A DNA stretch of 64,000 bases from Alphaproteobacteria bacterium (GTDB taxonomy: Bacteria; Pseudomonadota; Alphaproteobacteria; Micavibrionales; UBA2020), in assembly GCA_027483355.1 (NCBI GenBank), contig JAIXUW010000292.1, forward strand, positions 222,226 through 286,225, written 5' to 3'. The notes beneath the pieces were generated by a model that saw only the letters and a list, made by a program, of their open reading frames with translations, was not told the origin of the DNA and searched no databases. The position numbers were made by a program, and so were the translations under genes. Below, piece after piece: positions 1-64,000 of the stretch. The first letter of the stretch is position 1. Each line of letters starts with the position of its first letter.

Positions 1-135
1 TTTGGGCTGCAGAACTCTGCCGCGTTTGCTGCTTACCTCATCTCGATTCAAATCTTCTTGGATCACTGTGGCGTCGAAAGAACCAAACTAGAAGAGATAG
101 AAGTAGACACCAACGCTAGTTGCGAAGACAACTAG
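1..135 (+). CDS. 3' end of a gene truncated by the window edge (44 codons + stop)
   Basis: Frame 1 is open from base 1 to TAG at 133-135 (FGLQNSAAFAAYLISIQIFLDHCGVERTKLEEIEVDTNASCEDN*). It converges on the minus-strand gene ending at 132, and the two stop codons share the palindrome CTAG. No motif recognised. Confidence 0.3.
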   Translation, partial: FGLQNSAAFAAYLISIQIFLDHCGVERTKLEEIEVDTNASCEDN

Positions 136-623
136 TTTGCGCTCTGCTCCGACGACTGTTGTTCGTCGCCTGCGCCCGCGCTTGCACTTGTATCCGCATT
201 TGCATTTGTATCTGTAGTATCGAGTCTGCGAACCATTAAAGTGCCCGCGTAGTTAAAATTCTCCTCGGGAAGTTGACGATAGACCTCAATGTCGTCTATC
301 TTGCACTGAATTTGAAAATCATGCTCCTCCATCTTTGTGAGAATCATTTCTCTGGCTTTGTCCCAATCTTTGAACTGTCCTTCAACGGAGGTGCCGGTAG
401 TGGAGAAAATGTGCACATAAATGTACTCGCCGACGTAATCTTTGTCGTCCAAGTAGACACAACTGTAGCCATATTCTTCCATGGCGTCGTCGATAGCTTG
501 GTGCATATTAAACTCGTCCACGCCCTTGAAGATTTTCACCGACCCGAACCCGCCTCCGCAGTCGAGTGGATAACGCGAGTCCTTACACAGACGTTCTGTG
601 ACGTATTTGGGGTTGGAGGACAT
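132..623 (-). CDS. hypothetical protein (163 aa from first ATG)
   Basis: ORF 132..653. The codon at 651-653 is TTG and the first ATG is at 623 (MSSNPKYVTERL...). Thr/Asp/Ser/Ala-rich C-terminal tail. No recognisable motif. Confidence 0.55.
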   Translation of the reverse strand: MSSNPKYVTERLCKDSRYPLDCGGGFGSVKIFKGVDEFNMHQAIDDAMEEYGYSCVYLDDKDYVGEYIYVHIFSTTGTSVEGQFKDWDKAREMILTKMEEHDFQIQCKIDDIEVYRQLPEENFNYAGTLMVRRLDTTDTNANADTSASAGAGDEQQSSEQSAN

Positions 624-683
624 GATTCGCGAGATAAATTGTGAACGCTGCAAGCCTGCGCGAATTCTGACACCGTTGGTTTT

Positions 684-1190
684 TTAAGTGGGGGATTTAC
701 AGGTCCATTTAACACACGTTACTTTATGCACAAAATCCATTTCGTTGAATGTTTCAATAACAATTTTCATTTCTTCACGGGTCCATTTGTTGTCCGGGCT
801 ATGGCTCTCGAAACTCAACACCAGTGGGCGTTTTGGTCCCTTGAAGCGAGGTCTTCCTCGTAAAGCTTCCCATCCTTCTTCGAGTACCGTGTCTGGATCA
901 TTGCGAAATCCGCTCAACGGGTCATTCTTGTCAACGATTTGCGGCCAGTCCTTGGGGAAATCAAATCTAAGCAGTTTTTCCCGCCCATCAGACTTTTCAA
1001 AATCAGGCGCTTTTTCTCCATCCTTGAAAACAGAAATTCCGCCTTCGCATCGCGCAAGAGGTTCAAATCTAATTCCTTTTGGCGCCTTCTCGTTTAGACG
1101 GGCAAAAAACTTTATCATGTCACCCTTACGCGGTGGGTTTAGATGAGAAAAATACACTTTTCCATTTTTCGCGTATGAATAGCCACTCAT
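684..1190 (-). CDS. hypothetical protein (168 aa from first ATG)
   Basis: ORF 684..1241 starts on TTG; the first ATG is at 1190 (MSGYSYAKNGKVYF...). Co-oriented and tightly packed with its neighbours. No motif recognised. Confidence 0.55.
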   Translation of the reverse strand: MSGYSYAKNGKVYFSHLNPPRKGDMIKFFARLNEKAPKGIRFEPLARCEGGISVFKDGEKAPDFEKSDGREKLLRFDFPKDWPQIVDKNDPLSGFRNDPDTVLEEGWEALRGRPRFKGPKRPLVLSFESHSPDNKWTREEMKIVIETFNEMDFVHKVTCVKWTCKSPT

Positions 1191-1272
1191 TGTTAGCTGC
1201 GGAGGCTTGGAGCTTGCACTGACCTTATTTATATACAACAAAGTGACGTCTGTAAGGAAATTTTATATTTAT

Positions 1273-2523
1273 TCACTCCATCAACCTTTTCTTAATTGCC
1301 TCGATCTTCTGCCTGCACTCTTGCAATTCGCGATTCGACGGCTCGGGCGTTCTATCGCCGTACTTGTGCTTGTTCTTCTTGAGCCACCTCCCCTTCCCCA
1401 TCGGATGCTTGTCAAGCCCCGTTCTGGCATACACTGAGATATTGATCAATCGTTGAATATGATCCTTGCTCCAGGCGACCGCGGGCAATTGCGGATAATC
1501 GCACTCTCGCTTTACTTTGGGGGTTTTCAAGTCCCAATTCCACCATCCGTAGTCGTCCGGGTCTAGACCGTAAATCGTAGGCTTGTCCGAGCGTACAGGC
1601 AGACCAGGGTACAGCATTCGGAGTTCTTTGTTCAATTCTGAAGACGCATGCGAACTCAGCGTGATCGCGCAAACAGCGCATCGATGAGGCTTGACAGGAT
1701 TGACCGGGCCGAGTTCCTGCTCTTCGGCGTACCACACGCTTTTGATGAGAGATCCAAACCGGTTTCCCTTAATGTCATAATGAACAATGTCCTCGAATGC
1801 CAGTGCGTGCGAGTCGTCAGCGCCCACGTCGAGAGCGACATGACGAAGTGCCAATTCGTTCTCGGGCTCGTGGTGGCGTGTACTAACCAGATTCCACAAA
1901 GAGTATATATCCTCGTCAATGTCAGAGAGCCTGTACTGGAACCATTTGGCAAACTTGGGTCGCTGGTCCATGTAGAAATGGTGCTCGTTTTCGAGGCGGC
2001 TTCCGGCGGGCAGGAAATACGAATGATTGCACGTAGGAAAATGAACCATGATATTGGACAAGTTGGTTTTGCCCAAAAGCTGGTGTAGAGAAGCATCCCA
2101 GGCCGGAGCCCAGTCAAAGGGCGTGATAAAGCTCTCGTCAGGCGACAAATCGCGATTTAGGATTTTGGACACCACATATGACTTTTTGAAATACTCAGTG
2201 TAGTCTGCGTCAATACGCAAAGATATTTCGCGGTCCTGTACACGCCAGACATGGTATTTTTCAATGTACTCGGACTCGAGTGTTTCTTCTTTAGCTTCAA
2301 GTGCTTTCAATTCTTCTTGAAGCTCGTTGCGAGCTTTTTGCTTGATTGTAGGCGCAGTCGGCGTGACTGTAACCCGACCATGTGCAGGGCTATCGGCTGC
2401 CGCACTCGAAGACTCTTGCTGTGGATAAAGAAGAGCGCGAATACTCGACTCTTGTACAATCGGGAATTTGCATTCCAAAGGTATCCAGCGACGCTTCTTG
2501 CGCGGCTTTTGAACGGGCTCCAT
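1273..2523 (-). CDS. hypothetical protein with N-terminal basic NLS-like patch
   Basis: 416-aa ATG-initiated ORF (MEPVQKPRKKRRW...). Contains a coiled-coil-like KARNELQEELKALEAKEETLESEY segment. The internal ORFs on both strands are shorter and compositionally odd. Confidence 0.7.
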   Translation of the reverse strand: MEPVQKPRKKRRWIPLECKFPIVQESSIRALLYPQQESSSAAADSPAHGRVTVTPTAPTIKQKARNELQEELKALEAKEETLESEYIEKYHVWRVQDREISLRIDADYTEYFKKSYVVSKILNRDLSPDESFITPFDWAPAWDASLHQLLGKTNLSNIMVHFPTCNHSYFLPAGSRLENEHHFYMDQRPKFAKWFQYRLSDIDEDIYSLWNLVSTRHHEPENELALRHVALDVGADDSHALAFEDIVHYDIKGNRFGSLIKSVWYAEEQELGPVNPVKPHRCAVCAITLSSHASSELNKELRMLYPGLPVRSDKPTIYGLDPDDYGWWNWDLKTPKVKRECDYPQLPAVAWSKDHIQRLINISVYARTGLDKHPMGKGRWLKKNKHKYGDRTPEPSNRELQECRQKIEAIKKRLME

Positions 2524-2577
2524 TCTAGTCTTCCGTACGTGGCCGGGATATAAGGACTAACTAGAGTAAAAAAGTGT

Positions 2578-3426
2578 TTAATTCAACTTGACACGTTTGT
2601 TCGGACTGAAGTCCGGGGTAGTGTACAAAGCGGGCTGTTGGCCAACGAAAACAGGGGAGGACTCTTCTAGGAATTCTTTTATCTTCTGATCTGGTATAAA
2701 TGTTAACAATTCCACAGGCTCTTGCGTGCTAATCAAAGGAGACTGTTTTTCATTATGTATGATAAACCGCGATCCGCAGTGCCAGAGGAGAGATTTTTCC
2801 AACTCGGCCCAGCCACAGTCGGGATTCTTATACACAAATTCCTCTACTATACACGAGTAGTTGTATATATACGCCTGTGTCTTGCAACATGCATTAACTA
2901 CCAGCCGTGTGATTTTGACCATGTCATCGACGTCGACGTAGTAAAATTCGCGGGTGTACACACCCGCTCTCAAAAATGAATATAAAATTACTGGAGTGAT
3001 TTTTGCTGGCGCTTCAGAGTCCAATCCAAAATATAAAGTATGAAGACGCGAGCGGATTTTTGGAGCCAATTCGATGATTTTGGCAGCAGCCAGACAAAAC
3101 AGAGACTTTTCTGTTCTGGGTTCTAATATATCCAAAAATCTCTTTGCGTTCATTATACCGGCTGTAAAAGCTAGAACATGCCTGTAAAATCCAATTGTGT
3201 TTGTAGGATACGACGCGCCTATAGGCGCGGCTACGATTCCTCTTGACCCTTTTAAAGTCAAAGTTTTTGTTTCTCCGTTTTTTTCTTTCTTGACAATGTC
3301 AATGCTTGTAAAACGTGCAGTAGTTACATCCGAATACTTGGTGCGAGGAAACGCTTTTAGTAAGCCGTCCTGCAACGGTTCTGACAACGAGTCCCACTCC
3401 AAGTTCTCTAATTCAGAAATCGACAT
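2578..3426 (-). CDS. hypothetical protein, tandem paralog A (F-box-like N-terminus)
   Basis: 282-aa ATG ORF. The N-terminus LEWDSLSEPLQDGLLKAFPRTKYSDV aligns with LTWDTLPLVVQEVVFDVISRTEYSDI of the next gene (shared W-D-x-L ... R-T-x-Y-S-D). Confidence 0.65.
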   Translation of the reverse strand: MSISELENLEWDSLSEPLQDGLLKAFPRTKYSDVTTARFTSIDIVKKEKNGETKTLTLKGSRGIVAAPIGASYPTNTIGFYRHVLAFTAGIMNAKRFLDILEPRTEKSLFCLAAAKIIELAPKIRSRLHTLYFGLDSEAPAKITPVILYSFLRAGVYTREFYYVDVDDMVKITRLVVNACCKTQAYIYNYSCIVEEFVYKNPDCGWAELEKSLLWHCGSRFIIHNEKQSPLISTQEPVELLTFIPDQKIKEFLEESSPVFVGQQPALYTTPDFSPNKRVKLN

Positions 3427-3448
3427 TTGAGTTTATGCACACGCAAAT

Positions 3449-4348
3449 CTATGACAGCTTGCACCGTTTGGACCCTTGGACGACTGTTCTGGCGAGCAAC
3501 GCGTCGGCCTCTTCAATTTCGGCGGTTGTGGGGTACTGTAAATACGGCGCCATATTACTGCACCGCGAGCTGCACGTCTGCGTATATGTGCTGTGATTAT
3601 ACGTCATCTTGGAAATATGAACTTTGCGGCATCTGCGGAAGAGATCTTGAACGTCAGGCGGGTCAAAGGCGGCGACCGGGTCCACTGGGTCCCAACCCTT
3701 GATATAAACATCTTCGAAATGGGGCTCGGGGTCGTTCCACGACGTCATAACGAAACGGGCCTCGTAGTCATTCGGTCCTATGTCTTTATAGAGCATCTGA
3801 GCAAATCGAAAAAGGTCGTCTATTGCGCTGTAGTAGAACCCCACTTTTGCGTTGAAGTAGCCCGCAAAAGTGCATTCGCCGAGGTAAAGATCATTTTTCA
3901 ATCCTCGGACTTCAAAAAAGGATGAGATGGCGCTTTGGCGAAACCGGGAATTGTTCTTGAGCACGTGCAACGCGGCCAGGTCGCACAAAGACGGAACGTT
4001 GGCAGTTGCCTTGGACGCGTCAAATCGAGCTGGGTGATAAAAATAACTATACCCAGCCGAGTTTTGTTGAGAGAAACTGGGCAGAGCTTGAAACAAGGTA
4101 TTGTTTTCCTTAATGACAAAAGTGTCATTCTTTTTGCAATGGCTGATGATTAGATGCACAGGAAAAAGTATATATGACGTCAAGGAAGGGCATGGCGGGC
4201 TTGTGTCGTTTACACCTAGCCAATCGCCATACCATTTCAACCTCTGCACCGCAATGTCGCTGTACTCGGTGCGCGAAATGACGTCAAACACGACTTCTTG
4301 TACAACAAGAGGGAGAGTATCCCATGTCAACTTGGGTGTATTATCCAT
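3449..4348 (-). CDS. hypothetical protein, tandem paralog B (F-box-like N-terminus)
   Basis: 299-aa ATG ORF. LPLVVQEVVFDVISRTEYSDIAVQRLKW resembles an F-box (LP..i...If..l......l..v.k.W). Paralog of 2578..3426. Confidence 0.65.
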   Translation of the reverse strand: MDNTPKLTWDTLPLVVQEVVFDVISRTEYSDIAVQRLKWYGDWLGVNDTSPPCPSLTSYILFPVHLIISHCKKNDTFVIKENNTLFQALPSFSQQNSAGYSYFYHPARFDASKATANVPSLCDLAALHVLKNNSRFRQSAISSFFEVRGLKNDLYLGECTFAGYFNAKVGFYYSAIDDLFRFAQMLYKDIGPNDYEARFVMTSWNDPEPHFEDVYIKGWDPVDPVAAFDPPDVQDLFRRCRKVHISKMTYNHSTYTQTCSSRCSNMAPYLQYPTTAEIEEADALLARTVVQGSKRCKLS

Positions 4349-4504
4349 GGCATTGTTCAGTGAAAGTAGTGCATATCAAATTAAAACAACCAACGAGACG
4401 CGACCCCCCGCCTCTCCTTTTTGGCAACTTTTGCTTCCAAGCCCGTAATCGGTTCAGTGAAAAAATCAAGCCGCTGCGTAAAATCATTCAACGCTGTTTC
4501 AGTC

Positions 4505-5755
4505 ATGTCAATCATTGCTACCGCTATAGACCCAAGGCTTGTAGTCAATTTTTTCATCCTTTGTGGCCAGGTTTTAGAATATTGGATCCTCATGATCTTC
4601 TTCATCTCTTTTCCTTGTGCAATCGTGTTTGGAGCTATCCAATACATCATCGTCCCGTATTTCAAGGCCCTATTCTATATGATGTACAAGCAACACGGGA
4701 TGTTTCTTGTTTACATCCACAAGGCGACCCAATGGCGGCTGCTGCTCCCTGTAATCAACTTTTTGGACAAGAAAGCTTGTGCCATGGAATCCGACGCGGT
4801 GTTCAACAATTTTATCTTCAGATGCTTCACCAAGGCAGCGACGTACAGTTGCTACGCGTTTTGCGACACGGCGTACCGCGTTGTCAAGTTTTTCTCCCTC
4901 AAATCCACATCCGAGCCCGCTATGTCCGCCGAACGGATTGCCGAGTTAACAAATGTTGACTATTGGCTCTGCATACATAAGGACGAAAGAGTGGCTCAAT
5001 CCGAAGCGCTCAAGAACGCAAGAAAAAGAGAAAAAGTCGCCCGCATGGAACACGCGGCCCATTTTGTGGACTCGCATATGGAAAACGTGGAACTTCAGCA
5101 AGTCAACGAGGATTTTCAAAGAATGTTGCGCGCGAATGCATCGGCGTTACCCGCCGGCATCAATCCCTCGGATTTAAGCCTGCGGCCCATTTCCGATTTG
5201 GACGGAAAGTCGGTTCTCATGAATCCAAAAATGAGACAAAAGATTCTCGGCGAAGGACTGCCTGACTTTGTACCAACGCACACCAGTTCCAGTTCCAGTT
5301 CCGGCGGACACACTGCGAACATCCCAGTACTGCAGGCTACTTCAGGTTCAAGCGCAGGCTTTGTTCAAGAATCCGCCTCAAAGGCGCCCGTGGAACCCGT
5401 GCAAGTTGAACGGTCTTCCGCTGACAATGCTTCCGAAAAGCCAGGTTTAGCTCCTACTGCGTCAAGAATCACGCGCATTGGAAACACTCGCTATTATTCG
5501 TTCACTAGTCCCGATGGAGAATATTCTTATTATCTCAGTGAACCCAAGCCATTGTCTAAAACTGCGTCCGAGTCGTCGTCAACTGCACCACAGAAAGACG
5601 CATCATCGGTTTACATTGATACTTTGACAGCCAAAAAGATTGAGGCCGAGCGAGATCCTGTCCGCGACGAGGAGTATATCCAGACTCTCAAGGAAGCAAT
5701 TCTGCAAATGGAGAAGCTTCGTGAAATGAACGCCTCCGTTTCGACTGTGGATTGA
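4505..5755 (+). CDS. membrane-associated Ser-rich protein
   Basis: ORF 4421..5755 (444 aa) begins on TTG; the first ATG is at 4505. Hydrophobic N-terminal segments (ILMIFFISFPCAIVFGAIQYIIVPYF), then a Ser/Pro-rich low-complexity region and a C-terminal coiled-coil-like tail. The start is uncertain, but the long open frame argues the whole ORF is coding. Confidence 0.6.
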   Translation: MSIIATAIDPRLVVNFFILCGQVLEYWILMIFFISFPCAIVFGAIQYIIVPYFKALFYMMYKQHGMFLVYIHKATQWRLLLPVINFLDKKACAMESDAVFNNFIFRCFTKAATYSCYAFCDTAYRVVKFFSLKSTSEPAMSAERIAELTNVDYWLCIHKDERVAQSEALKNARKREKVARMEHAAHFVDSHMENVELQQVNEDFQRMLRANASALPAGINPSDLSLRPISDLDGKSVLMNPKMRQKILGEGLPDFVPTHTSSSSSSGGHTANIPVLQATSGSSAGFVQESASKAPVEPVQVERSSADNASEKPGLAPTASRITRIGNTRYYSFTSPDGEYSYYLSEPKPLSKTASESSSTAPQKDASSVYIDTLTAKKIEAERDPVRDEEYIQTLKEAILQMEKLREMNASVSTVD

Positions 5756-5815
5756 AATCAAACACTTGATTGTACACTGTTCTTCCTTTATACATATACA
5801 AATACAAATACAGTC

Positions 5816-6445
5816 TCATTGCGTAATCCGCTCAGATTTACTACGCTTAATCTTGTCGCACAAAAGCAAATACTCTTGTTCTCCGGCTCGAGACTCAAAT
5901 AATTGAGCTAGACCATATTTCACAAGAAGTTCGCCAACGCGAGGGCATGTTGAAAACAGGCACAGTGCGTGCATGACTTCCTTGTCGCTATTCTTCATAA
6001 AAAGATCGAAAAAGAAGTATTCGATGCAATTCCTCAATGTCAATTCAGATGCGTGAACAGTTTTCTGTTTCAGAAGGTAGGAGGCAAACTTTTTGCCCGT
6101 TCGTCTAACCTTCTGTGCGTCGTAGTCCACTTCCGTAAATAGAACGACCTCGCCTCTCAAACTTAGTGTGAGCAATTTCATATGCAATAGCAAATTCAGC
6201 GCCTTGTTTACAGACACCCTGACGCTGAGCATCGAATCGTCGCTGGGCTCGAAAAGCGCGCACAACTCGTCGTCTGTAAACGTAGTTTTGTTGTTATTCT
6301 CAGATTGAAGAGTGTCGCGAACGTGGCTGTAAATCGTGGCTGCGTCCATAATATAATACGGCATGCGCCAAAAGACCTGCGTCGAGCTAGGGCAAAGCTT
6401 TGAAGCTTCTTCGGCAGTTGTCAGGTCGCGCTTCACGGTGCGCAT
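5816..6445 (-). CDS. hypothetical protein (209 aa)
   Basis: ATG-initiated ORF (MRTVKRDLTTAEEASK...). Diverges from the plus-strand gene starting at 6616. No motif recognised. Confidence 0.55.
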   Translation of the reverse strand: MRTVKRDLTTAEEASKLCPSSTQVFWRMPYYIMDAATIYSHVRDTLQSENNNKTTFTDDELCALFEPSDDSMLSVRVSVNKALNLLLHMKLLTLSLRGEVVLFTEVDYDAQKVRRTGKKFASYLLKQKTVHASELTLRNCIEYFFFDLFMKNSDKEVMHALCLFSTCPRVGELLVKYGLAQLFESRAGEQEYLLLCDKIKRSKSERITQ

Positions 6446-6615
6446 TTTTTCGGCGACACTTGATTTCGAAGAATCTGAAAAAAGGTAAAAGGGTTTTTGG
6501 AAATTCGAGGAATTTGTGGTCGTTTTACGCCCCGCCCCCTTCCCACAACATTCGACAAATCTTCGCGCCGAACGCCGCGTATTTCATTTCTTTGGGAGCT
6601 CTCTATATAAGCACA

Positions 6616-7689
6616 ATGGAACCACATAGATGTACAATAGAGCTACCAGACGACATTATATGCTTATGCATCTCGTATTCGACAATACCGTGGCTACGGC
6701 ACCTGCTTTCCAATCACACGAAGCGCATAATCGCCGCGAGCCCTAGGGAAAATGCAGATATGCATCTTTTTCCAAAATTGACACCGCTACGAGACGGAAT
6801 GGAGATTTTACAATCGGGCTCGGGATGGGAAAATGTTTATCTCAACTTTTTGGAGCCACCCGAGCGAATGGTTTTTATGGACATGGAAAATGAGATCTGG
6901 GCAAACATTATTTGGAACGCGGTTGAAAAAATGGCCATTGATTATTCTTCAACTCGAAACGAAAAAATGTTCAGACGGACAGCGCGGTTACATCTTCCCA
7001 CTTTCATGTCGTGTATGGCGCCAAAGCATGTCCAGGCTATAAGCAATGTATTTACAAACATCAGATATCTGACGATAAATGCGAAAGCAACCGCTTCGAG
7101 CATGGACAAACTGTGCCTGAACCATCTAAAACAGATTTGCATTTACGGCAAATGTCGTCAAGCGCCGCTGACAGGCTTTGATCCTCAGCTGCTTCCTTTA
7201 CTGGATTCGGTCAGACTGGACACATCTAACAGTTTGCAGAGCCTTCTCACGTTGTTCGCACACACAGGAGCGCGTATCTTTCATCTCGAACTGCATACGT
7301 ATACGGCCACGTCATGCATCAAAGAAACATTTCCAAATCTGCACACTCTGAGTTTGCATGAAATTTCTTCCAAAACTGACGAACTCGGCCTAAGATGCCA
7401 GATTATACTTCCAGTCATCGCCGTTTTTATACATTGTCCAAAACGCGAACTTGGGTTTAAAGTCCCGCTAAAACTTTTGCCCGGCGAAACAAAGGTCCAA
7501 AAACTACGAATTGTGGACAACGGGCATGAACATTCATGGGACGTTCACGAAGACAAGTTTGCGTCTTTCTTTCTTGGATGCGAACTGTTCTTCATAGCTT
7601 CAGCCGATATACGACCGGAAGAATACAAGAATATCGAAGAAGCCGCAAAGAGAACCGGCCGGACTGTGCATTTCATCTCGACCCCCTAA
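6616..7689 (+). CDS. F-box-like protein with leucine-rich C-terminal region
   Basis: ORF 6400..7689 overlaps the upstream divergent gene. An internal ATG at 6616 gives MEPHRCTIELPDDIICLCISYSTIPWLRHL (F-box-like). TATATAAG lies directly upstream (ctctatataagcacaATG). The remainder is leucine-rich (LxxLxL-like). Confidence 0.65.
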   Translation: MEPHRCTIELPDDIICLCISYSTIPWLRHLLSNHTKRIIAASPRENADMHLFPKLTPLRDGMEILQSGSGWENVYLNFLEPPERMVFMDMENEIWANIIWNAVEKMAIDYSSTRNEKMFRRTARLHLPTFMSCMAPKHVQAISNVFTNIRYLTINAKATASSMDKLCLNHLKQICIYGKCRQAPLTGFDPQLLPLLDSVRLDTSNSLQSLLTLFAHTGARIFHLELHTYTATSCIKETFPNLHTLSLHEISSKTDELGLRCQIILPVIAVFIHCPKRELGFKVPLKLLPGETKVQKLRIVDNGHEHSWDVHEDKFASFFLGCELFFIASADIRPEEYKNIEEAAKRTGRTVHFISTP

Positions 7690-7765
7690 AACTTTTTTTT
7701 CTGTAGAACCCCAATTTGCACTTGTAAACTTTTCATTCCACATTGTATCAATATACATACGCAAC

Positions 7766-8316
7766 ATGGAAATTGTAGACTCTAACCCTGAATGCGCCGC
7801 CGAGCCCGATCTCGCCATTACAACGGGCAATCCCTTCACGTTGCTTCCCGAGATTCGAGACAATTTGCTCAGTATTCTAATAGAGCAAGGATACTGCGAC
7901 ATTGCCAAACGCTTGTCGTTTATACTACGCCAGACCGAAAAGGAGTGGAATGTTTTGCAGAAAAAGCTCAATCGGCCACTTGTAAAACATTCAACCAGCC
8001 TCTAGAAAAATGGACGCCGAGTCCATCGTCGGCAAAAAGATGTATGTTCTCCGAAACCGAGTCTTTCAACCAAGATTTAAGTACATGGAACTGCGCTGAC
8101 ACAACGGGACAAGATATGGTTTACAACGCTTCGTCTTTTTCTTGCGAACATCTGCCCAGGCTCATTGGAATAGGTTGCCAATGCAAATTTGAAAATGACA
8201 TTCGCGTTTTTGTATGCGAGTACTGCAAATTGCATTTTGGGTGCGTCGGTACACCCCCTGAAACCGAGATTCCGCGTAGAACTGGACGTGTTTGGCGGCG
8301 AGCCCAACCACAATAG
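7766..8316 (+). pseudogene. F-box-like + DUF285-like (FNQxLxxW repeat) gene disrupted by a -1 frame change
   Basis: Frame A (7766..8005) encodes a good F-box (LLPEIRDNLLSILIEQGYCDIAKRLSFILRQTEKEWNVL). Frame B (open to 8316) continues with FAEKAQSATCKTFNQPLEKW...MFSETESFNQDLSTW, the repeat typical of DUF285/BspA-like proteins. The frames switch at or near the A5 run 7961-7965. I found no GT-AG interval of compatible phase. Confidence 0.5.
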
Positions 8317-8347
8317 AAAAAAATAGTCAAAGGTTGGACATTGAGCT

Positions 8348-8921
8348 ATGGAGCCCTCTTCGAATATAAGGCCTCACAGCGATTTGAGCGTTAAAATTAC
8401 TCCAGTTGCAGGCCCTCGCTTTATCTACGTTACAGGCCCCAGACGATGCGGCAAATCGAGTCTAGTGTCATTTTACTTGGACGCTCAAAAACGCAAAGCG
8501 TATCATTACCAAGCTCTCTGGCGTTCTTACGCAAAAGAGACAGACGTCATCGTCGACGGCACCAGAAGAAACATTATTAAGCTTTGGTATGACTCTGACT
8601 CCGATACAAGTTTATTGTCAGAATTCCGAGCGAAGTAGAGCGCGTGTGGATTGTAGGACGCGAACCCCGTTCTTTGCACGAGCGGCTAGAGCGGAAATTC
8701 CCAAACGAGATTGGGCGACCGCGGGCATGTCCATAGAAAGATTTGATCTTTCGCTCAATCTCTGGGATCCTGAAACAAAAGGATACAACGTCGATAAACT
8801 GCCGTGGGACCTTAAAGCGTCACCCGAGACCCTGTGGCCTGTTCTTCAGCGCCATGTGGACTTGGAAACCATGGTTCGCGATCTAGACAAAGAAGATACA
8901 TGTAAAGTGGCATCTGAATAA
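8348..8921 (+). pseudogene. decayed tandem copy of the P-loop NTPase gene at 9045..9635
   Basis: Three frames in succession align to the intact paralog. They are MEPS...GPRFIYVTGPRRCGKSSLV (frame of 8348), RIPSEVERVWIVG (second frame, about 8620-8666) and IPKRDWATAG...YNVDKLPWDLKASPETLWPVLQRHVDLETM (frame of 8589). This implies two -1 shifts, near 8618-8620 and at the C4 run 8665-8668. Confidence 0.6.
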
Positions 8922-9044
8922 ATACAAGCCGTCAATTCATCGTGTAAATCTGTGCAATTAAGACCCCCTCATTCTTACCGCAGCCATTGCTTTACTTTCA
9001 CGTGCAAATCCTTGCAATCAGTCAAAAATCACGCGCCAAGTCAC

Positions 9045-9635
9045 ATGGAGCCATCTCTCGATAATTCTACTCCTTCCTCAAATGCAAAGCCTCCGGCCAA
9101 AGTGGCGTCTGCGCCCGGCCCTCGGTTCATCTTCCTCTACGGTCCCACGGGCTCTGGAAAGACCCGCCTCGTCGAATCGTATTTGAAATACCACAAAAGG
9201 AGCTTTATAAAGCTGGACACAAATTGGTTCAGGTACGACAAAGAGACCGACGTCATTTGCGAACGCACTGCAAAGGCCCCGATTACTTTGTCGTACGATC
9301 CAAAGGGAAACATGATCCACTATCGAGCAAGCATAAAAATACCGGAAACGGTTCAGCGTGTGTGGGTTATTGCGTCCGTCTTCAATTTTCGGTCGTTCAA
9401 GGCCTCTGATTTTGCACCACGCGATTGGTCTACTCCCGGCTCATCTGTAGAGCTCTTCCAAGTCGATTTTGACATTTGGAATCATGGAAAGCAGCGCTAC
9501 AATTTCGACAAACTGCCCTGGGACGTCAAGAAGTCGCCCGACACTCTGTGGCCCGTTATCGTCACGCATGTCGATTTGGAAACCATGTTCAAGGCGTGCG
9601 AGGACGAACAAGAAAAATTTGTTGATACTATGTAA
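9045..9635 (+). CDS. P-loop NTPase (Walker A GPTGSGKT), family undetermined
   Basis: ORF 8952..9635; the ATG at 9045 gives MEPSLD..., matching the MEPS start of the upstream copy. Walker A in FIFLYGPTGSGKTRLV. The later VWVIAS...PRDW layout is faintly reminiscent of SF3-type viral helicase domains, but no clear Walker B DD/DE is present. Confidence 0.7.
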   Translation: MEPSLDNSTPSSNAKPPAKVASAPGPRFIFLYGPTGSGKTRLVESYLKYHKRSFIKLDTNWFRYDKETDVICERTAKAPITLSYDPKGNMIHYRASIKIPETVQRVWVIASVFNFRSFKASDFAPRDWSTPGSSVELFQVDFDIWNHGKQRYNFDKLPWDVKKSPDTLWPVIVTHVDLETMFKACEDEQEKFVDTM

Positions 9636-9903
9636 ATACACCTTGTTTATTTCAAGGATGCGTGGCCCAGGACATTGGCAAACACACTTTTTTGTACATA
9701 AAACGATCCAACCGACCTCCGTATGTAAGAATTGCAATATACCACACTGAGATAATAAGCCTCTCTATGGCGATGTAAATCCAAATACGCGCGCGAAAAA
9801 ACTTTTACTGTTGGCTGAGCCCCCTTTATTTCTTCATTTCGCTCGCTTATCTGCTCGCTTCGAACTAATTTGTATTGGTTTTTACGGTACACCGCCTCAA
9901 AAA

Positions 9904-10851
9904 ATGGAACCGGATACTAAATCGCATGACCCGACCGCTTCTTCCGAGAACGCAAACACGCCGAACGCTGGCGCCGTTGAATCGCGTGAATCGTGTGAAC
10001 CATGTGATTCTGTCATCTCGGAGAACAGTGCGCCACAAGAAACCGTAAAAGACAAATTGGAGCAAAGCCTTACATGCCCTGTGTGCATGACAATATGCGC
10101 GCCTCCTACCCAGAGCTGCGTCAACGGGCATTTGATATGCGCTACATGCAAATTGAAAATACCACAATGCCCTATATGTTCAGCCGTTTATGGTGCCCAA
10201 AACAAGCTTACGCGACAATTGGGATTGGAAAGTTTGGCCGAGTTCTCCGGAATCACGTGCAACTGCCCCAACGCTGCTCTAGGGTGCACTCTAACGTTCA
10301 AGTACGACGCCAAAGTTGTCAGAGAGCACCTTAAAACATGCGTCTATCGCGAAGTTTTCTGTCCATGTTGCGACAGGATTACAATGGTAAAAGATCTAGA
10401 TGACCATTACAAGAAAATGTTCGAAACGGAAAAGGTTGGTGTCCAGAACTTATACCACTACCACTCGCCCAACAACACTTTTACGTTTTCGGATAATGAT
10501 GGCGCGAATGCACGCCTCGGCAAAGATTCCATTTTCTTGAAACCTGGTACTATCATCAATTCAGTCGGCACGAAAAACCACACGTATTTCTACGCATATC
10601 ATTTGTCTACACCAGAGCAAAGCGGAAAATGGTGGTCATATTCCGTCACGCTGACCTCGGACAATTTTCCACCGCAGACGTTAAAAACGTTTACAGTGCA
10701 CCTGAAAACGGCCCAAAGCATATATAAACCTTTATGCTTGAAGTTGGATGAAAAGATGCTCAGAGAAGCAAGTAACAAAAAATTTCGATTTGAAACCAGC
10801 GCAGAAGACGTTGATCCCGAATACCTGCCAAGTCTTCAGAAATACGTTTAA
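9904..10851 (+). CDS. SIAH/SINA-type RING E3 ubiquitin ligase-like protein
   Basis: ORF 9811..10851; ATG at 9904 (MEPDTKSH...). RING: CPVCMTICAPPTQSCVNGHLICATCKLKIPQCPIC (compare the SIAH C3HC4 with C-x-GH-x-x-C). It is followed by a SIAH-type zinc finger, CNCPNAALGCTLTFKYDAKVVREHLKTCVYREVFCPCC...HYKKMF, and a C-terminal substrate-binding-like region. Confidence 0.8.
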   Translation: MEPDTKSHDPTASSENANTPNAGAVESRESCEPCDSVISENSAPQETVKDKLEQSLTCPVCMTICAPPTQSCVNGHLICATCKLKIPQCPICSAVYGAQNKLTRQLGLESLAEFSGITCNCPNAALGCTLTFKYDAKVVREHLKTCVYREVFCPCCDRITMVKDLDDHYKKMFETEKVGVQNLYHYHSPNNTFTFSDNDGANARLGKDSIFLKPGTIINSVGTKNHTYFYAYHLSTPEQSGKWWSYSVTLTSDNFPPQTLKTFTVHLKTAQSIYKPLCLKLDEKMLREASNKKFRFETSAEDVDPEYLPSLQKYV

Positions 10852-10997
10852 GTGCACAGATTGGTGACAATGTAAATCCCTTTTCCAATGTAAAAAAGTT
10901 CGCGCTTTACTCGCGGGGGTATCAAAACTTCGCGTCTAGTTTTTTTTTGTCGAGTCACCGTCTCATTCACTAATTTTCACCTCTTATCTTGTCCATC

Positions 10998-11600
10998 ATG
11001 CCTCCTAAGAGAAGAAAGATTGTTTACGACGATATGCCGACCGAGGGAAGGGATGTTGTTCCTAGGCCCGGCCCAGTGAATCAATCGGTTCCCGAGCCAA
11101 TTCCCGAAAAAGCAAAACGAGAGCCTACTACATCTGATCTCTTTTGGGTGGTAGGAATCCCCGTGTTTCGGATCGAGGAAGCCAAGCATGATATTATGAA
11201 TGCCCTCCAAGAAGCCGACGCCGACGAAGATTCGTGGAGTTTCATGCAGTACCACGGCGTCGACAACACGCAAATTCAAGATCATTCCATTAACTTTGTC
11301 AAGGAGCCGTCGCCTTACATGGCGATAATCAAGGTCAACCTCCGCTCCATATTGCATCAAGAGCCTCAGCCGACGCTAGATCAACTCCGCGAGGATATAC
11401 AAGTGATTCATGAGTATATCGGACACGTAGTATTGGACTACTACCCGCTGGTGGGAAAAGTGTTCGACCTCAACAACGTGCAGCTGGAAACGCATATATT
11501 CGGACACGGAGACGAAATGGAAAACTGGAGGAAGACTTGTACTGTGCAAATTGAACAACATCCCAGTTTGAGCAGCGTCACGGCGAACGTGTCCATTTGA
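10998..11600 (+). CDS. hypothetical protein with N-terminal NLS-like MPPKRRK
   Basis: ORF 10989..11600 starts on TTG; ATG at 10998. No other motif recognised. Confidence 0.6.
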   Translation: MPPKRRKIVYDDMPTEGRDVVPRPGPVNQSVPEPIPEKAKREPTTSDLFWVVGIPVFRIEEAKHDIMNALQEADADEDSWSFMQYHGVDNTQIQDHSINFVKEPSPYMAIIKVNLRSILHQEPQPTLDQLREDIQVIHEYIGHVVLDYYPLVGKVFDLNNVQLETHIFGHGDEMENWRKTCTVQIEQHPSLSSVTANVSI

Positions 11601-11671
11601 AGAAAAAACCAGAAACATGTGAAAGATATCGACTATTTTAGTGTGTATACATAAAAAAGACACATATTCGC

Positions 11672-12286
11672 CTAAGCCTGTCTGAGAAAGTGATCCTTGT
11701 AGACCATTTGCATTTCACCGCCAACGTATCCGTTGCATAGATGCGTGTGACTGTAATACTCAATTCGGTCCATAACAATCTTTGTTGGACGAGTCACGCC
11801 TTCGGGCCGCAAACACACGCCTTCTCCATTTTCGAGAACAAAGTATTTGTTCATTCGAACGCAGAAGAAATCATTGTACTTGACTATATCGTCGAACAAG
11901 ACATCTAAAAAATGCAAGGTGTACACGAACGCGTCCTTGCCGTCCACCTTGCAACGCGAGAGATACCTCTTCTCGTACTCCTCGTCGAGAATAGGCTCGC
12001 CTAATCCTTTAGACGTAACCATATTCTCGCCCTTGCTACGAAAGTAGGCGTAATTGATGCTGTCGTGCGCAAATCGTAGCTCGCGGCGCACCCAAAACTT
12101 GTCCCATACAAGAACCAAGCGCAGTTGCTTGGAATCCAAATTAGGGCCCTTCGAGACGGAACTTGAAGTTGATTTACGCAAAAGATTACCCATGATTGCC
12201 GCGTATGCACTGACGTAAGAAACCAACCCAAAAAAGGCGCGATTCCGTTTAGAAAACCACATGGGCGGATGGGGTGCGGCGAACAT
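11672..12286 (-). CDS. hypothetical protein, tandem paralog (family with 12290..12844)
   Basis: 204-aa ATG ORF. Shares YL....VDGK.A.VY.LH.L..L.DDIV.....F.VR with the upstream gene. Its start lies 3 nt after that gene's stop. Confidence 0.6.
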   Translation of the reverse strand: MFAAPHPPMWFSKRNRAFFGLVSYVSAYAAIMGNLLRKSTSSSVSKGPNLDSKQLRLVLVWDKFWVRRELRFAHDSINYAYFRSKGENMVTSKGLGEPILDEEYEKRYLSRCKVDGKDAFVYTLHFLDVLFDDIVKYNDFFCVRMNKYFVLENGEGVCLRPEGVTRPTKIVMDRIEYYSHTHLCNGYVGGEMQMVYKDHFLRQA

Positions 12287-12289
12287 AAA

Positions 12290-12844
12290 TCAGTTTATAA
12301 CAAAATGATTACGGTAAATCTTTACAGGTTTGTCACGTATCCATCCTTCTTCGAGATACTTGACCTCGTATTCTTGTGCGGTGTCCTCTTCCTCGCAAAA
12401 CTCTTCGGTTACCGAAATCGTGCCGTCGCACAGAACGACGGCCTCGTTGCCATCCGGTAACGAAAACGGAATGTGTGATCTCACATAAAAGTTGTTTTCG
12501 TGCTCCACAATGTCGTCGTACAGCCATTGCAAGTAATGGAGCCTGTACACCATAGCAGGTTTTCCGTCCATTGTGATTGGGAAAAGATACTTTCGAATAT
12601 AGTCCGCCTCGGCAAGATGGGGTTGTGTTTCACTGGGTCCGGGCACTCCATTTCGCACAGTAAATCCGTCGGTCCCGTAGCGCGCAATTGTAGAGTCTGC
12701 GAGCTTAAAATCTGCATTGTAACGGACGTAGAACTTATCTTGGTGATTGACGTAGGACGTATTGCTCCGTGTTCTGAAATCGGCGCAGAACTCGGAAACA
12801 ACAGCAGACTCGGATTCACAGTCGCATATTTCAGTTCGGAGCAT
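12290..12844 (-). CDS. hypothetical protein, tandem paralog (family with 11672..12286)
   Basis: ORF 12290..12898 starts on TTG; first ATG at 12844 (MLRTEICDCE...). KYLFPITMDGKPAMVYRLHYLQWLYDDIVEHENNFYVR aligns to RYLSRCKVDGKDAFVYTLHFLDVLFDDIVKYNDFFCVR. Confidence 0.6.
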   Translation of the reverse strand: MLRTEICDCESESAVVSEFCADFRTRSNTSYVNHQDKFYVRYNADFKLADSTIARYGTDGFTVRNGVPGPSETQPHLAEADYIRKYLFPITMDGKPAMVYRLHYLQWLYDDIVEHENNFYVRSHIPFSLPDGNEAVVLCDGTISVTEEFCEEEDTAQEYEVKYLEEGWIRDKPVKIYRNHFVIN

Positions 12845-12947
12845 TGCGTGCAAAAAAACTTTAGAACAGGTCGGACGCAAATTGAAAGAACTGTACAAAA
12901 AACCTTAAACCTAGTCAAGAGAATTTTTTTTTTTACGTGGGGTAGTT

Positions 12948-14363
12948 TTACTCAACAAACACTAAATCTATCCCGGTCTCCCGCGACACAATTTTGCGCC
13001 CAGAAGCGCATTGTATAATAACATGGCATGTCACAGACGGTGCTGGCCCGATGGGCGGCACGGAGCCGTCCCATTTTGCGACAAATTCCACGCTGTTCAA
13101 CTTTGAGTCGTACTCTATTCCCAAATACGCCTGGCATGTTTCCCAGAATTCGTCTTTTGCATCCCAGGTTGCTTCAAAATACGCGTCTCTGTTTACGGTG
13201 GGATACATGCACGGGTCGTACACAATCAAGTCCGGGAAGAACGCGAATCTCGAGTTGGCCGTGTCTTTTGTCACAGGTATGCTCGTAACAATATAAGGTA
13301 TGTAATCCCCGAGCACAGCTTCATTTCCTAACCGGGGACATGCTCCTGCGTCCACATCCAATTTGCCGTCGATCACGTCTTCAGCGGCTGCCACAGCAAC
13401 TGTAGTCACGCACGTGCGTTCGTCTGTGTAACACTGCGCACTATATGTCCAGTATTCAGAACCAGAAAAGTCGTCCATGTTGTACCTGCCTTGAGTGGCA
13501 AATGCCTGAGCGTTTGTCTTAATAAACGCAATGTCATTTGTCAAAGCTAAAAGGTTGCTCTCGATATAACAATCGTTCCTTGTTCGACATGGTCGAGGCA
13601 AATATTCGCTATTGCGGTAATTCCATCGAACGCCCGAAGTCAGGCACTCCTGCGTTGAGTAATACATGAGTTGCACCCATCTCAGATTCGGGCGCTCGAG
13701 ATCTATATCGCAGCCAAAAGACCAGATATACTCAGCGCTTTCGGTTTCGTCCAAATTGTACATGAGCAAACGCGGTGGCGCTTCATTGGATCGATACTTT
13801 GCAATTTGTTCGGGAACGCGCTCGCTTGTCATTGTCGGAATAGCATAGTTCTCTTGTTCGACAAGTTCAGCGAAAAAGTCAAACGGAAACGTGCTTTGGA
13901 TCGCGACGGTATCGGACATGAACGGTTCAAACGTGCGATACGGTGTTCCACTCGAGTCGAACACTAGAGTGGCTCCGCATACAAGGCCGTTGAAACAGGA
14001 CAAGACAGTATAATCTTGAAATTCTTTGTATTCCGGATAGACATTTCGCCAGAAAACATCGGGATCGCATGGACACGGGCTCGCTTCTCTGCCGGGTAAT
14101 AGTTCAAATGTGTAGCCGACCTTGCCTTCGTCGGCTGTAATAACAGCTAGCGCAGGGAGAAAAGGAGCACGGTCGATAGTGCAACCGGAACAAAATTCTT
14201 TGTTTGACATGAATTCAGTGATAGTGTGCCGCGCAGTGAACCCTGTAGGATTCTCGACGAGACCTCTTGCAAAGCACGTGACTGGATTGTACTCGCCAGA
14301 TCCAGCAGCCGAGTTTAGTGCCGCGGCTACGGCTACGAAAAGTACAATCCACTTTAGTCTCAT
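12948..14363 (-). CDS. secreted Cys-rich protein (signal peptide)
   Basis: 471-aa ATG ORF. The N-terminus MRLKWIVLFVAVAAALNSAAGS is signal-peptide-like. There are many Cys and aromatic residues and no further hydrophobic segment. Confidence 0.7.
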   Translation of the reverse strand: MRLKWIVLFVAVAAALNSAAGSGEYNPVTCFARGLVENPTGFTARHTITEFMSNKEFCSGCTIDRAPFLPALAVITADEGKVGYTFELLPGREASPCPCDPDVFWRNVYPEYKEFQDYTVLSCFNGLVCGATLVFDSSGTPYRTFEPFMSDTVAIQSTFPFDFFAELVEQENYAIPTMTSERVPEQIAKYRSNEAPPRLLMYNLDETESAEYIWSFGCDIDLERPNLRWVQLMYYSTQECLTSGVRWNYRNSEYLPRPCRTRNDCYIESNLLALTNDIAFIKTNAQAFATQGRYNMDDFSGSEYWTYSAQCYTDERTCVTTVAVAAAEDVIDGKLDVDAGACPRLGNEAVLGDYIPYIVTSIPVTKDTANSRFAFFPDLIVYDPCMYPTVNRDAYFEATWDAKDEFWETCQAYLGIEYDSKLNSVEFVAKWDGSVPPIGPAPSVTCHVIIQCASGRKIVSRETGIDLVFVE

Positions 14364-14465
14364 TTTCTGGCACGACTTATAATACCAAACATAGAGCGAA
14401 TTTCCAAAGTTTTTGAGCTTTGAGTTTATTTATTGCTGTCGTGGATAACACACATTATTTTCTAT

Positions 14466-17400
14466 TTACATTTTACGCATGCGAGTAGTCGCTGTCTTAG
14501 AATTGTAATTACGAGCTCTGGGTGCAGTGGGAGGAGACGGCGGAGGCGTTATTTTGCTTCTCTTTGCGGGCACAGGAGTTCTGCAGCATAACGAATGGAA
14601 TGCGACAGCCACGATTCCGAAACCTGTAATAGCAACAATCACGTATAGAGGAATCAACGCCGTGGGCTGAGCGGGCGGCGTGACGGGCGGCGTCGGAGGT
14701 CCAGTCTGCAATACAATCGTGTGGAATTCTCCCAGTCCGGACAGAAGAATGGAATTTCCGATTTCAGTCGACAATTCTCTGACTGTGACAGGGAATCGAA
14801 CCGATCCACTTGTGTCCGTGTAATCAATGCCATTCACGGCAATGCCGACTTGACCTGAACTATTACGACCCCATGTTTGGATTTCGAACACGGCCTGTGT
14901 CTGACCGGGCTTGTACAATAAAACATGTTCGACTCCGCACCACACGCCGCGAGTGGCAGTCGTATTCGCGACAATTTGAGGCACTGAACTGTATGCCAAT
15001 TCCGCAACTGTTTTGTTCTGACCCAATTGACCGTATTGGTTGGAGCCCCAGGCGTACACGGAAGACGTGTCCTGAGAAATATACAGTCCGTGCGCGCCTC
15101 CTGCGCAAATGTATTGGGTCTGAAGTTGAACGTTGACAGAATCTGGCGGGATACCGAATGCAATCATGGGCGCGTTTCTATTAGGCGACATTTCAGTCGG
15201 ATCGGCCAATTGGCCCCTGTCGTTATTTCCCCACGAGTAGACGACGACAGGGGATCTTTCAGTGACCGCGAACATGAAATCGGAACCGCATGAGATGAGT
15301 CGAATTGACTCGGCTAACATGACTAGTCTGGGCGTTTCCGTGTTGTTATACGACCCGATTCCCAACTGGCCCTTGTCATTCGATCCCCAAGTCCATACCG
15401 CGCCGTCAGTCGACAAAATAGCCGAATAGTTGGCTCCAGCGCACGCTTGTTTGATTTCGAATAATACAGACACGCGCACACGCGAATTGGGAAGAGCCAC
15501 GGCGGCGCGTTCGGTTCTCGGAGCCAGATCCGCGACTCCAAGCTGCCCGAAATCGTTATTACCGTATGTGATTACAAAATCTTCAATCACATTAGGCGGA
15601 TTCTTGGTGACCGTTCTCACGACGGCTACACTGTGCTCCTGACCTCCTGCCAGAAAGTTGATCGCCACATTACGCGTGTTGGAAAACCAAAACTCGATTC
15701 TCTGGCGAATATAATCGAGTTGCGGTGAAATGCGAGGAAGAGGCACGGACACGGTCGTGTTCGACGCCGGGTCAAGCTGAGCGTTTAGGTTTGAACCCCA
15801 TTCGTAGTATCTTTCGCCGGACAGTTTCATAAGATTGTGTTTGTAGCCAACTGCCAGTACTTGCAGGCTTTGAACGGAATTCACGTCGACAAGTTGAATG
15901 AGAGGGTCGATCGAGGACGAGTTGGAGATGACTCTACCCAGTTGACCTAAATCGTTACCACCCCATGAACCGAGATAGTTGCCGTTGACGTTGGGTGGTT
16001 CGATCGGCGGTGGAACAGGCGGCGACACTGGTGCATTTTGAGGAGGCGCGACTGGCGGGGTTTGAGGCGGTGCGACTGGTGGATTCTGGGGAGGCGCGAC
16101 TGGTTGACTTTGAGGCGGAGCGACCGGAGGTGAAACAGGCGGAGCCACTGGCGGCTCTACGGGTGGGGAAACTGGCGGTGCCTGAGGCGGGGCTACTGGT
16201 GGTGACACAGGCGGAGCCACGGGTGGTGCCTGAGGAGGTAAAACCGGAGGCGCGACTGGCGGTTCCACAGGTGGCGAACCTGGAGGAGCTTGTGGTGGTA
16301 ACACAGGAGGGGCGACAGGCGGGGAAACTGGAGGTGCAACAGGCGGGGAAATTGGAGGTGCCTGAGGTGGTAAAACCGGAGGAGCAACTGGCGGCTCTAC
16401 TGGCGGTGCGACAGGGGGAGCCACAGGAGGGGCGACTGGAGGTGACACAGGTGGAGCCACGGGAGGTGCCTGAGGCGGTTCTACAGGCGGAGCCACAGGA
16501 GGCGCTTGAGGAGGCAAAACTGGAGGGGCAACAGGAGGTGTTTGTGGAGGCGAAACTGGTGGAGCGACAGGCGGTGATTGTGGAGGCGAAACCGGAGGCG
16601 CGACAGGCTGCGCTTGAGGCGGTAAAACTGGCGGCGCAACCGGTGGTTCTACAGGCGGTGCCACAGGAGGTGACTGAGGTGGTGAAACCGGGGGCGCGAC
16701 TGGTGGAGCCACTGGAGGTGCTTGAGGTGGTGAAACTGGCGGGGCCACTGGTGGTGCTTGTGGCGGTGAAATCGGTGGAGCTTGAGGAGGCGAAACCGGG
16801 GGCGCAACTGGCGGGGATTGCGGCGGATTCTGGGGAGGCGCGACTGGTGGGGCTAAAGGCGGTGCTACAGGCGGCGAAACCGGAGGCGCAACAGGCGAGG
16901 CGACCGGTGGGGCCACAGGAGGGGCTTGAGGCGGATTTTGCGGAGGAGCCACAGGAGGGGCCTGAGGCGGTGAAACTGGAGGCGCGACTGGCGGTGCAAC
17001 CGGGGGTGCAACTGGAGGTGCCTTGGGCGGAGCGACCGGAGGCGCGACAGGTGCCGCTTGAGGAGCCAAAACCGGAGGTCCAACCGGAGGCGCGACCGGA
17101 GCGGGAGGTAGCACGACCGTTCTAAACCTCCAAACGTCATTATAGTATGTTGTCGGAGTTGTAAACGCGTTCTGCCCGCCTATTAAACCCGTGTTAATAT
17201 TCGAAGGTGAGAAAGGAGATCCTCCGGGCTGTACAAACACTTCGCCGGAAAGTCGCCCGAACGGGAAGTTTAACGCCGAGAACACATTCGGCGCCGGGTA
17301 TGTCCCAAGTGCGTTGCTTGCATTTCCTGCCATCCAAAAAAACTGATCCGAATCATAATCATACGCCCACAGATGCCCGCGGGCGGTTGTTTGGGATTGA

Positions 17401-18449
17401 ACCACCATGTACAACAGGCGCGAATTTGCATTGACCGTGAACATGGCACCGTTTGAATATATTAGCGCAGGATTTCCAAGTGCGTATTGAAGCGTGAAAA
17501 ATTCGGCTGGGCACGGCGCAGCAGCTCCAGCGCCTCCTCCTCCGACCCACGTCCAAATGTTTGTTGCTAAAGTATACAAAAACATGAAACACGAATTTGT
17601 CGTACTTGACGTAGTATACATGGCCAAGTGCGTCGTGTTGTAGGGCGTGTAGGTGCATTGTTTTCGATTACAAGGCAATGCGATTGTTCCTGCGTTCGAA
17701 ACGCGTTTTGTTCCAGCATTTGGAGTCGAAACACCGTCATCTCTCATACATGCGAACAATAAAGTAGAACTGTTGAATCTGTACATGTCCGATCTCAGTG
17801 CACCTCCGGAAGTGGAAGAGCGCCCACCGCTCAGATAAACAATATTATCCAGCGCCGCGGAAACATATCTCATATGGAATACAGCGTATTCGGCTCGTCT
17901 GCCGAATCGAGGAACTCCACAGGAAGGTCCCTGTGTAGTTTGAGTTATAAAAATCCACGTAGGCGACAATAAAGACGTGTCGAGTCTCCACAAATCGCCT
18001 TGGACAGATCCTGCTGAATTATATCCACCATATAAGAATAAAAATCTGTTTTGAAACGTCCAAGCGCCCATGGAGTAACGCGAGCCGATGGAGCTAGGAA
18101 TAGATATCGCGACATTTGTAGCATTACTGCCCGTGACCCAATTCCACGAAGAAGTTGTTGTTTGATATCGAAAAGTGTTAGCGTAAACATTTACACCGTT
18201 CCTGCCGCCCATAATATACACGATAGAATTATTGGGATTTGTGTTGTCCGTAAGCGTCCACAGCGCAAACTCAGACCGCGTAAATGGCGTATTTGGAATC
18301 GCATTCGATGCTCCGCCGCTCAAGTACGCCCATTGTGGTTGAAGCAATGATATTGGCTGCGATACACCAAAGCCGAGAAGCACGGCAACTGAAAAAATCA
18401 CAACCGTTACACATTGGTACACATACCACGCTTTTTTGTGTGTATACAT
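14466..18449 (-). CDS. type-I membrane protein: Kelch-like propeller + (PPV/APP)n stalk + 7-blade RCC1-like propeller + TM anchor
   Basis: ORF 14466..18602 overlaps the stop of the upstream gene; the ATG at 18449 gives a signal-anchor (VTVVIFSVAVLLGFGVS).
- Kelch-like units: VYIMGGRNG...W, LFLYGGYNSAGSVQGDLWRLD, VYLSGGRSS...MYRF.
- About 375 aa of PPVAPPVSPPQAPPVAPP repeats.
- Seven RCC1 signatures: WGGNDLGQLG, WGSNLNAQLD, YGNNDFGQLG, WGSNDKGQLG, WGNNDRGQLA, WGSNQYGQLG, WGRNSSGQVG.
- C-terminal TM segment LIPLYVIVAITGFGIVAVAF plus a basic tail. Confidence 0.8.
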   Translation of the reverse strand: MYTHKKAWYVYQCVTVVIFSVAVLLGFGVSQPISLLQPQWAYLSGGASNAIPNTPFTRSEFALWTLTDNTNPNNSIVYIMGGRNGVNVYANTFRYQTTTSSWNWVTGSNATNVAISIPSSIGSRYSMGAWTFQNRFLFLYGGYNSAGSVQGDLWRLDTSLLSPTWIFITQTTQGPSCGVPRFGRRAEYAVFHMRYVSAALDNIVYLSGGRSSTSGGALRSDMYRFNSSTLLFACMRDDGVSTPNAGTKRVSNAGTIALPCNRKQCTYTPYNTTHLAMYTTSSTTNSCFMFLYTLATNIWTWVGGGGAGAAAPCPAEFFTLQYALGNPALIYSNGAMFTVNANSRLLYMVVQSQTTARGHLWAYDYDSDQFFWMAGNASNALGTYPAPNVFSALNFPFGRLSGEVFVQPGGSPFSPSNINTGLIGGQNAFTTPTTYYNDVWRFRTVVLPPAPVAPPVGPPVLAPQAAPVAPPVAPPKAPPVAPPVAPPVAPPVSPPQAPPVAPPQNPPQAPPVAPPVASPVAPPVSPPVAPPLAPPVAPPQNPPQSPPVAPPVSPPQAPPISPPQAPPVAPPVSPPQAPPVAPPVAPPVSPPQSPPVAPPVEPPVAPPVLPPQAQPVAPPVSPPQSPPVAPPVSPPQTPPVAPPVLPPQAPPVAPPVEPPQAPPVAPPVSPPVAPPVAPPVAPPVEPPVAPPVLPPQAPPISPPVAPPVSPPVAPPVLPPQAPPGSPPVEPPVAPPVLPPQAPPVAPPVSPPVAPPQAPPVSPPVEPPVAPPVSPPVAPPQSQPVAPPQNPPVAPPQTPPVAPPQNAPVSPPVPPPIEPPNVNGNYLGSWGGNDLGQLGRVISNSSSIDPLIQLVDVNSVQSLQVLAVGYKHNLMKLSGERYYEWGSNLNAQLDPASNTTVSVPLPRISPQLDYIRQRIEFWFSNTRNVAINFLAGGQEHSVAVVRTVTKNPPNVIEDFVITYGNNDFGQLGVADLAPRTERAAVALPNSRVRVSVLFEIKQACAGANYSAILSTDGAVWTWGSNDKGQLGIGSYNNTETPRLVMLAESIRLISCGSDFMFAVTERSPVVVYSWGNNDRGQLADPTEMSPNRNAPMIAFGIPPDSVNVQLQTQYICAGGAHGLYISQDTSSVYAWGSNQYGQLGQNKTVAELAYSSVPQIVANTTATRGVWCGVEHVLLYKPGQTQAVFEIQTWGRNSSGQVGIAVNGIDYTDTSGSVRFPVTVRELSTEIGNSILLSGLGEFHTIVLQTGPPTPPVTPPAQPTALIPLYVIVAITGFGIVAVAFHSLCCRTPVPAKRSKITPPPSPPTAPRARNYNSKTATTRMRKM
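15990..17125 (-). repeat. coding 9-bp-periodic proline-rich repeat (PPV/APP/PPQ units)
   Basis: The DNA is a long degenerate GGNGGNNNN-type periodic tract. It keeps the antisense frame open too (spurious 376-aa ORF 15995..17125). Confidence 0.85.
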
Positions 18450-18598
18450 GAATAGTATGTGTTTACTAGTATTATGAAAATATTTTACATGGGTAAAAAC
18501 TAGGCGAAAAATAAGTGTGAACTCGCGCGAGGGGTTGTTCCAAAAATGGAAGGTGTACACACACATACACCCCCCGGGGTGGGCGGGCGCGCACGCTT

Positions 18599-21500
18599 TC
18601 ACTCAACTCGGCGTTTTTTGGATTTGTCGTCTTCATCAGTGCTTGCATCAATTCTCTTCCGCTTGACAATGCGTTGTTCTGGAACAGCGCACATTTGATT
18701 CCAGAATTTAACGCGGTCGGGACCCACTTCGCTACTTTCGTCGAGACACAGCGCCAGTATTCGCAGACAACTATGTACGTCATTTTGAAGTTTTTGCACG
18801 ACCGCGAGCTTGTCGCCAGTGAAGTATTCGGTAAGCCGACTTGATAAAGGTATATCTCCTTTGAGAGGAGTTTCGACCGATTCTTCAACCAACCATTGCA
18901 ACATGTCGACATATTGCTTATTACGGTAGAGTTTGTCTACACAAGCCCTGCAAAATGATTTTACAGGCGCTTTGTCTGTCAATTTATCCAACAGCCTCAT
19001 GTAAACCGGGTTTTGTTGCGACAGCGCGTTGGTCGCCCATTCTCTGACTTGTAGGCATGTCATGTTCAAAACAACATTGAAAAGCGGTTTTGCTTTTGCC
19101 AGTAAGATGATCTTAAGTATAACGTCGTTTCTTGTCCTTCGTATAGTAAAACATTTGTCCATTCCGGAATTGATCCAAAGCCGATGCAACAAGTTATTCG
19201 AGTCATATTCAAATCCAGGCACTATTCGCATCGTTTTTGAGCCAATAGCAACCATGGGATAGGCATCCGCAAAGGCATCGCGCTCCAAATCGTCACTCTG
19301 CCATTGATTCACAGCGGAGCCTATATCCATTGCATATGAGGACAGAGGAAAATGCACAAGAAATCCAAACGCCGCGTCGCAGTATACTGACGGTAGACCC
19401 GATTTCAGCGTGGAATAATCCGAGCCGCGAACATAATTGATTTTCTGTCCTTTGTAGTCTCTTCCTTGTATCTTTGCATAATCAGACAACCCGACGCAAT
19501 ACACACCACAAAGGTATAAGTATTGTTGCAAGGTGTTGAAAAACACCTTTGCGGTCTGGCCGTGCGATGTCATCTCCCATCGATTTTGAAAATAGTCAAT
19601 CTCGGCCGTGATAAGATAACATCGGCGATCGTTTGGGTTGATCAGATTTTTCACCCATCCTTCTTCACTAGACATCTCGTCTTCGTAGTCCGGATAAAAT
19701 TTGTTCCATTCTGAAGAATAAAGTTCAAGTACGCGACAGAAAAAGCCGTTGATGCTACTAAACGAAAGATCAGGGTTTTGGTCTCTATCTTGGGTCCATT
19801 TTCCAAAGTTCAAATTCATCGGGCTAATAAAGGTCTCGACGTAGTTACTTGTTTTGTCTCCCCGAAGCTCTAACAGTAGCAACTGATCACCTGAAGTCTT
19901 GACCCATTGAATCTTTGAAGAATAGCTGCCCAATTCATGCGTGTCGAACAGTGGTATCCCTATAGCGCGTTCAGTTTGATTGAAAAAACGACTCGGCCCT
20001 TGAATGGTTTCCTTGTCCGAATTTTTCAAATCGTTTACGTATTCTCGAGTGTTCACAGGCCCGGCTATGGGGAAGGGCGTTCGGTCAAAAAAGACTCCAT
20101 ACACGCACTGCATAAACGCAGTGGCTTTGAACTCGTCAAATTTGCCGCCGGCGGAGCTCATATCAAGCCTGTAAATTTTTGCGCATATCGAAACGACGGC
20201 GTATCCCATGGCCGCATCGAGAATAATTCGTCCAGTCTCATAACGCGATCGGATCTGCGTTTCGCGTATTTTTGCGTTTCTATAAGTTCTTGAAAAAAAC
20301 GGGTAGGCGCGACGAGCATAGTCGGCAAACTGTGCATTTTCGTCAACGGTAAATTTACGTTCTTCCGGTAGGTTAAACTGTGGGAGTAGTGGAATGTTTG
20401 CCTCGAACATCTGGGGCAAGTCCAGAAACCCGTTGTTGCACGGCTTTCTGTCGTATGTCAGAGCACCCGTCTTAAACAACCGCAGCTGCTTATCGTCCAA
20501 ATGGTAGACTGGAATAAACGTTTTGGCACATTCTACAATTCCGACTTCGTCGGCAAGTTTTGCAAGTACAGGAAGCACGGCATACACGCATATGTTGTTT
20601 GGCCGTACCACAACTGTTTGAAATTCAGACAAACTTTCGATGAGTTCTTCTACCGTATGGCATTTTCTTTCCACTCGGGCGCCGACGGGCACGTAGCTGT
20701 TGCCGGAAAACTGCAACCAGTTAACCAGCACTACCGTTTTTCCATTTTGGTCTTTCTGATAATGGACGCTGAGTATACAAACGACTTTTGGTTCGCGCGC
20801 AACATAAGGCGAAATAATGCTAGCTGTGGGGATGGATCGCCGGCTTTCAAAGGCCAGTTCAAAGCCGAGGAATTGCTGGTTCTTTTCGGGGGCCGCGTGG
20901 TTATAATCCACAAACTTTCCCAGATTGAACAATCGAGTAAACGGTGCATTTCCATTAGCAGAGGCGATTGTCCATTCCAACAAATTTTCGAATGATGGAA
21001 CGCATCCCTGGACCGCCATTTGACGCCACTCAGGCGTGTTAAACGCGTTTGTATCGTCAATCAACATGCTTTGAAAGAGTTTTTGCCCCTTCTCGGACAT
21101 CATATATTCTCCAATGGTCCACGTTCGCGCGTAATCGGGTGAAAACCGCGTAAGCGGCGCCGATCGATCTGAAGGAGCTACGCGTGACATCAAGATCCAA
21201 TGATATTTTCGCAATTCCACGTACTCGTTGTTCTTCAAGTCATCTTTTTGCTTCAAGTCCAAGTATCGAACTGAAAAATCGTTCGATATACAATGCAGTC
21301 TCAAGAGCGTATTGTCCGTGTAAGTCGAAGTTCGAACATAATGCTTGTTGATGAGTTGCAAAGGGATCGCCTTAGAGTGACCAATTCGAACGTTGTCGTC
21401 CAAAACATCGATTTCGCCAAACTCATTTTTTTCCCACGGTCGTTTATCAAAAATTCCATTTGTGGGTTCGAATACAGCAGTGGCTTGTCGTGGCATACCA

Positions 21501-22054
21501 AAGCCTTCATGTGGTCTTGTGACCGAATTATACTTATTTTTTTGCGCAAATTCCGTCAAGATGCGCGTTGCGATCTGACAGATTTTTTGAACTGGAGTGG
21601 TAGCCGCGCCAAGTTGTTCCCCGGGTGCCGTCCACAACGTCTCCAGTCCCAATCGAATTACCTTTTTGCGATCAGGATAGTCTATCATGACAGAGTCAAA
21701 GTTTTTGTATCCGAGACCGTTGTTGTTCGTGTCGTCAGTTGGCAACGGGAATACAAATATAAAGGGACTCTTGTATGCCAAAAGTTTGGGCTCTAAACTG
21801 TCGATAACACGTGCTCGAATCTCTTTGGAGCGTTCAAATTCGTCTACGGGAGCGACAGCTGTCTGCTCCAAAAGCACAATGCGCGCAAAAGATTTTGCTT
21901 CCGGGATCGTGTCGCCGGGCACAAAATGATATTTACTAGTCGGATCGTGACACTTTTCCAGCTCGTCTGATAACATTTCTACGAAGCTGTCGAGAACGCG
22001 CGTCCTGACACTCTCGATGGGATGCAAATAGTCTGCGCAGATCGAAAACGACAT
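18599..22054 (-). CDS. large orphan protein, tandem paralog 1 (1151 aa), C-terminal NLS-like KRKR...KKRR
   Basis: ORF 18599..22108 starts on TTG; first ATG at 22054 (MSFSICADYLHP...). Collinear similarity to the upstream 1311-aa protein: FIFVFPLP/FIFPFPLG, IRLGLETLW/MRIGQETLW, ARTWTIGE/TRTWAVGE, VPSFENLLEW/APSFEMLFTW. No known domain recognised. Confidence 0.75.
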   Translation of the reverse strand: MSFSICADYLHPIESVRTRVLDSFVEMLSDELEKCHDPTSKYHFVPGDTIPEAKSFARIVLLEQTAVAPVDEFERSKEIRARVIDSLEPKLLAYKSPFIFVFPLPTDDTNNNGLGYKNFDSVMIDYPDRKKVIRLGLETLWTAPGEQLGAATTPVQKICQIATRILTEFAQKNKYNSVTRPHEGFGMPRQATAVFEPTNGIFDKRPWEKNEFGEIDVLDDNVRIGHSKAIPLQLINKHYVRTSTYTDNTLLRLHCISNDFSVRYLDLKQKDDLKNNEYVELRKYHWILMSRVAPSDRSAPLTRFSPDYARTWTIGEYMMSEKGQKLFQSMLIDDTNAFNTPEWRQMAVQGCVPSFENLLEWTIASANGNAPFTRLFNLGKFVDYNHAAPEKNQQFLGFELAFESRRSIPTASIISPYVAREPKVVCILSVHYQKDQNGKTVVLVNWLQFSGNSYVPVGARVERKCHTVEELIESLSEFQTVVVRPNNICVYAVLPVLAKLADEVGIVECAKTFIPVYHLDDKQLRLFKTGALTYDRKPCNNGFLDLPQMFEANIPLLPQFNLPEERKFTVDENAQFADYARRAYPFFSRTYRNAKIRETQIRSRYETGRIILDAAMGYAVVSICAKIYRLDMSSAGGKFDEFKATAFMQCVYGVFFDRTPFPIAGPVNTREYVNDLKNSDKETIQGPSRFFNQTERAIGIPLFDTHELGSYSSKIQWVKTSGDQLLLLELRGDKTSNYVETFISPMNLNFGKWTQDRDQNPDLSFSSINGFFCRVLELYSSEWNKFYPDYEDEMSSEEGWVKNLINPNDRRCYLITAEIDYFQNRWEMTSHGQTAKVFFNTLQQYLYLCGVYCVGLSDYAKIQGRDYKGQKINYVRGSDYSTLKSGLPSVYCDAAFGFLVHFPLSSYAMDIGSAVNQWQSDDLERDAFADAYPMVAIGSKTMRIVPGFEYDSNNLLHRLWINSGMDKCFTIRRTRNDVILKIILLAKAKPLFNVVLNMTCLQVREWATNALSQQNPVYMRLLDKLTDKAPVKSFCRACVDKLYRNKQYVDMLQWLVEESVETPLKGDIPLSSRLTEYFTGDKLAVVQKLQNDVHSCLRILALCLDESSEVGPDRVKFWNQMCAVPEQRIVKRKRIDASTDEDDKSKKRRVE

Positions 22055-22104
22055 TTTAGAGCGTTTGAGAAAACCTTTATATACATGAAGAAAACATATT
22101 TTTT

Positions 22105-25100
22105 TCAAAGCGGGCGGGTCTGGCGCAAAGGTTTTATTTGCGAAGATGAAGAAGAAGTCTTATTCTTGTTCTGTAGCATTTGTGCGTAAGATGTGAAGAG
22201 AGGGTTTTGGCTTGCTACCTGCTGTACACTGATGTTTGCAATGTTTGGACGTCTTGGCGCCGGGCGCGAGGAAACGTTTGTGTCGGACTGCCTGCTGACG
22301 CGATTTTGCACCGCGCTCCTCTCACTGGCCCTCGTGTACGGCACACGGTTTGGAATAGCAGCGTCAACATCCATTGCGTCGTCGGTATCGACACGGTTTG
22401 GAATAACAGCGTCGACGTCCATTGCGTCGTTGGTGCCAGTCTCCGCGAGGCGAGGGGAACTCGACGACAGGGCACGAAGAGAAGGACGATTGGTAATTGG
22501 TGGCTTTGGTAAGACCGCATTACTATCGTCTGAAGTGTTTCGTCTTGGCCTCTTTGCTTCCGGTGTCGCGTTTTCCTCGACGTTTTTCAGCAAAAGTATT
22601 CTTTCTTTTCTGGCCGGCGCAAGCTGTGGTAAAAATTTGGCCTTGCGGCTCCATTTCCTCGACGATCTAGTGTGTGTCTGGTTTTGCGCGGCCCATATGC
22701 TCAATTGCACACCACGTAGTTTAAACCAGGTTTGCGTCAATGCGTCCGACAGTTCAGATGAAAACCCCGATTCCGGGTCGGGTCTCTCTAAAAACGCCAT
22801 CCGAATAAACTCCTGTTCAAAATCAGTTATCCCACCAAGCGAGAATGCTGTTCTATCTTTCTTGGTCAAGAGATGCGAAAGCACCCATTCGACGCTTTCG
22901 TAGACTTCGCTGTCTTCATAGAGAGTTTCCAATGCGTATCGAAACGCATTAGTGTTGTTTTGATCGTCGGGGATGTCATACAACACGTCGATTAATTCGT
23001 TTGCATTCGACCCCTTTGGATATCTATAATCTGAATTCTTGTTAGATCGAAGAACCTCTTCGGAATTCCTGACGTATTCTTTCAGCTCTCCAATCGATAC
23101 GTTGAAACAAGCATTGATTGCCTTTCTAAAATTCAACATGAGTCGCATCCATACTTGAAATCTCGCGTTGACAACGTCCAAACTGAAAATGGCATTTTCA
23201 ATCGAAGAAACGCGGTCTTTGTTGTTGTCGTTGCCGGATTGTTTGATTTTTTCATCGCGATACCACTGTAGAACAGCCGGAAAGGTATCTTTTAGCTGCC
23301 CAGGTTCAAACGTCGTGTTCGCAATTTGCGACATTTCCTGGCCAGGACGAGGCCCGAATAGAGCCAAAAACCCAAACTTTGGCATGCTGTACAACGACGG
23401 CACAATTTCTTTAAACATTGCGTATGTGGCGCCATCAATGTAAAAGTGCCGGAAATATTTGTCTGTCCCGGAAATTCCCGAAGCGTCTTCAAGCATGAAG
23501 ACAAAGGCTCTGCTCACGTAACTTAATTGAGTGAGCAGTATGACCAAATATTCGGCTCTTAATCCGACGGCGTTCAATTCCCAACGACCCTGGAGTAATT
23601 GTAGTTCCGATGTCATCAAGGCGACATCTGTAGGTTTCATTGGATCATTGTTTTCCAAAACTGTTGTTCTGTTTCGTGTCAAGACAAACTCAAATCCGTT
23701 GACAAAAGGGTACACGAGGTCGGGGTCTTGATTGTAATTCTCGCTGGGTTCATCTTCGTCAGAAGACGTAGATATCGATCGCAGTAGACTTTTGCCATAA
23801 TTTGCGCAAGCAAGACGAACGGAAACTTTTGCATTAAACTTGGATCGCACTTCCCTCAATTTCACCAGCGCTAATTTTTTTCCAGCAAATGCCATCCAAG
23901 CAAATTTCTTTGTCTCATACTTTGCTTTCATTCGTTTGACATCGAAGTGATTGTCAAATCGATACTGCGCCTTGATTCCTAAACTAAGCTCGCGCTCGTA
24001 GACATATCTGGCCACAGAGTCCACCGCCACATTCGGATCCCAGTTAGAAAATGGTGTTTTGTCTTCTTGTCCGCCGCTGGCAAACTTTACTCCATTACCT
24101 CCCCTGTCTACGCCCATAGAGGGACCAAACATGGATGCCAGGACGGCGTATCTTCGACGCTCAATGTCACCCAGGTCTCTGCCGACCGTTTCAAATAGGT
24201 AGAAGGCACTACGTCTGGGATCTGTTCGAAACCCGGGAAGTTTGTCGTATACAAGACTCTTTGTAGGATCTTTTTTCGTGCGCTCAAGCAACGCTTTCCC
24301 AATGTAGGCTTGATAGTTTTCAAAGTCCGCCAGCGTGCCATTCTCGGCTTCTTCTTTTGACAATGTCTCGCGCTTGGAGAAAAGAGATTTTCCGAGGGCG
24401 TGAAGTGAGGCAACGTTCATAAATGCCTGGTCCTGGTACTCTGTCTGTGTTTCAAAGCTTTTACGCTGCATTGTAGACAGATGCGATACCGGGACGAAAA
24501 CTTTATAGATGGCTTGCTGCAATCCTACTCTGGCGTCCAATAACAATTGCACTCCCGAGACGCACATGTCAGCATCTTTCCACGCCTCGTCCTCAGTAAC
24601 AATCCATTCTAAAAACGATTCCATATTAGGCCAATCGTGTGGCACACGAGGTTTTCCCAGCTCGTCCACGTAACATTGTAAAGAAATCGCGTCTCTGGGC
24701 TTGGAATAGGTAACCACAATCGCTTTTCTCACATGGCTACGGCACTCCGTGTAATACTTGTCATCGACGCCTTCTGACTCAATAAGCTCTTGCGCGAGCG
24801 TAATGTCCGATCTACGTTGCAGATAAATGACAAACCCTGCTAACGAACGCGAATTGCGTATTTCAGCAAATCTTTGCGCTATAGGATCCTTCAAATCCAC
24901 ATGTATAGGAATCCCGCTAGCGCTGCACATGAGCCAAGTGAATAGCATTTCAAACGATGGTGCCACCCCTTGAGATGCTTGAATTCGATACTCTTCTGAA
25001 TTCAAACAAGATGGTCGGGTGCCCGCCAGCATGCGCTGAAATTCCGAGCGTATATTTGCATTTTCCAAAAGACCTTCACCCACTGCCCACGTACGAGTAA

Positions 25101-26040
25101 AGTCGATGCAATTCATCTTTCTGTACTCGTAAGATATTCGCTTCCTTGGCATGTTTTTCTTTTTTGGCTTGAACAACGTCTGGCGATTCATTAGAACCCA
25201 TGAAAGTTCCGCGCGTTCGTAGTAGGCTTCGTTGTCAAACTCTTCACGCGTGTCATTGTGATACTCCAACGTCGTCGTCCTAAAGTCCGATCCGATGAGA
25301 TAAAACACGACTCCGCTTCGGCCTCTGGATTCTTTGACAATTGATTGCGCGATTTCATGTCGTCTGACTAGATCCATCGGAACTGTACGCTCTTGTTCTA
25401 TTCGTTTCTCATCCCATCGAACGTTTACTTGATCATTTCGCAGCCTTTCAGCGTAACGTTTTCTGAGCGGCTTTTCTGTATAAGAACCGGACACGGCCTG
25501 AAAGGTCTTGTCGCCTAGAGGTCGAGTCAAGCCCGGGTTTTGTTCAACATACGGAGTTAACATTGTATGCAGCACCCTTGCCACTTGCTCAGCGGGAGTG
25601 GTGTCTTTCCAACTCGCCTCGGAACCAGATCGCCACAGCGTCTCCTGCCCGATTCTCATCACTCTGTCCTCGTCTTCGAAATTCACGATGATAGCTGGCA
25701 AGTTTTGGTACGAGTCGACGCGTTCTCCGAGAGGAAAAGGGAATATGAACACGTATTTCCCTTTATGCCGCTGAACCTGATTCTTGTGCAGATTTACAAA
25801 TAGAGCGCTTAGCTCGACTTCGTCTTGAGGCATTTTGGCAGGATAGAACAAGTCTAGGTCTACGAGAACGACCGTGGCTGCAGGAGCGTCCGAGCGGATG
25901 ACAAATTCGAACATCCGAGGCTCGTCGGGGTCCAGAATATTGACCAGTTGTTCATTTGCGTATTTAGTGAACAGTTTTAACGTAGGAGGTCTGCGAGCAG
26001 GGTCCACGCAGACATAGTCGACGACAACGTCGGCGTACAT
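22105..26040 (-). CDS. large orphan protein, tandem paralog 2 (1311 aa) with repeat/Ser-rich C-terminal extension
   Basis: ORF 22105..26058 starts on TTG; first ATG at 26040 (MYADVVVDYVCVD...). Paralogous to 18599..22054. The C-terminal ~200 aa are low-complexity and include the duplicated DAMDVDA(V/A)IPNRV. Confidence 0.75.
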   Translation of the reverse strand: MYADVVVDYVCVDPARRPPTLKLFTKYANEQLVNILDPDEPRMFEFVIRSDAPAATVVLVDLDLFYPAKMPQDEVELSALFVNLHKNQVQRHKGKYVFIFPFPLGERVDSYQNLPAIIVNFEDEDRVMRIGQETLWRSGSEASWKDTTPAEQVARVLHTMLTPYVEQNPGLTRPLGDKTFQAVSGSYTEKPLRKRYAERLRNDQVNVRWDEKRIEQERTVPMDLVRRHEIAQSIVKESRGRSGVVFYLIGSDFRTTTLEYHNDTREEFDNEAYYERAELSWVLMNRQTLFKPKKKNMPRKRISYEYRKMNCIDFTRTWAVGEGLLENANIRSEFQRMLAGTRPSCLNSEEYRIQASQGVAPSFEMLFTWLMCSASGIPIHVDLKDPIAQRFAEIRNSRSLAGFVIYLQRRSDITLAQELIESEGVDDKYYTECRSHVRKAIVVTYSKPRDAISLQCYVDELGKPRVPHDWPNMESFLEWIVTEDEAWKDADMCVSGVQLLLDARVGLQQAIYKVFVPVSHLSTMQRKSFETQTEYQDQAFMNVASLHALGKSLFSKRETLSKEEAENGTLADFENYQAYIGKALLERTKKDPTKSLVYDKLPGFRTDPRRSAFYLFETVGRDLGDIERRRYAVLASMFGPSMGVDRGGNGVKFASGGQEDKTPFSNWDPNVAVDSVARYVYERELSLGIKAQYRFDNHFDVKRMKAKYETKKFAWMAFAGKKLALVKLREVRSKFNAKVSVRLACANYGKSLLRSISTSSDEDEPSENYNQDPDLVYPFVNGFEFVLTRNRTTVLENNDPMKPTDVALMTSELQLLQGRWELNAVGLRAEYLVILLTQLSYVSRAFVFMLEDASGISGTDKYFRHFYIDGATYAMFKEIVPSLYSMPKFGFLALFGPRPGQEMSQIANTTFEPGQLKDTFPAVLQWYRDEKIKQSGNDNNKDRVSSIENAIFSLDVVNARFQVWMRLMLNFRKAINACFNVSIGELKEYVRNSEEVLRSNKNSDYRYPKGSNANELIDVLYDIPDDQNNTNAFRYALETLYEDSEVYESVEWVLSHLLTKKDRTAFSLGGITDFEQEFIRMAFLERPDPESGFSSELSDALTQTWFKLRGVQLSIWAAQNQTHTRSSRKWSRKAKFLPQLAPARKERILLLKNVEENATPEAKRPRRNTSDDSNAVLPKPPITNRPSLRALSSSSPRLAETGTNDAMDVDAVIPNRVDTDDAMDVDAAIPNRVPYTRASERSAVQNRVSRQSDTNVSSRPAPRRPNIANISVQQVASQNPLFTSYAQMLQNKNKTSSSSSQIKPLRQTRPL
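22343..22438 (-). repeat. 2 x 48-bp tandem repeat inside CDS
   Basis: acacggtttggaatagcagcgtcaacatccattgcgtcgtcggtatcg is followed by acacggtttggaataacagcgtcgacgtccattgcgtcgttggtgcc. It encodes the duplicated ...DAMDVDA(V/A)IPNRV motif. Confidence 0.8.
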
Positions 26041-26138
26041 TTCTGGGTATTTTTTCAAACCAAAAAGCCCTTAGTTGTCTCTACGCTAGTGCTTTTCCTT
26101 TCTGAGCCGCGAGAATGCACATTTTTATTATTTACAAG

Positions 26139-27776
26139 TCACGACCGCGCGTATTTTGCCCATTTCTCGATAGGCGTTCTTAGATGAGTGTCAAACAGTT
26201 TTTCATCCAATCTAACCTCGCTTTGCGTGTCGTTTTCGTGCGCCAGATCAGCGCAGCATCGCTTTTGCGCTTGAACTGCAATCTTGTGCAAGTCTTCGAT
26301 ATCCGTAGTCATGCTATGATCCTTTGTGTATGGACATGTGGGAATAAACTGATCTACCACGGTCTCATCCAAAGATTGTTTGATCAGAAAAGAACACGAA
26401 GGCATGGTAGACCTTTCCGGTTTTCTATAGTGCTTGAAATGCGCATCGAATTCAACCCATCTCTGATTAGGCAACGCATTGTACTCGGAGACATTCAAAA
26501 CTCCATTTTGCGCCAAATACGCCATGCCGGGCTCTAAGGCGGGCGCGATTCTGTCCGGCAATGCTCGAGCCAAGAAATGAGCCAAAAATTGACGTCTCGG
26601 ATGCTTGAAATCCTTAAAATCCTGCAAATACTGCGTGACGCATTTCGGGTAGACTGGAGGACGAGCGCCCAGCGATGCCAATTTGGCGCGAACGGCCAGC
26701 TGTCTCTCCTTAGCAGCATTCAGATTGTCGGAAGAATATGCCAGCAACTGGGGCGCGTTTGGGGCAAGTGCTCCCAGCCCAAGAAAGGTGCGCCAGCCTG
26801 CGTTCAGAACGTCAAGGCTTACCAAAGTCGCCGTGACTCTCGGACTCGTACCCTTTAACGTGTATACAGGGTCTAAAATAGTATGATGAAATCGGGGCAC
26901 GTTAATGAACGCTCGAGGATGCTGTTGAACGAGCGCCATTCCGCCTGGCATTTTACCGCTCCAAAACAATCGCAGAATCTTCCACGTGTTCAAGGCTACG
27001 AGTCCCGTGTTGAAAGACAGACTGAACGTTCGTTCTGTGTCCGTTTGAAGTTCTGGCTCGCTTACAATTTTTAACCGCGACTCTTGGCTGCTTGAAAGAC
27101 GCATAAAACTGCCTTCCTTGTCCATACTTCCAAAGAATCGGTGGCTGTCATTCGAGTAACTGGATTTCGACTGCGATTTTGCTGTTTCCTCCACCACTTT
27201 GCTAAATTCTTGTTGTTTTTGAGCTCCGAGCATAGATTTCCACGTTTCTATAATAGTAGACGATGTTTTGGACGAAGGCAAGCTGGCTCGGCGCAGCAAA
27301 TGCTCTTGGAGACTTTGAAGCGGCCCGCGTTCCGTTATCTCGTCGTAAACGCAAGAAACGAATAGGGGCAAGAATTCGAACAAGACTCGACTTATAAATC
27401 TCATGATATTATACATTTGAGTTGACGCCTTGAGGGCAAAAGCCAAATCAATGTCCATTTTCGGCGCCAGCGCCCTTCCATGATCCGGCAGAGAGAATTC
27501 TAACAAAGGCAACTCATTTGTGGAATCACGCGTGATCAAATTCCAAAGATCCGTGCCTTCGTAGCGCCGCGGACATGTTTTGACTTCGGCCAGAAGGTAC
27601 GCCGCGAAATCGTAAATGAAAGAGGCGTTGTTAATGTCGTGTAGAGGAACAGCGCATATGATAAACCACGTAACGCGGTCCAGATTCCACGCTCCCTCTT
27701 TCAGAACGCCCGCGAGGCCGGAATAGAAACTTTCAAACTCTGTTACTAAGCAGTTGTAGAAATACACTGCCGACAT
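26139..27776 (-). CDS. hypothetical protein (545 aa)
   Basis: Long ATG-initiated ORF (MSAVYFYNCLVTEFESFY...), co-oriented with the two giant paralogs. No motif recognised. Confidence 0.7.
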   Translation of the reverse strand: MSAVYFYNCLVTEFESFYSGLAGVLKEGAWNLDRVTWFIICAVPLHDINNASFIYDFAAYLLAEVKTCPRRYEGTDLWNLITRDSTNELPLLEFSLPDHGRALAPKMDIDLAFALKASTQMYNIMRFISRVLFEFLPLFVSCVYDEITERGPLQSLQEHLLRRASLPSSKTSSTIIETWKSMLGAQKQQEFSKVVEETAKSQSKSSYSNDSHRFFGSMDKEGSFMRLSSSQESRLKIVSEPELQTDTERTFSLSFNTGLVALNTWKILRLFWSGKMPGGMALVQQHPRAFINVPRFHHTILDPVYTLKGTSPRVTATLVSLDVLNAGWRTFLGLGALAPNAPQLLAYSSDNLNAAKERQLAVRAKLASLGARPPVYPKCVTQYLQDFKDFKHPRRQFLAHFLARALPDRIAPALEPGMAYLAQNGVLNVSEYNALPNQRWVEFDAHFKHYRKPERSTMPSCSFLIKQSLDETVVDQFIPTCPYTKDHSMTTDIEDLHKIAVQAQKRCCADLAHENDTQSEVRLDEKLFDTHLRTPIEKWAKYARS

Positions 27777-27840
27777 GGTTTGGTCTTTTCCCTACTTATG
27801 GCATTTATGAGACGCATTTTAGGCTGAGATTGAGACAAAA

Positions 27841-28431
27841 ATGTTTAATAAACCCCCTACCGGGCGGCGCTTGTGTGCGGTTCGAGCCGCCACGCTCTTC
27901 ATCGCATCTTCTCGAATTTTCTTTTCGGACAAATTCAAAATGAGTGAAATAGTCGATTTTGATGTCAAAACCATGGATTGGGATGAATTTTATCATCACA
28001 GTAGAGGTTTCAGGGTCATTTTTCCCTCGCTGAAGGTGTACTGCGGCTTCCAATACGCTTTCAGTTTGCGTCCGCCGGGCTTTGCCGAAGGCGAGGTGCG
28101 TTCTTTCTGACATAATATAATTATATACACATTGTTCCATTTATTCACAGTGCTTCTATCATTTTATCCGGACCGGTTACCATTGCAGCTTTTGCGCGAC
28201 GTTGTTATCGCGTGCCCTACCGAGAATCGTCTCTGCGTTGCTTTCAGAAATTGTACTAGCATACGAGTCAAAGTCGGAGATGAGCGGAGTTCGTTTAAGG
28301 ACGCGCCGAAGGAAGGTAGAGGACTCTACACTTTCGACGCTCCGAACGGACTTGTAAAATTCAACGTGGATGGCGCGCAGTTCTATCTCGAAGCCGGCAC
28401 GTACTACTACAAAAATAAGATTGCTTTGTAA
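27841..28431 (+). CDS. hypothetical protein, probably two exons (27841 or 27940..28095 + 28189..28431)
   Basis: ORF 27841..28110 has ATGs at 27841 and 27940. The downstream same-strand ORF 28132..28431 begins on TTG and contains no ATG at all, so it cannot be an independent ATG-initiated gene. An in-phase GTGCGT...CAG interval (28096..28188) joins the two frames. Confidence 0.4.
28096..28188 (+). other. candidate spliceosomal-type intron (93 nt, tentative)
   Basis: Donor GTGCGT (same hexamer as the intron at 43348) and acceptor CAG, phase 0 on both sides. It contains the in-frame TGA at 28108. The branch-like motif is weak (GTTAC). Confidence 0.35.
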
Positions 28432-28545
28432 ATGTCATAAATCTGACACGAATTTTGTATTTTTTCTTTCATAGGGTTTCAAACCACGCCGAACAAGTCA
28501 CTACGTACTTACGTGAAAGGCGAGACGTTTGAGCATCTATTTAAG

Positions 28546-30585
28546 ATGCCGAATAGACAAAAGAAGCCGCATTACAATTGGCCTGTACCTAGCAAGGGCT
28601 CTTTGGAAGAGTTTCAAAACGGGTTTTCAAAGCAAGTTTATGATACCAGGTTCTTCCTTTTAAAGAGACCCGTGGCGTGTATCACGGCGGCTGCTGTCAA
28701 ATTGATTACGAGGCTCAATGTCCGAATTGTCAACGCGGACTCTGTTGATCTTCCGGTGCCAGAACAAGGAGCATCACAGCCCGTTATTTTCAACGAGGAC
28801 ACTCAGCCTATTCCTTCCTCACCCGTCGAATCTGCGGTTCAAAGCTTGAATTTTGAGGATTTTACTCAGAATGCCGAATCACAGCCGCCTTTTGAACCGA
28901 TGCCAGAGCTCGAGCCCGAGCCCGAGCAGGAGCCGGAGCCCGAACCTGAGTACACTCCCACGCACTCTTCAAGTGTCGCGAAGACCAAGCGCCGAGCTTC
29001 AGCGCTGCCAGTTCGCGATTTTCAACGAGAAGAGAAATCGGTTGCTAAATTGTGTGAGAAATACGACACTGTGGCGGAGCTACTTGGCGCTGGCCACAGT
29101 CGCCAAGAGTTCTTACTCTCTTCTCTTCAAACGGCGCCGTATTTACTGATCTTTGTTGTCACAAACGATTTGACCAACATTATCTTCTTTGGCGAGTACG
29201 AAATCGATTCTGGATTCTACTTGTCGGCTGACGTTTTCGGTCGCTGCTGGCTCCGCGTGACGGATCTACGCAAGTACAACGCAATCGTATTGAATGAGTT
29301 ATCTTGGCCTGTGAAAACTGGCTACTATTATCTGGGTACACGCCTGAATGGTAAGGGCCTGTTTATCGGACCTCGAGCTGTTCGATTTCAATCTCTCGGC
29401 ATGTCTGGCGGTGGATTTTCTGGCCGTCGTCCTTATTCCATGCAGTATTCCGAGATCGCGCCCGAATGCTTCAGGCCTGCATTAGGCGAGGTCGTATTCC
29501 AATTCGATCAGATGAAAGACGTCATCGTCTCGTCTGCCAGATGCGGGATATTGAATTTGGCACAACGCGGCGATGTATTCAGCGACGTGATGACTGGTCG
29601 CAAAGTGGACGAATTCCTGACGTCGACTCATGCTGAAGTTGACATGATGACATCAAATCGCTCATTGGCACACGCCGCAGGTCAATTGGACATTTCTGCA
29701 TTTATGCTATGGCAGTGTATTCCTCTTCACGCTTACGACAAGCCGTTTGCTTCTCTTGACAAGCTAGACGCAGCGTCTCTTTGGTTTTTCAAGAAGACAA
29801 TGGCTCGAACTGCCGACTTTCTGAAAAGGGGAAAGTTCTCCGAATCTTTCTTCATGCCATCATGTGTCAGGCAGAGCATCAGAGAAATGTCATTGTTCCG
29901 CGCTCCAATCGCATCGCCGGTGCGGGAGACTTCTATGGTCAACGAGATTTGGGCTAACTTGAAAATCATGGCATATGGGGACATTGAGCTCGCACCCTTG
30001 CTCTGGATTTTGAAAGACAAGCCCTTGAATTTGTCCAAGATGTGGTATGTCAAGTGGCCGTCTGCCATCGCAAGGGCGTGCCTCTTTCCTGCCGATATGA
30101 TTGCCTTGGAGGCTCGATTGAAGCAATATGCCTTGTCAGACTCTCGACTGGCACCTATTTTGTTCTACTGCGCTTTCTTAGTCTACAAATGGGCGGTTTC
30201 TGTCAACGTATTTAGTCCACTTTCCAGATTGTGCTTGCTCAATTGCATCGCGCAACTTGGCGAGATTGCTGGACTAGGGTGCATTTTCGAGGAAGCGCCT
30301 GCCGATGTCGCTCAATTACGCGACCAATGCGCCAAGAATTTGCTCAAAGTCGACGAGTGGAAACTGGTCTCTGTCGTCGCTACTTACTATTTGCATATTT
30401 TGCTTCGCAAGGTCGATCGGTCTGTCATTGAGGAAAATGGATTTTTCAGCGTCGACGAAAAGATGCACATTTCGTTAATGACGATTGACGAGACTCTCTT
30501 CTATCTGGCCAATTTGTCACCCGAATTTATAGCTGTCGAGGACAGTACATTGGAGTCGCCGGCGAAAAGAAGAAAGATTCATTGA
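28546..30585 (+). CDS. hypothetical protein (679 aa) with acidic PE-repeat and C-terminal KRRK
   Basis: ORF 28513..30585 starts on GTG; ATG at 28546 (MPNRQKKPHYNW...). Contains PELEPEPEQEPEPEPE and ends SPAKRRKIH. No catalytic motif recognised. Confidence 0.7.
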   Translation: MPNRQKKPHYNWPVPSKGSLEEFQNGFSKQVYDTRFFLLKRPVACITAAAVKLITRLNVRIVNADSVDLPVPEQGASQPVIFNEDTQPIPSSPVESAVQSLNFEDFTQNAESQPPFEPMPELEPEPEQEPEPEPEYTPTHSSSVAKTKRRASALPVRDFQREEKSVAKLCEKYDTVAELLGAGHSRQEFLLSSLQTAPYLLIFVVTNDLTNIIFFGEYEIDSGFYLSADVFGRCWLRVTDLRKYNAIVLNELSWPVKTGYYYLGTRLNGKGLFIGPRAVRFQSLGMSGGGFSGRRPYSMQYSEIAPECFRPALGEVVFQFDQMKDVIVSSARCGILNLAQRGDVFSDVMTGRKVDEFLTSTHAEVDMMTSNRSLAHAAGQLDISAFMLWQCIPLHAYDKPFASLDKLDAASLWFFKKTMARTADFLKRGKFSESFFMPSCVRQSIREMSLFRAPIASPVRETSMVNEIWANLKIMAYGDIELAPLLWILKDKPLNLSKMWYVKWPSAIARACLFPADMIALEARLKQYALSDSRLAPILFYCAFLVYKWAVSVNVFSPLSRLCLLNCIAQLGEIAGLGCIFEEAPADVAQLRDQCAKNLLKVDEWKLVSVVATYYLHILLRKVDRSVIEENGFFSVDEKMHISLMTIDETLFYLANLSPEFIAVEDSTLESPAKRRKIH

Positions 30586-30618
30586 GGCTTTTTTATACAC
30601 ACATATATATGTAATAAT

Positions 30619-30654
30619 ACACACACACACACACACACGCACACACACACACAC
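30619..30654. repeat. (AC)n microsatellite
   Basis: acacacacacacacacacgcacacacacacacacac lies between two convergent genes. It generates the spurious ORF 30517..30699. Confidence 0.9.
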
Positions 30655-30676
30655 ATACAAAAACCGGGAAACGCGC

Positions 30677-32665
30677 TCAACTTGTCTCGCTGGCTCCACC
30701 TAGAACGCCCTCTGCTCCGCTCGACTCTTTAGGTTTGAATTCTATCTTGACATATGTATTCCCGTAAATACTGAGCGCGAGAATAAAGAGCCACTGCGCC
30801 GTTTTCGCGTAGGCACTAAAACTCAAATTCATTCTCTTGCTCATCATTTCCCGCAGCTCGTCTTTTCTCATATAGATAGATTGCTTTTTCATATCTTCTT
30901 CGGGATACTGAGAAGCCGGTGGCAGCGGACTGTACTCAATCTCGTCAAGTTCGTCATCTTCGTCGAGTTCGTTTGGGTCAAGTTGCATTACTATCCTTTC
31001 ATACTCTTCTACAAGTTCCACTAGACTGTCGTGCGACTTTTGAGCCGCTTTAGTCTCTCGTGTGAACAGATCTTTCAACGCAACGGCGTCAAATTCGGAA
31101 ATGGCGGTAATGTAGAGCCACTGCATGAATTCCGTCATTTCAGACTGCCATGCGTGAATCCGTTCCATATACAAACGTTCTTCGAGACCGACGGCGACTT
31201 CCTGAGTGTTCTTACCCTTGAACGACGAGGCACCTCCGACTGTGGTCGTCGAGCGGCCTCCAGCAGTACCGAATAAAAGTCGAGACATGCTAAATCGAGC
31301 CAGAACAGCGTCTTGGTATTCGTTTACGAGCCCGTCGATGGAGCGACCCACGTATTCCGCCTTTTGCAATTGGACGACGGCCACTCCAGGCGGGCGTTCG
31401 ACGCTCTCGCGATTGAGATAGTCTTTCCCGCGTTGGTATGCCAACATAGATTGCCATTCGGTCTTTTTCAAAAAGTCATAAGTGATTCCAGACAAGGTTT
31501 TGGTTTCTGAGTGAACTGGCTGATGAGGAACTCCGGCGACTTGTTCGGCCGTGGTCGGAGGTGCCAAATCGTCGTCACAGTTTTCCATATTGGTCACCGG
31601 CTTTGCGCTTCCACGTTCCCATAAACTTCTTTCCATGACATGTAGAATGTACTTGTGCGCGTCGTATGAGATCTTTTTCCCGTTCACGACTAGATTTTCC
31701 GTCGCATAAGAACCCTTTTGAGCAATTTCATCGACAGTGTCTTTGATTGTCTTATCGACGTCATCTCCAAGAGTAGCAGTGACTTGTTCAACAAACACCG
31801 ACCTGGCTCTGTCCATAACAACGCTATTATGTGCCGCCTCCATGACGACTAACTTTGCGTATGTCGGGTACAATTGCGAAATAGCCGAAGTGAACGACGG
31901 CTGCTTTTGCAAACTTGAGCCAATGTAGTCACACCCAAACATTCCCTGGCTCGGCCTGTACACTTCGAATCGATATCCGGCCGATTGAAGTGTCTGAGCG
32001 TATTGCGACTGAGCCACAAAGCGATATTCGCGCATGCACGTATGCGAGCAGATATAGACGTTGATATCGCCTTCGTGAGGATCCAGAACAATGCAGGGAA
32101 GCAGATTCTGCCGCTCAAACGTCCGTTCGAGATGCAATTCGGAATTGGCGGCCGCGCTCGTGCCCGACAGAGCCATGTCGCCTAACAAGGAAGCAGGCAG
32201 ATCCTTTGGGATCGCGATAACGGCGAACCCGGCCACGAATATCGACGTGAGTACTTTGAGAAACATGGTTTTTGTCGCGTTCATGAACACGGGTGCGTTC
32301 AGTACAGATGGGACAGGAATCATTTGAGCCGGAGCGTCGTTCATCTGCGTTTCCACTTTCATGATAATATCGTAGGGCATGACAGTGTCATTGGTGACTT
32401 TTTCAATGACGCGACTCAAAAACAATTCTTCGTTTGCGTATTTCCACAAATGCTCGGCGGATGAAGCCGGGACTGTACACACAAAAACGTCATTCTTGTG
32501 TTGCTTGATATACGGCTTGGGTTGATTCAGAAGCCCCGCGGCCGCAAGTTTAGCAGCTTTCATGGACTGAGTCGTCACCGTTTTATAGTTATGCGTAGTT
32601 TGCAAGGCATTGCGTGCCTTTTTGATCTGAGACCGCAAAGACGGCGCTCTTGTCCTTGTCTGCAT
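30677..32665 (-). CDS. hypothetical protein (662 aa)
   Basis: Long ATG ORF (MQTRTRAPSLRSQIKKARN...). Acidic DELDEDDELDEIEY segment near the C-terminus and a hydrophobic stretch WLFILALSIYG. No motif recognised. Confidence 0.7.
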   Translation of the reverse strand: MQTRTRAPSLRSQIKKARNALQTTHNYKTVTTQSMKAAKLAAAGLLNQPKPYIKQHKNDVFVCTVPASSAEHLWKYANEELFLSRVIEKVTNDTVMPYDIIMKVETQMNDAPAQMIPVPSVLNAPVFMNATKTMFLKVLTSIFVAGFAVIAIPKDLPASLLGDMALSGTSAAANSELHLERTFERQNLLPCIVLDPHEGDINVYICSHTCMREYRFVAQSQYAQTLQSAGYRFEVYRPSQGMFGCDYIGSSLQKQPSFTSAISQLYPTYAKLVVMEAAHNSVVMDRARSVFVEQVTATLGDDVDKTIKDTVDEIAQKGSYATENLVVNGKKISYDAHKYILHVMERSLWERGSAKPVTNMENCDDDLAPPTTAEQVAGVPHQPVHSETKTLSGITYDFLKKTEWQSMLAYQRGKDYLNRESVERPPGVAVVQLQKAEYVGRSIDGLVNEYQDAVLARFSMSRLLFGTAGGRSTTTVGGASSFKGKNTQEVAVGLEERLYMERIHAWQSEMTEFMQWLYITAISEFDAVALKDLFTRETKAAQKSHDSLVELVEEYERIVMQLDPNELDEDDELDEIEYSPLPPASQYPEEDMKKQSIYMRKDELREMMSKRMNLSFSAYAKTAQWLFILALSIYGNTYVKIEFKPKESSGAEGVLGGASETS

Positions 32666-32768
32666 TTATGGAGTGCACTCTCGATAAATCAATAGAAAAA
32701 CGTATGCGCGCGCAAACGACAGAAAAATAGTCAATTGTTTTTATTATTATCGCGCATAGCAAAGTGTG

Positions 32769-34493
32769 CTAGAACAACACGAACTGCACGACCAATATGC
32801 TCAGCAAGGGGAACACGAGCGCCATGTAGCCAAGCGCTTTGTAGGACTCTGACTCTGCGCTATTTGTCAAATACAACGCAGGTGGATCCGGCGTATCGAT
32901 AATATTGTTCAAATTGCCGTTGGAAGGTGGAACAGTAATGTACTGAGAACCGGTTCCCAATGCCACCGCGTGATCAATAAACGAGAATCGATTCACTGTA
33001 TTCGGAGGCACGTTTCTGACGATTCCGTCTTTGGCGTCGTCAAACATGCGCAGGCGAATCGCGTCTGTGTAAAGCACTGCTTCTTGCAATCTAATATCCG
33101 TGCCTCTCTTCTTATGTCGTCTCAAAGTAGCAGCGTAGAACCCAGAAGGCATTTCCCCGGCGTGAAGTGACGCGATTCCAGTAGCGATCGGAGTGGCAGG
33201 GCTAGTTCCGGAAACGGCAGTGTAGGCCGAGAATCCAGACGCCGAAGCGCAATACACGTTGACCCCTGGCGCGATTATAGTGACACTAGGTCCAAAATTG
33301 CTAAAGGACGCCCAGTTTCCGGAAGTTGAGCAGGCGGCGACGGACATGACTTTGCCTTGACTTGGCTGGACTAAAGCAGCGGGCACGAAATTAGATGCGT
33401 CTCTGGCTTCGTTTCCAGCAGCGGCGAATATCATAGCACCGCAGCGACGGCGCACATTGTTAAACGCGTCGGCCATCGCGTCCACGTCAGAGACGGCCGT
33501 CGTTTCGCCGCCCAAACTGTAATTGATAACCACAGTCTTTTGCAAATTGTACTGAGCGCAGTGATCACCGATAGCGTAGGTTGCGGCGACTACGTCAGAG
33601 AGCCAGCCTCCTCCGTCACAGTCAAGAACTCGAGCTCCGAAGACTAGACTGTTCGGATTCACACCGACCGTGCGGCCTGCCGCGATCGAAGCAATGCATG
33701 TTTCGTGATCTTCGCAATAGGCGGGCAACAGGGGAAACGCGTTGTAGATTGTGGTAGCTCGGGAGCTCGAGTCAGGGCGAGTGAACTCGTAGTGGCTTGT
33801 ACGAATGCCAGTGCCCACAATATAGACAAGTGCAGGTTCGTGAGTCTGATAGGCCGTAGGAATAGCAAAAATCCCGTCGTTTGAAGCCGTGCTGATCACG
33901 TCCAAATGAGACGGCACGCTCGTCGGGATAACATTTCCAAAACGCTCTGTGTCGTTCATACTGTTGACGAGATCAGCAGATCCAAACCCAGAGCCCGCTT
34001 TTAAACGCTGCGTCTCAATACGAGCATTGTGATTCAGCATTACAATCGTGGGTGTGATTCCTAATGCCGAAAGTGTGGAATTCGTAGTTCTATTCTTATG
34101 AGGCACGTTCGAAAGTGAATCCATTTTCATTTGAGTCACGGCATTGGCGTTGCGTTGCAAAATTCGACGGGCCTGCACCAAATGCCCCTGCATGCTTTCT
34201 TGTACGCTTTTCACGTCGCGTTTTGCATTAGGTGCAACAACAATCTTTCCGCGAACCAGGGCCAAGCAATCAAAAACATCGACACGAAGTTTCTGAGACA
34301 CGGCGACGGTCGAGCCTTTGGTGATGGACGTCGAGATTGACTCAATGATTTGAGCAGACGTCTTATGTTTAACAAGATCGCAGTCATTCACAGTGAGAAG
34401 AATAGGTATATGTTCGTAGGCGAGGCACGAGTTTGCAAGAGTGAGAAAGAAAACCCCCGCCAGGAAAAGAGGCAGAGCAAACTGGGATCGCAT
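32769..34493 (-). CDS. proteinase-K-like subtilase (S8) homolog, signal peptide + C-terminal TM anchor, catalytic Asp replaced by Gly
   Basis: ORF 32769..34523 starts on TTG; ATG at 34493 gives MRSQFALPLFLAGVFFLTLANSCLA.
- VYIVGTGIRTSHYEF corresponds to V-I-D-T-G-I...H-x-E-F, with G where the catalytic D sits.
- DHETCIASIAAG corresponds to GHGTHCAG (His kept).
- NYSLGG keeps the oxyanion Asn.
- SGTSPATPIATG corresponds to GTSMATPHVAG (Ser kept).
- C-terminal LGYMALVFPLLSILVVQFVLF. Confidence 0.8.
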   Translation of the reverse strand: MRSQFALPLFLAGVFFLTLANSCLAYEHIPILLTVNDCDLVKHKTSAQIIESISTSITKGSTVAVSQKLRVDVFDCLALVRGKIVVAPNAKRDVKSVQESMQGHLVQARRILQRNANAVTQMKMDSLSNVPHKNRTTNSTLSALGITPTIVMLNHNARIETQRLKAGSGFGSADLVNSMNDTERFGNVIPTSVPSHLDVISTASNDGIFAIPTAYQTHEPALVYIVGTGIRTSHYEFTRPDSSSRATTIYNAFPLLPAYCEDHETCIASIAAGRTVGVNPNSLVFGARVLDCDGGGWLSDVVAATYAIGDHCAQYNLQKTVVINYSLGGETTAVSDVDAMADAFNNVRRRCGAMIFAAAGNEARDASNFVPAALVQPSQGKVMSVAACSTSGNWASFSNFGPSVTIIAPGVNVYCASASGFSAYTAVSGTSPATPIATGIASLHAGEMPSGFYAATLRRHKKRGTDIRLQEAVLYTDAIRLRMFDDAKDGIVRNVPPNTVNRFSFIDHAVALGTGSQYITVPPSNGNLNNIIDTPDPPALYLTNSAESESYKALGYMALVFPLLSILVVQFVLF

Positions 34494-34608
34494 GCTCAAA
34501 CTTGTGGGTTCGCACCAGTGCAAACCAAATATGTATTACTTGCGTTTAATTGAAGGATTGCACCTACTTTTACAAGGCCCAGTTTAAAAAATTGGTCGCG
34601 TCGCTCAA

Positions 34609-35832
34609 ATGCTCGACATAAGCCAGCCTATTCCAACAACACTTCCTGGAGACATAGTATTTGAAATAATCAAGTTCTTATCATGCTACATGCGTCTAGT
34701 GGACAGGGACCAACGAGAGAGAACGAGAAAGGACTCTCTGTGCTTTGAGCCTACGAGCAAGATACCAATCAACGTATTGTCAGAAAAAGATGGACACTCG
34801 GTCTTCCTCGATAATTTGGGATGGCTGGACTTCTATTTTCACGGCATATTTACTTCACTAGATCGCATCTTGCCCGACTTGGAGTACTGGCTCTCTAAAT
34901 CGTCATTGTATAAGATTTCGATAATAATCCGTCCTGGGTGGGAACCGTCTTTCTTGGAGTCATGCGCTGTAAGAAACCAACGATTTGTGCATCAAATACT
35001 TGGACGCGCACGGCATATTGTTTTTGGTTTCAGGGGATACACCGGAAAATATATGAGCGCTCTTGTGGATCTCATTTTAAGCGGAGTCTACCCGAATGTG
35101 ACCACGATTGCACTGAATGCTTCGATGACGAGTTATATTCCTAGCGAAAGGCTTTCTGCTGCACTTCCTAATCTCACAAAGATTGTACAACATGAAACTT
35201 CTGGCCAATATATGATGACAGACAAGAATGACCCCGTTCATTGGCGGAAAATCCCACAGGGGTATCTAACATTTTTTCCGAAATTGGAAGCGTTAGACAT
35301 ATCGGAGACTATTGAAGACGTGTTGCCATCAATCAAAACAGTGCGATTTGACGGCTGTAATTCGAAAATCGAACTGCATGCGTTTCCATCTGCTACAACC
35401 TACATTGCAAGTTGTCATGATTTGACGTCCAGCGTTTTTGAGAACCTTTCGAGACTAGGTCTTGGAGATAAGGACGCAAAAATCGTCGTTTGCACCGATT
35501 TCAGAGTGGACTCGGCGTTGTTCAGCGCCGAAGAGAAATCCCCAATCTTCAACGGTAAAATAGAAGTGCATATACAGATGAATTTTGTATTCGTGAAAAT
35601 GTCAATGCTCGAGCTCGAACGGACAACGGAGGACAAGAATGCATTTTTACAAAACATGGAGAGATTCATGAAGAACAACGGGATACAACATCTTGTATTA
35701 CGTTGCGGGCTGGAAGAGGTCATGGACACGGATTATGTAAAAACCCGCGCAAAATGGTGCATGGAACATAAGCATCCAGAATTGACAATCTCAATCGTCT
35801 GCGGATGTTGCAATGGCCTGTTCACGTCATAA
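34609..35832 (+). CDS. F-box-like protein with leucine-rich region
   Basis: 407-aa ATG ORF. N-terminal TLPGDIVFEIIKFLSCYMRLV. Same overall layout as 6616..7689 and 60867..62240. Confidence 0.65.
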   Translation: MLDISQPIPTTLPGDIVFEIIKFLSCYMRLVDRDQRERTRKDSLCFEPTSKIPINVLSEKDGHSVFLDNLGWLDFYFHGIFTSLDRILPDLEYWLSKSSLYKISIIIRPGWEPSFLESCAVRNQRFVHQILGRARHIVFGFRGYTGKYMSALVDLILSGVYPNVTTIALNASMTSYIPSERLSAALPNLTKIVQHETSGQYMMTDKNDPVHWRKIPQGYLTFFPKLEALDISETIEDVLPSIKTVRFDGCNSKIELHAFPSATTYIASCHDLTSSVFENLSRLGLGDKDAKIVVCTDFRVDSALFSAEEKSPIFNGKIEVHIQMNFVFVKMSMLELERTTEDKNAFLQNMERFMKNNGIQHLVLRCGLEEVMDTDYVKTRAKWCMEHKHPELTISIVCGCCNGLFTS

Positions 35833-35860
35833 TACCTTCCCCCTTTTTCTCACGCATGTC

Positions 35861-36763
35861 TCATTCTTCATCCGAAGAGCTCGACTGTTGAGGGATAGAG
35901 GATTTCAAAAAGAAATGCTCGAGATTGAGCCTCGAGAGTCCATCAGCGTGCTTTTGTTCTTCCAAACTCATCGTCTCGGAGTTGAATAAACCCAGTACTT
36001 TCAATGTAGCAAATCCGGTTCGTCTTTTGCCACCATGCGCCGGGTTTAACACTGTAGGATGAACGAGTGACGCAGTACGTAAATTGACTCGAAACGAATC
36101 GGCGTCCTTGTACATGGGCATGTCTTCTACTAAGACAAGAACAGCACCGCTCATATTTGACAATACTTGTTCGACATTTGCGCATTTGGGCAGCCCGCGG
36201 AGGCCCTGTTTCCACATGACGACAAAATAAGCGTCTACCGAGTTTACGCCGTTCCTGCAGTGAATTTGATACGACGGATTGTCCTTGTACTGAGCAACAC
36301 GTGTCACAGTTTTGCAATTGACATTTAAGGACATGCCTGTGGCCGCGCATATGATTTTAACGTCGTCATGAGAAAAATCCGTGGCTCCGCCTTGGTGCAG
36401 CTTTGTGCAAACTGTAGTGTTAATCCCCATGTCTTCGAGCTTGAGTTTATCCGCAAAGTAGCACCAGAGCGCTTTTCCGATGCTGTCGGCGGTTTCCCAA
36501 GTCGCGGGCGAGCAAAATGTTTTTATGATTGCGGGCAATGGCACGATCGCTTTTGTAGAGTCCGCTTTTGTAGTTTTGGCATTTGTTTCAGCTAAATGTT
36601 TCTGAAGACGCAATTTCAAATGATTGCACACGTCCGTGACGAGTTCCTTGATATCTACGTTGGCCGAGTTTGAACGTGATTTTAGACTACGCCAGATTGT
36701 CAATGTAGTTTCCGAAATAAAGTCATTCGAGTCTTGTTTTGGTTTTAGTGATGAAAGTTCCAT
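35861..36763 (-). CDS. hypothetical protein (300 aa)
   Basis: ATG ORF (MELSSLKPKQDSN...), ending in the acidic SSSSDEE. No motif recognised. Confidence 0.6.
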   Translation of the reverse strand: MELSSLKPKQDSNDFISETTLTIWRSLKSRSNSANVDIKELVTDVCNHLKLRLQKHLAETNAKTTKADSTKAIVPLPAIIKTFCSPATWETADSIGKALWCYFADKLKLEDMGINTTVCTKLHQGGATDFSHDDVKIICAATGMSLNVNCKTVTRVAQYKDNPSYQIHCRNGVNSVDAYFVVMWKQGLRGLPKCANVEQVLSNMSGAVLVLVEDMPMYKDADSFRVNLRTASLVHPTVLNPAHGGKRRTGFATLKVLGLFNSETMSLEEQKHADGLSRLNLEHFFLKSSIPQQSSSSDEE

Positions 36764-36937
36764 TTTTTCTTTTCAGTTAAAACGCGTAACACAACAAAGT
36801 CCATGCCTCGTCACGCTTTTTTTTCTACCCGAGGGGTTCTTTGCTGTCTGGCAGCAATCCCATCCCAACCCAACCACGATTAACAGTTCCGTACTATTGT
36901 AAATACATTCAAAATATATATTCACACGCATATGTTC

Positions 36938-37534
36938 TCAATTACTAACCCGGACAGAACACAGAGTAACCTGCACGGATTCCACTTTTTCCCACGCATG
37001 TTCTTTGAGATGCGCGTCCGGACACGTGCAAGCAATCGCGTGAACGTCCAACACTAGTTCATTCTTGTCCGGGTACGAATTGTCCAATAAATTCCCATAC
37101 TCGCGTTCCAATTGCATGGCGACGGTTACGAGACTTGCCAAATCGTCCACGGTCGTCGGAGCGGTTTCCACAAATTTTCGACTCTCCAAATACGCTCTCA
37201 TATCTTTGCTCGTTTGCATCAGCGGTGTTTCCACGACGTAATGAAAATGCGCCGCGCGGTGCTTTACGTAGAGTATTGTGGCCTCCTCCAAACGATCCTT
37301 TAAAACTTTGCACGCTATCTGCTGGCACGTTGAGTCAAAATTATACGTGGCTACTTGGATTTTGCAATGCCCGGGCTGAGGGAGCCACGACGAAACGCCG
37401 GCAAACCATACAAGCGGTTCGCCCATAACACGTCGAGTGTCCGCTATTGTATTCTTTTCCGTCGGTGCATAATTTGCTACGAAACTGGGGTATTCTTGCC
37501 ACCAATTACCAGGCTCGGGTTCGGATTTTTCCAT
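36938..37534 (-). CDS. hypothetical protein (198 aa)
   Basis: ATG ORF (MEKSEPEPGNWWQEYP...). No motif recognised. Confidence 0.6.
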   Translation of the reverse strand: MEKSEPEPGNWWQEYPSFVANYAPTEKNTIADTRRVMGEPLVWFAGVSSWLPQPGHCKIQVATYNFDSTCQQIACKVLKDRLEEATILYVKHRAAHFHYVVETPLMQTSKDMRAYLESRKFVETAPTTVDDLASLVTVAMQLEREYGNLLDNSYPDKNELVLDVHAIACTCPDAHLKEHAWEKVESVQVTLCSVRVSN

Positions 37535-37664
37535 GGCCGATTACTGAATGAGCGCGTTCAGTATTTTTTGCGGCGAAATGTTCCCCGTTCCCCTCAGTTT
37601 CGATTCTATGACAAAACATGATAATCTAGAAAACGGTTTTAATGATACTACTTTGACCTTGAAA

Positions 37665-38651
37665 TCACAACCGGGTTAGATATGTATACAAACGCTCTAC
37701 TAATCCGTCTGCAATAGTAAAATCAAACAGGTTTTTCTCCTCGGCTCCATTTCTCACCTTCTCCATGGCCCGATTGAAATCATACTCATTCATTATGGCC
37801 CACAAAAGTGCCCACATGCATTCGTAGCTTTGCGCTAGAGCGTCCGCGCCAGCCGTATGATCTCTCTGAACGGGAATCAGTTTTTCGTCCAAATAGTTGA
37901 ACTGATGGAGTTTTCCGTTGAGATAAGTATCGTTGACCAATTGGTCATAGTTCAACTCACGAACGCCGTTCCATTTTCCGTCCGTGTTGTAGGGAGGCGA
38001 GTAATACCCGCCCGCGGACATGAAAGAATGCAGTCGCTTGCTGTCCGCCGTAGCCGTGTCGGTCGCCACGATGAATTTGAACTCGGACGAGTTAGGCATA
38101 AAATGTTTTTTCACCTGGTCCATCCATTGGACAAATTGGTCGGCGCTGTTGCGCATGTGGGCGTCAAACTTTTCCTTGTCCACTTTGACGTGACCTTTGG
38201 CTTTCAAACTCTCAAACGCGGCTGGGTTTTTCGCCCAAAACTCAGAAGCCGAAACGGGGAGATCTTCCCATTCCTGGTCGTCCTTTGTGGTGGGAAAAAC
38301 GTCCTCAAACACCAACGGGACATTGTCAGATGCGCTAGGTCTCGCTATGCGTGCATGCAAGAGATCTCCGTCTTCGTCAAAGACAAAAGAGATTTCAAAC
38401 CACGCGGCCCCGAAAGAGGCAAGCGTTTCAGCACCGAACAAGACGGCGGAATCCTTGTCGGCGATTTCACCACGAGCCTCAAAGTCGTACGCGATAACTA
38501 CAAAGGTCTCTGTATAAGTCTTCAAAGGTTCGTCCAACTTGACGCGTTTGGAGGCAGGCTCTTCGAACGGGACGATTTGCGACTGCTCTTCGTAGATAAC
38601 GGGCATCGGCTCGTCCACAATGGCTTGCGAGAATACTTCGGGGTCGGTCAT
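37665..38651 (-). CDS. DEDDh (DnaQ/RNase T-like) 3'-5' exonuclease-like protein
   Basis: ORF 37665..38699 starts on GTG; ATG at 38651 (MTDPEVF...).
- Exo I-like: VVIAYDFEARG (D-x-E).
- Exo II-like: FIVATDTATAD.
- Exo III-like: RDHTAGADALAQSY (H-x4-D-A).
This is motif reading only. The 288-aa antisense ORF 37857..38723 is R/V/G-rich and judged spurious. Confidence 0.5.
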   Translation of the reverse strand: MTDPEVFSQAIVDEPMPVIYEEQSQIVPFEEPASKRVKLDEPLKTYTETFVVIAYDFEARGEIADKDSAVLFGAETLASFGAAWFEISFVFDEDGDLLHARIARPSASDNVPLVFEDVFPTTKDDQEWEDLPVSASEFWAKNPAAFESLKAKGHVKVDKEKFDAHMRNSADQFVQWMDQVKKHFMPNSSEFKFIVATDTATADSKRLHSFMSAGGYYSPPYNTDGKWNGVRELNYDQLVNDTYLNGKLHQFNYLDEKLIPVQRDHTAGADALAQSYECMWALLWAIMNEYDFNRAMEKVRNGAEEKNLFDFTIADGLVERLYTYLTRL

Positions 38652-38812
38652 GTTTTTCTTTTGAACGGGGTGAACAATGGAGTAGCGACTGTAAAACACA
38701 CTGCGGGCGGCTTGAACATATGATCGAAACTGGGAGGGGGCGTCTTACTTTACCAATCAACACAAGGGCCACGAGAGCTGTTCTGCGATCTTTATATGTG
38801 TAAAATACAATC

Positions 38813-40276
38813 TCACTTGTTCATAATCCTTTTAATAGCCGCCATTGCCGCCTTGCACTTGCGAGAATGCTCAATATAGTTTTCCAGATGCCTGCGCAAA
38901 TCCTCGACTTCTCGTGTGGAATCTTTCACATTATCAACAATACTCCTAAGTGCGTCAATCTTCTCCAGCGTAGGCAGAATGTTCAAGCTCTCAGACGCGA
39001 TCACAGCGCCCGCGGTGACAGAAATTTTGGCATTCCTCTTAAAGTAAGTCTCGGTCGACTCGTCGACCTTGATCCTCTTAGGTTGAAACATCTTCTCGAT
39101 CACGTTCTGTTCGGGCGCAGTCTTTCTCTTGCCCGGTTTTCTTCCACGCTTGCCCGTCTCAAACTCGGGCTCCTTGAAATCGATGAAATAGACCGGATTC
39201 GCATTCACCAGGCCGGTCTTGCAGTTAAAGAGAGACAAATGCTCCAAGGAATACACGTTGCATAGAGTGAGTCGACTGCATGCATAATCTTCGAGGTAAA
39301 GCGCGCGTCGGTTCTCGTTGGCAAACGAAGTCTTGCGCTGAATGACATGACTGATAAAATCATGAATCCGCCCTCTCAAAATCGACTCGATCAGTTTGTA
39401 CCGGTACATGAATAGCCCGGCCAACTGGCGATGCAGAGACGTTTTAACGCCGCGCGTTTTCAAATGCGTCACGTAGCCACGCGCTTCAAAATGAGCAAAA
39501 TCGGGAATGCCACGCTCGTCGCGCATGCCCTCGGTGAAATACGTTTCAAGATCGAGACAGAACGGAGCAGCGTGCTCAATGTCGAAATTCTCAGGAATTC
39601 CAAAGACAAAATCGCATGGACTGTATCTTAGCATGAATGCTTGGCGATTGATGGGGTATTTTGCAATATAAGATGTAAAAGAAAGAATGGGCTTGCCCTT
39701 CAAGCCCTCAGGCAAGGCAAATGGTGCCTTTGAAATAGCTTGATTCAGCTTGATAACAAGATCCTTCTCGGCTGCAAGCTCGGAATTGAGATTGGGATCA
39801 AGGGACTCGGATAAATTTTCAAGGGAAGCGAGATCGACACGCGTCAAGGGAGCGGGCGCAGGCGCGGACACAGAACTATCCTCGTCCGACTCGTCGCTCT
39901 CTTCATCATCCGAATCGAATTCATCGGGCTGTTCTTGTCGCCTGGACACAATAGTCTCAAAAGTGGAAAGGTCCGCAAGAACGGATTCCGCGGCACCGGC
40001 GGCGGTGGAGCTTCCAAAGGAGGCATCGGCTAAACTTTCCTCCGACTCCAAACCGTTGGCCTCGGGCGCGTCCTCGAGATCGACTTCAGAACTCTCAGAA
40101 TCACTTTGAAGTTCTTCCATTTGAGTCAGCAAAATGATTTGAGATTCTATAAAGGGCTGCCAGGCGAGCGGGACGGAAGGCTCCGGATCTTGCTCACGCG
40201 GCTCCAAAAGTTCCATATCAAATTTGGAATCAGATGAAGGCAAATTATCGTGAATTTCAAAATCGACAACTTCCAT
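38813..40276 (-). CDS. acidic nuclear-type protein with basic GRKPGKRK patch
   Basis: ORF 38813..40354; ATG at 40276 (MEVVDFEIHDN...). Long Asp/Glu/Ser-rich N-terminal half (DEFDSDDEESDESDEDSS). TGKRGRKPGKRK (AT-hook/NLS-like). C-terminal coiled-coil-like segment. Confidence 0.65.
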   Translation of the reverse strand: MEVVDFEIHDNLPSSDSKFDMELLEPREQDPEPSVPLAWQPFIESQIILLTQMEELQSDSESSEVDLEDAPEANGLESEESLADASFGSSTAAGAAESVLADLSTFETIVSRRQEQPDEFDSDDEESDESDEDSSVSAPAPAPLTRVDLASLENLSESLDPNLNSELAAEKDLVIKLNQAISKAPFALPEGLKGKPILSFTSYIAKYPINRQAFMLRYSPCDFVFGIPENFDIEHAAPFCLDLETYFTEGMRDERGIPDFAHFEARGYVTHLKTRGVKTSLHRQLAGLFMYRYKLIESILRGRIHDFISHVIQRKTSFANENRRALYLEDYACSRLTLCNVYSLEHLSLFNCKTGLVNANPVYFIDFKEPEFETGKRGRKPGKRKTAPEQNVIEKMFQPKRIKVDESTETYFKRNAKISVTAGAVIASESLNILPTLEKIDALRSIVDNVKDSTREVEDLRRHLENYIEHSRKCKAAMAAIKRIMNK

Positions 40277-40653
40277 TTTCCGGGCACGGGAGCGGTACGG
40301 GAACCGGAAACAAAAAAAAACTGGGCCGAACACAAAACACTGTGTGTTAGACACCGCAAAACCGACCAGCGCGTTCGAATGTTATCAAAAAGACGTACAA
40401 TACAATGTTCTAAAGAATAGACAGCTCAAAATCGAGGAGACGCGATGAATTGAAATTAACCAAGCGCCATTTTTCTGCTGTTGTCCAAACTTGCGCGCAA
40501 TTTCCCCCCTTTTGTCGACCCCCTATCGCCAACCCACATGTTTTTACAAATCATTTATATCCAAATATGTACACAAATCGATAGAACATCGAGAACTCGA
40601 TATAATACACTGAGTGGGATGAGAGGAGGAATTACAAAATGTAAACCAAGAGC

Positions 40654-42030
40654 TCAGGTCGCTATCTTTTTCGAACTCGGTTCTAGCATGTCATCATCGC
40701 CCTTAATAGAAGGTCTAATCTTACGCTTTGGAGGTCTAAACTTGAAAGGTATCCACTCGCCTCTGTGATTGGGTTGCTCCAAGTGCCGCCGCAAGTGCAT
40801 TTTGTCAAATTCAGAGCAGTACATCACTTGGCACACGGCCTCGGTCAACGAGAAGGGTCTAATGAGTCCAATATCAAACATGTACTCGCAGCTCAGCGTG
40901 ACAATGTTGGACAAATACTCGGCCTTTTTCTTGTGACCCTCGGTCATCGCTTGATGTTTTGGGTCGTAGCATACCACAAATCCGCTAAAGGGAACAATGA
41001 AGCGGTTCAAATACGCCGTTGCCAAATCCGAAAAGAATTCGTCCAAGTTATAGTCCACGCACTCTGCGTTTTGAGAGTACATAATCGCTTTGACGCTTCT
41101 AGCTATGGTCAGTAAATCACGCATGGGACAATGGACTTGACGTGCCGAATCGGCTGTGTAGACAATGTAGGAGCTCCCGATTCCGCCAGTCCAGTTCCGG
41201 AACTCGGCGCACCCAAAATCCACAATTTTCCACTCGTAAATGCCAAAACTGTTCAGTTTCAAAAGTACGTTACCCGTATGAAGATCGTTGTGTAGAATTC
41301 CAATCTTGTTCATCTTGTCAATGCATCGTATGAGTGAATTGGCGGCCGCGGGGCTCCGCAAAAAGCAACCCATGGATATCGACTGTTCGCAAGTAGGTAA
41401 ATCGGCGATCATTTTCATGCAGTGATAGAGAGACGTGCCAGCGTGGTCCATGACTATGCAAAAGGCCCGACCGCGAATAATAGTGTTCTCGTTGGTTGAA
41501 CTAAGCCCAAAGGAGTCGACAGTGAACATGGCGTAGATCTTTGGCCCTATTCCGTGATCGCCCGCGATCTTTCCGATTTTATGCTCTGCCTCCAGTTCTT
41601 CTAAAAACAGTTTAAATCGTTCGCAATAGGGAATCTCCGCATGGGTCTTAAAATGAGACGATGAAAAATTGACAATCTTCATGGCGTACGAGGCCGTTTC
41701 CGTTTTATCCGACCTGGCATATACGCTATAAATCGCACTGGCGGGGCCGGAACCCAATTTCTCGCACCAATTCGGATTCTGTGGATGCTTTGCGAATTCG
41801 TAGCCGGCCTCGCGGACTTGTGACCGGGAAACGCAAATGCGCGGGCGCTGACTGCCGCTTGATATTTCGCACCACTCATTTTTGTTGTATTTGTAACGAT
41901 GGTAGATGTCAGTTTCTTTAGGAGCCGACGGAGACGAAGACGACAATGAAGAAGAAGATGAACGAGAAGCGTCGTTTGTGGGTGGCAGCACAGGAGTACG
42001 AGCGCACTCGGCACTTGTTTCCTCGGCCAT
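40654..42030 (-). CDS. Ser/Thr protein kinase
   Basis: ORF 40654..42045 starts on TTG; ATG at 42030 (MAEETSAE...). Subdomain II YAMKIV, catalytic loop HNDLHTGNVLL (HxD...N), and DFGCAEF (DFG). Ser-rich N-terminus. Confidence 0.85.
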   Translation of the reverse strand: MAEETSAECARTPVLPPTNDASRSSSSSLSSSSPSAPKETDIYHRYKYNKNEWCEISSGSQRPRICVSRSQVREAGYEFAKHPQNPNWCEKLGSGPASAIYSVYARSDKTETASYAMKIVNFSSSHFKTHAEIPYCERFKLFLEELEAEHKIGKIAGDHGIGPKIYAMFTVDSFGLSSTNENTIIRGRAFCIVMDHAGTSLYHCMKMIADLPTCEQSISMGCFLRSPAAANSLIRCIDKMNKIGILHNDLHTGNVLLKLNSFGIYEWKIVDFGCAEFRNWTGGIGSSYIVYTADSARQVHCPMRDLLTIARSVKAIMYSQNAECVDYNLDEFFSDLATAYLNRFIVPFSGFVVCYDPKHQAMTEGHKKKAEYLSNIVTLSCEYMFDIGLIRPFSLTEAVCQVMYCSEFDKMHLRRHLEQPNHRGEWIPFKFRPPKRKIRPSIKGDDDMLEPSSKKIAT

Positions 42031-42059
42031 TCTAACAGATCCCAAAAATAGTGTAGGTG

Positions 42060-42296
42060 TTAGAGAACAATGTAGAAAATTTGATATCGAAGAAAGAGCA
42101 CAGGCCTAGATGGGTAAAGGCAAAAAACGATGCCGACAAGAGCCAGTGAATGCAAATAATATGACACTGTGAAGAATGTGATTATTGAACAAGAATAAAT
42201 GCTCCAATGCCAAGTAGCAAATCGCTGTGGAATGAGGCTGCCCGGAACAGCAGGCAAAGTGACGACGGAATGAGAGGGAGAAAGGGGTTTGGTCAT
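42060..42296 (-). CDS. possible small hydrophobic protein (78 aa)
   Basis: ATG ORF whose stop lies 30 nt upstream of the kinase start, which is typical spacing here. It contains IYSCSIITFFTVSYYLHSLALVGIVFCLY. There is no other support. Confidence 0.25.
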   Translation of the reverse strand: MTKPLSPSHSVVTLPAVPGSLIPQRFATWHWSIYSCSIITFFTVSYYLHSLALVGIVFCLYPSRPVLFLRYQIFYIVL

Positions 42297-42910
42297 GCGA
42301 AAATCCGAGATATATCAAAAGCGTGGATTGGAAGAAAAAAGAGGCACATGTGCCACATCAAACCAATATGATATTCGATGAATTGAATAACGTAAAGCAA
42401 CGTAGCATTCCAATGAAAAGAGGTTGGGCGGCTCACCGCGAATTTCCGACAATCTGCATATCTTACATTATTATCACATGAGTAGTATGTATATACATTT
42501 GGATAAAATGGATTCAGTAAACGCCTACGTTCCTTATAAACGCCAAATCAGTATTTTTTTCGCGAACTAGAATTCAACGTTTACGCAGTTGATAACGGCC
42601 ATGTAAAATGGCTTGAATGACTTAATATTGCCAAAAATTTGTGGGCGTCAAATCAAGTGACAAAGAGCAGCACAAACTTTACACTGAATTGACTGTGGCG
42701 GCAACCTTGGCTCAGTTCAAGGTAAAGCAGGTGCGCTCAATGTGCTTGCGACGATCTCAAAACCTTGTATACTAAAGTATAGTCTTTTGTAGCCGTTTAA
42801 AACGCCGCCGTCGTACCCCCGCCCCACCTTTCTTTTCCGCGTTACCTACAATTGCGCCGGCACTGAAAAAGGGCTTTTACCGTTTATATACACATGACTA
42901 CTCTCAGACG

Positions 42911-43099
42911 TCATTTGCCAGTCGGAACTGGACGCATAGAACCGTTCATCCATTGCCGCGTTATTCCGTATAGTTCGGCTTCTTTTTTCGTAATAGTTCC
43001 AACGGCAGCCAGGTCATTCATCCAATCAGATGAAGAAGGGGCCTGTTTTTGGGGCGGTTTCGCGTCATCGCGGGCCGGTTCAGCGGGTTTGCCAGACAT
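42911..43099 (-). CDS. possible small hydrophilic protein (62 aa)
   Basis: ATG ORF (MSGKPAEPARDDAKPPQKQAPSSSDWMNDLAAVGTITKKEAELYGITRQWMNG...). Its composition is more protein-like than the overlapping plus-strand ORF 42894..43103. No other support. Confidence 0.3.
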   Translation of the reverse strand: MSGKPAEPARDDAKPPQKQAPSSSDWMNDLAAVGTITKKEAELYGITRQWMNGSMRPVPTGK

Positions 43100-43275
43100 T
43101 TGAATAAAGATGGTATTTGCACAAGAAATTGGGATATGCTAGACTTTTTGTATCGCTAGAGACGTCCGAAAACAACTCCCCCTTCTTGTAAGCCACTTTC
43201 TTAAAACCGTTTCTTGGATTTTTCTCGCCAAATCATTTTTGGTAATTTGTGTACATTTTACTAATACACAAAAGC

Positions 43276-45356
43276 ATGGGGGCTCAAACCCCATTTTCGG
43301 CCGTCGCTGTTTTTTTTGAATCTCTGCCGGAAGAACTCAAATTGACTGTGCGTTAAAACCCATTGCTTCTAAAACGTGTTCTGGCACTGACTCTTTGTTT
43401 TACGTATCTAGATCTTCTTCCTTTTGCCGTTTCGCAGTTTGAAAGCAGCGAGATTGGTCTGTAAAAAGTACGGTTCTATGCGCAAAAGTGCCAAACAAAG
43501 CCGTTGTTTTTTTTGTGACCTTGCACCTCGTATAGATGGTATCGAATTTCAATCGATCAAAGAATTTGGAAAAACTTGCATGAAAGATTCTTCGGGATAC
43601 CTCATTTCCCGCTGTACTCGACACACGACTTGGCGGAACAGCCCAAAAGCGTACCCAAAGCTGGCGCGAATACGTCGACGTTTCCTTCCAGCCCTCCCAT
43701 CATCTCATCTTCTGTGGAACCAAAACATGTTTTTTCATACGAGCCCGGCACGGACCGCGAGACGATTTTTCGTCGGTTGCATCGTGAATACAAACGCGTG
43801 AACAATCTCCAAGAGCGGTTGCTTTGGGCTATCGAAGGCCATTATTTTGAGCTTACAAAGCGGCTTGTGGAGAAAAAGGGCGCCGTGATCGAACGCGACA
43901 AGCCCAAAATGAGCTACGGTGCTCTGTACGCCGCTGCGAAAATTGGATGCGGACAGATCACAGCTTATTTGATTAATAAGGGCGCTAATATAAATGCATT
44001 GGCGGATGACAAATCGACACCGTTGTACATCGCGGCACAGAACGGGTGTATTGACTCTTTGAAATTGCTCATCAACGCCGGCGCTTCACTGGAGTGTGTT
44101 TTCAAGTACGTTTTCAAATTTTCATGTAAATATGCGATCTAACACGACTTTTGCACCGATAGTGATGGCTACACACCCCTCTACATTGCGTCCCAAACAA
44201 ATCGGGTGGAAGCCGTTCGACTTTTAGTCGACGCCAAAGCAAAAATCAATGCTTGTTGCTCTCAAGGTTCCACGCCTTTGTATATCGCCGCTCAACAGGG
44301 CCATTTGGAAGTCGCAAAGGTTTTAGTGTCCGCCGGCGCTAACATTGAATCCAAATTCAAAACGGGGTTTACTCCAATCTATGTCGCATCAAGAAACAGC
44401 CATTCGGCGATTGTAGAGTATTTGATTGAAAAAGGAGCGTCGGTCAACGCCAGTGACGGTGACGGATCGACGCCTCTTTACGTGGCATCCCAAAAGTGCG
44501 GTTTTGCGATTTTTATTCCAAACTACAATTGCATTATTCTAACAAACGTGTAAGCGCAGTGGCAGCATAGAATGTGTGCGGGTACTGCTTCAACACGGAG
44601 CTGATCACAGAATCGCCTTCATGAATGGATTCGCTCCGCTTTATATTGCTAGCCAAAATGGACACGCGGAAATTGTAGATCTTTTGTGCAAATCAGGCTC
44701 AGAGGTGAACCGCGTTGCGGACAACGACTTGACAGCGTTATACGTGGCCTGTCAAAACGGGCATGTCGGGGCTGTCGCGCGGCTGCTCAGCCACGGAGCC
44801 AATGCAGATGTTGTGTTCGACGCGGGTTATAGGCCACTTTACATTGCTTCCCAGAAGAACCATGTCGAAATCGTGGAATTGCTTGTCTCGCATGGCGCGC
44901 CTATCAACGCAGTCACGGGCAAGAAGGCAACCGCGTTATATGTTGCATGTCAAAAGGGCAATTTTCAAATTGTCAAATATCTTTTGGAACATGGAGCGGA
45001 TCCAGCGTTGCGGTTTCAAGTACGTTTTCGACGCCGCACTCCGGTTCTTTTTTACTTTCCATAATATCCAACACCTTATTTTCCCCTAGAACGGATTTAC
45101 ATGTCTGCATATTGCCGCGCAAGAAGGCAACGAAAGAGTAGTCGAGTATTTGCTAGAAAACACGAAAATCAACCCTTCAACAAAGTCGAATGATCAGAGA
45201 ATGGCAGCAGAAGTGGCAAAAAAGGCGACTATAACAAAAATAATCAGGGAGAAAATTGAGCAAATGTATACAAAGCCGGCACCCCATCCTGTGCAAACGC
45301 AGGCACTACAAAAACCTCGGTGCATGTGCCGAGAGTGTGTAGTCAGACGGTCTTAG
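43276..45356 (+). CDS. F-box + ankyrin-repeat protein, multi-exon (about 594 aa)
   Basis: Proposed exons are 43276..43347, 43412..43650, 43692..44105, 44163..44495, 44560..45019 and 45090..45356, totalling 1785 nt in frame.
- Exons 1+2 give MGAQTPFSAVAVFFESLPEELKLT|IFFLLPFRSLKAARLVCKKY, a canonical F-box.
- Later exons give about 11 ANK repeats (TPLYIAAQNGH..VV..LL..GA).
- Splicing restores the repeat register at every junction.
- The ORF-track pieces 43576, 44206, 44576 and 45150 all start on TTG/GTG, not ATG.
- The exon 2/3 junction is tentative. Confidence 0.75.
43348..43411 (+). other. spliceosomal-type intron (64 nt)
   Basis: GTGCGT...cactgactc (CTGAC about 20 nt from the 3' end)...TCTAG. 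It removes an in-frame TAA and joins the two halves of the F-box in phase 0. Confidence 0.7.
43651..43691 (+). other. candidate very short intron (41 nt, tentative)
   Basis: A frame change from the 43424 frame to the 43576 frame is required between about 43600 and 43700. GTACCC...tttccttccag gives the right phase. The alternative 43614..43660 (47 nt) also fits, so this is not resolved. Confidence 0.3.
44106..44162 (+). other. spliceosomal-type intron (57 nt)
   Basis: GTACGT...tctaacac...gatAG. It joins ...LECVF + N + DGYTPLYIASQ across a split AA|T codon. Confidence 0.8.
44496..44559 (+). other. spliceosomal-type intron (64 nt)
   Basis: GTGCGG...ttctaacaaac...gcgCAG. It joins ...TPLYVASQ + N + GSIECVRVLLQHGAD. 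Confidence 0.8.
45020..45089 (+). other. spliceosomal-type intron (70 nt)
   Basis: GTACGT...atccaacacc...ttttcccctAG (good polypyrimidine tract). It joins ...GADPALRFQ|NGFTCLHIAAQEGN in phase 0. Confidence 0.8.
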
Positions 45357-45372
45357 ACACATTGTAAACAAA

Positions 45373-46353
45373 ATGGATGCTGTTGTTCTTATTACATTGC
45401 TAGAAACAATTGATTTTGCTGCTAAAAAGCACTCCAAGCAACGCAGAAAGAACGCCGATGCCTCGCCCTACATCGGCACGCCCTCTTTGCATTTTTTTCG
45501 CGCGCGTGTATGACACAGCAACGCCTAACACTTTTATGTTCAAACACAGAGCATCCGATTGGCGTTGCCAAATTGCTGGCAGCGGTTGGTGGTGTCACCG
45601 ACATTTCTACGCTCCAAGCCGGCGTATTACACGATACGCTTGAAGACACGGACACTACATTTCAAGAATTGCAGTCCAAGTTTGGCGAGAAAGTGGCCAA
45701 AATTGTGCGGGAAGTACGTACTTTGAGTTTGGCGTTGCCAAGAACGCTAAGAACGGCTCGTTTTCAGGCCCTTGTTTCTTACAAATCCCACACAGGTTAC
45801 CGACGACAAGAGTCTGCCCAAAGACGAACGCAAGAGACTTCAGATCTCACATGCTCCTCATATGTCGACCGAGGCCAAGCTCGTAAAGCTCGCCGACAAG
45901 CTGCACAATCTTCAATCCCTTCAGATCGAGTCTCCTGCTTTATGGTCTAAATCTCGTATTCAAGGATACTTTGCGTGGGCGCACGCTGTCGTCGCTGGTC
46001 TTCGAGGCACAAATCTTTGGCTCGAATCCGCGTTGAAGCAAGTTTTCTCTGGATCGTTCAAGTGCAAAGAGGGCATGTTTCCTACTTTGCCCGAAAACAC
46101 AGAGGCTGCTCTCGAAAATTATCTCAAGGAAATGAAAGAAGTGGATCAGACGGAGAAAGCGCCAAAAATTGTGGGCATCGTCGTTGGTAACATGTGCTTA
46201 AAAACAAAGCCGTGCCAGCATGTTGTTGAAATGGTTTTTGCCGACGGTCGCAGAGAGAAAAAGCGCATGGACGCCGCTGATGTCGCTTTGGCCTTCAAGA
46301 ACGCAAACCTGACGATTCCCGATCATTTTGTAAACGATGTAGCTCACTTTTGA
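45373..46353 (+). CDS. MESH1/HDDC3-like HD-domain hydrolase ((p)ppGpp-hydrolase/small-alarmone-hydrolase fold) with extra C-terminal ~60-aa domain, 3 exons
   Basis: Exon 1 is MDAVVLITLLETIDFAAKKHSKQRRKNADASPYI.... Exon 2 is HPIGVAKLLAAVGGVTDISTLQAGVLHDTLEDTDTTFQELQSKFGEKVAKIVRE. Exon 3 is VTDDKSLPKDERKRLQISHAPHMSTEAKLVKLADKLHNL.... The order matches metazoan MESH1 as I recall it: (DFAA.KH..QRRK....PYI.HP.GVA, LLHDT.EDT, EVTDDK.LPK.ERKR.Q, KLVKLADKL.NL). The C-terminal 46165..46329 is an added domain. Confidence 0.8.
45506..45549 (+). other. first intron of the HD-hydrolase gene (boundaries ambiguous: 45506..45549 GT-AG, or 45476..45549 GC-AG)
   Basis: The acceptor aaacaCAG|AG is preceded by gcctaacac. 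The only in-phase GT donor (GTGTAT at 45506) leaves a 10-aa insertion (GTPSLHFFRA) inside the conserved PYI.HP motif. A GC donor at 45476 would give PYIEHPIGVA, matching the family motif. Confidence 0.5.
45714..45795 (+). other. spliceosomal-type intron (82 nt)
   Basis: GTACGT...cttac...cacaCAG. It joins KIVRE|VTDDKSLPKDERKRLQ in phase 0 and restores the conserved EVTDDK motif. Confidence 0.85.
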
Positions 46354-46457
46354 TAAAATGCGGAAGATGCAACCGCTGTCCCCCTAAACTGGCAAGTGAA
46401 AAAAAAGTGGTCAGTTTCGCGCCTCTCAATAGAGTCAGTTCTCAAGTTTTGTCTAAA

Positions 46458-47027
46458 ATGCTACGCCAATTGTCCATATTCTTTATCAATCTATCATACG
46501 TGTGCTCGTATGCGCCCATTTTCATCATACCAGTCTTGCAACTGGGTCTGCCGTACGCTGCGCCGCTTCTGGCGCACTTTTTGCTTCGCTTGGACTTGTG
46601 GACTATATTCATGGCTCATTTCGCAGTGAATATCATGCTCGGCGTTATCTTTGGCGTGTGGGTGTTCTACCTTATGAACGGTTGTTGGGAGAAGCACGAG
46701 AGGGAGCTCCAGCGAGAGAGCTGGTGTCCCAAATCCTGCGTTCATCCGCGCAGAGTGGACCATTTTGCAGTCACCCGATTCTTTTTCATGTGGACGTGGG
46801 TGTTATTCACAATCTCACTCTCTTCGCTTGCAAACTTTGCCACCACAGTCGTGTTGGACAACATGTACAGTAACGCGACAGAAAACAGAGTCGGCGGCTA
46901 TGCTGCCCTCGCTTTTCTCGCGCCGTTTGCCATGTTAGTATCAAGAGGTGTGCTGGAAATGGGTCTGTGTATTTACGAGATGGATTTTGCACGCGAAGTG
47001 TGTGACGAAGACAAAGTTGTGAAATAA
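46458..47027 (+). CDS. multi-pass membrane protein (189 aa)
   Basis: ORF 46350..47027 starts on TTG overlapping the preceding stop; ATG at 46458 (MLRQLSIFFINLSYVCSYAPIFIIPVL...). At least four hydrophobic segments. No motif recognised. Confidence 0.6.
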   Translation: MLRQLSIFFINLSYVCSYAPIFIIPVLQLGLPYAAPLLAHFLLRLDLWTIFMAHFAVNIMLGVIFGVWVFYLMNGCWEKHERELQRESWCPKSCVHPRRVDHFAVTRFFFMWTWVLFTISLSSLANFATTVVLDNMYSNATENRVGGYAALAFLAPFAMLVSRGVLEMGLCIYEMDFAREVCDEDKVVK

Positions 47028-47119
47028 ACGATTTACAGACACCCCACAGTTTTTCGAGTGGATGACGCGGCACTAGAGTTCTTGTTCGACCCAGTCGCTT
47101 ATTTTTCGCCGCGTGAAAC

Positions 47120-47350
47120 ATGGAACCGAGAAAAGTAGCCCAAATCATACCCAGTGAACTGTGCCGTTCAACTTTTCCGTGCCTACATTCGGTTAAAATT
47201 GTCTTCCAAGACGGAACTGTGGAAACCAAAACAATGGATGGCAACGACATTGCTCAACTCTACCTTAATGCAAACATACAAGTCCCCGCGCACTTTGCCA
47301 TGTATATATCGTCTCCAACGTTTAGTGCAAGCGGTCTCTCTAAACACTAA
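47120..47350 (+). CDS. small protein (76 aa) homologous to the C-terminal domain of the HD hydrolase
   Basis: MEPRKVAQIIPSELCRSTFPCLHSVKIVFQDGTVETKTMDGNDIAQLYLNANIQVPAHF aligns with KIVGIVVGNMCLKTKPCQHVVEMVFADGRREKKRMDAADVALAFKNANLTIPDHF. About 24 of 55 positions are identical by my manual alignment. Confidence 0.55.
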   Translation: MEPRKVAQIIPSELCRSTFPCLHSVKIVFQDGTVETKTMDGNDIAQLYLNANIQVPAHFAMYISSPTFSASGLSKH

Positions 47351-47376
47351 CAATAAACTCTTATGTGCTCGAAAAT

Positions 47377-47448
47377 GCCGGCGTGGTTCAATTGGTAGAA
47401 TACCTGGTTGTGGCTCAGGCGACGATGGTTCGATTCCACCCGCTGGCA
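47377..47448 (+). tRNA. tRNA-His (anticodon GTG)
   Basis: Manual cloverleaf:
- acceptor gccggcg/cgctggc (one G-U)
- D arm gttc-aattggta-gaat
- anticodon arm cctgg-ttGTGgc-tcagg
- 4-nt variable region
- T arm gatgg-ttcgatt-ccacc (one A-C mismatch, B-box GGTTCGATTCC)
- discriminator A
There is no encoded G-1 or CCA, which is the eukaryote style. Confidence 0.7.
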
Positions 47449-47453
47449 TTGCG

Positions 47454-47530
47454 GACGGCTTAGCTCAGGTGGGATAGTGCTTCATCACGCGCGTATGGGG
47501 AGGTCGCTGGTTCGACCCCAGCAGCTGTCG
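47454..47530 (+). tRNA. tRNA-like gene with abnormal 11-nt anticodon loop (isotype undetermined)
   Basis: Manual fold:
- acceptor gacggct/agctgtc (one G-U)
- U8-A9
- D arm gctc-aggtggga-tagt (3 bp)
- anticodon stem cttca/tgggg (5 bp, two G-U)
- loop tcacgcgcgta (11 nt, contains the palindrome ACGCGCGT)
- variable region aggtc
- perfect T arm gctgg-ttcgacc-ccagc
It starts 5 nt after tRNA-His and is followed by a T5 run. Confidence 0.5.
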
Positions 47531-47535
47531 TGGTC

Positions 47536-47540
47536 TTTTT
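47536..47540 (+). terminator. T5 run, candidate RNA polymerase III terminator for the tRNA pair
   Basis: TTTTT lies 6 nt after the tRNA-like gene, and there is no T-run between the two tRNAs. Confidence 0.4.
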
Positions 47541-47571
47541 ATCCTTTTCCCCCTTTGTTTGTTTATTACAG

Positions 47572-48324
47572 TCAATGTACAATCTCTTGTGTACGTGTGT
47601 CACGCACGCGCGCGCATTTTTTAAGAGCCGCGATAAACAGAATAGGATCGTCCGAATGTTGCATTTGAGTTTTCACAAAATCAACGTTTGAAACTACTTT
47701 TACAAAGCACGAATCTGTGAACTTGCCGCTCGCTTTGAAGGTTTTTCTCAGCAGCTCGGTGTGCTCCGGACGCCATGTATCGACCGAAAAGGCGGGTATG
47801 CCCATCGACAGACGACCTTCGATAGTGACAGGCCAAAACCGCCATGTAGATCGCGGATCGCATCTCATCACAATCCATTCGACGGAACTCTCGCATCGAC
47901 ACCGCGGGCGATTCTTTTTTGGGTCAATGTCATTACACGTGTGAAACGGAATCTTGATTTTTCTATCGGCGTTAGGTTGAACAGAAGCGCTAGTTCTACG
48001 AGGAGTAGTTTTACCTCGCTTTGATTCATAACCGCCTCGGCGTATAGCGCACATTGTGCAATATCCTCCGTTTGATTCCAAGTGAATAACAGGGAAGTAA
48101 ACATAGTTTTGACAGAGTTTGCACATTGCCACGGGCTCAGCAGGCATTTCAGTAACTGGGTCCTTTTGTACCATTGCGTGGCACGAATGTCGTGGATTGG
48201 TTTGATCGTAAGGCGGATCTACTCTTGACATTTGGTTTACTTTGCTGTTTTGTGTTTTAAACGACTGACATACCGCATGGACCACAGATGTCAAAAAAAC
48301 ACGATTTGTGTACGGGGAGGTCAT
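47572..48324 (-). CDS. hypothetical Cys-rich (zinc-ribbon-like) protein
   Basis: 250-aa ATG ORF, with an alternative ATG at 48231 (MSRVDPPYDQ). CKLCQNYVYFPVIHLESNGGYCTMC (CxxC...CxxC) and RCRCESSVEWIVMRC. Its first codons overlap the tRNA 3'-half copy at 48314..48346. Confidence 0.55.
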   Translation of the reverse strand: MTSPYTNRVFLTSVVHAVCQSFKTQNSKVNQMSRVDPPYDQTNPRHSCHAMVQKDPVTEMPAEPVAMCKLCQNYVYFPVIHLESNGGYCTMCAIRRGGYESKRGKTTPRRTSASVQPNADRKIKIPFHTCNDIDPKKNRPRCRCESSVEWIVMRCDPRSTWRFWPVTIEGRLSMGIPAFSVDTWRPEHTELLRKTFKASGKFTDSCFVKVVSNVDFVKTQMQHSDDPILFIAALKKCARVRDTRTQEIVH

Positions 48325-48346
48325 TGGTTCGAGTCCGCAAGCTGTC
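48314..48346 (+). other. orphan copy of a tRNA 3' half (variable region + T arm + 3' acceptor strand)
   Basis: ggggaggtcattggttcgagtccgcaagctgtc versus ggggaggtcgctggttcgaccccagcagctgtc (47497..47529): 26 of 33 identical by manual alignment. The B-box GGTTCGAGTCC is kept but T-stem pairing is lost, and no matching 5' half lies upstream. Confidence 0.55.
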
Positions 48347-48435
48347 TTTGCATTTCCGAACGTTGTTTATTTGTCGTTCATCACTCGCAACACGCATTTA
48401 CATTTTTTTCTATTGTTTTGAAAACAAGCGTTAGA

Positions 48436-48795
48436 ATGGACACTCTACTATGGAACTACGTCTGCCGATGGCAGAACGAGAGTTTGTCCGGAAACACAAC
48501 AGAAACGCTCAAGTTCAAGCACAAGAACCGCAAGGGCACTGTTCAACTGAAATGGTGGAAACAGAGAAGTATGCTCATTATCAAAGCCGTGGAAATGGAC
48601 ACGGGAGTGTCCCACACCAAGGGCGAGTTCACACAGGCTTGCCGCGATGTTTTACTCTCTCATAGCGACGTGATTAAATGCGTCAGAATGGAGTCTGTCT
48701 CATCGGGCGGATACGCTGAATATTTGAAGGCACAAGGATGGACCGTGGCCGGGCCTTTTTACACAGGAATGAACGCCGATTTATGTGTACAATAA
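48436..48795 (+). CDS. hypothetical protein (119 aa)
   Basis: ORF 48232..48795; first plausible ATG at 48436 (MDTLLWNYVCRWQNESL...), downstream of the divergent gene start. No motif recognised. Confidence 0.5.
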   Translation: MDTLLWNYVCRWQNESLSGNTTETLKFKHKNRKGTVQLKWWKQRSMLIIKAVEMDTGVSHTKGEFTQACRDVLLSHSDVIKCVRMESVSSGGYAEYLKAQGWTVAGPFYTGMNADLCVQ

Positions 48796-48806
48796 TACAG
48801 AAAAGA

Positions 48807-48983
48807 TCAATGAGTGACCTCCAATACGGCCATGCGATCATACAAATTGCGGATTCGATAATCGATTAGCTTGCGTTCGGCGTCGCTCGACGTTCTGGAC
48901 TTTTTTTGTTCAAGCGCTCTCACTTCTCTCTGCAGTTGTTCAATCATTCTTCCTTGCCAATTGTCGCTACTGGGAGAAGACAT
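48807..48983 (-). CDS. possible small coiled-coil protein (58 aa, below the ORF-track cutoff)
   Basis: My translation is MSSPSSDNWQGRMIEQLQREVRALEQKKSRTSSDAERKLIDYRIRNLYDRMAVLEVTH*. It fills an otherwise empty spacer and converges on 48436..48795. Confidence 0.35.
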   Translation of the reverse strand: MSSPSSDNWQGRMIEQLQREVRALEQKKSRTSSDAERKLIDYRIRNLYDRMAVLEVTH

Positions 48984-49163
48984 TTTTGTTCTATAAAGTC
49001 AATCTTGCGATTTTTTGCACTGGCAAACCACGAAGAGCACAGTTCAAGTGAAAAAAACTTTCCTTTTGGGGGTGCTTTGTGAACGCGCGAGCTCTGCGGC
49101 CGAAAATCGGAGTTTCCATGTGCTGGCCGATTATTTTTAGAATTGATTCACATAAATACGCGA

Positions 49164-49294
49164 AATAACGCAACGTAACGCAGCGCGACGCAACGCGGCG
49201 CACCAGCGCGCAAAGGACCGCAGCGCAGCGCAACGCAACGCGACGCACCGCAACCCACCGCAGCGCAGCGCGACGCACCGCAGCGCAACGCAGC
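49164..49294. repeat. degenerate pentanucleotide array (CGCAR/CGCGA/CGCAC)n, about 26 units
   Basis: cgcaa cgtaa cgcag cgcga cgcaa cgcgg cgcac ... cgcag cgcaa cgcag, with strict 5-nt phasing visible across thirteen 10-nt blocks. It lies in the divergent spacer between 48983(-) and 49394(+). It creates three spurious overlapping minus-strand ORFs (AALRC-type). Confidence 0.85.
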
Positions 49295-49393
49295 TCTTGA
49301 AATTCCCTTGCCGTTTATATTTAACAAACAATAAATCCATAATAATACGACAAATACATTCTCAATATTAAGTCTAAAACGTTTCTGCAAAAT

Positions 49394-50062
49394 ATGGATT
49401 TAGAAGAGAGCAAACCACGAAAGAAAAGACCGCTGCCGTATATTGCATCGGGTACTTTTGACCTTTTGGACAATATATTCGAACCAAATCCAAATCTCAA
49501 AAATACATCTAAGCGCGCAAAACATAACCCTGCAACGGCTGTGACGCTCAGTGTCCCAACTCGCTCGACCGTGATACATCGATTCGGAAAGGCAAAAGCG
49601 GTCGCATTCGTCAAATCTGATATTTTGGGGTTCTCCGAACAAGACATTCAACTATCTTTGCATTGGGCGGAGTCGGACACGACGGAGCTCGGAAAATGGT
49701 ACACAGGTTTATCTGCTGCCAACTTTGCGCCCAAAAGTTTGGAAATGACTTCCAACACCAACGAAATGGAGATATATTACACTATCCCCAAATCGTATGA
49801 ACCCAGAGTGGCACAGGAAGTCCGGCAAAATCTATTAGTGCCCGGAACCAAGGTAACCGCGTTTTTAAAAGCGAATCAACAAGAATTTTCATTTGTGATA
49901 TCTCGTTTGCAACAATCGACCGCGCAACGGCAGCACAGCGGAGTTATGTTTATACTCGCCGCGGAATCTTCCGGAAACGTGTCCGCCCAGCCCGCCAACT
50001 TCTTTAAAAAGCCGGCACCCAGACGTGAAATACGTAAAAATGCGTTTGGAATCCATTTATAA
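49394..50062 (+). CDS. hypothetical protein with N-terminal NLS-like SKPRKKRP
   Basis: 222-aa ATG ORF (MDLEESKPRKKRPLPY...). No other motif recognised. Confidence 0.6.
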   Translation: MDLEESKPRKKRPLPYIASGTFDLLDNIFEPNPNLKNTSKRAKHNPATAVTLSVPTRSTVIHRFGKAKAVAFVKSDILGFSEQDIQLSLHWAESDTTELGKWYTGLSAANFAPKSLEMTSNTNEMEIYYTIPKSYEPRVAQEVRQNLLVPGTKVTAFLKANQQEFSFVISRLQQSTAQRQHSGVMFILAAESSGNVSAQPANFFKKPAPRREIRKNAFGIHL

Positions 50063-50178
50063 ATGTACAATTGAAATGTAAAATTTTGCTTTTTATGTGT
50101 GACTCTTTCCCAAAAAGGAAGGTGCGACGTCGGCGTTACTTTTATATGTCGTCTTTGACTCCTACTATACATTATATA

Positions 50179-50919
50179 CTACAAATTCACCGTTTCAAGT
50201 CCGTTCCGTGTAGTCGAACCGTTGTCGGGAACAAACCACGTTAGCGGAGCTGAAGAATTTCTGCGAGGGCTGCGTGGTGGCGATCGCGGCCGTCTTCCTT
50301 CAATTTCCATTTTATTCCAAGCCATGTTATCGAGATAAATTCGAAAATGCAAGCCGATCTTTTCCGCTGAAACTCCGGACGAGTTTAAAAGTCGCAGCGC
50401 CTGCGACAGACTGTGATTTCTGTACTTGACCAAAAAATATACAATGTTGGACACTGATCGCGACATTCCTTCTCTGCAGTGTATCAAAACAGTGTATTTT
50501 TCCCGCAAAAGCCGGTCGATTGTACTGGCCGACGTTTTGAACTTTTCTTTGTTGAATTCAAAGTCGTCCTCTATGTTGTAATCATGTAGCGCTAATTCTC
50601 TGCCAGTCTCTTTTACTGGGTCGGCCAATGAAATAATATGGGTAATTCCAAGCTCGCTAAATGTTTTAAGAGCTTCTTCAGAAGCAATAGTTGCATTGGA
50701 CAAATACAAACGACCTTGGTTTGGTTCGTCAAGCAAGATCTCAGTAGGCTTTTCAAATCCAGTAAACGGAAGTGGTTCAAACGCAATGTATTGAACTTGC
50801 GGCGTTACTTTGCGCTTTTTTGTAGGCGATTCGTAGCCAGAGTTCGATTCGTAATCGTCCTCCATTGCGATTAGCCTCGCTTCTTTTGTGTGGTTTCCTG
50901 TAAATGCAATCATTCGCAT
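50179..50919 (-). CDS. dual-specificity (Cys-based) protein phosphatase
   Basis: ORF 50179..50922 starts on GTG; ATG at 50919, with an alternative MEDDYES at 50865. Active-site loop VLIHCREGMSRSVSNIVYFLV (HCxxGxxRS). An upstream D in IEDDFEF is a possible general acid. PTKKRKV NLS-like motif. Confidence 0.8.
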   Translation of the reverse strand: MRMIAFTGNHTKEARLIAMEDDYESNSGYESPTKKRKVTPQVQYIAFEPLPFTGFEKPTEILLDEPNQGRLYLSNATIASEEALKTFSELGITHIISLADPVKETGRELALHDYNIEDDFEFNKEKFKTSASTIDRLLREKYTVLIHCREGMSRSVSNIVYFLVKYRNHSLSQALRLLNSSGVSAEKIGLHFRIYLDNMAWNKMEIEGRRPRSPPRSPRRNSSAPLTWFVPDNGSTTRNGLETVNL

Positions 50920-51012
50920 CACATGTGATTATTTATTTGTATACTCCGAAAGCTAAAAAAAAAGAAGGCGAGAGTCAAGTCCGACCCGGGACCGCGTTCT
51001 ATTTTTAGCTCG

Positions 51013-51032
51013 CCACCTACTCAGGTAGGTGG
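51013..51032. repeat. perfect 8-bp stem / 4-nt loop hairpin (ccacctac tcag gtaggtgg)
   Basis: Read directly from the sequence. It abuts the iteron array. The half-site CCACCTACT recurs at 52312..52320. Confidence 0.7.
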
Positions 51033-51080
51033 ACTCGGCCTCGACTCTGGCTCGACTCGGGTTCGACTCTGGGGCGACTC
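51031..51080. promoter_or_regulatory. five iterons containing (C/G)GACTC at exact 11-bp spacing
   Basis: GACTC occurs at 51032, 51043, 51054, 51065 and 51076 (ggactcggcct cgactctggct cgactcgggtt cgactctgggg cgactc). One copy per helical turn, in an ORF-poor region. Confidence 0.55.
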
Positions 51081-51115
51081 GCTCTCGCGCGTATTTTTTG
51101 TTCTATCATGTAAAA

Positions 51116-51418
51116 ATGTGTTTGATAAACCATATACATAGCAAATATATACACGTCCGGGCGCGTAAAATTTGCTGTGGGGAGAAAAGTCGGGAGCGTC
51201 GCAACGACCTCGTTGCGATCGTAAAAACTTTTTGCCCGCAGGCGATTCGCAGTTTTATAGAGACATGTCTTAAATCATGCGCGCAAATTAGGTGCACAGA
51301 TATAATAACAAATACCGCGGGTTGGATGCAAAGGACCGTAAGCACAATGCGTTTTGTGCGGCAGACTTTGAATTACTCAGCTTCTTCACGCCGCGTGATT
51401 TTACCACATGTTTATTAG
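51116..51418 (+). CDS. possible small Cys-rich protein (100 aa), best-preserved member of a locally triplicated decayed family
   Basis: MCLINHIHSKY...RRNDLVAIVKTFCPQA. Related truncated copies start at 51704 (MNLIGGINDRGKCNDP...) and 52058 (MCLGKIDCDWAKTNPNEVVAIGKTFRA*). Confidence 0.25.
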   Translation: MCLINHIHSKYIHVRARKICCGEKSRERRNDLVAIVKTFCPQAIRSFIETCLKSCAQIRCTDIITNTAGWMQRTVSTMRFVRQTLNYSASSRRVILPHVY

Positions 51419-52417
51419 CACAATATATAAGAATACACGTTTGAAATACAAACTCGCTGGTTTTATTCAAATCCGCGCTATACAATCTTGGTGCTAGCAT
51501 GCAAAAGCGTCGTTCGGCGCTATACCATTTTTTTGATCCGCGCAAAAATTCATATACACTTTCACATATCTAGTTAGGAATTTACAAATCAATCAGAGGT
51601 CTTAAATACGGCGAGATGCACGGATAATTCTACACGCGACCAAATGCATCGGCAAATGATATTATACTCAATTCCGTCCATAACTTTCATGTTGAAAATC
51701 AAAATGAATTTGATTGGCGGGATAAACGATAGAGGCAAGTGCAACGACCCAACAAGCGGTCTCACGATGACTGGAAACTTTTTTGCGGTGGGACCCGTCC
51801 GGGTGTACCCTCCCGGGCGAAAAAGTACGAACGTCGTTAGGACGTTGCGGGTTCCTCTATCGTTTTTCTTTCAGGACAAATTCTCAGAACATCTGATTTT
51901 GTATACTGTTGACTAATCTGAATATAATTGCATCCGCCAACGCATTGTATCGGTGCCAGGTCGATTTCATGCGACTTTGGGGTCGAATCTACGCCGGGCG
52001 ATTTAAGAACCGAAACCATTTTTTTAGTCATATTCATATTGTATAGATCAATAAAAAATGTGTTTGGGGAAAATCGATTGCGATTGGGCCAAAACTAACC
52101 CAAACGAGGTCGTTGCGATTGGGAAAACTTTTCGGGCCTAGGCAACGTCACACATTTCCGGGGATAATTTCTTTTACTACATAAAAATACATGTAACAGT
52201 ATACAATTGGTTGGAGCAAAAATGTCGGGGCGGAGAGCGCGAACCGAGCGTTTTTGTCCGCGGTCGCCCAGAAAAAAAAACCCAAAAGGCGCGTTAAGGC
52301 GCCGCTCGCCCCCACCTACTAATGTTGCGCGCCTGCGCCGTTCTTCAAGTATCTTAAGTGCAATTTTCACATTTGTATGCGTCCATATATCTTGTGAACC
52401 TCATTTTCATTTGAAGA

Positions 52418-52792
52418 ATGGAGAATCCAATGTCCGCGAGCGAGAAAACGCAACGTTTGCTGGCTGCGCTAGTGCAACAGAACGCGGTTATCCTAAAAGA
52501 GTTTGGAAAAATCGCAGTGACCATGTCACGCATGTGCAAGAAAGTGGATGCTTATATTGCGACAACAGCGACAAAGGAGATGGAGAGGCGTTTTTCCGAC
52601 GCTGCCACCGACGACTGTGCGGTAACTAAGACTCGTGCCAGTGAGCTTGCGCCGCCGCCCATTTCATCCAACATGACACGACAATTGAGTCGGTTGACGG
52701 AACTTGCTAATTATGAAGAAAATTTGGATATTGCGCGCGCGTATGATGCGCAGCCACTCAGTGATCTTGTCTCAAACCTGGGTACGCTCTGA
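52418..52792 (+). CDS. hypothetical protein (124 aa)
   Basis: ATG ORF (MENPMSASEKTQRLLAALVQQNAVILKEF...), predicted helical. No motif recognised. Confidence 0.5.
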   Translation: MENPMSASEKTQRLLAALVQQNAVILKEFGKIAVTMSRMCKKVDAYIATTATKEMERRFSDAATDDCAVTKTRASELAPPPISSNMTRQLSRLTELANYEENLDIARAYDAQPLSDLVSNLGTL

Positions 52793-52835
52793 TATTTTTT
52801 CTGTTTTTACATATAACAATAACTGACTATGTCAA

Positions 52836-54350
52836 ATGACAAATTCAGACGCGTTGTTGAATTCCGTGCCGGGTTTGGGCGCTGCTTCAACTTCTGACAC
52901 TTTTCCGGTAAGTTTGGCGAGTCCCGCGGCAGCTGCTATCGCTGCTGCTGTCGCTGCAATTGAACCTGTCTCGGCTCCTAGTGAATCTGTCGGTCCCGTT
53001 GCACCGAAAAGGCCTATATCCAATCCCAAGAATGTAACATTTGAGATCCCGGCCTCTATATCCTCGGTTTCAAGCGAGAGCGGCCAAGTTCTCACCGCCA
53101 AACCGCCTAAGAAGTCGAACGGCGGACGTCCCAGAAAACGCAAGGAGATGACTCCGTCGTCTCCGTCTTCAGGCTCTTCCACTTCATTTATCGTTGCCGC
53201 CGAATCGGCCAAACGCCGTAAAATGACGCCCTCTTCGACGCGTACTCCAACAATACCCATGTGGGGTTCTGGAATCAGCAAACGAAAGAGGGTCTACTTT
53301 TTCGGAAGTTCGCCCACTGACACTTGCCAAATTTCTGATGTCAGATCCGACCCCGATAGTTTTTTCATTGGCGACGAATCCTGCCGCATATACGCTGCCA
53401 GCATGCAGACGATTTATCAGTCAGTGCTGTGTCTTGACGCCATTCAACAGCGCAAGGAGATTAGCGTTTGCAAGTCTGTCGGCGACGCGAATAAGAAAGC
53501 GTGGACGTCGTCTGGATCTGGAAGCATCAAAGAGTTTTTGGCTGATTTCAAAATCGGCGAACCTACTGGCAAGGTGACAAAGTTCAACTTTCACAACTGT
53601 GCCGACTGCACCGCTGCGCCTGGAAACGGATCGGCGTTCACGCGGCAAAGCACTGCGTTTTTGGATATCTTTCTGAGCAAATACGCTCCAGAAGCCACCG
53701 CGGATCCAGTTGCAGGAGATAAGCGTCGCAAGATTTACTTGGTAGGCCATGCTTGCTTTCAGCAGGAAAAGAATAAGACGAGAGATCCAGATGGAATCTA
53801 CGTACATTTTAGAATCCTGTACCGCATTCTTCAGTATGGCTACAATTCTTTGAGTATTGATACGCTGATGCGCGGCATTTCCAAAATGGGAGACTACCCT
53901 CCCGTCTGTTACACGTATTGCTCGTGCAAATCGAAACCTGAGGGGTGCAACGCCACGGAATGCGTACCAGGCTTTAGTGAATTGCCAAACATGCAACAAA
54001 TCAACGAATTCAACGACAAATATGCTCAGCATCCTGAAATCGCGCTCGTGCATCCTCAAGAGCATGATTTAGAGCCGCAAGAAAACGTCGACGCGGCAGA
54101 AAACATTTTGATTGAAGAGACAAATTCGGATGCCATGGATACGGCACCGTCCGCCGGCATGGCTGAAAGCTGGCCATCGCCACACGAAGAATTCGAAACC
54201 GCTGGGCAAGTAGAATCGCCAATCAGCGACTTGTATGCGCGCTACGGTATTGACACACATCATATGGCGATGGAAGTCGACCCGATCACTGTATCGGGCT
54301 CGGTTTTGGACAACCGATTCATCTACGATGAGCCAGTACAAGGGTTCTAG
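52836..54350 (+). CDS. hypothetical protein with AT-hook-like GGRPRKRK and Cys-rich C-terminal half
   Basis: 504-aa ATG ORF. Ala/Ser/Pro-rich N-terminus, then KKSNGGRPRKRKEM (GRP core), then a Cys/His-containing region. The antisense ORFs 52832..53281 and 53421..54065 are judged spurious. Confidence 0.65.
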   Translation: MTNSDALLNSVPGLGAASTSDTFPVSLASPAAAAIAAAVAAIEPVSAPSESVGPVAPKRPISNPKNVTFEIPASISSVSSESGQVLTAKPPKKSNGGRPRKRKEMTPSSPSSGSSTSFIVAAESAKRRKMTPSSTRTPTIPMWGSGISKRKRVYFFGSSPTDTCQISDVRSDPDSFFIGDESCRIYAASMQTIYQSVLCLDAIQQRKEISVCKSVGDANKKAWTSSGSGSIKEFLADFKIGEPTGKVTKFNFHNCADCTAAPGNGSAFTRQSTAFLDIFLSKYAPEATADPVAGDKRRKIYLVGHACFQQEKNKTRDPDGIYVHFRILYRILQYGYNSLSIDTLMRGISKMGDYPPVCYTYCSCKSKPEGCNATECVPGFSELPNMQQINEFNDKYAQHPEIALVHPQEHDLEPQENVDAAENILIEETNSDAMDTAPSAGMAESWPSPHEEFETAGQVESPISDLYARYGIDTHHMAMEVDPITVSGSVLDNRFIYDEPVQGF

Positions 54351-54467
54351 GCGGTTTTTTTTGGCGGCGTGTATCATTAGATATAGATATAGATAGAGAA
54401 TATTAAAATTACTTGTGAAAAAGCTTCGAATTTCTCCTCCGTCTCCCGTCTGGCATAGTCGAAAAAA

Positions 54468-55118
54468 ATGTCAGTCTTTTGCGTCTGTTCAAACAGTCAG
54501 TACCTGACGCCCATTCAAGAATTGTACATTGGTCTCGGATCTCAGGCCGGCATTTTCTTGCAAATATTCTACTTGGGCTCGTCGGTGCTTCGCACGGTTC
54601 AAAGCATAGTGAATCAGTCAAGTACTCGCACCACTGTGAACACTGCCGTGACTTGGATATTCTGGGCGGTCGTCTTCCTGCTTCAATGGGTGATAAATTC
54701 CAAACGTCCATTCGGCGAAGAACACGCATTGTCCTGTAGAACGTGTCAAAAGGACAACACGATTATCTGGGAGAGTATCAATGTTTACGGGTTTCCCGAT
54801 GTCTACATGATCACGGGATTCTCTTACGGAGCCTTGGATTTGTACTATACGTGGAAAGAAACAAGATCGCTTCAGTACAAGCACGCAACAGGGCTTGTGA
54901 TTCTTCTGTTCTGGTATTGCTATTCTGAATTCGTAAACGGACGAACTTACATTTATCAATTGCTAGGCAATCTGGGTGTCACTCTATTCCTAGTCCTCGT
55001 ATGCGAGCGTACGATCCAGATCATGCAGTCCATGGCGCCCGAATTGTTCGAGGCCTGGATCTACGTGGCAAGGCACTTTCCCAAATCCAAACGATTTGCT
55101 AATCTCAAAACAGAGTAG
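54468..55118 (+). CDS. multi-pass membrane protein (216 aa)
   Basis: ATG ORF with several hydrophobic segments (AVTWIFWAVVFLLQWVI, GLVILLFWYCYSEF, LGNLGVTLFLVLVC). No catalytic motif recognised. Confidence 0.6.
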   Translation: MSVFCVCSNSQYLTPIQELYIGLGSQAGIFLQIFYLGSSVLRTVQSIVNQSSTRTTVNTAVTWIFWAVVFLLQWVINSKRPFGEEHALSCRTCQKDNTIIWESINVYGFPDVYMITGFSYGALDLYYTWKETRSLQYKHATGLVILLFWYCYSEFVNGRTYIYQLLGNLGVTLFLVLVCERTIQIMQSMAPELFEAWIYVARHFPKSKRFANLKTE

Positions 55119-55294
55119 GTGTGGCGCAAAATTTTTTTTTCAAGAGTGCCGTGTGTAAAATTAAAAATGAAGTTAAAACGAGCACGTTTCGTTGGTCGTG
55201 AAAAAGGGGAGCATCAATTGGATTATACTCTTTCTGTGCGCGCGCGGTTTTTTTTTGTATTAGACCTGCCAAAGTGAGCCAAAAGATATAACGA

Positions 55295-58200
55295 ATGGCC
55301 ACGGGAGGTAGATACAAGCCGTATCTTACCGCTCCGGAGCCAGAGACCCCGCTTGAATCGACTCCTCTTACAGAATACCCGCCGACAGCTCCATTACAAT
55401 TACTTTCGACTGTCGGACAAAATGCCGCATCAGCGGGCGAAAAGGCCGCGTTTTCCGCAGGTTGGAGGGGCCTCAGTTTAGTGGGCGCGACTGTTGCCGC
55501 AACAGCGTTTGCCGTATCGGTCATCTCAATCGTCTACGTTGTTGCTTATAACGGGGCGTTTGATAATGTCCCCTCGGGCGCTCTTTTATTCCGGTCGGCG
55601 TCAAACTCTTCAGTGCTCGGAGGCACACTCAGGGCCACGCTCACTGAGAACGGAACACTTGCTTCCAACACTGGGTATTTCCAAAAACTCTACATTAACA
55701 ATAGATTGGTTACTATTGGAAACGGATCAATAGACTTGGGAGGCTCTGTTATCGGCCCCATTTCGTCGACTCCAGGCAAGGGAGTTCGATGGTCCTCTTC
55801 GGACGGTGTCTACATTGACGAAGCCCCTTATTTCGTGGACGATAACGGCGTTTTTACAAACGTGACTAGTATTTATTCGAGTCAAGGGTTTTATGAGGGC
55901 GGAGTGAAGCGAGGAGACGTGTTTTCTCTCGCCACAAGCGGGCCGTCGCTCTCAGGAAAGTTTGCAGTCTTCCCGTCGACGGATTCAAAACAAATTTCGA
56001 CGGCTTTGGGCATTTCAAGTCAGCCAGGCGGAGTAATCTTGATCGACTCTCTCGCAGTTGCGAATGCGATTAATGCAAACGGGACAGCGAATTTCCAAAC
56101 TGTCAACGCTCAAAATGTGACGACATTGGGCTTAAATGCTCGAGGACAATCACAATTTGAGACTATTGACGCGATGAACATATTTGTAAACGGCACGAGG
56201 CTCGGGACAGGTTTCGGAAATCTTTCCACAATCACGGGCGCTACTCCGTTCAAGCTGCCCGTGTATTTATCAAATTCAACGGTTGGCCCTTCAAATATCA
56301 CGCTCGTAGGCGCGAATTCTCTTGAAAACATTGGCGTTGTGTCCGCTCAAACCGTACAAGCAACAGAAATATTTGTGAACGGGTCCAGAGTAGGAACGGG
56401 AAATGCCACTGTTAGCGCCGGAATCTCGCCTCTCAAACTGATTACGATTGTGAATGGGAATGAGATAATCAGCACTAACATATCCGTTGTTGGCGCTGGT
56501 TCGTTGAGCGGTGTGAATGTCGTTGAAGTGCAAACCGTGAACGCTCAGACTATAACGGCCAATTCGGTCACCGTAAACGGGACAGCAGTCGGATTTGGAA
56601 ACGCTAGCTTTGTTGGACCCGAGCTCTCGAACGCTGTGGTCGTATCAGACGGCTCGAACGGAAAAGTGAAGGCCTCCCAAGTGCTGATCAACGCGTCGAA
56701 TTCTATTTCCGGAATTCAATCTCTACAAGCTCAATCTGTGTTTGTAAACGGTGAAAACGTGTCTCAGATCTTTATGAGACGGCCTACGGGCGAACTGATA
56801 CCGTCCGCGAGCGTACTCGCCGCGCTTAACAATGCCTCTGGTCAGTACGAGCTTTATCCGACTATGGCATTGGTGTTCCCCAATGGAACTATTCGCGTTT
56901 TTAGATTGGACATTGAATCCGGAGGAACGGTTGCAGGAGAACCTATCGGGACGCTGAAAGCGCCTGTCGGACCCATCGACGACAATACGGTTCTTGTGAA
57001 TTCTAACGGCGATCGCTATTCGTCAAAGGGCTCTTCTATGAAAATCTTCCCCAACGGAACTGTCACGGGCGTGTCTAGCTTGTACGCCGAGGACATTTTT
57101 CTATTCGTAAACGGCCAATGGGTGAGCTTTTTCACATTGATCCAGAACATTTCCAATCCGAATTCTACTATATTCGGTAACATGTTTGGACCCAGTGTCG
57201 CAGTGGACACTTTTTCCATCGCCACCTATGCAACAAGTCGAAATTTAGCCGGGACTACAGTCCGCGCGTTCCCCAACGGTACCATGGATCGGATTTTGGA
57301 TTTATTCGCTCAATCTATTATCACAAGTGCCATATCCACGCCTGGAGGTGTTCTTCAGGTCACGGCAGCGAATACTACGTTTTCAGGCGCACTAAGAGCC
57401 CAAAGTGTGGCAACGGCGACGATTGAATCGACAGCGCCCACACTTGTCATTTTGGCGGCAAACACTTCTTTTACTGGCCCTGTGACCGCGCCGATTGCTT
57501 CGACCTCAAGAATTGAAAGTTTGTCAAGTACATTGACCGTGCTGGCTGCGAAAACTGAGTTCAGCGGTGCCGTGGACGCTACATCCGGAAATTTCAGCGG
57601 AGCCGTGGATGCTACATCCGGAAGTTTCAGCGGAGCTGTGAACGCCGCTTCAGGAAACTTTAGCGGAGCCGTAAGCGCCGCCTCTGGTACTTTCAACGGG
57701 CCTGTGACGGCCACAACGGGAACGTTTGATTCCGTGGTCACTGACACGATTAACGGCACTCTAAACGTGTTCCCGGATTCCGGAGTGATGACTATACAGG
57801 GCGTAGGAGAAAACAAACTGATTTTACGAGGAGAATCGACGGACAACGTCATCACAATGTCTGCAGACGATAGTAGCGCACCTGGATATTCCTACATTGA
57901 TTTTAACGGAAGACGGCCTGGTGGCGGCCCGCCGCTCAACCCTTCAAAGGCAACATTCACCTTGTACAGCGATCAATCTGGATCTATTAGCGACGTGGGA
58001 CTGTTGTACCAAGTGGGAGTAAGCGCGCTTCCTCTGCTGAGATATGCTCCGGCAGACAGCACATTTCTGCAATTGCGACAGAGTTCTATGCCTCAAATAA
58101 GAGTGCCAATCATTGACTCCCTTGGAAACATCTCGATCAATCCTCTGGTAGCAGTCACGTTGAACAACAAAAATCTGGAAAATGTCAACGCGTTGACCGC

Positions 58201-60724
58201 AGCCTCGGGAACATTCAGCGGGACTGTCTCCGCAACAGTCGGCGCATTTGGGTCTATTACAGCAAACGCGATCGCGCCTCCAAGCGGAACATTGACTGTG
58301 GCTGGAATTTTGCAGCTGAACACTCCTGGAGTATCCGAAGTGTTTTTGACTTCAACGTCCGCCAGTCGGTTCAGATGGACAAACGGAATCCGAAACGGCA
58401 CAGGCTCAGGAAACATTGATTTGCAAATCTTCAATTCGCTGGGCCCCCGTCAGGGATGGTCCGTATTGGCATGGAACGGATACTGGAACGCGGGTATTCA
58501 GCGATACGACACTACCAAATACAGTTACCAAATGATCGTGGATCAAAGTCCTACGGATGACAATTGGAGTCTCCGTTCGTTTTCACCCACTGAATCAACA
58601 CACATTTTAGTACAGCCTGCTGCGTACCCTGGAGTGATTGCGCCCAACGGGATATCGGCATCAGAAGTACTTACGCCTACCGTACGATCCACTGGAAATC
58701 TGTCACTTAATCCAGGAGGTACCGCCGTCACATTGAATAACAAAGCGATAATCGACTTGGCAACGTTGAACACGTCGACTTCCACGGATTTTCAGCTGAA
58801 TTTAGGGACTGACCAGACCATAATCAGAGGCACTGGCGCAAATAGGTTGCTATTCCAGGGCGCTAGCGGCAACGGAAACAGTCGCATTGTAATCCAGGCC
58901 AGCAACTCGCAGCCGGGAAACACTGCAATCATTTTCAACGGCCCAGCCGCGGATGGCAGTGTCGTAGACAATTCAAAGTTTCGGTACTTTATCGAAGCCG
59001 ACCAGACAATTGGGTTCGACCAGTTTCAAATCAGAGCTAGGCAAGGCGTGGCCGAGTACTTGCTGTTGTCGTTTGACCCACTGAGCAGTTTGACTATGGC
59101 CTCGTCTGTACCCTTCTCTTCTCCTACGCTATTCGCCGCGAATTCGGTAACCACTCCACTTGTAAACACGCTTTCAGGAGATCTATCGCTGAACCCCGCA
59201 GGCTCAAACGTGAATTTCAACTCTAAAAACGTGACCAATATTAACACGCTCAGTCTGTCTAGAATCGTCAGCGCACTCGGTGACATTTCCATCCTCCCTG
59301 CTGGTTCTAATATCAGAGTGACGGGTAAGAATATCATAGGCGCGACCAATATTGGCACTCAAGGTATAACAGGAGCGCCCAGTGTTGGTGTTCTTCTCGG
59401 AGGCGGCGGCGCTTTCACGCTACAAAGTTTTGACGGAGTGACCACTGTGGACTATCTCTCTGCTACGGGCGGGACTTTATTCGTCAATGTAAATATGGAT
59501 TTGGGCGGAACGACGACATTGTCTCCCACTGGGATTGCGACTCCTACACTCACAGCGACTACAATTACATCGCCAGGAATCTTGTCAATCAACCCCGGAG
59601 GCGCAAGCGTGACGTTTAACACAAAATTACTGACGGATATTGCAAGTGTTTCCACGCCGATATTGACAAGTCCAAGCAGTCTGACATATAACGTGCCTAC
59701 AATTGGAGATTCGCATGCGTTTTCCGTAAATTCAGTTCCGCGACTTAGCGTTACGACTTCCACAGTGACTCTGGCATCGGGTGTCTCGCTTACAACTTCG
59801 GCCAACAATCTCGTTTTGAACCCGGCCGGTGCCAGTATCGACATGAGCACAAAATCGCTCATTCAAGTGGGAAGCATCGACGCGTCCTCGTCAACGGCGG
59901 ATTTCACTTTCCGAACAGTGGGAGCTCCAGATAACAGTTTGCGAGTTTGGAACAACGTTGTGGGAGCAGGAGCGTCAAATGTTCGAATACAGTCTCTCTT
60001 GCAAGCCCCGGGACTCATGTATCTTGCTTTTAATGGAGGGTTCAGCGGCACTGAATTTGCCGACAATACCGCAAAGAGAAGATGGAGATTCGGAGCCGAC
60101 CAGAGATCGACTACAGATCAAATATTTTTGGAGGGTTGGATTTCAAACACGCCGACAAATTACATGGTATTGGCACCGGGCACAACGCCTCGCGTGCAAT
60201 TTCCATTAGGCATTCGCCCTACGGTTGTCGATATTCCGTATGGATGTTTCAACGGGCAGCAAATCACGCGCAACACGCCGGGTAACACTGCAGTTGTATG
60301 TGGGTCGACAGCGGGCTCTAGTACAATGCCCGCTGGATTGATGAACCGTGCCGGGGCGTACTTTAGGCTGCAGTCGGCGTGGCAATTGACAAACATGGCC
60401 AATTCTGCTACGTCCAGTGTTGTCTTGGTCGCTCTTGTTGGATCGGGTGGCATAACTCTCGGCGTTTTTCCTGCATCCAGCACGTTCGGAGCTGGATTTG
60501 TACAAACCGAAACCTTCTGCTATTATGTTTCATCCACGACTGTAACTTGCACGTGGTTTATGACAGTGAATGCAGGAGGAACAACGACGTATTCTGGGAC
60601 AGGAAACGTTAGTACACTAAATCTAGCAATCGACCAAGCCTTGAGTCTGCAACTGAACCAAAATTTGACTCCGACCGGCAACACCGACATTAGATTGATA
60701 AATTACACCATGGAAAGAATGTAA
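55295..60724 (+). CDS. giant N-terminally anchored, sequon-rich fibre/adhesin-like protein (1809 aa)
   Basis: ATG ORF with an N-terminal TM segment (LSLVGATVAATAFAVSVISIVYVVAY).
- Dozens of N-x-S/T sequons.
- ~55-aa modules (..V.AQ.V.A..IFVNG...G.GN).
- Five 11-aa SGAVDATSGNF units.
- Six or more L(S/V)(L/I)NP(A/G)G..V.(L/F)N.K motifs.
- Beta-rich C-terminal ~150 aa.
All internal antisense ORFs are judged spurious. Confidence 0.8.
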   Translation: MATGGRYKPYLTAPEPETPLESTPLTEYPPTAPLQLLSTVGQNAASAGEKAAFSAGWRGLSLVGATVAATAFAVSVISIVYVVAYNGAFDNVPSGALLFRSASNSSVLGGTLRATLTENGTLASNTGYFQKLYINNRLVTIGNGSIDLGGSVIGPISSTPGKGVRWSSSDGVYIDEAPYFVDDNGVFTNVTSIYSSQGFYEGGVKRGDVFSLATSGPSLSGKFAVFPSTDSKQISTALGISSQPGGVILIDSLAVANAINANGTANFQTVNAQNVTTLGLNARGQSQFETIDAMNIFVNGTRLGTGFGNLSTITGATPFKLPVYLSNSTVGPSNITLVGANSLENIGVVSAQTVQATEIFVNGSRVGTGNATVSAGISPLKLITIVNGNEIISTNISVVGAGSLSGVNVVEVQTVNAQTITANSVTVNGTAVGFGNASFVGPELSNAVVVSDGSNGKVKASQVLINASNSISGIQSLQAQSVFVNGENVSQIFMRRPTGELIPSASVLAALNNASGQYELYPTMALVFPNGTIRVFRLDIESGGTVAGEPIGTLKAPVGPIDDNTVLVNSNGDRYSSKGSSMKIFPNGTVTGVSSLYAEDIFLFVNGQWVSFFTLIQNISNPNSTIFGNMFGPSVAVDTFSIATYATSRNLAGTTVRAFPNGTMDRILDLFAQSIITSAISTPGGVLQVTAANTTFSGALRAQSVATATIESTAPTLVILAANTSFTGPVTAPIASTSRIESLSSTLTVLAAKTEFSGAVDATSGNFSGAVDATSGSFSGAVNAASGNFSGAVSAASGTFNGPVTATTGTFDSVVTDTINGTLNVFPDSGVMTIQGVGENKLILRGESTDNVITMSADDSSAPGYSYIDFNGRRPGGGPPLNPSKATFTLYSDQSGSISDVGLLYQVGVSALPLLRYAPADSTFLQLRQSSMPQIRVPIIDSLGNISINPLVAVTLNNKNLENVNALTAASGTFSGTVSATVGAFGSITANAIAPPSGTLTVAGILQLNTPGVSEVFLTSTSASRFRWTNGIRNGTGSGNIDLQIFNSLGPRQGWSVLAWNGYWNAGIQRYDTTKYSYQMIVDQSPTDDNWSLRSFSPTESTHILVQPAAYPGVIAPNGISASEVLTPTVRSTGNLSLNPGGTAVTLNNKAIIDLATLNTSTSTDFQLNLGTDQTIIRGTGANRLLFQGASGNGNSRIVIQASNSQPGNTAIIFNGPAADGSVVDNSKFRYFIEADQTIGFDQFQIRARQGVAEYLLLSFDPLSSLTMASSVPFSSPTLFAANSVTTPLVNTLSGDLSLNPAGSNVNFNSKNVTNINTLSLSRIVSALGDISILPAGSNIRVTGKNIIGATNIGTQGITGAPSVGVLLGGGGAFTLQSFDGVTTVDYLSATGGTLFVNVNMDLGGTTTLSPTGIATPTLTATTITSPGILSINPGGASVTFNTKLLTDIASVSTPILTSPSSLTYNVPTIGDSHAFSVNSVPRLSVTTSTVTLASGVSLTTSANNLVLNPAGASIDMSTKSLIQVGSIDASSSTADFTFRTVGAPDNSLRVWNNVVGAGASNVRIQSLLQAPGLMYLAFNGGFSGTEFADNTAKRRWRFGADQRSTTDQIFLEGWISNTPTNYMVLAPGTTPRVQFPLGIRPTVVDIPYGCFNGQQITRNTPGNTAVVCGSTAGSSTMPAGLMNRAGAYFRLQSAWQLTNMANSATSSVVLVALVGSGGITLGVFPASSTFGAGFVQTETFCYYVSSTTVTCTWFMTVNAGGTTTYSGTGNVSTLNLAIDQALSLQLNQNLTPTGNTDIRLINYTMERM
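57563..57727 (+). repeat. 5 x 33-bp tandem coding repeat
   Basis: Encodes SGAVDATSGNF SGAVDATSGSF SGAVNAASGNF SGAVSAASGTF NGPVTATTGTF. Confidence 0.8.
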
Positions 60725-60866
60725 ATATGTTCAATAGAATTTTGTATAATTTGAGCGGCAAGAAATTTTTGCATACAGGACAAAAACAGGGGACTTTGGT
60801 GTTTTCTTCGCGTGGCTCCCTGCAAACGTTTTTCAGTCTCGCGCCCCGTAAATTCATCTACACACT

Positions 60867-62240
60867 ATGGACCCATCTCTCCCCGAGTCTATCCTGTCAC
60901 GCATGGGCGTTCCTAGCGAAATTGTGGCGATTATATTTGACTACATTCCTCTGGACCGTCTCGGAAAGGTCCTCTCTACATGCAAAAACGGTTTGGCACT
61001 GATACCCGTGGATTACATTAGAGTGCTTGATGTCACGCGATTTGAATCGTGGAATGACGTCATGCGAGCCCTTGTCGCGATTCCCATTTCTCGCGTCTCC
61101 GTTTTCAAGGTTTCGCACTCTACATACAAGATGACCTGGGACGATATTCCGACATATTGTACGAGCAAATTACTTCAAATTTTTGCACCTCTTATGGAGT
61201 CTGAGTTGAGTGTTGACTGGAAACTGTTTGAAAAGTGGGCCTTTCACTACAACGGCAACCTGAGTTTGCATCGACTTTTCGATAGATTCAATGCATTTTC
61301 AGTCTCGCGTGTTTACCAGCCGGCGATGCCTACAACGGAACCCACTGCTCCAATTTTTAACAAACCTGGAAGGTCAATACGGGTTATGTACCTACCTTTC
61401 AGCTGCCCGTTTGCTTCAAAGCCTTCCACATTACATGCATTGGTCAGGAAATGCAAGAAGATTGACACGGAATATAAATGCGTTCTTTCTCGTCGCCCGC
61501 TCAGTTTACACGCGCAACTCGAAAGGTGTTGGTGCCGTCAAATCACCGAGCCCGCCGTGAAGACGAAAAAGCGAAAAATCTTTTTGCAGCACACGGTTGT
61601 TTATTCTCACGGGCCCAAGTGCCTGCCTGGCATTATCGCCAATGTGCACAAGCTTGAGAAGGCGAAAATCAAACTTTGCGTGCACCCTGAAGATATGCAC
61701 AAGCAACCCGTGGAAGTCTGGGATGCTGTTTTGGACAATGGGCTGTACAACATTACCAAGGTGATATGTTTGCTACGCGAGATTGTCCGTGGAAATATGT
61801 CGGCAGAGCACGCGACGCATTTGGCCGGAAAGATTCTTTCTGTCATGTTATCCGCTCCAAGAAATGCGGAGATGCCAGCGTTTACCAATTACGACATCTG
61901 CCCCGTCGCAATGCGCTGTGTGTACTCAAAGTTTCAAGAATTGAAAGCCGAATACAGCAATGAATATTCGGCCGAAGTTTCAGAGAGACTTGACTACATT
62001 GAAAGCAGCATGGCTGCGTGGTGGAAAGATTCGTGCCGCGTTGTCAAAAACGACGTCGATTTTTTGCGCGCATGCATGAGAGAGGAGGACGGAGACATTT
62101 TGAAAAGGATGCTTTTCTCGGTCGATTCGGACAAGAAACTGATCGAGGTCGAAGACGGCAACGAGGATGCAGCCAGCAGTAGCAGCAGCTCTTCGTACTC
62201 GATTTATTCTATGGATTCTGACAACGAGTCTGACTATTAA
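60867..62240 (+). CDS. F-box-like protein with acidic/Ser-rich C-terminus
   Basis: 457-aa ATG ORF. MDPSLPESILSRMGVPSEIVAIIFDYIPLDRLGKVLSTCKNG (F-box-like). The tail is EDAASSSSSSSYSIYSMDSDNESDY. Confidence 0.65.
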   Translation: MDPSLPESILSRMGVPSEIVAIIFDYIPLDRLGKVLSTCKNGLALIPVDYIRVLDVTRFESWNDVMRALVAIPISRVSVFKVSHSTYKMTWDDIPTYCTSKLLQIFAPLMESELSVDWKLFEKWAFHYNGNLSLHRLFDRFNAFSVSRVYQPAMPTTEPTAPIFNKPGRSIRVMYLPFSCPFASKPSTLHALVRKCKKIDTEYKCVLSRRPLSLHAQLERCWCRQITEPAVKTKKRKIFLQHTVVYSHGPKCLPGIIANVHKLEKAKIKLCVHPEDMHKQPVEVWDAVLDNGLYNITKVICLLREIVRGNMSAEHATHLAGKILSVMLSAPRNAEMPAFTNYDICPVAMRCVYSKFQELKAEYSNEYSAEVSERLDYIESSMAAWWKDSCRVVKNDVDFLRACMREEDGDILKRMLFSVDSDKKLIEVEDGNEDAASSSSSSSYSIYSMDSDNESDY

Positions 62241-62444
62241 GGTCATTTTTTGTAAATTTTCTGTTTATGTAACATTTACAAGGGCTCAAAGAACTCAATG
62301 TCTTCACTCCCTATTAAAGGTCTGGGTCCGAGTTTTCCTCTTCTGTGAGAATCTGGAAGCGAGCGATAATATTAAACTCGTGCGTGTTTTTGCAGCCAGT
62401 TCATGGATAACGAGAATTGAACTCTTGACTGAAAAAAAGAATAA

Positions 62445-63785
62445 ATGTCGTATATCCATCCTATTCCGATTTACGCGCAGTCTATCACGCGCACGGTTCT
62501 ACCGATATTCGTTCCCGTGCGCAACCCGGCGCGAGGAGAGGCCGAATACTTGTTCCAAAGCGCGTCCAAACACGTGGACACTTCAGATGTGAAAAAGATG
62601 TTTGAATACGTGACGCAGGCCGCGCTATGCTTTGCTTGCAACCCCATGGAACCCAAAACAGGGGAGCTCATGTTGGACGCATTTGATCGACTAATCCTTC
62701 GTAATGCAATACAGGAATCGTCCGGAATCACGGCTTCTTTGTTTTTGGAGCATGCACGCTTCTGGTCTACACCTTCGACGAGAAAAGTCATTCAAATCGA
62801 TGACCGAATTGAACTAGAATTCGTGTGCTATCATAATGTATTGTGCGCATGCATGCACTTGATTCTAAAGTGTGGAACGGAAAAAGTCGCAAAGTGTAGC
62901 GACAAAATCAGGGAAATCAGTCTAAAATGTGCCACGCTTCTCATGAATGTCAAGAGCGTGTCGCTAAAAGAACTACTGCGAGGATCGCAAATGGATAAAA
63001 TCTACATGGAACTCTGTTCTCTATACGCAACTGCATGGAGCGCGTTCCGGACTAGTCCCAACCCATGGCTTCACTGCAAAAAGGAAATGACCGAGGCCAT
63101 GAAAAAGGCGACTATGTTGACCGTCCAATGGGATGAAATGGTGAAATCTCCCAAGAGCGCAGCCGATATGTACTCTTGTATTCTCAGCATGCCCCTCATG
63201 GCATTTTTGCACGATTTTCAAGCGTGTATCTACATGACAGGCATTTCGGAATTTGGAATGATTCAATTGAACGCATTTGCCGCTGCCCAAGCGTCAGACG
63301 ACGAAACGCAAAAGGGGAAACTGCTAGATTTTTTACTGGGCCTGCGCGAGTATATCGCGGCAAGAATGAAAACGCTTAGCGTGAACGGAGTCATAGAACG
63401 GTGCACGACGCCGGCCGGATTCCGCGAAAGGCAGACTAAATTTGCGGACGGGCTCCACCGAGTCTACTGCATGCCCCAAGTTCCCGATGAACTCATGGAA
63501 GTCAAATACGGCAGTTTTATGATTCCAAATCACATTATCGAGGGCGCTATGTCGGTCAGTGGGAAGCCGGACTTTCGGCTAGACTACATGATCACACATT
63601 TCCAGAATTTCGTCGATTGGATACGACTACCGAAAGATTATATGAGATTATGCGTTCAAAACTTTCAAGATATACTGGCGAGACTAGAGGGTTTGACAAG
63701 TGAAAACTTTGTCACCCCCGAAGCCGCTCAGTACGCTAAACACATGGGCAAGTATATATTTCCGGCGCCAGACGCTGCGCAATAG
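62445..63785 (+). CDS. hypothetical protein (446 aa)
   Basis: ATG ORF (MSYIHPIPIYAQSITRTVLPIF...), probably helical. No motif recognised. Confidence 0.65.
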   Translation: MSYIHPIPIYAQSITRTVLPIFVPVRNPARGEAEYLFQSASKHVDTSDVKKMFEYVTQAALCFACNPMEPKTGELMLDAFDRLILRNAIQESSGITASLFLEHARFWSTPSTRKVIQIDDRIELEFVCYHNVLCACMHLILKCGTEKVAKCSDKIREISLKCATLLMNVKSVSLKELLRGSQMDKIYMELCSLYATAWSAFRTSPNPWLHCKKEMTEAMKKATMLTVQWDEMVKSPKSAADMYSCILSMPLMAFLHDFQACIYMTGISEFGMIQLNAFAAAQASDDETQKGKLLDFLLGLREYIAARMKTLSVNGVIERCTTPAGFRERQTKFADGLHRVYCMPQVPDELMEVKYGSFMIPNHIIEGAMSVSGKPDFRLDYMITHFQNFVDWIRLPKDYMRLCVQNFQDILARLEGLTSENFVTPEAAQYAKHMGKYIFPAPDAAQ

Positions 63786-63827
63786 TTTCCATTATAATGT
63801 ACATTTACAGTATTGAAAAAAATAACG

Positions 63828-64000
63828 CTACTTGGACAAAGTCAATTTGGCTTGCTCCTTTTCCTCTTCGTTCAGTTTATACACAATAGTAATCAACATG
63901 TAAATAGTCGCTACTGTGAATGCCAATAGAATGATTTCGAATACAGCAGTCGTTAAATAGACAGTAGTGTCATATTTTGTAACAGTGGACGCTATTTCCG
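63828..64000 (-). CDS. 3' end of a gene entering from beyond the window (C-terminal TM anchor)
   Basis: The minus-strand frame is open from the window edge to the stop at 63828-63830: ...EIASTVTKYDTTVYLTTAVFEIILLAFTVATIYMLITIVYKLNEEEKEQAKLTLSK*. It is not in the ORF track because its start lies outside the window. Confidence 0.35.
   Translation of the reverse strand, partial: EIASTVTKYDTTVYLTTAVFEIILLAFTVATIYMLITIVYKLNEEEKEQAKLTLSK

What the first reader, a model, noticed from the sequence alone, without database searches (positions are those of the whole stretch)
2578..62240. Expansion of F-box-like N-termini (at least 7 genes) together with a SIAH-type RING ligase: a ubiquitin-system hijacking repertoire
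The following genes all open with an LP-x-(E/D)-(I/L)... hydrophobic helix pattern of F-box type: 2578, 3449, 6616, 7766, 34609, 43276 and 60867. Examples are LPDDIICLCISY, LPEIRDNLLSIL, LPGDIVFEIIKFL, LPEELKLTIFFLLPFRSLKAARLVCKKY and VPSEIVAIIFDYIPLDRL.

Their C-terminal regions differ: leucine-rich, DUF285-like, ankyrin, or orphan. A SIAH/SINA-like E3 sits at 9904-10851.

Many adaptors with variable substrate-binding ends fit redirection of host SCF ligases, as known for poxvirus ANK/PRANC, Legionella AnkB and F-box families in some giant viruses. The density (7 in 64 kb) and the N-terminal F-box + ANK order are notable.
Basis: partly seen in the sequence, partly recalled or inferred. Interest (0 to 1): 0.58.

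Follow-up and report, generated by a model that had tools for sequence, protein, structure and literature searches.

The report
Two real F-box genes plus SIAH
Of the seven genes proposed to start with an F-box, two clearly do (one is an intron-split F-box–ankyrin gene), two share only the first-helix motif and three show nothing; with the genuine SIAH-type RING ligase nearby this is an ordinary ubiquitin toolkit for a large DNA virus, not a seven-gene expansion.

Summary
After five introns are removed, 43276-45356 encodes a canonical F-box plus about 10 ankyrin repeats (Pfam F-box-like 6e-12, Ank_2 4e-117). Gene 60867 has a probable divergent F-box: Pfam 14.6 bits, below threshold; own F-box HMM P=1.3e-5; hhalign 92%.

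Genes 34609 and 6616 match only 13-15 residues of helix 1 (LPxDI...I..[FY]L), with hhalign 39% and 12%. That is suggestive, not proof. Genes 3449, 2578 and 7766 do not differ from background.

The DUF285 assigned to 7766 lies in another reading frame, so that gene is disrupted. "Leucine-rich" C-termini are not confirmed; 34609 has only a weak FNIP-like match.

Gene 9904-10851 has a SIAH-type RING and zinc finger (Sina_RING above threshold; SIAH1 structure 2.7e-10). No SIAH substrate-binding domain was detected.

Genes 6616 and 34609 have no homologue among 5.8 billion proteins, so no paralogue family was detectable for those two. The other candidates could not be searched.

The window is dense (about 91% coding) and mostly ORFan, which looks like a virus, but its source is unidentified.

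F-box, ankyrin and RING genes are well known in giant viruses, so this is a new member of a known kind.

The parts
43276..45356 (+). F-box + ankyrin-repeat gene. It has 6 exons (43276-43347, 43412-43467, 43536-44105, 44163-44495, 44560-45019, 45090-45356) and encodes 585 aa. The F-box is residues 14-59, encoded across exons 1-3 (about 43315-43584).
   Evidence: The splice model restores one ORF of 1758 nt. The introns are 57-70 nt, GT[AG]CG[TG]...YAG. Pfam F-box-like 6.3e-12, F-box 2.2e-8, Ank_2 4.3e-117. The N-terminus alone gives 3e-13.
60867..62240 (+). Probable divergent F-box protein of 457 aa. The F-box-like region is residues 14-41 (about 60906-60989). The conserved Trp of helix 3 is missing, and the C-terminal 400 aa is orphan with a Ser/acidic tail.
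   Evidence: Pfam F-box-like E=0.028, 14.6 bits, below the 24.3 cut-off. Own HMM P=1.3e-5. N-terminus 17.0 bits, above all 10,400 shuffles. hhalign 92.4%, P=5e-7, 28 columns. It is the third-best of 2317 six-frame fragments, after the 43276 exons.
34609..35832 (+). Orphan 407-aa protein. Residues 11-25 (TLPGDIVFEIIKFLS, about 34639-34683) match F-box helix 1 only. It may contain a few FNIP/IP22-like LRR units around residues 215-285.
   Evidence: Own HMM P=0.0028, 14 columns. N-terminus 6.8 bits, empirical p=6e-4. hhalign 39.5%, 15 columns. No Pfam hit. CroV588 (6nyr) E=4.6e-4, but no single repeat is significant. No homologue among 5.8 billion proteins. AF2 pLDDT 44, fold search meaningless.
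6616..7689 (+). Orphan 357-aa protein. Residues 9-21 (ELPDDIICLCISY, about 6640-6678) match F-box helix 1 only.
   Evidence: Own HMM P=0.016. N-terminus 4.2 bits, p=0.005. hhalign 12.4%, 13 columns. No Pfam hit. Only itself found in the protein search. AF2 pLDDT 34.
3449..4348 (-). Orphan 299-aa protein, tandem neighbour of 2578. They share a 30-residue N-terminal motif (L-x-W-D-[ST]-L...R-T-x-Y-S-D). Not supported as an F-box.
   Evidence: Own HMM P=0.088. N-terminus p=0.03, not significant after correction. hhalign 3.2%. N-terminal similarity to 2578 has E=4e-4 as a pairwise comparison.
2578..3426 (-). Orphan 282-aa protein with no LP motif. Not supported as an F-box.
   Evidence: No Pfam hit. 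Not among the top 30 HMM scores. hhalign 0.8%.
7766..8316 (+). Disrupted gene. A 79-aa ORF (7766-8005) is followed by a DUF285 repeat ORF in another frame (7792-8316). The N-terminus is not supported as an F-box.
   Evidence: Translation and sequence. DUF285 7.7e-10, 39 bits above the 25 cut-off, on the 7792 frame only. HMM P=0.09 and hhalign 0.7% for the N-terminus.
9904..10851 (+). SIAH/SINA-type RING E3-like protein of 315 aa. The RING is residues 58-92 (about 10075-10179) and the SIAH-type zinc finger is residues 117-173 (about 10252-10422). The C-terminal 140 aa is unassigned.
   Evidence: Sina_RING 8.8e-9, 35.8 bits above the 29.3 cut-off. Sina_ZnF 3.2e-5, 24.7 bits below the 32 cut-off. 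Human SIAH1 chain 9g0l_A E=2.7e-10 over residues 52-149. The C-terminal 140 aa has no Pfam hit at E<=1.

Best explanation
The span holds a small ubiquitin-ligase toolkit, not a seven-member F-box family.

(1) An intron-containing gene encodes an N-terminal canonical F-box followed by about 10 ankyrin repeats. By analogy with all characterised F-box proteins, the F-box would dock on SKP1 of a CUL1-RBX1 ligase, and the ankyrin solenoid would select the substrates to be ubiquitinated. This step is inferred.

(2) Gene 60867 carries a diverged F-box (helices 1-2 and the start of helix 3) on an orphan C-terminal domain. It probably works the same way with a different substrate.

(3) Gene 9904 is a SIAH-type RING plus zinc-finger protein. 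It would recruit an E2 directly. Its C-terminal half is unrelated by sequence to the SIAH substrate-binding domain.

(4) Genes 34609 and 6616 have only the LPxDI-hydrophobic first helix. I put about 40% on their being degenerate F-boxes.

(5) Genes 3449, 2578 and 7766 are unrelated orphans. 3449 and 2578 share their own N-terminal motif, and 7766 is frameshifted.

The surrounding DNA is most likely a large eukaryotic dsDNA virus with a nuclear phase, so these proteins would act on the host's ubiquitin system. Domain identities are shown. SKP1 or E2 binding, the targets and the viral origin are inferred.
For: Domains: Pfam hits for spliced 43276 and for 9904, and the SIAH1 PDB match.

Graded F-box support comes from three partly independent tests:
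- Pfam.
- Own 42-position HMM run without filters, Z=1: 5.7e-23, 1.3e-5, 0.0028, 0.016, 0.088, 0.09 and >0.1, with shuffle controls.
- hhalign: 99.6, 92.4, 39.5, 12.4, 3.2, 0.8 and 0.7%.

A six-frame scan finds no further hidden F-box. The HMM training set is 98% Pfam F-box-like.

Virus-like context:
- 91-92% coding outside 42.3-52.8 kb, with a median intergenic spacer of 115 nt.
- Most of the ~37 ORFs scanned have no significant Pfam family, and none is a housekeeping gene.
- The intron-containing gene has the same GC3 and codon usage as the orphans.

Precedent:
- Ankyrin, MORN and F-box expansions and spliceosomal introns in Pandoraviridae (PMC5995976).
- F-box-like/ankyrin and Kelch links to ubiquitin ligases across Nucleocytoviricota (PMC10583209).
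- SIAH1-type genes in giant-virus MAGs (PMC12710325).
Against: No SKP1, cullin, ubiquitin or viral hallmark gene lies in the window, so neither the SCF link nor the viral nature is shown directly.

60867 is below Pfam's gathering score and lacks the conserved Trp.

For 34609 and 6616, noise in the six-frame scan reaches 6-7 bits. Their helix-1 matches are therefore not individually distinguishable from chance. The motif-enrichment test is post hoc.

Five introns in one gene is far more than the ~1.2 per gene reported for pandoraviruses (PMC5995976), and fits a cellular gene.

Structure prediction failed (pLDDT 34 and 44), so there is no fold evidence.
Confidence: 0.7

Rival explanations
1. One reading: all seven genes are F-box adaptors with variable substrate-binding ends. 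They would form an expanded family that redirects host SCF ligases, but are too diverged for HMMs.
For: N-terminal LPx[DE][IL] is enriched: 4 observed against 0.24 expected. 3449 has LP and KWY at the spacing seen in the F-box of 43276 (sequence).
Against: Five of seven have no Pfam hit even at E<=10. 3449, 2578 and 7766 score at background in the unfiltered HMM and hhalign tests, and 2578 lacks LP altogether. Of the pairs compared (6616 vs 34609; all ORFs by BLASTP), only the N-termini of 2578 and 3449 are similar. 6616 and 34609 have no paralogue anywhere in the protein collection, which includes this genome's own ORFs.
Confidence: 0.07
2. Four F-box proteins: 34609 and 6616 are genuine but degenerate F-box proteins with LRR/FNIP-like C-termini, like the F-box + FNIP-repeat proteins of mimivirids. 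They would add to 43276 and 60867.
For: Both helix-1 matches sit at residues 9-25, the position expected for an N-terminal F-box. Empirical p is 6e-4 and 0.005. Two extra N-terminal motifs arise by chance with p=0.027. 34609 has a weak FNIP-like match to CroV588 (E=4.6e-4), an LRR type described in PMC9525666. The low-confidence AF2 model shows an alternating strand/helix pattern.
Against: Only 13-15 of 42 HMM columns align, and helices 2-3 are not recognisable. No Pfam LRR, FNIP or F-box hit. Comparable scores occur in non-coding frames. The AF2 models are unusable.
Confidence: 0.35
3. The contig is cellular: a compact or fast-evolving eukaryote, or host DNA with an endogenised virus. The F-box-ANK, SIAH-like, MESH1-like, phosphatase, kinase, subtilase and RCC1 genes would then be ordinary cellular genes and nothing is hijacked.
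For: The F-box-ANK gene has five spliceosomal-type introns with uniform splice signals, and the neighbouring HD/MESH1-like gene has two. There are tRNA genes. All recognisable domains are eukaryote-type. No viral hallmark gene is in the window. There are no relatives in IMG/VR.
Against: About 91% coding with spacers of tens of bases, and same-strand genes 32-50 nt apart. Most of the ~37 ORFs scanned have no significant Pfam family, including proteins of 1151-1809 aa, and none of the ORFs is a housekeeping gene. Two ORFs tested have no homologue in 5.8 billion proteins. Composition is uniform across intron-containing and intronless genes.
Confidence: 0.2

Closest known systems
Pandoraviridae ankyrin / MORN / F-box multigene families (PMC5995976)
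   Same: A large, ORFan-rich DNA genome with F-box and ankyrin proteins and spliceosomal introns that imply a nuclear phase. The presumed role is as adaptors for host ubiquitin ligases.
   Different: Pandoraviruses have clusters of more than 20 paralogues in tandem. Here there are two supported F-box genes with no detectable paralogy. GC is about 47% here; I recall about 60% or more for pandoraviruses. One gene here has five introns, against about 1.2 per gene there. No sequence relationship was established.
Legionella pneumophila AnkB (own knowledge; reviewed in PMC7542358, which I found but did not read)
   Same: An N-terminal F-box followed by ankyrin repeats, the same domain order as 43276.
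   Different: AnkB is a short bacterial effector with two or three ANK repeats and a C-terminal CaaX farnesylation box. 43276 has about 10 ANK repeats, no CaaX end (…CVVRRS) and introns.
Poxvirus ANK/PRANC proteins and chlorovirus Skp1-binding ankyrin proteins (Mercer 2005 cited in PMC10583209; chloroviruses PMC7019647, found but not read)
   Same: Virus-encoded ankyrin proteins that plug into SKP1-CUL1.
   Different: In those, the F-box-like (PRANC) motif is C-terminal and truncated. Here it is N-terminal and full-length, with Pfam F-box-like columns 1-46 of 47 matched.
Mimivirid / Dictyostelium F-box + FNIP (FGxxFN LRR) proteins; CroV588 structure 6NYR (PMC9525666)
   Same: This is the possible architecture of 34609, and of 7766 with its DUF285 repeats: a short N-terminal F-box-type helix followed by 22-residue LRR-like units.
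   Different: 34609 has no FGxxFN motif and no Pfam FNIP hit, only a summed 22.5-bit match. The DUF285 of 7766 is out of frame.
SIAH1 / Drosophila SINA E3 ligases
   Same: The RING and first SIAH zinc finger align with human SIAH1 (E=2.7e-10). SIAH1-type genes have been reported in giant-virus MAGs (PMC12710325).
   Different: No recognisable TRAF-like substrate-binding/dimerisation domain. There is a 57-residue N-terminal extension.

Membership tests
F-box (Pfam PF00646 / PF12937) | Match to the curated F-box HMM above the gathering score | tested here: not met
   Met by 1 of 7. Spliced 43276 scores 45.5-49.8 bits against the 24.3 cut-off. 60867 scores 14.6 bits, below the cut-off. 6616, 34609, 7766, 2578 and 3449 have no hit at E<=10.
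F-box (Pfam PF00646 / PF12937) | All three helices alignable (LP...I..L / L..L / VCK.W...), tested without speed filters and for this hypothesis only | tested here: inconclusive
   43276 aligns over 42 of 42 columns. 60867 aligns over columns 3-28 (P=1.3e-5; hhalign 92%). 34609 and 6616 align over columns 2-15 only (P=0.003 and 0.016). 3449, 2578 and 7766 are at background.
F-box (Pfam PF00646 / PF12937) | Joined to a separate substrate-binding domain | tested here: inconclusive
   Met for 43276, which has about 10 ANK repeats. The C-termini of 60867, 6616, 2578 and 3449 have no family. 34609 has only a weak FNIP-like match. For 7766 the DUF285 is in another frame.
F-box (Pfam PF00646 / PF12937) | Binds SKP1 | not testable with these tools
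   No complex prediction is available, and no SKP1 gene is in the window.
SIAH / SINA E3 ligase | SIAH-type C3HC4 RING | tested here: met
   Sina_RING 35.8 bits, above the 29.3 cut-off. SIAH1 9g0l_A E=2.7e-10.
SIAH / SINA E3 ligase | Pair of SIAH zinc fingers | tested here: inconclusive
   Sina_ZnF E=3.2e-5 but 24.7 bits, below the 32 cut-off. There are also weak zf-TRAF hits.
SIAH / SINA E3 ligase | C-terminal TRAF-like substrate-binding and dimerisation domain | tested here: not met
   Residues 176-315 give no Pfam family at E<=1. The PDB match stops at residue 149. The fold was not tested.
Poxvirus-type ANK/PRANC | Ankyrin repeats N-terminal and a truncated F-box-like motif at the C-terminus | tested here: not met
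   In 43276 the F-box is at residues 14-59 and the ANK repeats follow. There is no PRANC hit.
FNIP / FGxxFN LRR (for 34609) | Tandem 22-residue repeats with the FGxxFN motif, matched by Pfam FNIP | tested here: not met
   No Pfam hit. The CroV588 match totals 22.5 bits with no single significant repeat, and no FGxxFN is present in the aligned segments.
DUF285 (for 7766) | DUF285 repeats in the same reading frame as the proposed F-box | tested here: not met
   DUF285 scores 39 bits, above the 25 cut-off, but on frame 7792-8316. ORF 7766 stops at 8005. The only GT...AG between them is 16 nt.

The most novel reading that the evidence does not exclude
The window belongs to an undescribed lineage of large nuclear-phase DNA virus. 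No relatives were found in IMG/VR, JGI metagenomes or GTDB genomes, and the two ORFs that could be searched have no homologue in 5.8 billion proteins. In this reading, the LPxDI-type N-termini of 6616 and 34609 (and perhaps 3449, 2578 and 7766) would be a private, minimal SKP1-docking helix that has lost helices 2-3: a stripped-down viral F-box analogous to the truncated PRANC motif. It would sit alongside a multi-intron F-box-ANK gene taken from the host.
Probability: 0.12. Interest if true: 0.6.

Novelty: new member of a known kind. Interest (0 to 1): 0.3.

Why it matters
If the source is a virus, it carries at least two SCF adaptors and one RING E3. This adds another lineage to the many large DNA viruses that interfere with host ubiquitination, but it does not change how that is understood.

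The practical lesson is about method. A short LPxE[IL] motif at an N-terminus is not enough to call an F-box. Also, the only canonical F-box here was invisible to ORF-based scanning because it is split over three exons.

The more unusual aspects are side observations:
- a gene with five spliceosomal introns and an intron-containing MESH1-like HD gene, inside otherwise intronless, 91%-coding, ORFan-rich DNA;
- no detectable relatives of that DNA in the collections searched.

Tried and rejected
- The word-indexed homologue search with the 78-aa F-box found no candidates because the query was too short, and cost one search.
- Homologue searches for 34609 and 6616 returned only themselves. No alignments could be built for profile or structure work.
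- AlphaFold2 on single sequences gave pLDDT 34 (6616) and 44 (34609). Foldseek on the latter gave TM<=0.31 and unrelated enzymes, and was discarded.
- PDB sequence searches of 6616 and 60867 gave nothing below E=1.
- I tried to identify the source. Exact look-ups show only an unnamed NCBI contig of 292,368 bp and a Logan contig from SRR16126875.
- No paper mentions that run or that contig length.
- There are no relatives in IMG/VR, JGI metagenomes, GTDB genomes or phage records.
- I tested for general Pol II-type signals. TATAWA is upstream of 4 of 38 genes and AATAAA downstream of 5 of 38, too few to be a rule.
- I considered an intron joining 7766 to the DUF285 frame. It was rejected because the only GT..AG is 16 nt, against 57-70 nt for the real introns.
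- I considered 3449 an F-box because its LP-to-KWY spacing matches. It was rejected because its HMM and hhalign scores are at background.
Full report
**What is at the coordinates**

First, the peptide quoted for 43276 is not contiguous. The ORF is broken by stops. Reading the DNA shows short GT...AG introns.

A six-exon model restores one 1758-nt reading frame of 585 aa. The exons are 43276-43347, 43412-43467, 43536-44105, 44163-44495, 44560-45019 and 45090-45356. The five introns are 57-70 nt long. All begin GT[AG]CG[TG] and end YAG, several have CTAAC- or CTGAC-type branch motifs, and their GC is 35-44%.

Second, 7766 is only a 79-aa ORF. The DUF285 match lies in ORF 7792-8316, in another frame. 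The only GT..AG between the two is 16 nt, so this is a frameshifted or disrupted gene.

Third, 2578 has no LP motif, and 3449 and 7766 do not fit LP-x-[ED]-[IL].

- Full-length proteins and isolated N-termini were scanned at permissive E-values.
- Only the spliced 43276 N-terminus is a significant F-box: F-box-like 3e-13 and F-box 1.1e-9. In the full protein these are 6.3e-12 and 2.2e-8, next to Ank_2 at 4.3e-117.
- 60867 gives a sub-threshold F-box-like hit: E=0.028, 14.6 bits against a cut-off of 24.3.
- 6616, 34609, 7766, 2578 and 3449 give no F-box-type hit even at E<=10.

**Targeted test**

HMMER's filters drop weak hits, and Pfam E-values are corrected for 24,736 models. I therefore built a dedicated F-box model.

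A full HMMER search of 1.84 billion representatives with the 43276 F-box gave 100 proteins. Of these, 98 are Pfam F-box-like and 97 are Pfam F-box. Their 141 domains gave a 42-position HMM with consensus [42 protein letters not shown].

| Gene | HMM P, unfiltered, Z=1 | HMM columns | First 61 aa vs 10,400 shuffles | hhalign vs F-box alignment |
|---|---|---|---|---|
| 43276 | 5.7e-23 | 1-42 | 72.1 bits | 99.6% |
| 60867 | 1.3e-5 | 3-28 | 17.0 bits, above every shuffle | 92.4% (28 columns) |
| 34609 | 0.0028 | 2-15 | 6.8 bits, p=6e-4 | 39.5% (15 columns) |
| 6616 | 0.016 | 2-13 | 4.2 bits, p=0.005 | 12.4% (13 columns) |
| 3449 | 0.088 | – | 1.5 bits, p=0.03 | 3.2% |
| 7766 | 0.09 | – | below the top 15 | 0.7% |
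| 2578 | not in the top 30 | – | below the top 15 | 0.8% |

A six-frame scan of 2317 ORF fragments recovers only the 43276 exons and 60867. Noise there reaches 6-7 bits. So no further split F-box is hidden in the window, and the helix-1-only matches are not individually above noise. Forced alignment shows the same grading.

Pairwise phmmer against the 100 F-box proteins aligns the 60867 N-terminus to the F-box of many of them. The others find nothing.

**Is the motif more than chance?**

[LV]Px[ED][ILV] occurs within the first 30 residues of 4 of 48 proteins, against 0.24 expected. No shuffle out of 5000 reaches 4.

Two of these four are the supported F-boxes. Two further occurrences arise by chance with p=0.027.

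This supports a real N-terminal signal for 6616 and 34609, but the motif was defined from these same genes. I rate them at about 40% likely to be degenerate F-boxes.

**C-terminal regions**

- Ankyrin is confirmed for 43276.
- "Leucine-rich" is not confirmed. No LRR or FNIP family hits 6616 or 34609.
- 34609 has a summed 22.5-bit match (E=4.6e-4) to the FGxxFN-LRR protein CroV588. No single repeat is significant, and the FGxxFN signature is absent (PMC9525666).
- 6616 and 34609 are singletons in 5.8 billion proteins.
- They show only marginal similarity to each other (E=0.037 as a pairwise comparison).
- 2578 and 3449 share only a 30-residue N-terminal motif (E=4e-4 pairwise).

There is therefore no evidence of a paralogous family.

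Structure prediction without alignments failed (pLDDT 34 and 44). The fold search on it was meaningless.

**The SIAH-like gene**

9904-10851 has a Sina_RING above the gathering score and a Sina_ZnF below it. It aligns with human SIAH1 over residues 52-149 (E=2.7e-10).

The last 140 residues match nothing. It is therefore a SIAH-type RING/zinc-finger protein, not a demonstrated full SIAH orthologue.

**Context**

- The window is 85% coding overall. It is 91-92% coding outside 42.3-52.8 kb, with a median spacer of 115 nt.
- Besides the genes above, recognisable domains are:
  - Kelch + RCC1
  - subtilase
  - dual-specificity phosphatase
  - a weak kinase hit
  - a P-loop
  - an HD/MESH1-like domain

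.
- The other ORFs scanned have no family, including proteins of 1151, 1311 and 1809 aa.
- No housekeeping gene and no viral hallmark gene is present.
- The intron-bearing gene has the same GC3 and codon usage as the orphans.
- The source is an unannotated NCBI contig of 292,368 bp, also seen in Logan run SRR16126875.
- For three long ORFs there are no relatives in IMG/VR, and for the 1809-aa ORF none in JGI metagenomes or GTDB genomes.

The density and ORFan content favour a large eukaryotic DNA virus with a nuclear phase. A cellular origin remains possible, at about 20%.

**Mechanism**

Shown: the domain identities.

Inferred from the established biology of these families:
- the 43276 and 60867 proteins dock on SKP1-CUL1-RBX1 through the F-box and present substrates through ankyrin repeats or an orphan domain;
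- the 9904 protein recruits an E2 through its RING.

If the genome is viral, these would redirect host ubiquitination.

**Comparison with known systems**

- F-box, ankyrin, MORN and Kelch repeat proteins are already described as abundant in giant viruses (PMC5995976, PMC5753266, PMC10583209).
- RING E3s are also described in giant viruses (PMC10583209).
- SIAH1-type genes have been noted in giant-virus MAGs (PMC12710325).
- The order F-box then ANK is found in 4 of the 100 public relatives and in Legionella AnkB (own knowledge).

Nothing here departs from the known kind.

**Verdict**

There are two F-box proteins, possibly four, plus a SIAH-type RING protein. This is a new member of a known kind, of modest interest.

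Noticed in passing
window 43276-45356 (+): The F-box-ANK gene carries five spliceosomal-type introns of 57-70 nt with uniform GT[AG]CG[TG]...YAG signals, in DNA whose other genes appear intronless. That is many more introns per gene than the ~1.2 reported for pandoraviruses (PMC5995976). Codon usage equals that of the orphan genes.
   Followed up: yes
window 45373-46353 (+): The next gene, 17 nt downstream, is an HD_4 / MESH1-like (RelA/SpoT-type hydrolase) gene split by two introns (Pfam HD_4 5.7e-20 after splicing). The first intron may use a non-GT donor. This is an unusual gene for a virus, if the source is one.
   Followed up: partly
window 47376-47530 (+): A tRNA-His(GTG) is followed 4 nt later by a second tRNA-like gene with an odd 4-base anticodon call by ARAGORN. 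Rfam confirms only the first.
   Followed up: partly
window 42300-52800: This 10.5-kb stretch is only about 55% coding, against about 91% elsewhere. It holds the intron-containing genes, the tRNAs, short tandem repeats (49167-49292, 51032-51081) and a dual-specificity phosphatase gene (50179-50919).
   Followed up: partly
window 7766-8921 (+): Two neighbouring genes look disrupted by frameshifts. One is 7766-8005 with DUF285 ORF 7792-8316. The other is 8348-8638 with 8589-8921, which together match the intact P-loop gene 9045-9635 (42-46% identity). They are pseudogenes or sequencing errors in A-runs.
   Followed up: partly
window 18599-26040 (-): Two tandem giant paralogues (1151 and 1311 aa, 21% identity over about 1100 residues) have no Pfam family. 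They are separated from each other and from the next gene by only 32-50 nt.
   Followed up: no
window 14466-18566 (-): A 1366-aa protein combines Kelch repeats (N-terminal) and RCC1 repeats (C-terminal). Its central region is encoded by degenerate 12/24/36/108-nt tandem repeats (16027-17039).
   Followed up: no
window-wide: The two ORFs searched (6616, 34609) have no homologue among 5.8 billion proteins. Three long ORFs have no relative in IMG/VR, and the 1809-aa ORF has none in JGI metagenomes or GTDB genomes. The source contig (292,368 bp, NCBI, unannotated) seems to represent an undescribed lineage. Many proteins carry NLS-like basic motifs (PRKKRRW, KKRKV, PPKRRK).
   Followed up: partly
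window 2578-4348 (-): The tandem genes 2578 and 3449 share an N-terminal L-x-W-D-[ST]-L...R-T-x-Y-S-D motif and a basic C-terminal end (KRVKLN / KRCKLS; the latter resembles a CaaX box). It is a private two-member family of unknown function.
   Followed up: partly

Follow-up and report, generated by a model that had tools for sequence, protein, structure and literature searches.

The minus strand of the window (the whole 64,000-nucleotide stretch of DNA that was analysed) carries a real gene whose product places a Kelch-type propeller, a long proline stalk and an RCC1-like propeller between an N-terminal hydrophobic segment and a C-terminal transmembrane (TM) helix (Table 1). This combination of domains is new, and the overall design is a familiar one. 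We see about an even chance that the product is a single-pass, type I-like membrane glycoprotein of the eukaryotic secretory pathway that acts as a stalked adhesin or attachment fibre of a large, as yet unclassified DNA virus that infects a eukaryote.

The preliminary description had reported an open reading frame at 14466-18449 encoding five modules, and both the coordinates and the architecture hold. A single frame runs uninterrupted from 14466 to 18602, with no split in the sequence, and encodes the N-terminal hydrophobic segment, the Kelch domain, a proline stalk of about 375 residues, the RCC1 domain and the TM helix. The ATG at 18449 was chosen as the start, leaving 7 residues ahead of the hydrophobic segment; an alternative in-frame ATG at 18566, located 33 nt past the stop of the upstream gene, would add 39 residues. 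The full-length protein is absent from database gene calls. In both L001 and L003, automated callers assigned pieces of the antisense frame, which left just 454 or 492 aa of the real gene, and because of this splitting the databases hold only a 454-aa fragment.

Table 1. Features of the propeller protein gene and its surroundings (positions in the window).
Feature	Residues	Position	Strand	Description
Complete CDS	1-1327	14466-18449	minus	1327 aa plus stop codon (14466-14468); one open frame
N-terminal signal peptide or signal anchor	1-30	18360-18449	minus	MYTHKK + WYVYQCVTVVIFSVAVLLGFGV + S; Kyte-Doolittle peak aa 7-36
Divergent six-blade Kelch-type beta-propeller (predicted)	37-446	17112-18341	minus	Pfam, HMMER relatives, blade HMM
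Proline stalk	446-820	15990-17114	minus	375 aa, about 93 tetrapeptides xPP(V/Q)
Seven-blade RCC1-like propeller	821-1250	14700-15989	minus	Pfam, motifs, AlphaFold, Foldseek
Pro-rich juxtamembrane linker	1251-1264	14658-14699	minus	PPTPPVTPPAQPTA; short, read from sequence
Transmembrane helix	1265-1287	14589-14657	minus	Kyte-Doolittle up to 2.43
Basic cytoplasmic tail (predicted)	1288-1327	14469-14588	minus	40 aa; juxtamembrane CC, SPPxSP motif, terminal (K/R)(K/R)KM cluster
Secreted Cys-rich protein (predicted), next gene downstream		12948-14363	minus	471 aa, 18 Cys, N-terminal signal peptide, no TM
Spurious antisense ORF		15995-17125	plus	376 aa, GTG start; product of the repeat

Two distant relatives with about 55% identity, L003 from a European lake and L004 from Tara Oceans, allow conserved features to be recognized. 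Both reach the stalk-RCC1-TM-tail part, and neither spans the N-terminal half with the Kelch head. In both, the order of stalk, RCC1 domain, TM helix and basic tail, followed by the gene for the secreted Cys-rich protein, is the same as in the window. IMG/VR scans returned no relative. The adjacent Cys-rich gene named in the preliminary description is common to all three sequences. It lies directly downstream of the propeller gene in the window and likewise in L003, where the identity is 40%, and in L004, which covers only its start. The Cys-rich product has no Pfam or PHROG match and is a possible partner of the propeller protein.

Hydropathy analysis detected exactly two hydrophobic segments, aa 8-29 and aa 1265-1287. 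The first shows the n, h and c regions of a signal peptide: K5 and K6 stand ahead of the hydrophobic core, the h-region comprises some 18-22 residues, and the small residues G26, G28 and S30 match, by reading of the sequence, the -3/-1 cleavage rule. A core of 22 residues is long for a signal peptide. At the other end, the linker, TM helix and tail (aa 1251-1327) together contain 10 K/R, every one of them in the tail, and zero D/E. Because each segment has its positive charges on the outer side, the intervening 1230 residues are predicted to be luminal or extracellular, a placement that should hold with or without N-terminal cleavage. If the N-terminal segment were left uncleaved, the head would be tethered too and the stalk would form a loop. 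The C-terminal arrangement is that of a type I protein, in which one TM helix leads into a cytoplasmic side with positive charges, and it is kept in the two relatives, both of which have a hydrophobic segment at the equivalent place. Likewise, the linker core PxPP(V/I)xPP is kept in the relatives, K..K.SPP.SP....R is common to the tails of the three orthologues, and all three end in KM after basic residues (RMRKM, KRRKM and KRKKM).

A second line of evidence on topology comes from the N-x-S/T sequons of the RCC1 domain, five of seven of which are kept in all three orthologues, compared with zero of the 17 [D/Q/S/T/G]-x-S/T triplets that served as controls. Three of the kept sequons persist despite substitutions (NTT/NST, NNT/NDS and NSS/NTS/NVS). 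The sequon total of the protein is no higher than expected from its composition. The charge distribution and the preferential retention of N-glycosylation sequons support the earlier proposal that both propellers, lying between the signal-like segment and the TM helix, are located outside the cytosol.

The RCC1-like domain matched Pfam WD40_RLD at E 1e-51 (176.8 bits; cut-off, 150) and RCC1 at 138.9 bits (cut-off, 21.7), carries seven [WY]GxNxxxQ[LV] signatures within aa 829-1201, and is 54-56% identical to its counterparts in the two relatives. The second blade contains a helical insertion at about aa 909-921. The AlphaFold2 model, built on a 68-sequence alignment (pLDDT 85, pTM 0.88), matched seven-blade RCC1-like domains end to end in Foldseek, with RPGR (4jhn) at E 4e-28 and a TM score of 0.86, and further matches to HERC2, RCC1 and UVR8. 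Hence, the domain has both the Pfam matches (PF00415 / PF25390) and the seven repeats with a closed fold by which RLD members are recognized. Guanine-nucleotide exchange on Ran would be unlikely for this domain, since its predicted location is extracytoplasmic.

The Kelch head is divergent. Kelch_4 (27.2 bits; cut-off, 21.6) and Kelch_1 (20.6 bits; cut-off, 20.1) were the Pfam models of the Kelch clan, CL0186, that passed, while Kelch_3, Kelch_2 and both whole-propeller models remained under their cut-offs, the latter scoring about 33 bits where 50 are required. An exhaustive HMMER search with the Kelch region gave 46 distant matches (best E 3e-16), and all seven of those that were scanned with Pfam are Kelch proteins. 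A blade HMM made from four of the 46 matches recognized six consecutive units, at aa 37-107, 108-168, 181-236, 238-304, 326-375 and 376-446 (i-E 3e-8 to 3e-3). AlphaFold, suggested earlier as a check on the two propellers, bore out the RCC1 domain and failed to do so for the Kelch domain, which was modelled as a single sequence with no alignment and reached a pLDDT of 30.

In the stalk, 182 of 375 residues are Pro (48.5%), and consecutive PP pairs are spaced by four residues in 78 of 86 cases. APPV (37 units), SPPV (12), SPPQ (7) and APPQ (7) were counted among the units; runs of at least three Pro are confined to the last units. The amino-acid autocorrelation has maxima at lags 4, 8 and 12, the DNA (66% GC) has an autocorrelation of 0.56 at lag 12 versus 0.39 at lag 9, and all TRF periods in the array are multiples of 12. 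Of the spacer proposed in the preliminary description, the length of about 375 residues therefore stands; the (PPV)n unit and the 9-bp period give way to the tetrapeptide xPP(V/Q) and 12 bp. The length polymorphism through slippage or recombination that had been expected is weakened by the heavy scrambling of synonymous codons, with 29 different 12-mers encoding the 37 APPV units, and by a longest exact DNA repeat of 24 nt; relatives do show block duplications, such as one of 48 bp at 92% identity in L003. The tetrapeptide array is likewise found in L003 and L004. Ser accounts for 21 of the 375 residues, and Ser or Thr for 6%. An extensin- or pherophorin-type rod was considered and rejected, as the units are xPP(V/Q) and the Ser-Pro(3-5) glycomodule was not found.

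The surrounding 64 kb contain 48 dense ORFs (85% coverage), almost all without a Pfam or PHROG match. Among the products are a Sina-type RING/zinc-finger E3, ankyrin repeats, a dual-specificity phosphatase, a kinase-like protein, an 1809-aa fibre that has 37 sequons and an N-terminal anchor, and a subtilase bearing hydrophobic segments at its two ends; NLS-like basic tails also occur. Neither a prolyl hydroxylase nor a glycosyltransferase was seen in the window. None of the 48 upstream regions has a Shine-Dalgarno-like motif, 22 of the 48 genes have A at -3, and AATAAA or ATTAAA lies downstream of 8 of 48 against a background of 3.5%. Pfam and PHROG revealed no hallmark gene (capsid, packaging ATPase, polymerase, portal or terminase) among these ORFs, and the element is for this reason left unclassified. 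The genome is an uncultured one from lake plankton, and its gene content and signals are virus-like and suggest that it is directed at a eukaryote.

A Pro-rich rod between two globular domains is an established design (PMC9818292). It is found in the pherophorins and other algal hydroxyproline-rich glycoproteins of Volvox and Chlamydomonas, which are secreted and glycosylated (PMC9818292). In contrast, the propeller protein has Kelch and RCC1 globular parts, a membrane anchor and a virus-like genome, and no pherophorin domain is among its Pfam hits. Polyproline-II helices can span hundreds of nanometres while tethered to a membrane with the N terminus distal (PMC11015965). The case in point is MST3 of Chlamydomonas, which forms the core of the ciliary mastigoneme and is a membrane-tethered extracellular filament with a polyproline-II shaft and a distal N terminus (PMC11015965). 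MST3, however, has no propellers and no sequence relationship to the propeller protein, and it alone has a PKD2-like channel-domain anchor, an MST1 coat and Ig-like and lectin domains.

The premise that RCC1 and Kelch propellers are normally intracellular, from which the preliminary description had started, did not survive these comparisons, as the nearest homologues are bacterial secreted proteins and RCC1-like domains are also present in phage tail fibres. The bacterial RCC1 and Kelch proteins are the closest sequence relatives (RCC1, about 30% identity and E down to 1e-70; Kelch, E 3e-16). These nearest homologues of both propellers are multidomain, extracellular proteins with T9SS sorting, PKD, Big, fn3, CARDB or DUF11 domains. 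Their bacterial sorting signals set them apart from the propeller protein, and those examined lack both the tetrapeptide proline stalk and the C-terminal TM helix with its long basic tail. A Kelch-named Pfam family was found in none of the 120 RCC1 matches listed, counting the Kelch accessions met in these Pfam scans. In some phage tail-fibre or receptor-binding proteins, a seven-blade RCC1-like propeller likewise sits on a virus fibre, outside the cytosol; among the BFVD matches are the tail fibre of Pseudomonas phage Littlefix and, from phage PollyC, a protein resembling the T7 tail fibre (16-18% identity). These have an N-terminal tail adaptor and lack the signal peptide, TM helix, proline stalk and Kelch head.

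Large DNA viruses of eukaryotes also encode RCC1-like propellers; giant viruses (Marseillevirus, Pithovirus, Orpheovirus and Klosneuvirus metagenomic genomes) have both F-box-RCC1 proteins and plain RCC1 ones. The F-box suggests that these are cytosolic adaptors, and they have no signal, stalk or TM helix. In animals, the type I membrane proteins attractin and MEGF8 carry a Kelch propeller in their extracellular part. The Pfam Attractin/LZTR1 propeller model gave E 6e-8 and 32.8 bits, under its cut-off of 50 bits, and the CUB, EGF, PSI and C-type lectin domains of these proteins are missing here. Herpesvirus gC and pneumovirus G are single-pass attachment glycoproteins in which an extended, probably glycosylated stalk rich in Pro, Ser and Thr distances the binding region from the envelope. 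The likeness is one of working principle, with no homology and no counterpart of the propellers, and their stalks differ from the regular, Ser/Thr-poor tetrapeptide array described above.

Several other explanations should be weighed against a viral attachment fibre. Possibly, the same protein with the same topology resides on the plasma membrane or wall of the infected cell rather than on the virion, where it would alter adhesion, aggregation or matrix, or block superinfection, with the rod mimicking hydroxyproline-rich wall proteins of the host. The topology evidence fits virion and cell surface equally, and algal matrix proteins typically share the dumbbell design with its Pro-rich rod (PMC9818292). 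We nevertheless regard this explanation as rather unlikely, given that wall glycoproteins have Ser-Pro(3-4) motifs and the stalk has none, and that the 1809-aa fibre and the subtilase, both long and membrane anchored, resemble a particle-surface set. In many large DNA viruses, the membrane lies under the capsid; a 100-nm fibre could not be displayed there, which favours the infected cell.

It is very unlikely, in our estimation, that the contig is bacterial or phage, for instance from a Bacteroidota member, and that the protein is an ordinary bacterial adhesin assembled from bacterial-type RCC1 and Kelch modules. The lack of Shine-Dalgarno motifs and the A-rich start contexts in the window would suit Bacteroidota as well. 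Moreover, both propellers have their nearest homologues among secreted proteins of bacteria, several of which carry T9SS signals; in BFVD, the best structure matches come from uncultured tailed phages and are RCC1 proteins; and the 292-kb contig shares one BioProject with 426 bacterial MAGs. However, almost no ORF in the 64 kb has a Pfam or PHROG match and none is a housekeeping or phage structural gene, the window encodes the Sina-type E3 and NLS-like tails, and lineage-specific N-glycosylation sequons are kept. The protein itself has a 40-aa tail and no bacterial sorting signal, whether T9SS, LPXTG or another, and a search for the motif across 185,579 species genomes of bacteria and archaea gave no hit. 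An assembly artefact, in which two proline-array genes (Kelch-stalk and stalk-RCC1-TM) were fused in frame through the repeat, seems highly improbable to us, even though the Kelch-to-stalk junction and the array length are known from a single assembly and the full protein never appears in database gene calls. All three short-read contigs, from independent assemblies, end within the array, among them the Logan contigs of the same strain (at window position 16325), and no second assembly crosses it. Against a fusion, the path through the array is resolvable because its longest exact repeat is well under usual assembly k-mers, the frame is open through 1125 bp with the other two sense frames closed, no other proline-rich stretch exists in the window, and the signal-bearing N-terminal half and the TM-bearing C-terminal half are complementary.

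For the propeller protein, a surface fibre for attachment appears to be the most likely role from its sequence features. The N-terminal hydrophobic segment would bring the chain into the ER, and the C-terminal helix would serve as the anchor, with the basic tail in the cytosol or virion interior and the RCC1-like propeller directly on the membrane. Polyproline II rises 0.31 nm per residue, and the 375-residue array might form an extended rod of this type of up to about 115 nm, with the six-blade Kelch propeller as its distal tip. Such a long fibre would carry a ligand-binding head at a great distance from the membrane and so serve cell-surface attachment or adhesion, while the membrane-proximal propeller and the adjacent secreted Cys-rich protein may build the base of a complex. 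Conceivably, though we consider it unlikely, the two proteins could make up the receptor-binding or entry complex of a new membrane-bearing lineage of large DNA viruses that infect aquatic protists or algae in lakes and the ocean. The rod of about 100 nm would then be hydroxylated and glycosylated by the host and mimic its wall or agglutinin fibres, with a length set by block duplication to span the host coat.

ORF analysis of the window showed that the stalked protein is encoded by a minus-strand frame that runs open without a break from 18602 to 14466. The ATG at 18449 yields a protein of 1327 aa and places the hydrophobic segment 7 residues from the N terminus. An alternative in-frame ATG at 18566, with the stop of the upstream gene just 33 nt before it, was considered the less likely start. 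The remaining two sense frames across the repeat are closed, and the repeat carries an open antisense frame. It is this antisense frame that automated gene callers annotate (positions 2-316 in L001, a contig of the window's own strain, and 2-418 in L003, from a European lake relative), thereby cutting the real gene to 454 or 492 aa. Because the callers use the antisense frame and restart the real gene inside the repeat, the full architecture is missing from the protein databases searched, where a truncated version of 454 aa (P0001) is the sole representative of the window's gene. Likewise, as a result of this mis-calling in the source databases, a homologue search with the Kelch half returned no match at E<=1e-3, the stalked protein itself included. 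Exact-sequence look-ups found no record for the full 1327-aa protein, the 1809-aa protein, or the upstream 1151-aa protein. The single open frame, the Pfam matches, and the RCC1 model agree with the modules and coordinates in the preliminary description, with the exception of the repeat unit.

The identity of the RCC1-like propeller is well supported (Pfam E value of 1e-51, plus seven signature motifs). Its AlphaFold model is confident (pLDDT 85, pTM 0.88) and superposes end to end on RPGR, HERC2, RCC1, and UVR8. Its matches in a viral structure library came from uncultured tailed phages (RCC1 proteins), Pseudomonas phages (tail-fibre proteins), and metagenomic giant viruses (cytosolic F-box-RCC1 proteins). 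An IMG/VR scan with a degenerate RCC1 motif was empty, and GTDB species genomes gave 0 matches. For the other propeller, Kelch motifs were detected by Pfam within aa 74-303, with Kelch_4 and Kelch_1 scoring slightly over their cut-offs and the whole-propeller models at about 33 bits versus a cut-off of 50. An exhaustive HMMER search of 1.84 billion representatives retrieved 46 matches to the Kelch region (best E value, 3e-16), and all seven that were scanned with Pfam were Kelch proteins. A blade profile made from four of the 46 found six consecutive blades at aa 37-446, suggesting a six-bladed propeller. This count is taken from sequence alone, since AlphaFold, run on the single sequence of the Kelch half without an alignment, gave an unusable model (pLDDT 30). 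An IMG/VR scan with the Kelch half was also empty.

Such propellers had been taken to be intracellular as a rule, which is true of eukaryotic RCC1 proteins but not of the closest relatives of either propeller found here. After the two orthologues, the best RCC1 matches were bacterial proteins of about 30% identity, many of which pair RCC1 with PKD, Big, fn3, or T9SS domains, and five of the seven scanned Kelch matches were bacterial-type surface proteins with T9SS, CHU_C, DUF11, CARDB, or PKD domains. The predicted topology of the stalked protein is consistent with a surface location, as had been proposed. A Kyte-Doolittle scan identified exactly two hydrophobic segments (aa 8-29 and 1265-1287). 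K5 and K6 precede the first, the next charged residues past it lie some 30 positions on, and 10 K/R and no D/E are found beyond the second. This charge pattern predicts that the 1230 residues between the segments are extracytosolic, regardless of any cleavage of the N-terminal segment. Residues G26, G28, and S30 are consistent with the -3/-1 rule, but the hydrophobic core is longer than expected of a signal peptide. Furthermore, within the RCC1 domain, all three orthologues keep five of the seven N-x-S/T sites, three of them via sequon-preserving substitutions, versus 0 of 17 control triplets (hypergeometric p of ~5e-4), which would favor a eukaryotic secretory route. The total number of sequons in the stalked protein is not significantly above the expectation from composition. 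A PTAP motif in the tail was rejected as a late-domain signal, as it is not kept in the relatives, and the LQTG ahead of the TM does not constitute an LPXTG sortase signal.

The stalk (residues 446-820) contains 182 prolines in 375 residues (48.5%). Its unit had been described as PPV with a 9-bp period, and neither was borne out. The unit is a tetrapeptide, xPP(V/Q), with a PP-to-PP distance of 4 in 78 of 86 cases and peaks in the amino-acid autocorrelation at lags of 4, 8, and 12. For the DNA, autocorrelation reaches 0.56 at lag 12 versus 0.39 at lag 9, and all TRF periods are multiples of 12. A phmmer match of the stalk to circumsporozoite NANP repeats was dismissed as a low-complexity artefact of the common 4-residue periodicity. 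The array is old at the DNA level: its 37 APPV units are encoded by 29 distinct 12-mers, and no exact repeat is longer than 24 nt, the maximum found. Higher-order periods of 36 to 108 bp in the window array, together with blocks of 48 bp in L003 (92% identity) and 60 bp in L004, a Tara Oceans relative, show that the array has grown by block duplication. Given this combination of diverse 12-mers, short exact repeats, and block duplications, simple slippage is a less likely source of length change than was assumed, and block-wise change in stalk length is plausible from the sequence. A polyproline II (PPII) helix rises 0.31 nm per residue, at which the stalk could form a rod of up to ~115 nm. 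Membrane-tethered PPII rods of this length are on record for the Chlamydomonas mastigoneme (PMC11015965).

Two relatives were found, each with about 55% identity: P0002/L003 from a European lake metagenome and L004, a Tara Oceans scaffold that was the one Tara contig picked up by a hand-made degenerate ITYGNNDFGQLG pattern. A scan of JGI metagenomes with an alignment-derived pattern was empty. Both L003 and L004 carry the tetrapeptide array, the RCC1 propeller, a Pro-rich linker, and the TM helix, followed by basic tails with a conserved K..K.SPP.SP....R and a C-terminal KM after basic residues. Two Logan contigs of the window's strain match the window at 100% identity; they derive from freshwater mesocosm metagenomes (PRJNA767443). 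All three short-read contigs terminate within the array, so that its length and the Kelch-stalk junction are known from the window assembly alone and the N-terminal halves of the relatives are not covered.

In the window, L003, and L004, the gene for the Cys-rich neighbour lies directly downstream of the stalked-protein gene. This secreted protein has a classical signal peptide and lacks both a TM and an N-glycosylation sequon. Its L003 orthologue shows 40% identity with conserved cysteines, and L004 covers the start only. The homologue search returned only the protein itself, 0 known domains were detected, and an IMG/VR scan was empty. Directly downstream of this gene pair, and missing there in L003, are two tandem ORFs of ~200 aa with common motifs (...VYRLHYLQWLYDDIVEHENNFYVRS..., ...VYTLHFLDVLFDDIVKYNDFFCVRM...) that appear to result from a local gene duplication. 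Three large co-oriented ORFs without any Pfam or PHROG match lie directly upstream of the stalked-protein gene; the two larger products also had no PDB sequence match, and the 1151-aa protein has a C-terminal NLS-like stretch, KRKR...KKRR (KRKRIDASTDEDDKSKKRRVE).

The window holds 48 tightly packed ORFs (85% of the sequence), nearly all without Pfam or PHROG matches. Exceptions are a subtilase, a kinase-like protein, a Sina-type RING/zinc-finger E3, a dual-specificity phosphatase, ankyrin repeats, an HD domain, DUF285, and small AAA-like matches. A Shine-Dalgarno-like motif is absent from all upstream regions in the window, A is the commonest base at -3, and poly(A)-signal hexamers are enriched downstream of genes. 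The 64-kb window, which belongs to an NCBI source contig of 292,368 bp, contains no hallmark gene. We infer that the source is a large DNA virus, or an element resembling one, that infects a eukaryote, and the eukaryote-type signalling genes would likewise point to a eukaryotic host.

Several other features deserve mention. The 1809-aa protein is type II-like and has a long, fibre-like body rich in Ser/Thr/Asn/Gly, with repeated '...LNPAG..V.(L/F)N.K...' units and a total of 37 N-x-S/T sequons; toward the C terminus it is similar to a 939-aa L003 protein (36% identity over 135 aa). The subtilase, with a hydrophobic segment at each end, could be a membrane-anchored processing protease. A tRNA-His gene is followed by a tRNA-like gene with an anticodon loop enlarged by an 11-nt insertion, to which ARAGORN assigns a 4-base anticodon 'cgcg' and the Rfam tRNA model 31.1 bits, slightly over the gathering score. 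Of 13 homopolymer A/T runs of >=8 bases, 11 fall in intergenic DNA, which makes up only 15% of the window. Several read as T8-9 in the coding strand and lie 36 to 50 nt upstream of a start codon. Such runs, of which the stalked-protein gene has none, may serve as a promoter or terminator element.

Coordinates of features in the window and in contigs of the two relatives
Feature	Window (strand)	L003	L004	Remarks
Stalk	15990-17114			
Antisense ORF of the repeat	15995-17125 (+)			376 aa, GTG start, low-complexity content
Cys-rich neighbour	12948-14363 (-)	2093-3529	3-224 (-)	471 aa, 18 Cys
Tandem ORFs	11672-12286 (-), 12290-12898 (-)			
Upstream ORFs	18599-27776 (-)			1151, 1311, 545 aa
Sina/SIAH-like RING + zinc-finger E3 ligase	9904-10851 (+)			
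Dual-specificity phosphatase	50179-50919 (-)			
Protein kinase	40654-42030 (-)			weak match
1809-aa protein	55295-60724 (+)			N-terminal TM segment, aa ~59-85
Subtilase	32769-34493 (-)			Peptidase_S8, E 2e-21
tRNA-His and tRNA-like genes	47376-47530 (+)			5 nt apart
Homopolymer runs (examples)	10940-10948, 40312-40320, 50955-50963, 55248-55256			intergenic
Interrupted (CA)n microsatellite	30618-30659			between convergent genes 28546-30585 (+) and 30677-32665 (-)

In overall design, the stalked protein parallels the algal pherophorins, in which two globular domains sit on a proline rod (PMC9818292), and its tethered-filament layout parallels MST3, a membrane-tethered PPII filament with a distal N terminus (PMC11015965), although it is homologous to neither. 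None of the matches examined united a signal, Kelch, tetrapeptide rod, RCC1, TM, and tail. We rate the stalked protein as a putative single-pass surface adhesin of familiar design with a domain combination that is new within this set. The functional reading proposed for it, that of an attachment fibre displayed on the virion and polymorphic in length, appears plausible. If true, it would provide a candidate attachment fibre for a group of unclassified large DNA viruses, present in the plankton of fresh and marine waters alike, of whose genes almost none can be annotated. A recombinant Kelch head might then serve as a probe, offering a handle for finding the host, and the protein would offer a system in which to ask how the reach of an adhesin, on a virus or a cell surface, is set by a regular proline rod. 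Of practical concern, antisense miscalling has hidden this architecture from protein databases and has probably hidden similar ones too.

Follow-up and report, generated by a model that had tools for sequence, protein, structure and literature searches.

P1 and P2, the two very long minus-strand genes described here, are both intact and arose by tandem duplication of a single gene some 1,200 codons long, and comparison of the copies with their relatives shows the duplications to be lineage-specific. At the level of sequence, no relationship of the family to any described family is detectable, and its members have turned up solely in a handful of large marine DNA genomes, which probably belong to viruses. 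We regard P1/P2 as a real orphan family, though features of this type are ordinary in eukaryotic viruses with large DNA genomes.

The gene pair and its neighbourhood

The pair lies on the minus strand of the window, that is, the whole 64-kb stretch of DNA that was analysed, whose coordinates are used throughout. The genes and the sequences between them are as follows.

26139-27776, minus strand: 545-aa orphan gene adjoining P2 upstream; in all three genomes it anchors the shared gene order on the upstream side
26041-26138, minus strand: intergenic region 5' of P2, with an AATAAA-like sequence past the stop of the 545-aa gene
22105-26040, minus strand: P2, the upstream copy; intact ATG-start ORF of 1311 aa plus stop
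22055-22104, minus strand: spacer of 50 nt from the P2 stop to the P1 ATG, with an A-run directly 3' of the stop
18599-22054, minus strand: P1, the downstream copy; intact ATG-start ORF of 1151 aa plus stop
14466-18566, minus strand: gene for a Kelch/(PPVAPP)n/RCC1 membrane protein directly downstream of P1 (Pfam RCC1 and Kelch), with homologs on the marine contigs L001 and L002

The original prediction described two long, adjacent and co-oriented ORFs encoding collinear paralogs. Its coordinates are correct, all of the peptide pairs that it quoted are found at corresponding positions, and BLASTP aligns P1 with P2 at E=6e-47 and 21% identity across ~1,050 residues (25% when gap-free columns are counted). 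With adjacency, a shared strand and full-length similarity, the two belong to a tandem paralog family, of which tblastn found no third gene copy within the 64-kb window. Public data contain a protein identical to P2, encoded on an NCBI contig of 292,368 bp. The same window contains a second adjacent tandem pair, at 11672-12844.

The pair had also been placed at the head of a co-oriented run, which was a strand error. It sits inside a minus-strand run, with the 1311-aa copy upstream; the run consists of genes for an S8 peptidase and for proteins of 662, 111, 545, 1311 and 1151 aa, the Kelch/RCC1 protein (1366 aa) and a 471-aa protein, and is broken by a 679-aa gene on the plus strand. The neighbours were likewise taken to be orphans, a description that suits the 545-aa gene but not the 584-aa ORF, which is the S8 peptidase, or the 1378-aa ORF, which has Kelch and RCC1 domains. 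The order of the conserved block is S8 peptidase, 662 aa, 679/690 aa, 545 aa, P1/P2-family gene, Kelch/proline-repeat/RCC1 protein and a 471-aa secreted Cys-rich protein. The slot of the family is fixed in three genomes, between the 545-aa gene, which is 44-45% identical to the 541-aa gene of L001 and the 549-aa gene of L002, and the gene for the Kelch/proline-repeat/RCC1 membrane protein.

A TTGAAAAAAWA element was said to be shared by both 5' leaders, but the pattern search returned one exact match in the region of the pair, TTGAAAAAATA at 26048-26058, upstream of the 1311-aa gene. The spacer between the genes contains TATATAAA at 22076-22083, 22-29 nt 5' of the P1 ATG. The 9-mer TTGAAAAAA occurs seven times against 2.7 expected, and just two of the seven occurrences lie 5' of genes; its copy 'upstream' of P1 was discarded as a regulatory element, being the TGA stop of P2 followed by the A-run. 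The TTGAAAAAAWA motif is absent 5' of all three homologs in related genomes, and a common 5' element acting as a specific regulatory motif is not supported.

Protein architecture and terminal signals

The following parts of the two proteins can be distinguished.

21500-22054, minus strand: N-terminal alpha/beta domain, P1 aa 1-185, as predicted by a low-confidence AlphaFold2 model
20945-21136, minus strand: conserved block A, P1 aa 307-370; sliding-window peak, 29-30% identity between clades
19322-19675, minus strand: conserved block B, P1 aa 794-911; best-conserved part of the family by conservation profile
18602-18664, minus strand: bipartite NLS-like C-terminus of P1, read as KRKR, an 11-residue acidic spacer and KKRR
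22540-22554, minus strand: KRPRR, a basic cluster within the low-complexity P2 tail
22343-22434, minus strand: tandem duplication in the P2 tail; period 48 nt, 1.9 copies, 90% matches (TRF)

In P1, residues 1-185 are predicted to follow the order beta-alpha-beta-beta-alpha-beta, with a helix coming after three further short strands; strand 1 closes with Asp8, which does not vary in the family, and in most members strand 4 is followed by acidic residues. Block A is recognised by the motifs TW-G and E-W/Y-R...A-Q...P-[SG]-[FL]-E-x-L, with T311, W312, G315, E342, A347, Q349, P353, E356 and L358 invariant. Block B is the only part that the profile search picked up in the distant homologs, the best stretch in P0002-P0004 corresponding to profile positions 882-979; its invariant residues are Q823, W826, D858, D866, G877, Y880, K884 and Y891, and its predicted pattern, at low confidence, is helix-helix-strand-strand-strand-helix-strand. 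A PD-(D/E)xK nuclease was tried as a candidate and rejected: both Asp residues (D858 and D866) are invariant, but only P1 has x-K following D866, and the fold pattern is of low confidence.

Across the family some 50 columns are invariant (including D8, D220, R223, H238, R291, E342, E356, K511, D858, D866 and K884), and the five-member alignment has no invariant Cys column. The fixed length, full-length collinearity and ~50 invariant columns would be equally at home in an enzyme and in a structural protein of capsid type. The family proteins showed neither a signal peptide nor a membrane segment, and we infer that they are soluble, with a mixed alpha/beta front and a helical rear third.

The tails agree with what had been predicted of them. 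The final 21 residues of P1 (1151 aa), KRKRIDASTDEDDKSKKRRVE, form the NLS-like end at its extreme C-terminus, and the low-complexity tail of P2 bears the 48-nt duplication, recovered by a repeat search as two 44-nt copies that are 91% identical and encode two 16-residue units with DAMDVDA[VA]IPNRV. An NLS-like basic cluster in an acidic or Ser-rich C-terminal tail is present in all five family members, the clusters outside P1 being KRPRR, KRPKLE, PRKRTHRK and KRQKK. The classical importin-alpha NLS (monopartite K(K/R)x(K/R) or bipartite KR-x10-12-basic) is matched as a sequence pattern only. Basic clusters are also frequent genome-wide (19 of 47 proteins against 7.9 expected), and in 11 proteins, against 2.7 expected, they lie near a terminus.

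Domain and structure searches

No Pfam domain was matched by P1 or P2 even at E<=10, nothing was matched in NCBIfam or PHROGs, and no chain was matched at E<=10 among the PDB sequence profiles, herpesvirus capsid proteins included. The initial impression of proteins with no recognisable domain thus holds across these four resources. The structure check proposed at the time, with AlphaFold and Foldseek, also gave no match, yet the models are too poor to classify or exclude a known fold: the full-length AlphaFold2 model has a mean pLDDT of 35, and the P1 N-terminal domain, modelled from the 5-sequence alignment A5, has a mean pLDDT of 58 and a pTM of 0.59, with no significant Foldseek match in PDB and BFVD. 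The proteins carry signals resembling those for nuclear import but match no known protein, so we read them as a genuine orphan family rather than as a conserved two-part machine.

Relatives, duplication history and divergence

A profile search of 1.84 billion representative proteins returned four clusters and, besides the window's own, just three relatives, in keeping with the orphan status first assigned to the pair. These relatives (P0002-P0004; 1203-1238 aa each) come from marine (Tara) data and lie on two metagenome contigs, L001 and L002. Among variants of the family at >=90% identity only P0005 is known; otherwise the sequences are saturated, at ~20% identity.

Two adjacent copies occupy the conserved slot in L001, and a single copy occupies it in L002, flanked by the 549-aa and Kelch genes. 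As in a tandem family, copy number varies and the copies cluster by genome: neighbour-joining bootstraps on 977 columns gave 100% for {P1,P2} and 63% for {P0003,P0004}, and the bit score between the window's two copies is 171, against 44-97 across clades and to positional counterparts. Since P1 and P2 fall together in 100% of the bootstraps, the duplication is lineage-specific and the two are not an anciently kept pair. The supposition that they are 'kept as a divergent pair' fails on this grouping and on L002, where the slot has one copy. A pattern like that of independent duplication could also arise by gene conversion.

Identity within the family across clades is 15.8-18.5%. P2 is 15.8-16.5% identical to the outgroup homologs and P1 18.4-18.5%; by this measure P2 is the more divergent paralog, farther from the outgroups than P1. 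The corresponding identities of neighbouring genes between genomes are 44-45% (545 aa), 39% (471 aa) and 43-44% (662 aa), so measured by sequence identity the family diverges about twice as much as most of its neighbours, and its acceleration holds against three of four flanking genes (545, 471 and 662 aa). The 679/690-aa neighbour is similarly fast (22-25% identity), so rapid evolution is not unique to the P1/P2 family. The 'rapidly evolving' alternative in the original prediction fits these values, ~16-18% between genomes versus 39-45% for the three neighbours.

What the proteins may do

The reading that we prefer, quite possible though just short of probable, is a non-catalytic, rapidly diversifying viral protein of the nuclear phase, a function inferred from rate, copy number and targeting signals. 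A classical NLS in the disordered C-terminal tail would carry the proteins into the host nucleus, as may be the case for many proteins of the same genome. There they would act as a non-catalytic virus protein, candidates being a virion-associated, tegument-like, assembly or host-interface factor. Diversification driven by the host would act on the protein surface, and tandem duplication followed by asymmetric divergence would have produced the present pair.

Alternatively, the family might comprise strongly diverged enzymes or DNA-binding proteins that replicate or process the genome in the nucleus (candidates are nuclease, primase-like and ICP8-like SSB proteins), supplying a function not otherwise recognisable in the virus group. 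The invariant acidic, basic and His residues over the full length point this way, as do the alpha/beta N-terminal domain, whose strand 1 ends in an invariant Asp and whose strand 4 is followed in most members by acidic residues, and the low-confidence helix/strand pattern of block B with D858, D866 and K884; size and C-terminal NLS also resemble herpesvirus ICP8, which we take as a lead only. We nevertheless consider an enzyme of this kind unlikely: no enzyme or DNA-binding profile was matched even at E<=10, the (D/E)xK triplet is not kept after D866, there is no invariant Cys, inspection of the sequences by eye showed no P-loop, and divergence about twice that of the neighbours with varying copy number is unusual for core replication enzymes.

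We judge a nuclear-assembled major structural protein, for instance a scaffold associated with the capsid or a capsid protein as large as those of herpesviruses and mirusviruses, to be distinctly unlikely. A length of 1,150-1,310 aa is within the range of herpes-type major capsid proteins; the gene lies in a conserved block beside secreted and membrane glycoprotein-like genes, and NLS-like nuclear import signals are present. But the PDB profiles matched no chain, herpesvirus capsid proteins included, and just three relatives emerged from 1.84 billion proteins, though public data are rich in the capsid proteins of mirusviruses and herpesviruses. The family is also faster than its neighbours and variable in copy number, unlike capsid genes, and the Rossmann-like alpha/beta N-terminal domain predicted at low confidence is no element of HK97. 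We likewise give a small chance to a fold or enzyme not seen before, on which replication in the nucleus or maintenance of the genome would depend in nearly unsampled, orphan-rich large DNA viruses; in the roughly 115 kb read, no standard hallmark gene was recognisable.

Large DNA viruses associated with thraustochytrids are reported to persist as circular episomes by a maintenance mechanism that is stated to be unclear (10.64898/2026.07.28.741200). A LANA- or EBNA1-like protein that tethers or maintains the genome of a persistent episomal virus in the nucleus would accord with these episomes, with the nuclear targeting signals, and with the large size, rapid evolution and repeat-bearing tails. 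It is very unlikely, as the window need not belong to those viruses, the proteins appear chiefly globular, repeats do not dominate, and no DNA-binding domain was found (Pfam, PDB profiles, E<=10). A core-machinery role as such is neither favoured nor rejected. The earlier idea of 'core machinery' as an anciently retained pair forming a heterodimeric two-subunit machine can cite adjacent co-oriented copies at the same position in two genomes and the mere 50 nt between P1 and P2, but is extremely improbable given one copy in L002, clustering by genome rather than position, and the bit score of 171 within the window against 44-97 to positional counterparts.

Significance

If the preferred reading of a non-catalytic nuclear-phase protein is right, the pair illustrates how large eukaryotic DNA viruses make and diversify big lineage-specific genes: a fast-evolving nuclear protein at a fixed position would have been duplicated independently in two lineages, with copies diverging unequally. 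Were the unseen fold or enzyme correct, a new virus lineage would have this family as a signature gene. The family marks a rarely sampled, probably viral marine group whose conserved genes are almost all unannotatable, and together with the 545-aa and 662-aa genes it could serve as a probe to find more members. The pair alone opens no long-standing question, orphan paralogs being the norm in such genomes.

Comparison with known systems

The conserved block is common to a very small set of thinly sampled DNA genomes that are large, gene-dense and of eukaryote type, and are probably viral. Among marine protist viruses, the 'Skiavirales/Ariadnavirales' of thraustochytrids have genomes of 190-252 kb, and Soporavirales mirusviruses genomes of 275-298 kb (10.64898/2026.07.28.741200; 10.64898/2026.08.29.747986; PMC10827195). 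The genomes here resemble them in size (292 kb and at least 208 kb), GC content (~47%) and marine source, in S8 peptidase, divergent kinase, ankyrin and glycosyltransferase genes, and in signs of a nuclear phase. In the 64-kb window and ~50 kb of a relative, a small part of the genomes, we saw no hallmark gene of Skiavirales/Ariadnavirales or Soporavirales and no double jelly-roll MCP, A32 ATPase or VLTF3 of Nucleocytoviricota; in the part of the genome read we likewise detected no HK97 MCP, triplex, portal, terminase, PolB or split RNAP large subunit of Mirusviricota. Scans of IMG/VR with four conserved proteins gave no match in any.

P1/P2 share with HK97-fold capsid proteins of herpesviruses and mirusviruses their size class, nuclear assembly context and conserved virus-specific gene block, and differ in evolutionary pattern and in having no sequence or profile similarity (the full-length model has pLDDT 35). 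Identification as an HK97 major capsid protein by such similarity was rejected on the PDB profiles and the three relatives in 1.84 billion proteins.

The major DNA-binding protein of herpesviruses, ICP8/UL29 (Pfam Viral_DNA_bp), is ~1,200 aa long with an NLS at its C-terminal end. P1/P2 are like it in length and in a C-terminal helical region followed by a disordered NLS-like tail; ICP8 is nuclear, and P1/P2 are presumed to be so. They are unlike it in matching no Pfam or PDB profile at E<=10, in lacking invariant zinc-motif Cys, in much faster divergence and in variable copy number. An ICP8-type ssDNA-binding protein was rejected as a candidate, with neither a match to Viral_DNA_bp or an ICP8 chain nor a zinc Cys/His motif.

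Lineage-specific tandem orphan families are known from large eukaryotic DNA viruses, as in the multigene families of ASFV, the 'gene accordions' of poxviruses and the tandem duplicates of pandoraviruses. Like these, P1/P2 are tandem and co-oriented, vary in copy number, evolve faster than their neighbours and have no homologs outside their group, and their window holds another tandem pair. The P1/P2 family has just one or two copies rather than a large array, and its members are unusually large (~1,200 aa). They are also collinear over their full length and keep one gene-order position in each of the three genomes, whereas typical expanded families are more dispensable.

The paralogous genes P1 and P2

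The two giant paralogs are open reading frames (ORFs) with ATG starts, lying on the minus strand and separated by a gap of 50 nt:

22105-26040, minus strand, P2, the upstream gene, 1311 aa
18599-22054, minus strand, P1, the downstream gene, 1151 aa

Their reading as collinear tandem paralogs was borne out: every peptide pair quoted in the original prediction was found at matching positions in P1 and P2, and BLASTP aligned the two proteins collinearly across ~1,050 residues (E=6e-47, 21% identity; 25% over 977 gap-free columns). There was no third copy in the window by tblastn. No DNA-level similarity was detected between the P1 and P2 genes, so recent gene conversion between them is absent. 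Both proposed C-terminal features are also present. The last residues of P1 form KRKR-x11-KKRR, a classic bipartite NLS pattern, and an NLS-like cluster occurs in the C-terminal tail of all five family members described below; the Ser-rich tail of P2 comprises ~200 Ser/Thr/Pro-rich residues and includes one tandem duplication:

22343-22434, minus strand, 48-nt tandem duplication in the P2 tail

A TTGAAAAAAWA element had been thought common to both 5' leaders, which did not hold. It was matched upstream of P2 only; the site "upstream of P1" is P2's TGA stop codon followed by an A-run, and the motif lies upstream of 0/3 homologous genes in related genomes. The shorter TTGAAAAAA occurs at 7 sites in the window against 2.7 expected, 2 of them 5' of genes. 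A/T homopolymer runs are ~4-fold enriched in intergenic DNA throughout the window, and the 100 nt upstream of genes show a similar ~4-fold excess of A or T homopolymers of at least 6.

An orphan family with three relatives

When 1.84 billion representative proteins were searched exhaustively with a HMMER profile, P2 itself and three others were the only matches:

P0002, 1230 aa
P0003, 1238 aa
P0004, 1203 aa

All three align full-length with P1 and P2, and 51 columns are invariant across the five members. One close variant, P0005 from Logan, is at least 90% identical. As originally proposed, the family is without a recognisable domain: no Pfam family was matched by any of the five, even at E<=10, and nothing was found in PHROGs, NCBIfam or profile searches of all PDB chains. 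Against PDB profiles, neighbouring families gave only chance-level matches. Pattern scans for the family and two conserved neighbours returned nothing in IMG/VR, JGI metagenomes or GTDB genomes. A word-indexed protein search, with P1 or the five-sequence alignment as query, was empty even for the family's own members; this negative is uninformative, because a 43-aa fragment stands for P1's 90% cluster and scoring is limited to the candidates with the most words in common. We consider the orphan status of the family robust.

A conserved gene block around a gene of variable copy number

The original prediction placed the pair at the head of a co-oriented run. The strand had been missed and the direction is reversed: the pair lies within a minus-strand run encoding, in order, an S8 peptidase, proteins of 662, 111 and 545 aa, P2, P1, a Kelch/(PPVAPP)n/RCC1 membrane protein and a 471-aa secreted Cys-rich protein, with a plus-strand gene inside it:

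32769-34493, minus strand, S8 peptidase
28546-30585, plus strand, 679-aa gene
14466-18566, minus strand, Kelch/Pro-repeat/RCC1 membrane protein, 1366 aa

P0003 and P0004 are encoded by adjacent, co-oriented genes on a 208,454-bp ENA metagenome contig (L001, with extensions L004, L006 and L008), and P0002 is encoded on L002, a 32-kb Logan contig. The larger contig belongs to a marine relative, since its proteins are found again in Tara Oceans data and a Logan assembly of ERR3589585. A common gene order links all three genomes: S8 peptidase; a 662/664/670-aa gene; a 679/630/690-aa gene in opposite orientation; a 545/549/541-aa gene; one or two big genes; and the Kelch/Pro-repeat/RCC1 gene. The order is closed by a 471/477-aa gene in the window and L001, the contigs that reach that far. 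Both relatives carry, as an extra, a GT61-like gene of ~790 aa between the 630/690-aa and 549/541-aa genes. In L002, the 549-aa gene and the Kelch gene flank exactly one big gene.

The annotation rate of the 208-kb contig is unusually low. In the ~50 kb of it that was read (ENA ERZ7462356 NODE_8, record about 155.6-206.2 kb), Pfam matches are on record for three genes only (RCC1, S8 peptidase and PP2C); a gene of >2,039 aa lies directly past this part. The 1366-aa protein, whose homologs occupy the same position in L001 and L002, begins with a Kelch-type region, continues with ~330 residues of repeats of the PPVAPP/PPVSPP type and an RCC1 propeller, and has a membrane anchor at its C-terminus. 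Its repeat DNA (~16027-17039) shows 12/24/36/108-nt periodicities and raises local GC to 58% and GC skew to +0.23.

Duplication history and rate of evolution

Bit scores are 171 for P1-P2, 840 for P0003-P0004, 754 for P0002-P0004 and 674 for P0002-P0003, and only 44-97 between the window pair and the three relatives. Neighbour-joining with 1,000 bootstraps grouped P1 with P2 (100%) and P0003 with P0004 (63%). Given these groupings, the bit scores and L002's single copy, the most parsimonious scenario is that one ancestral gene was duplicated in tandem twice, in two separate lineages. An ancient pair kept alike by gene conversion, with a loss in L002, would need more events. The same single copy and the 100% grouping contradict the idea that the proteins were kept as a divergent pair. 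Divergence after duplication was asymmetric, as P2 is further from the outgroups (15.8-16.5% identity) than P1 (18.4-18.5%). Tandem duplication is recurrent in this genome, and a second tandem pair of orphan paralogs (31% identity, E=6e-16) is present:

11672-12286, minus strand, orphan paralog, 204 aa
12290-12844, minus strand, orphan paralog, 184 aa

Table. Identity between the window and its relatives
545-aa gene: 44-45%
662-aa gene: 43-44%
471-aa gene: 39%
679/690-aa gene: 22-25%
Big gene family: 15.8-18.5%

Clear conservation between the two groups of the big family is confined to P1 residues 307-370 and 794-911, the latter being the only part matched in distant members by profile search. 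Among the neighbours, the 679-aa protein diverges as fast as the big paralogs, and the 545-, 662- and 471-aa genes of the block stay at 39-45%.

Predicted structure

AlphaFold2 on the five-sequence alignment gave an unusable model of full-length P1 (mean pLDDT 35). The N-terminal 185 residues alone reached a pLDDT of 58 and a pTM of 0.59; in this low-confidence model, the predicted topology is beta-alpha-beta-beta-alpha-beta, and an invariant Asp would end strand 1. Foldseek searches with it against the PDB and the BFVD viral predicted structures gave no match at E<=1e-3; the best were generic flavodoxin-like folds, for example lumazine synthase, every TM being <0.4. Domains shared between the big family and its neighbours were also considered and rejected (hhalign probabilities <1% against three conserved neighbours).

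The kind of genome

The window has a GC content of 47.5%, and 85% of it is uninterrupted ORFs, on both strands. Its recognisable domains (ankyrin, Sina-type RING, dual-specificity phosphatase, divergent kinase, S8 peptidase, Kelch/RCC1 and DUF285) belong for the most part to the eukaryote-derived kind that typifies large viruses of protists. Start codons stand in an A-rich context, and AWTAAA occurs within 80 nt after the stop codon of 8/47 genes, ~5-fold above the 3.6% background. The TATA-box signature is weak (4/47 genes against 3.7% background), TATAWA being barely enriched upstream of genes, and no clear promoter motif could be defined in the intergenic regions of the window. Of the 47 proteins, 19 contain a five-residue stretch with four or more K/R (7.9 expected), and in 11 such a cluster lies no more than 40 residues from a terminus (2.7 expected).

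Protein ends bear motifs such as KRRKI, KRVKL and KKRKV, and a C-terminal KRRKI is invariant in the 679/690-aa family (3/3 genomes). F-box-like N-termini ("LP..i...If..l") were seen by eye in orphans at 2578-3426, 3449-4348, 6616-7689, 34609-35832 and 60867-62240; the adjacent 282- and 299-aa genes have the N-terminal motif alone in common (E=4e-4), and both end in KR.KL. Three further features stand apart from the block:

8952-9635, plus strand, small P-loop protein, Walker A GPTGSGKT
47376-47449, plus strand, tRNA-His(GTG), Rfam-confirmed, the window's one tRNA-His gene
55295-60724, plus strand, N-terminally anchored NxS/T-rich protein, 1809 aa

Generic AAA_16/AAA_22 matches came from a batch scan without per-ORF assignment and, judged by the Walker A motif, probably derive from the P-loop protein, which matched no packaging-ATPase family. 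Four bases past the tRNA gene, ARAGORN reported a tRNA-like sequence whose anticodon loop has 8 bases (47454-47530, plus strand); Rfam does not call it. The 1809-aa protein consists of repeated modules (for example "...LNPAGSNV.F.SKN..."), which it shares with a 954-aa protein of L001 (19252-22116; E=1e-11), and it may be a fibre or envelope glycoprotein.

The source is probably a large DNA virus, or else an episome resembling one, that has a nuclear phase; we go no further than "probably" because neither the window nor ~50 kb of the relative showed any capsid, packaging or polymerase hallmark. From the literature alone, two groups of marine thraustochytrid viruses that are rich in orphans and depend on the nucleus are candidate lineages: the "Skiavirales/Ariadnavirales" (190-252 kb, without DNA and RNA polymerases) and the Soporavirales mirusviruses (circular episomes of 275-298 kb) (10.64898/2026.07.28.741200; 10.64898/2026.08.29.747986; PMC10827195). 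AurliV-1 is an unlikely source, because it is reported to be intron-dense (PMC12768974), in contrast to the uninterrupted ORFs of the window.

Possible function of the big gene

The big gene is fixed in position, collinear over its full length, fast-evolving and variable in copy number, and its product is predicted to be soluble. Our preferred reading, held tentatively, is that the protein would be imported into the nucleus and act there as a non-catalytic viral factor, either at the interface with the host or as a virion-associated, tegument-like or assembly-related protein. Its diversification would be driven by pressure from the host, and the present pair would have arisen by duplication followed by asymmetric divergence.

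An enzyme of DNA metabolism or an ssDNA-binding protein, in either case very diverged, would fit the predicted alpha/beta domain and the invariance of D, E, K, H and R residues, yet the lack of any profile match and the evolutionary pattern argue against it, and we think it unlikely. It is quite unlikely that the product is a capsid-class structural protein assembled in the nucleus, and improbable that it tethers an episome. A retained heterodimeric pair is highly improbable in view of the single-copy relative and the tree.

The big paralogs represent a new protein family. The phenomenon itself, duplication and rapid divergence of an orphan gene in a large DNA virus of eukaryotes, is a familiar one.
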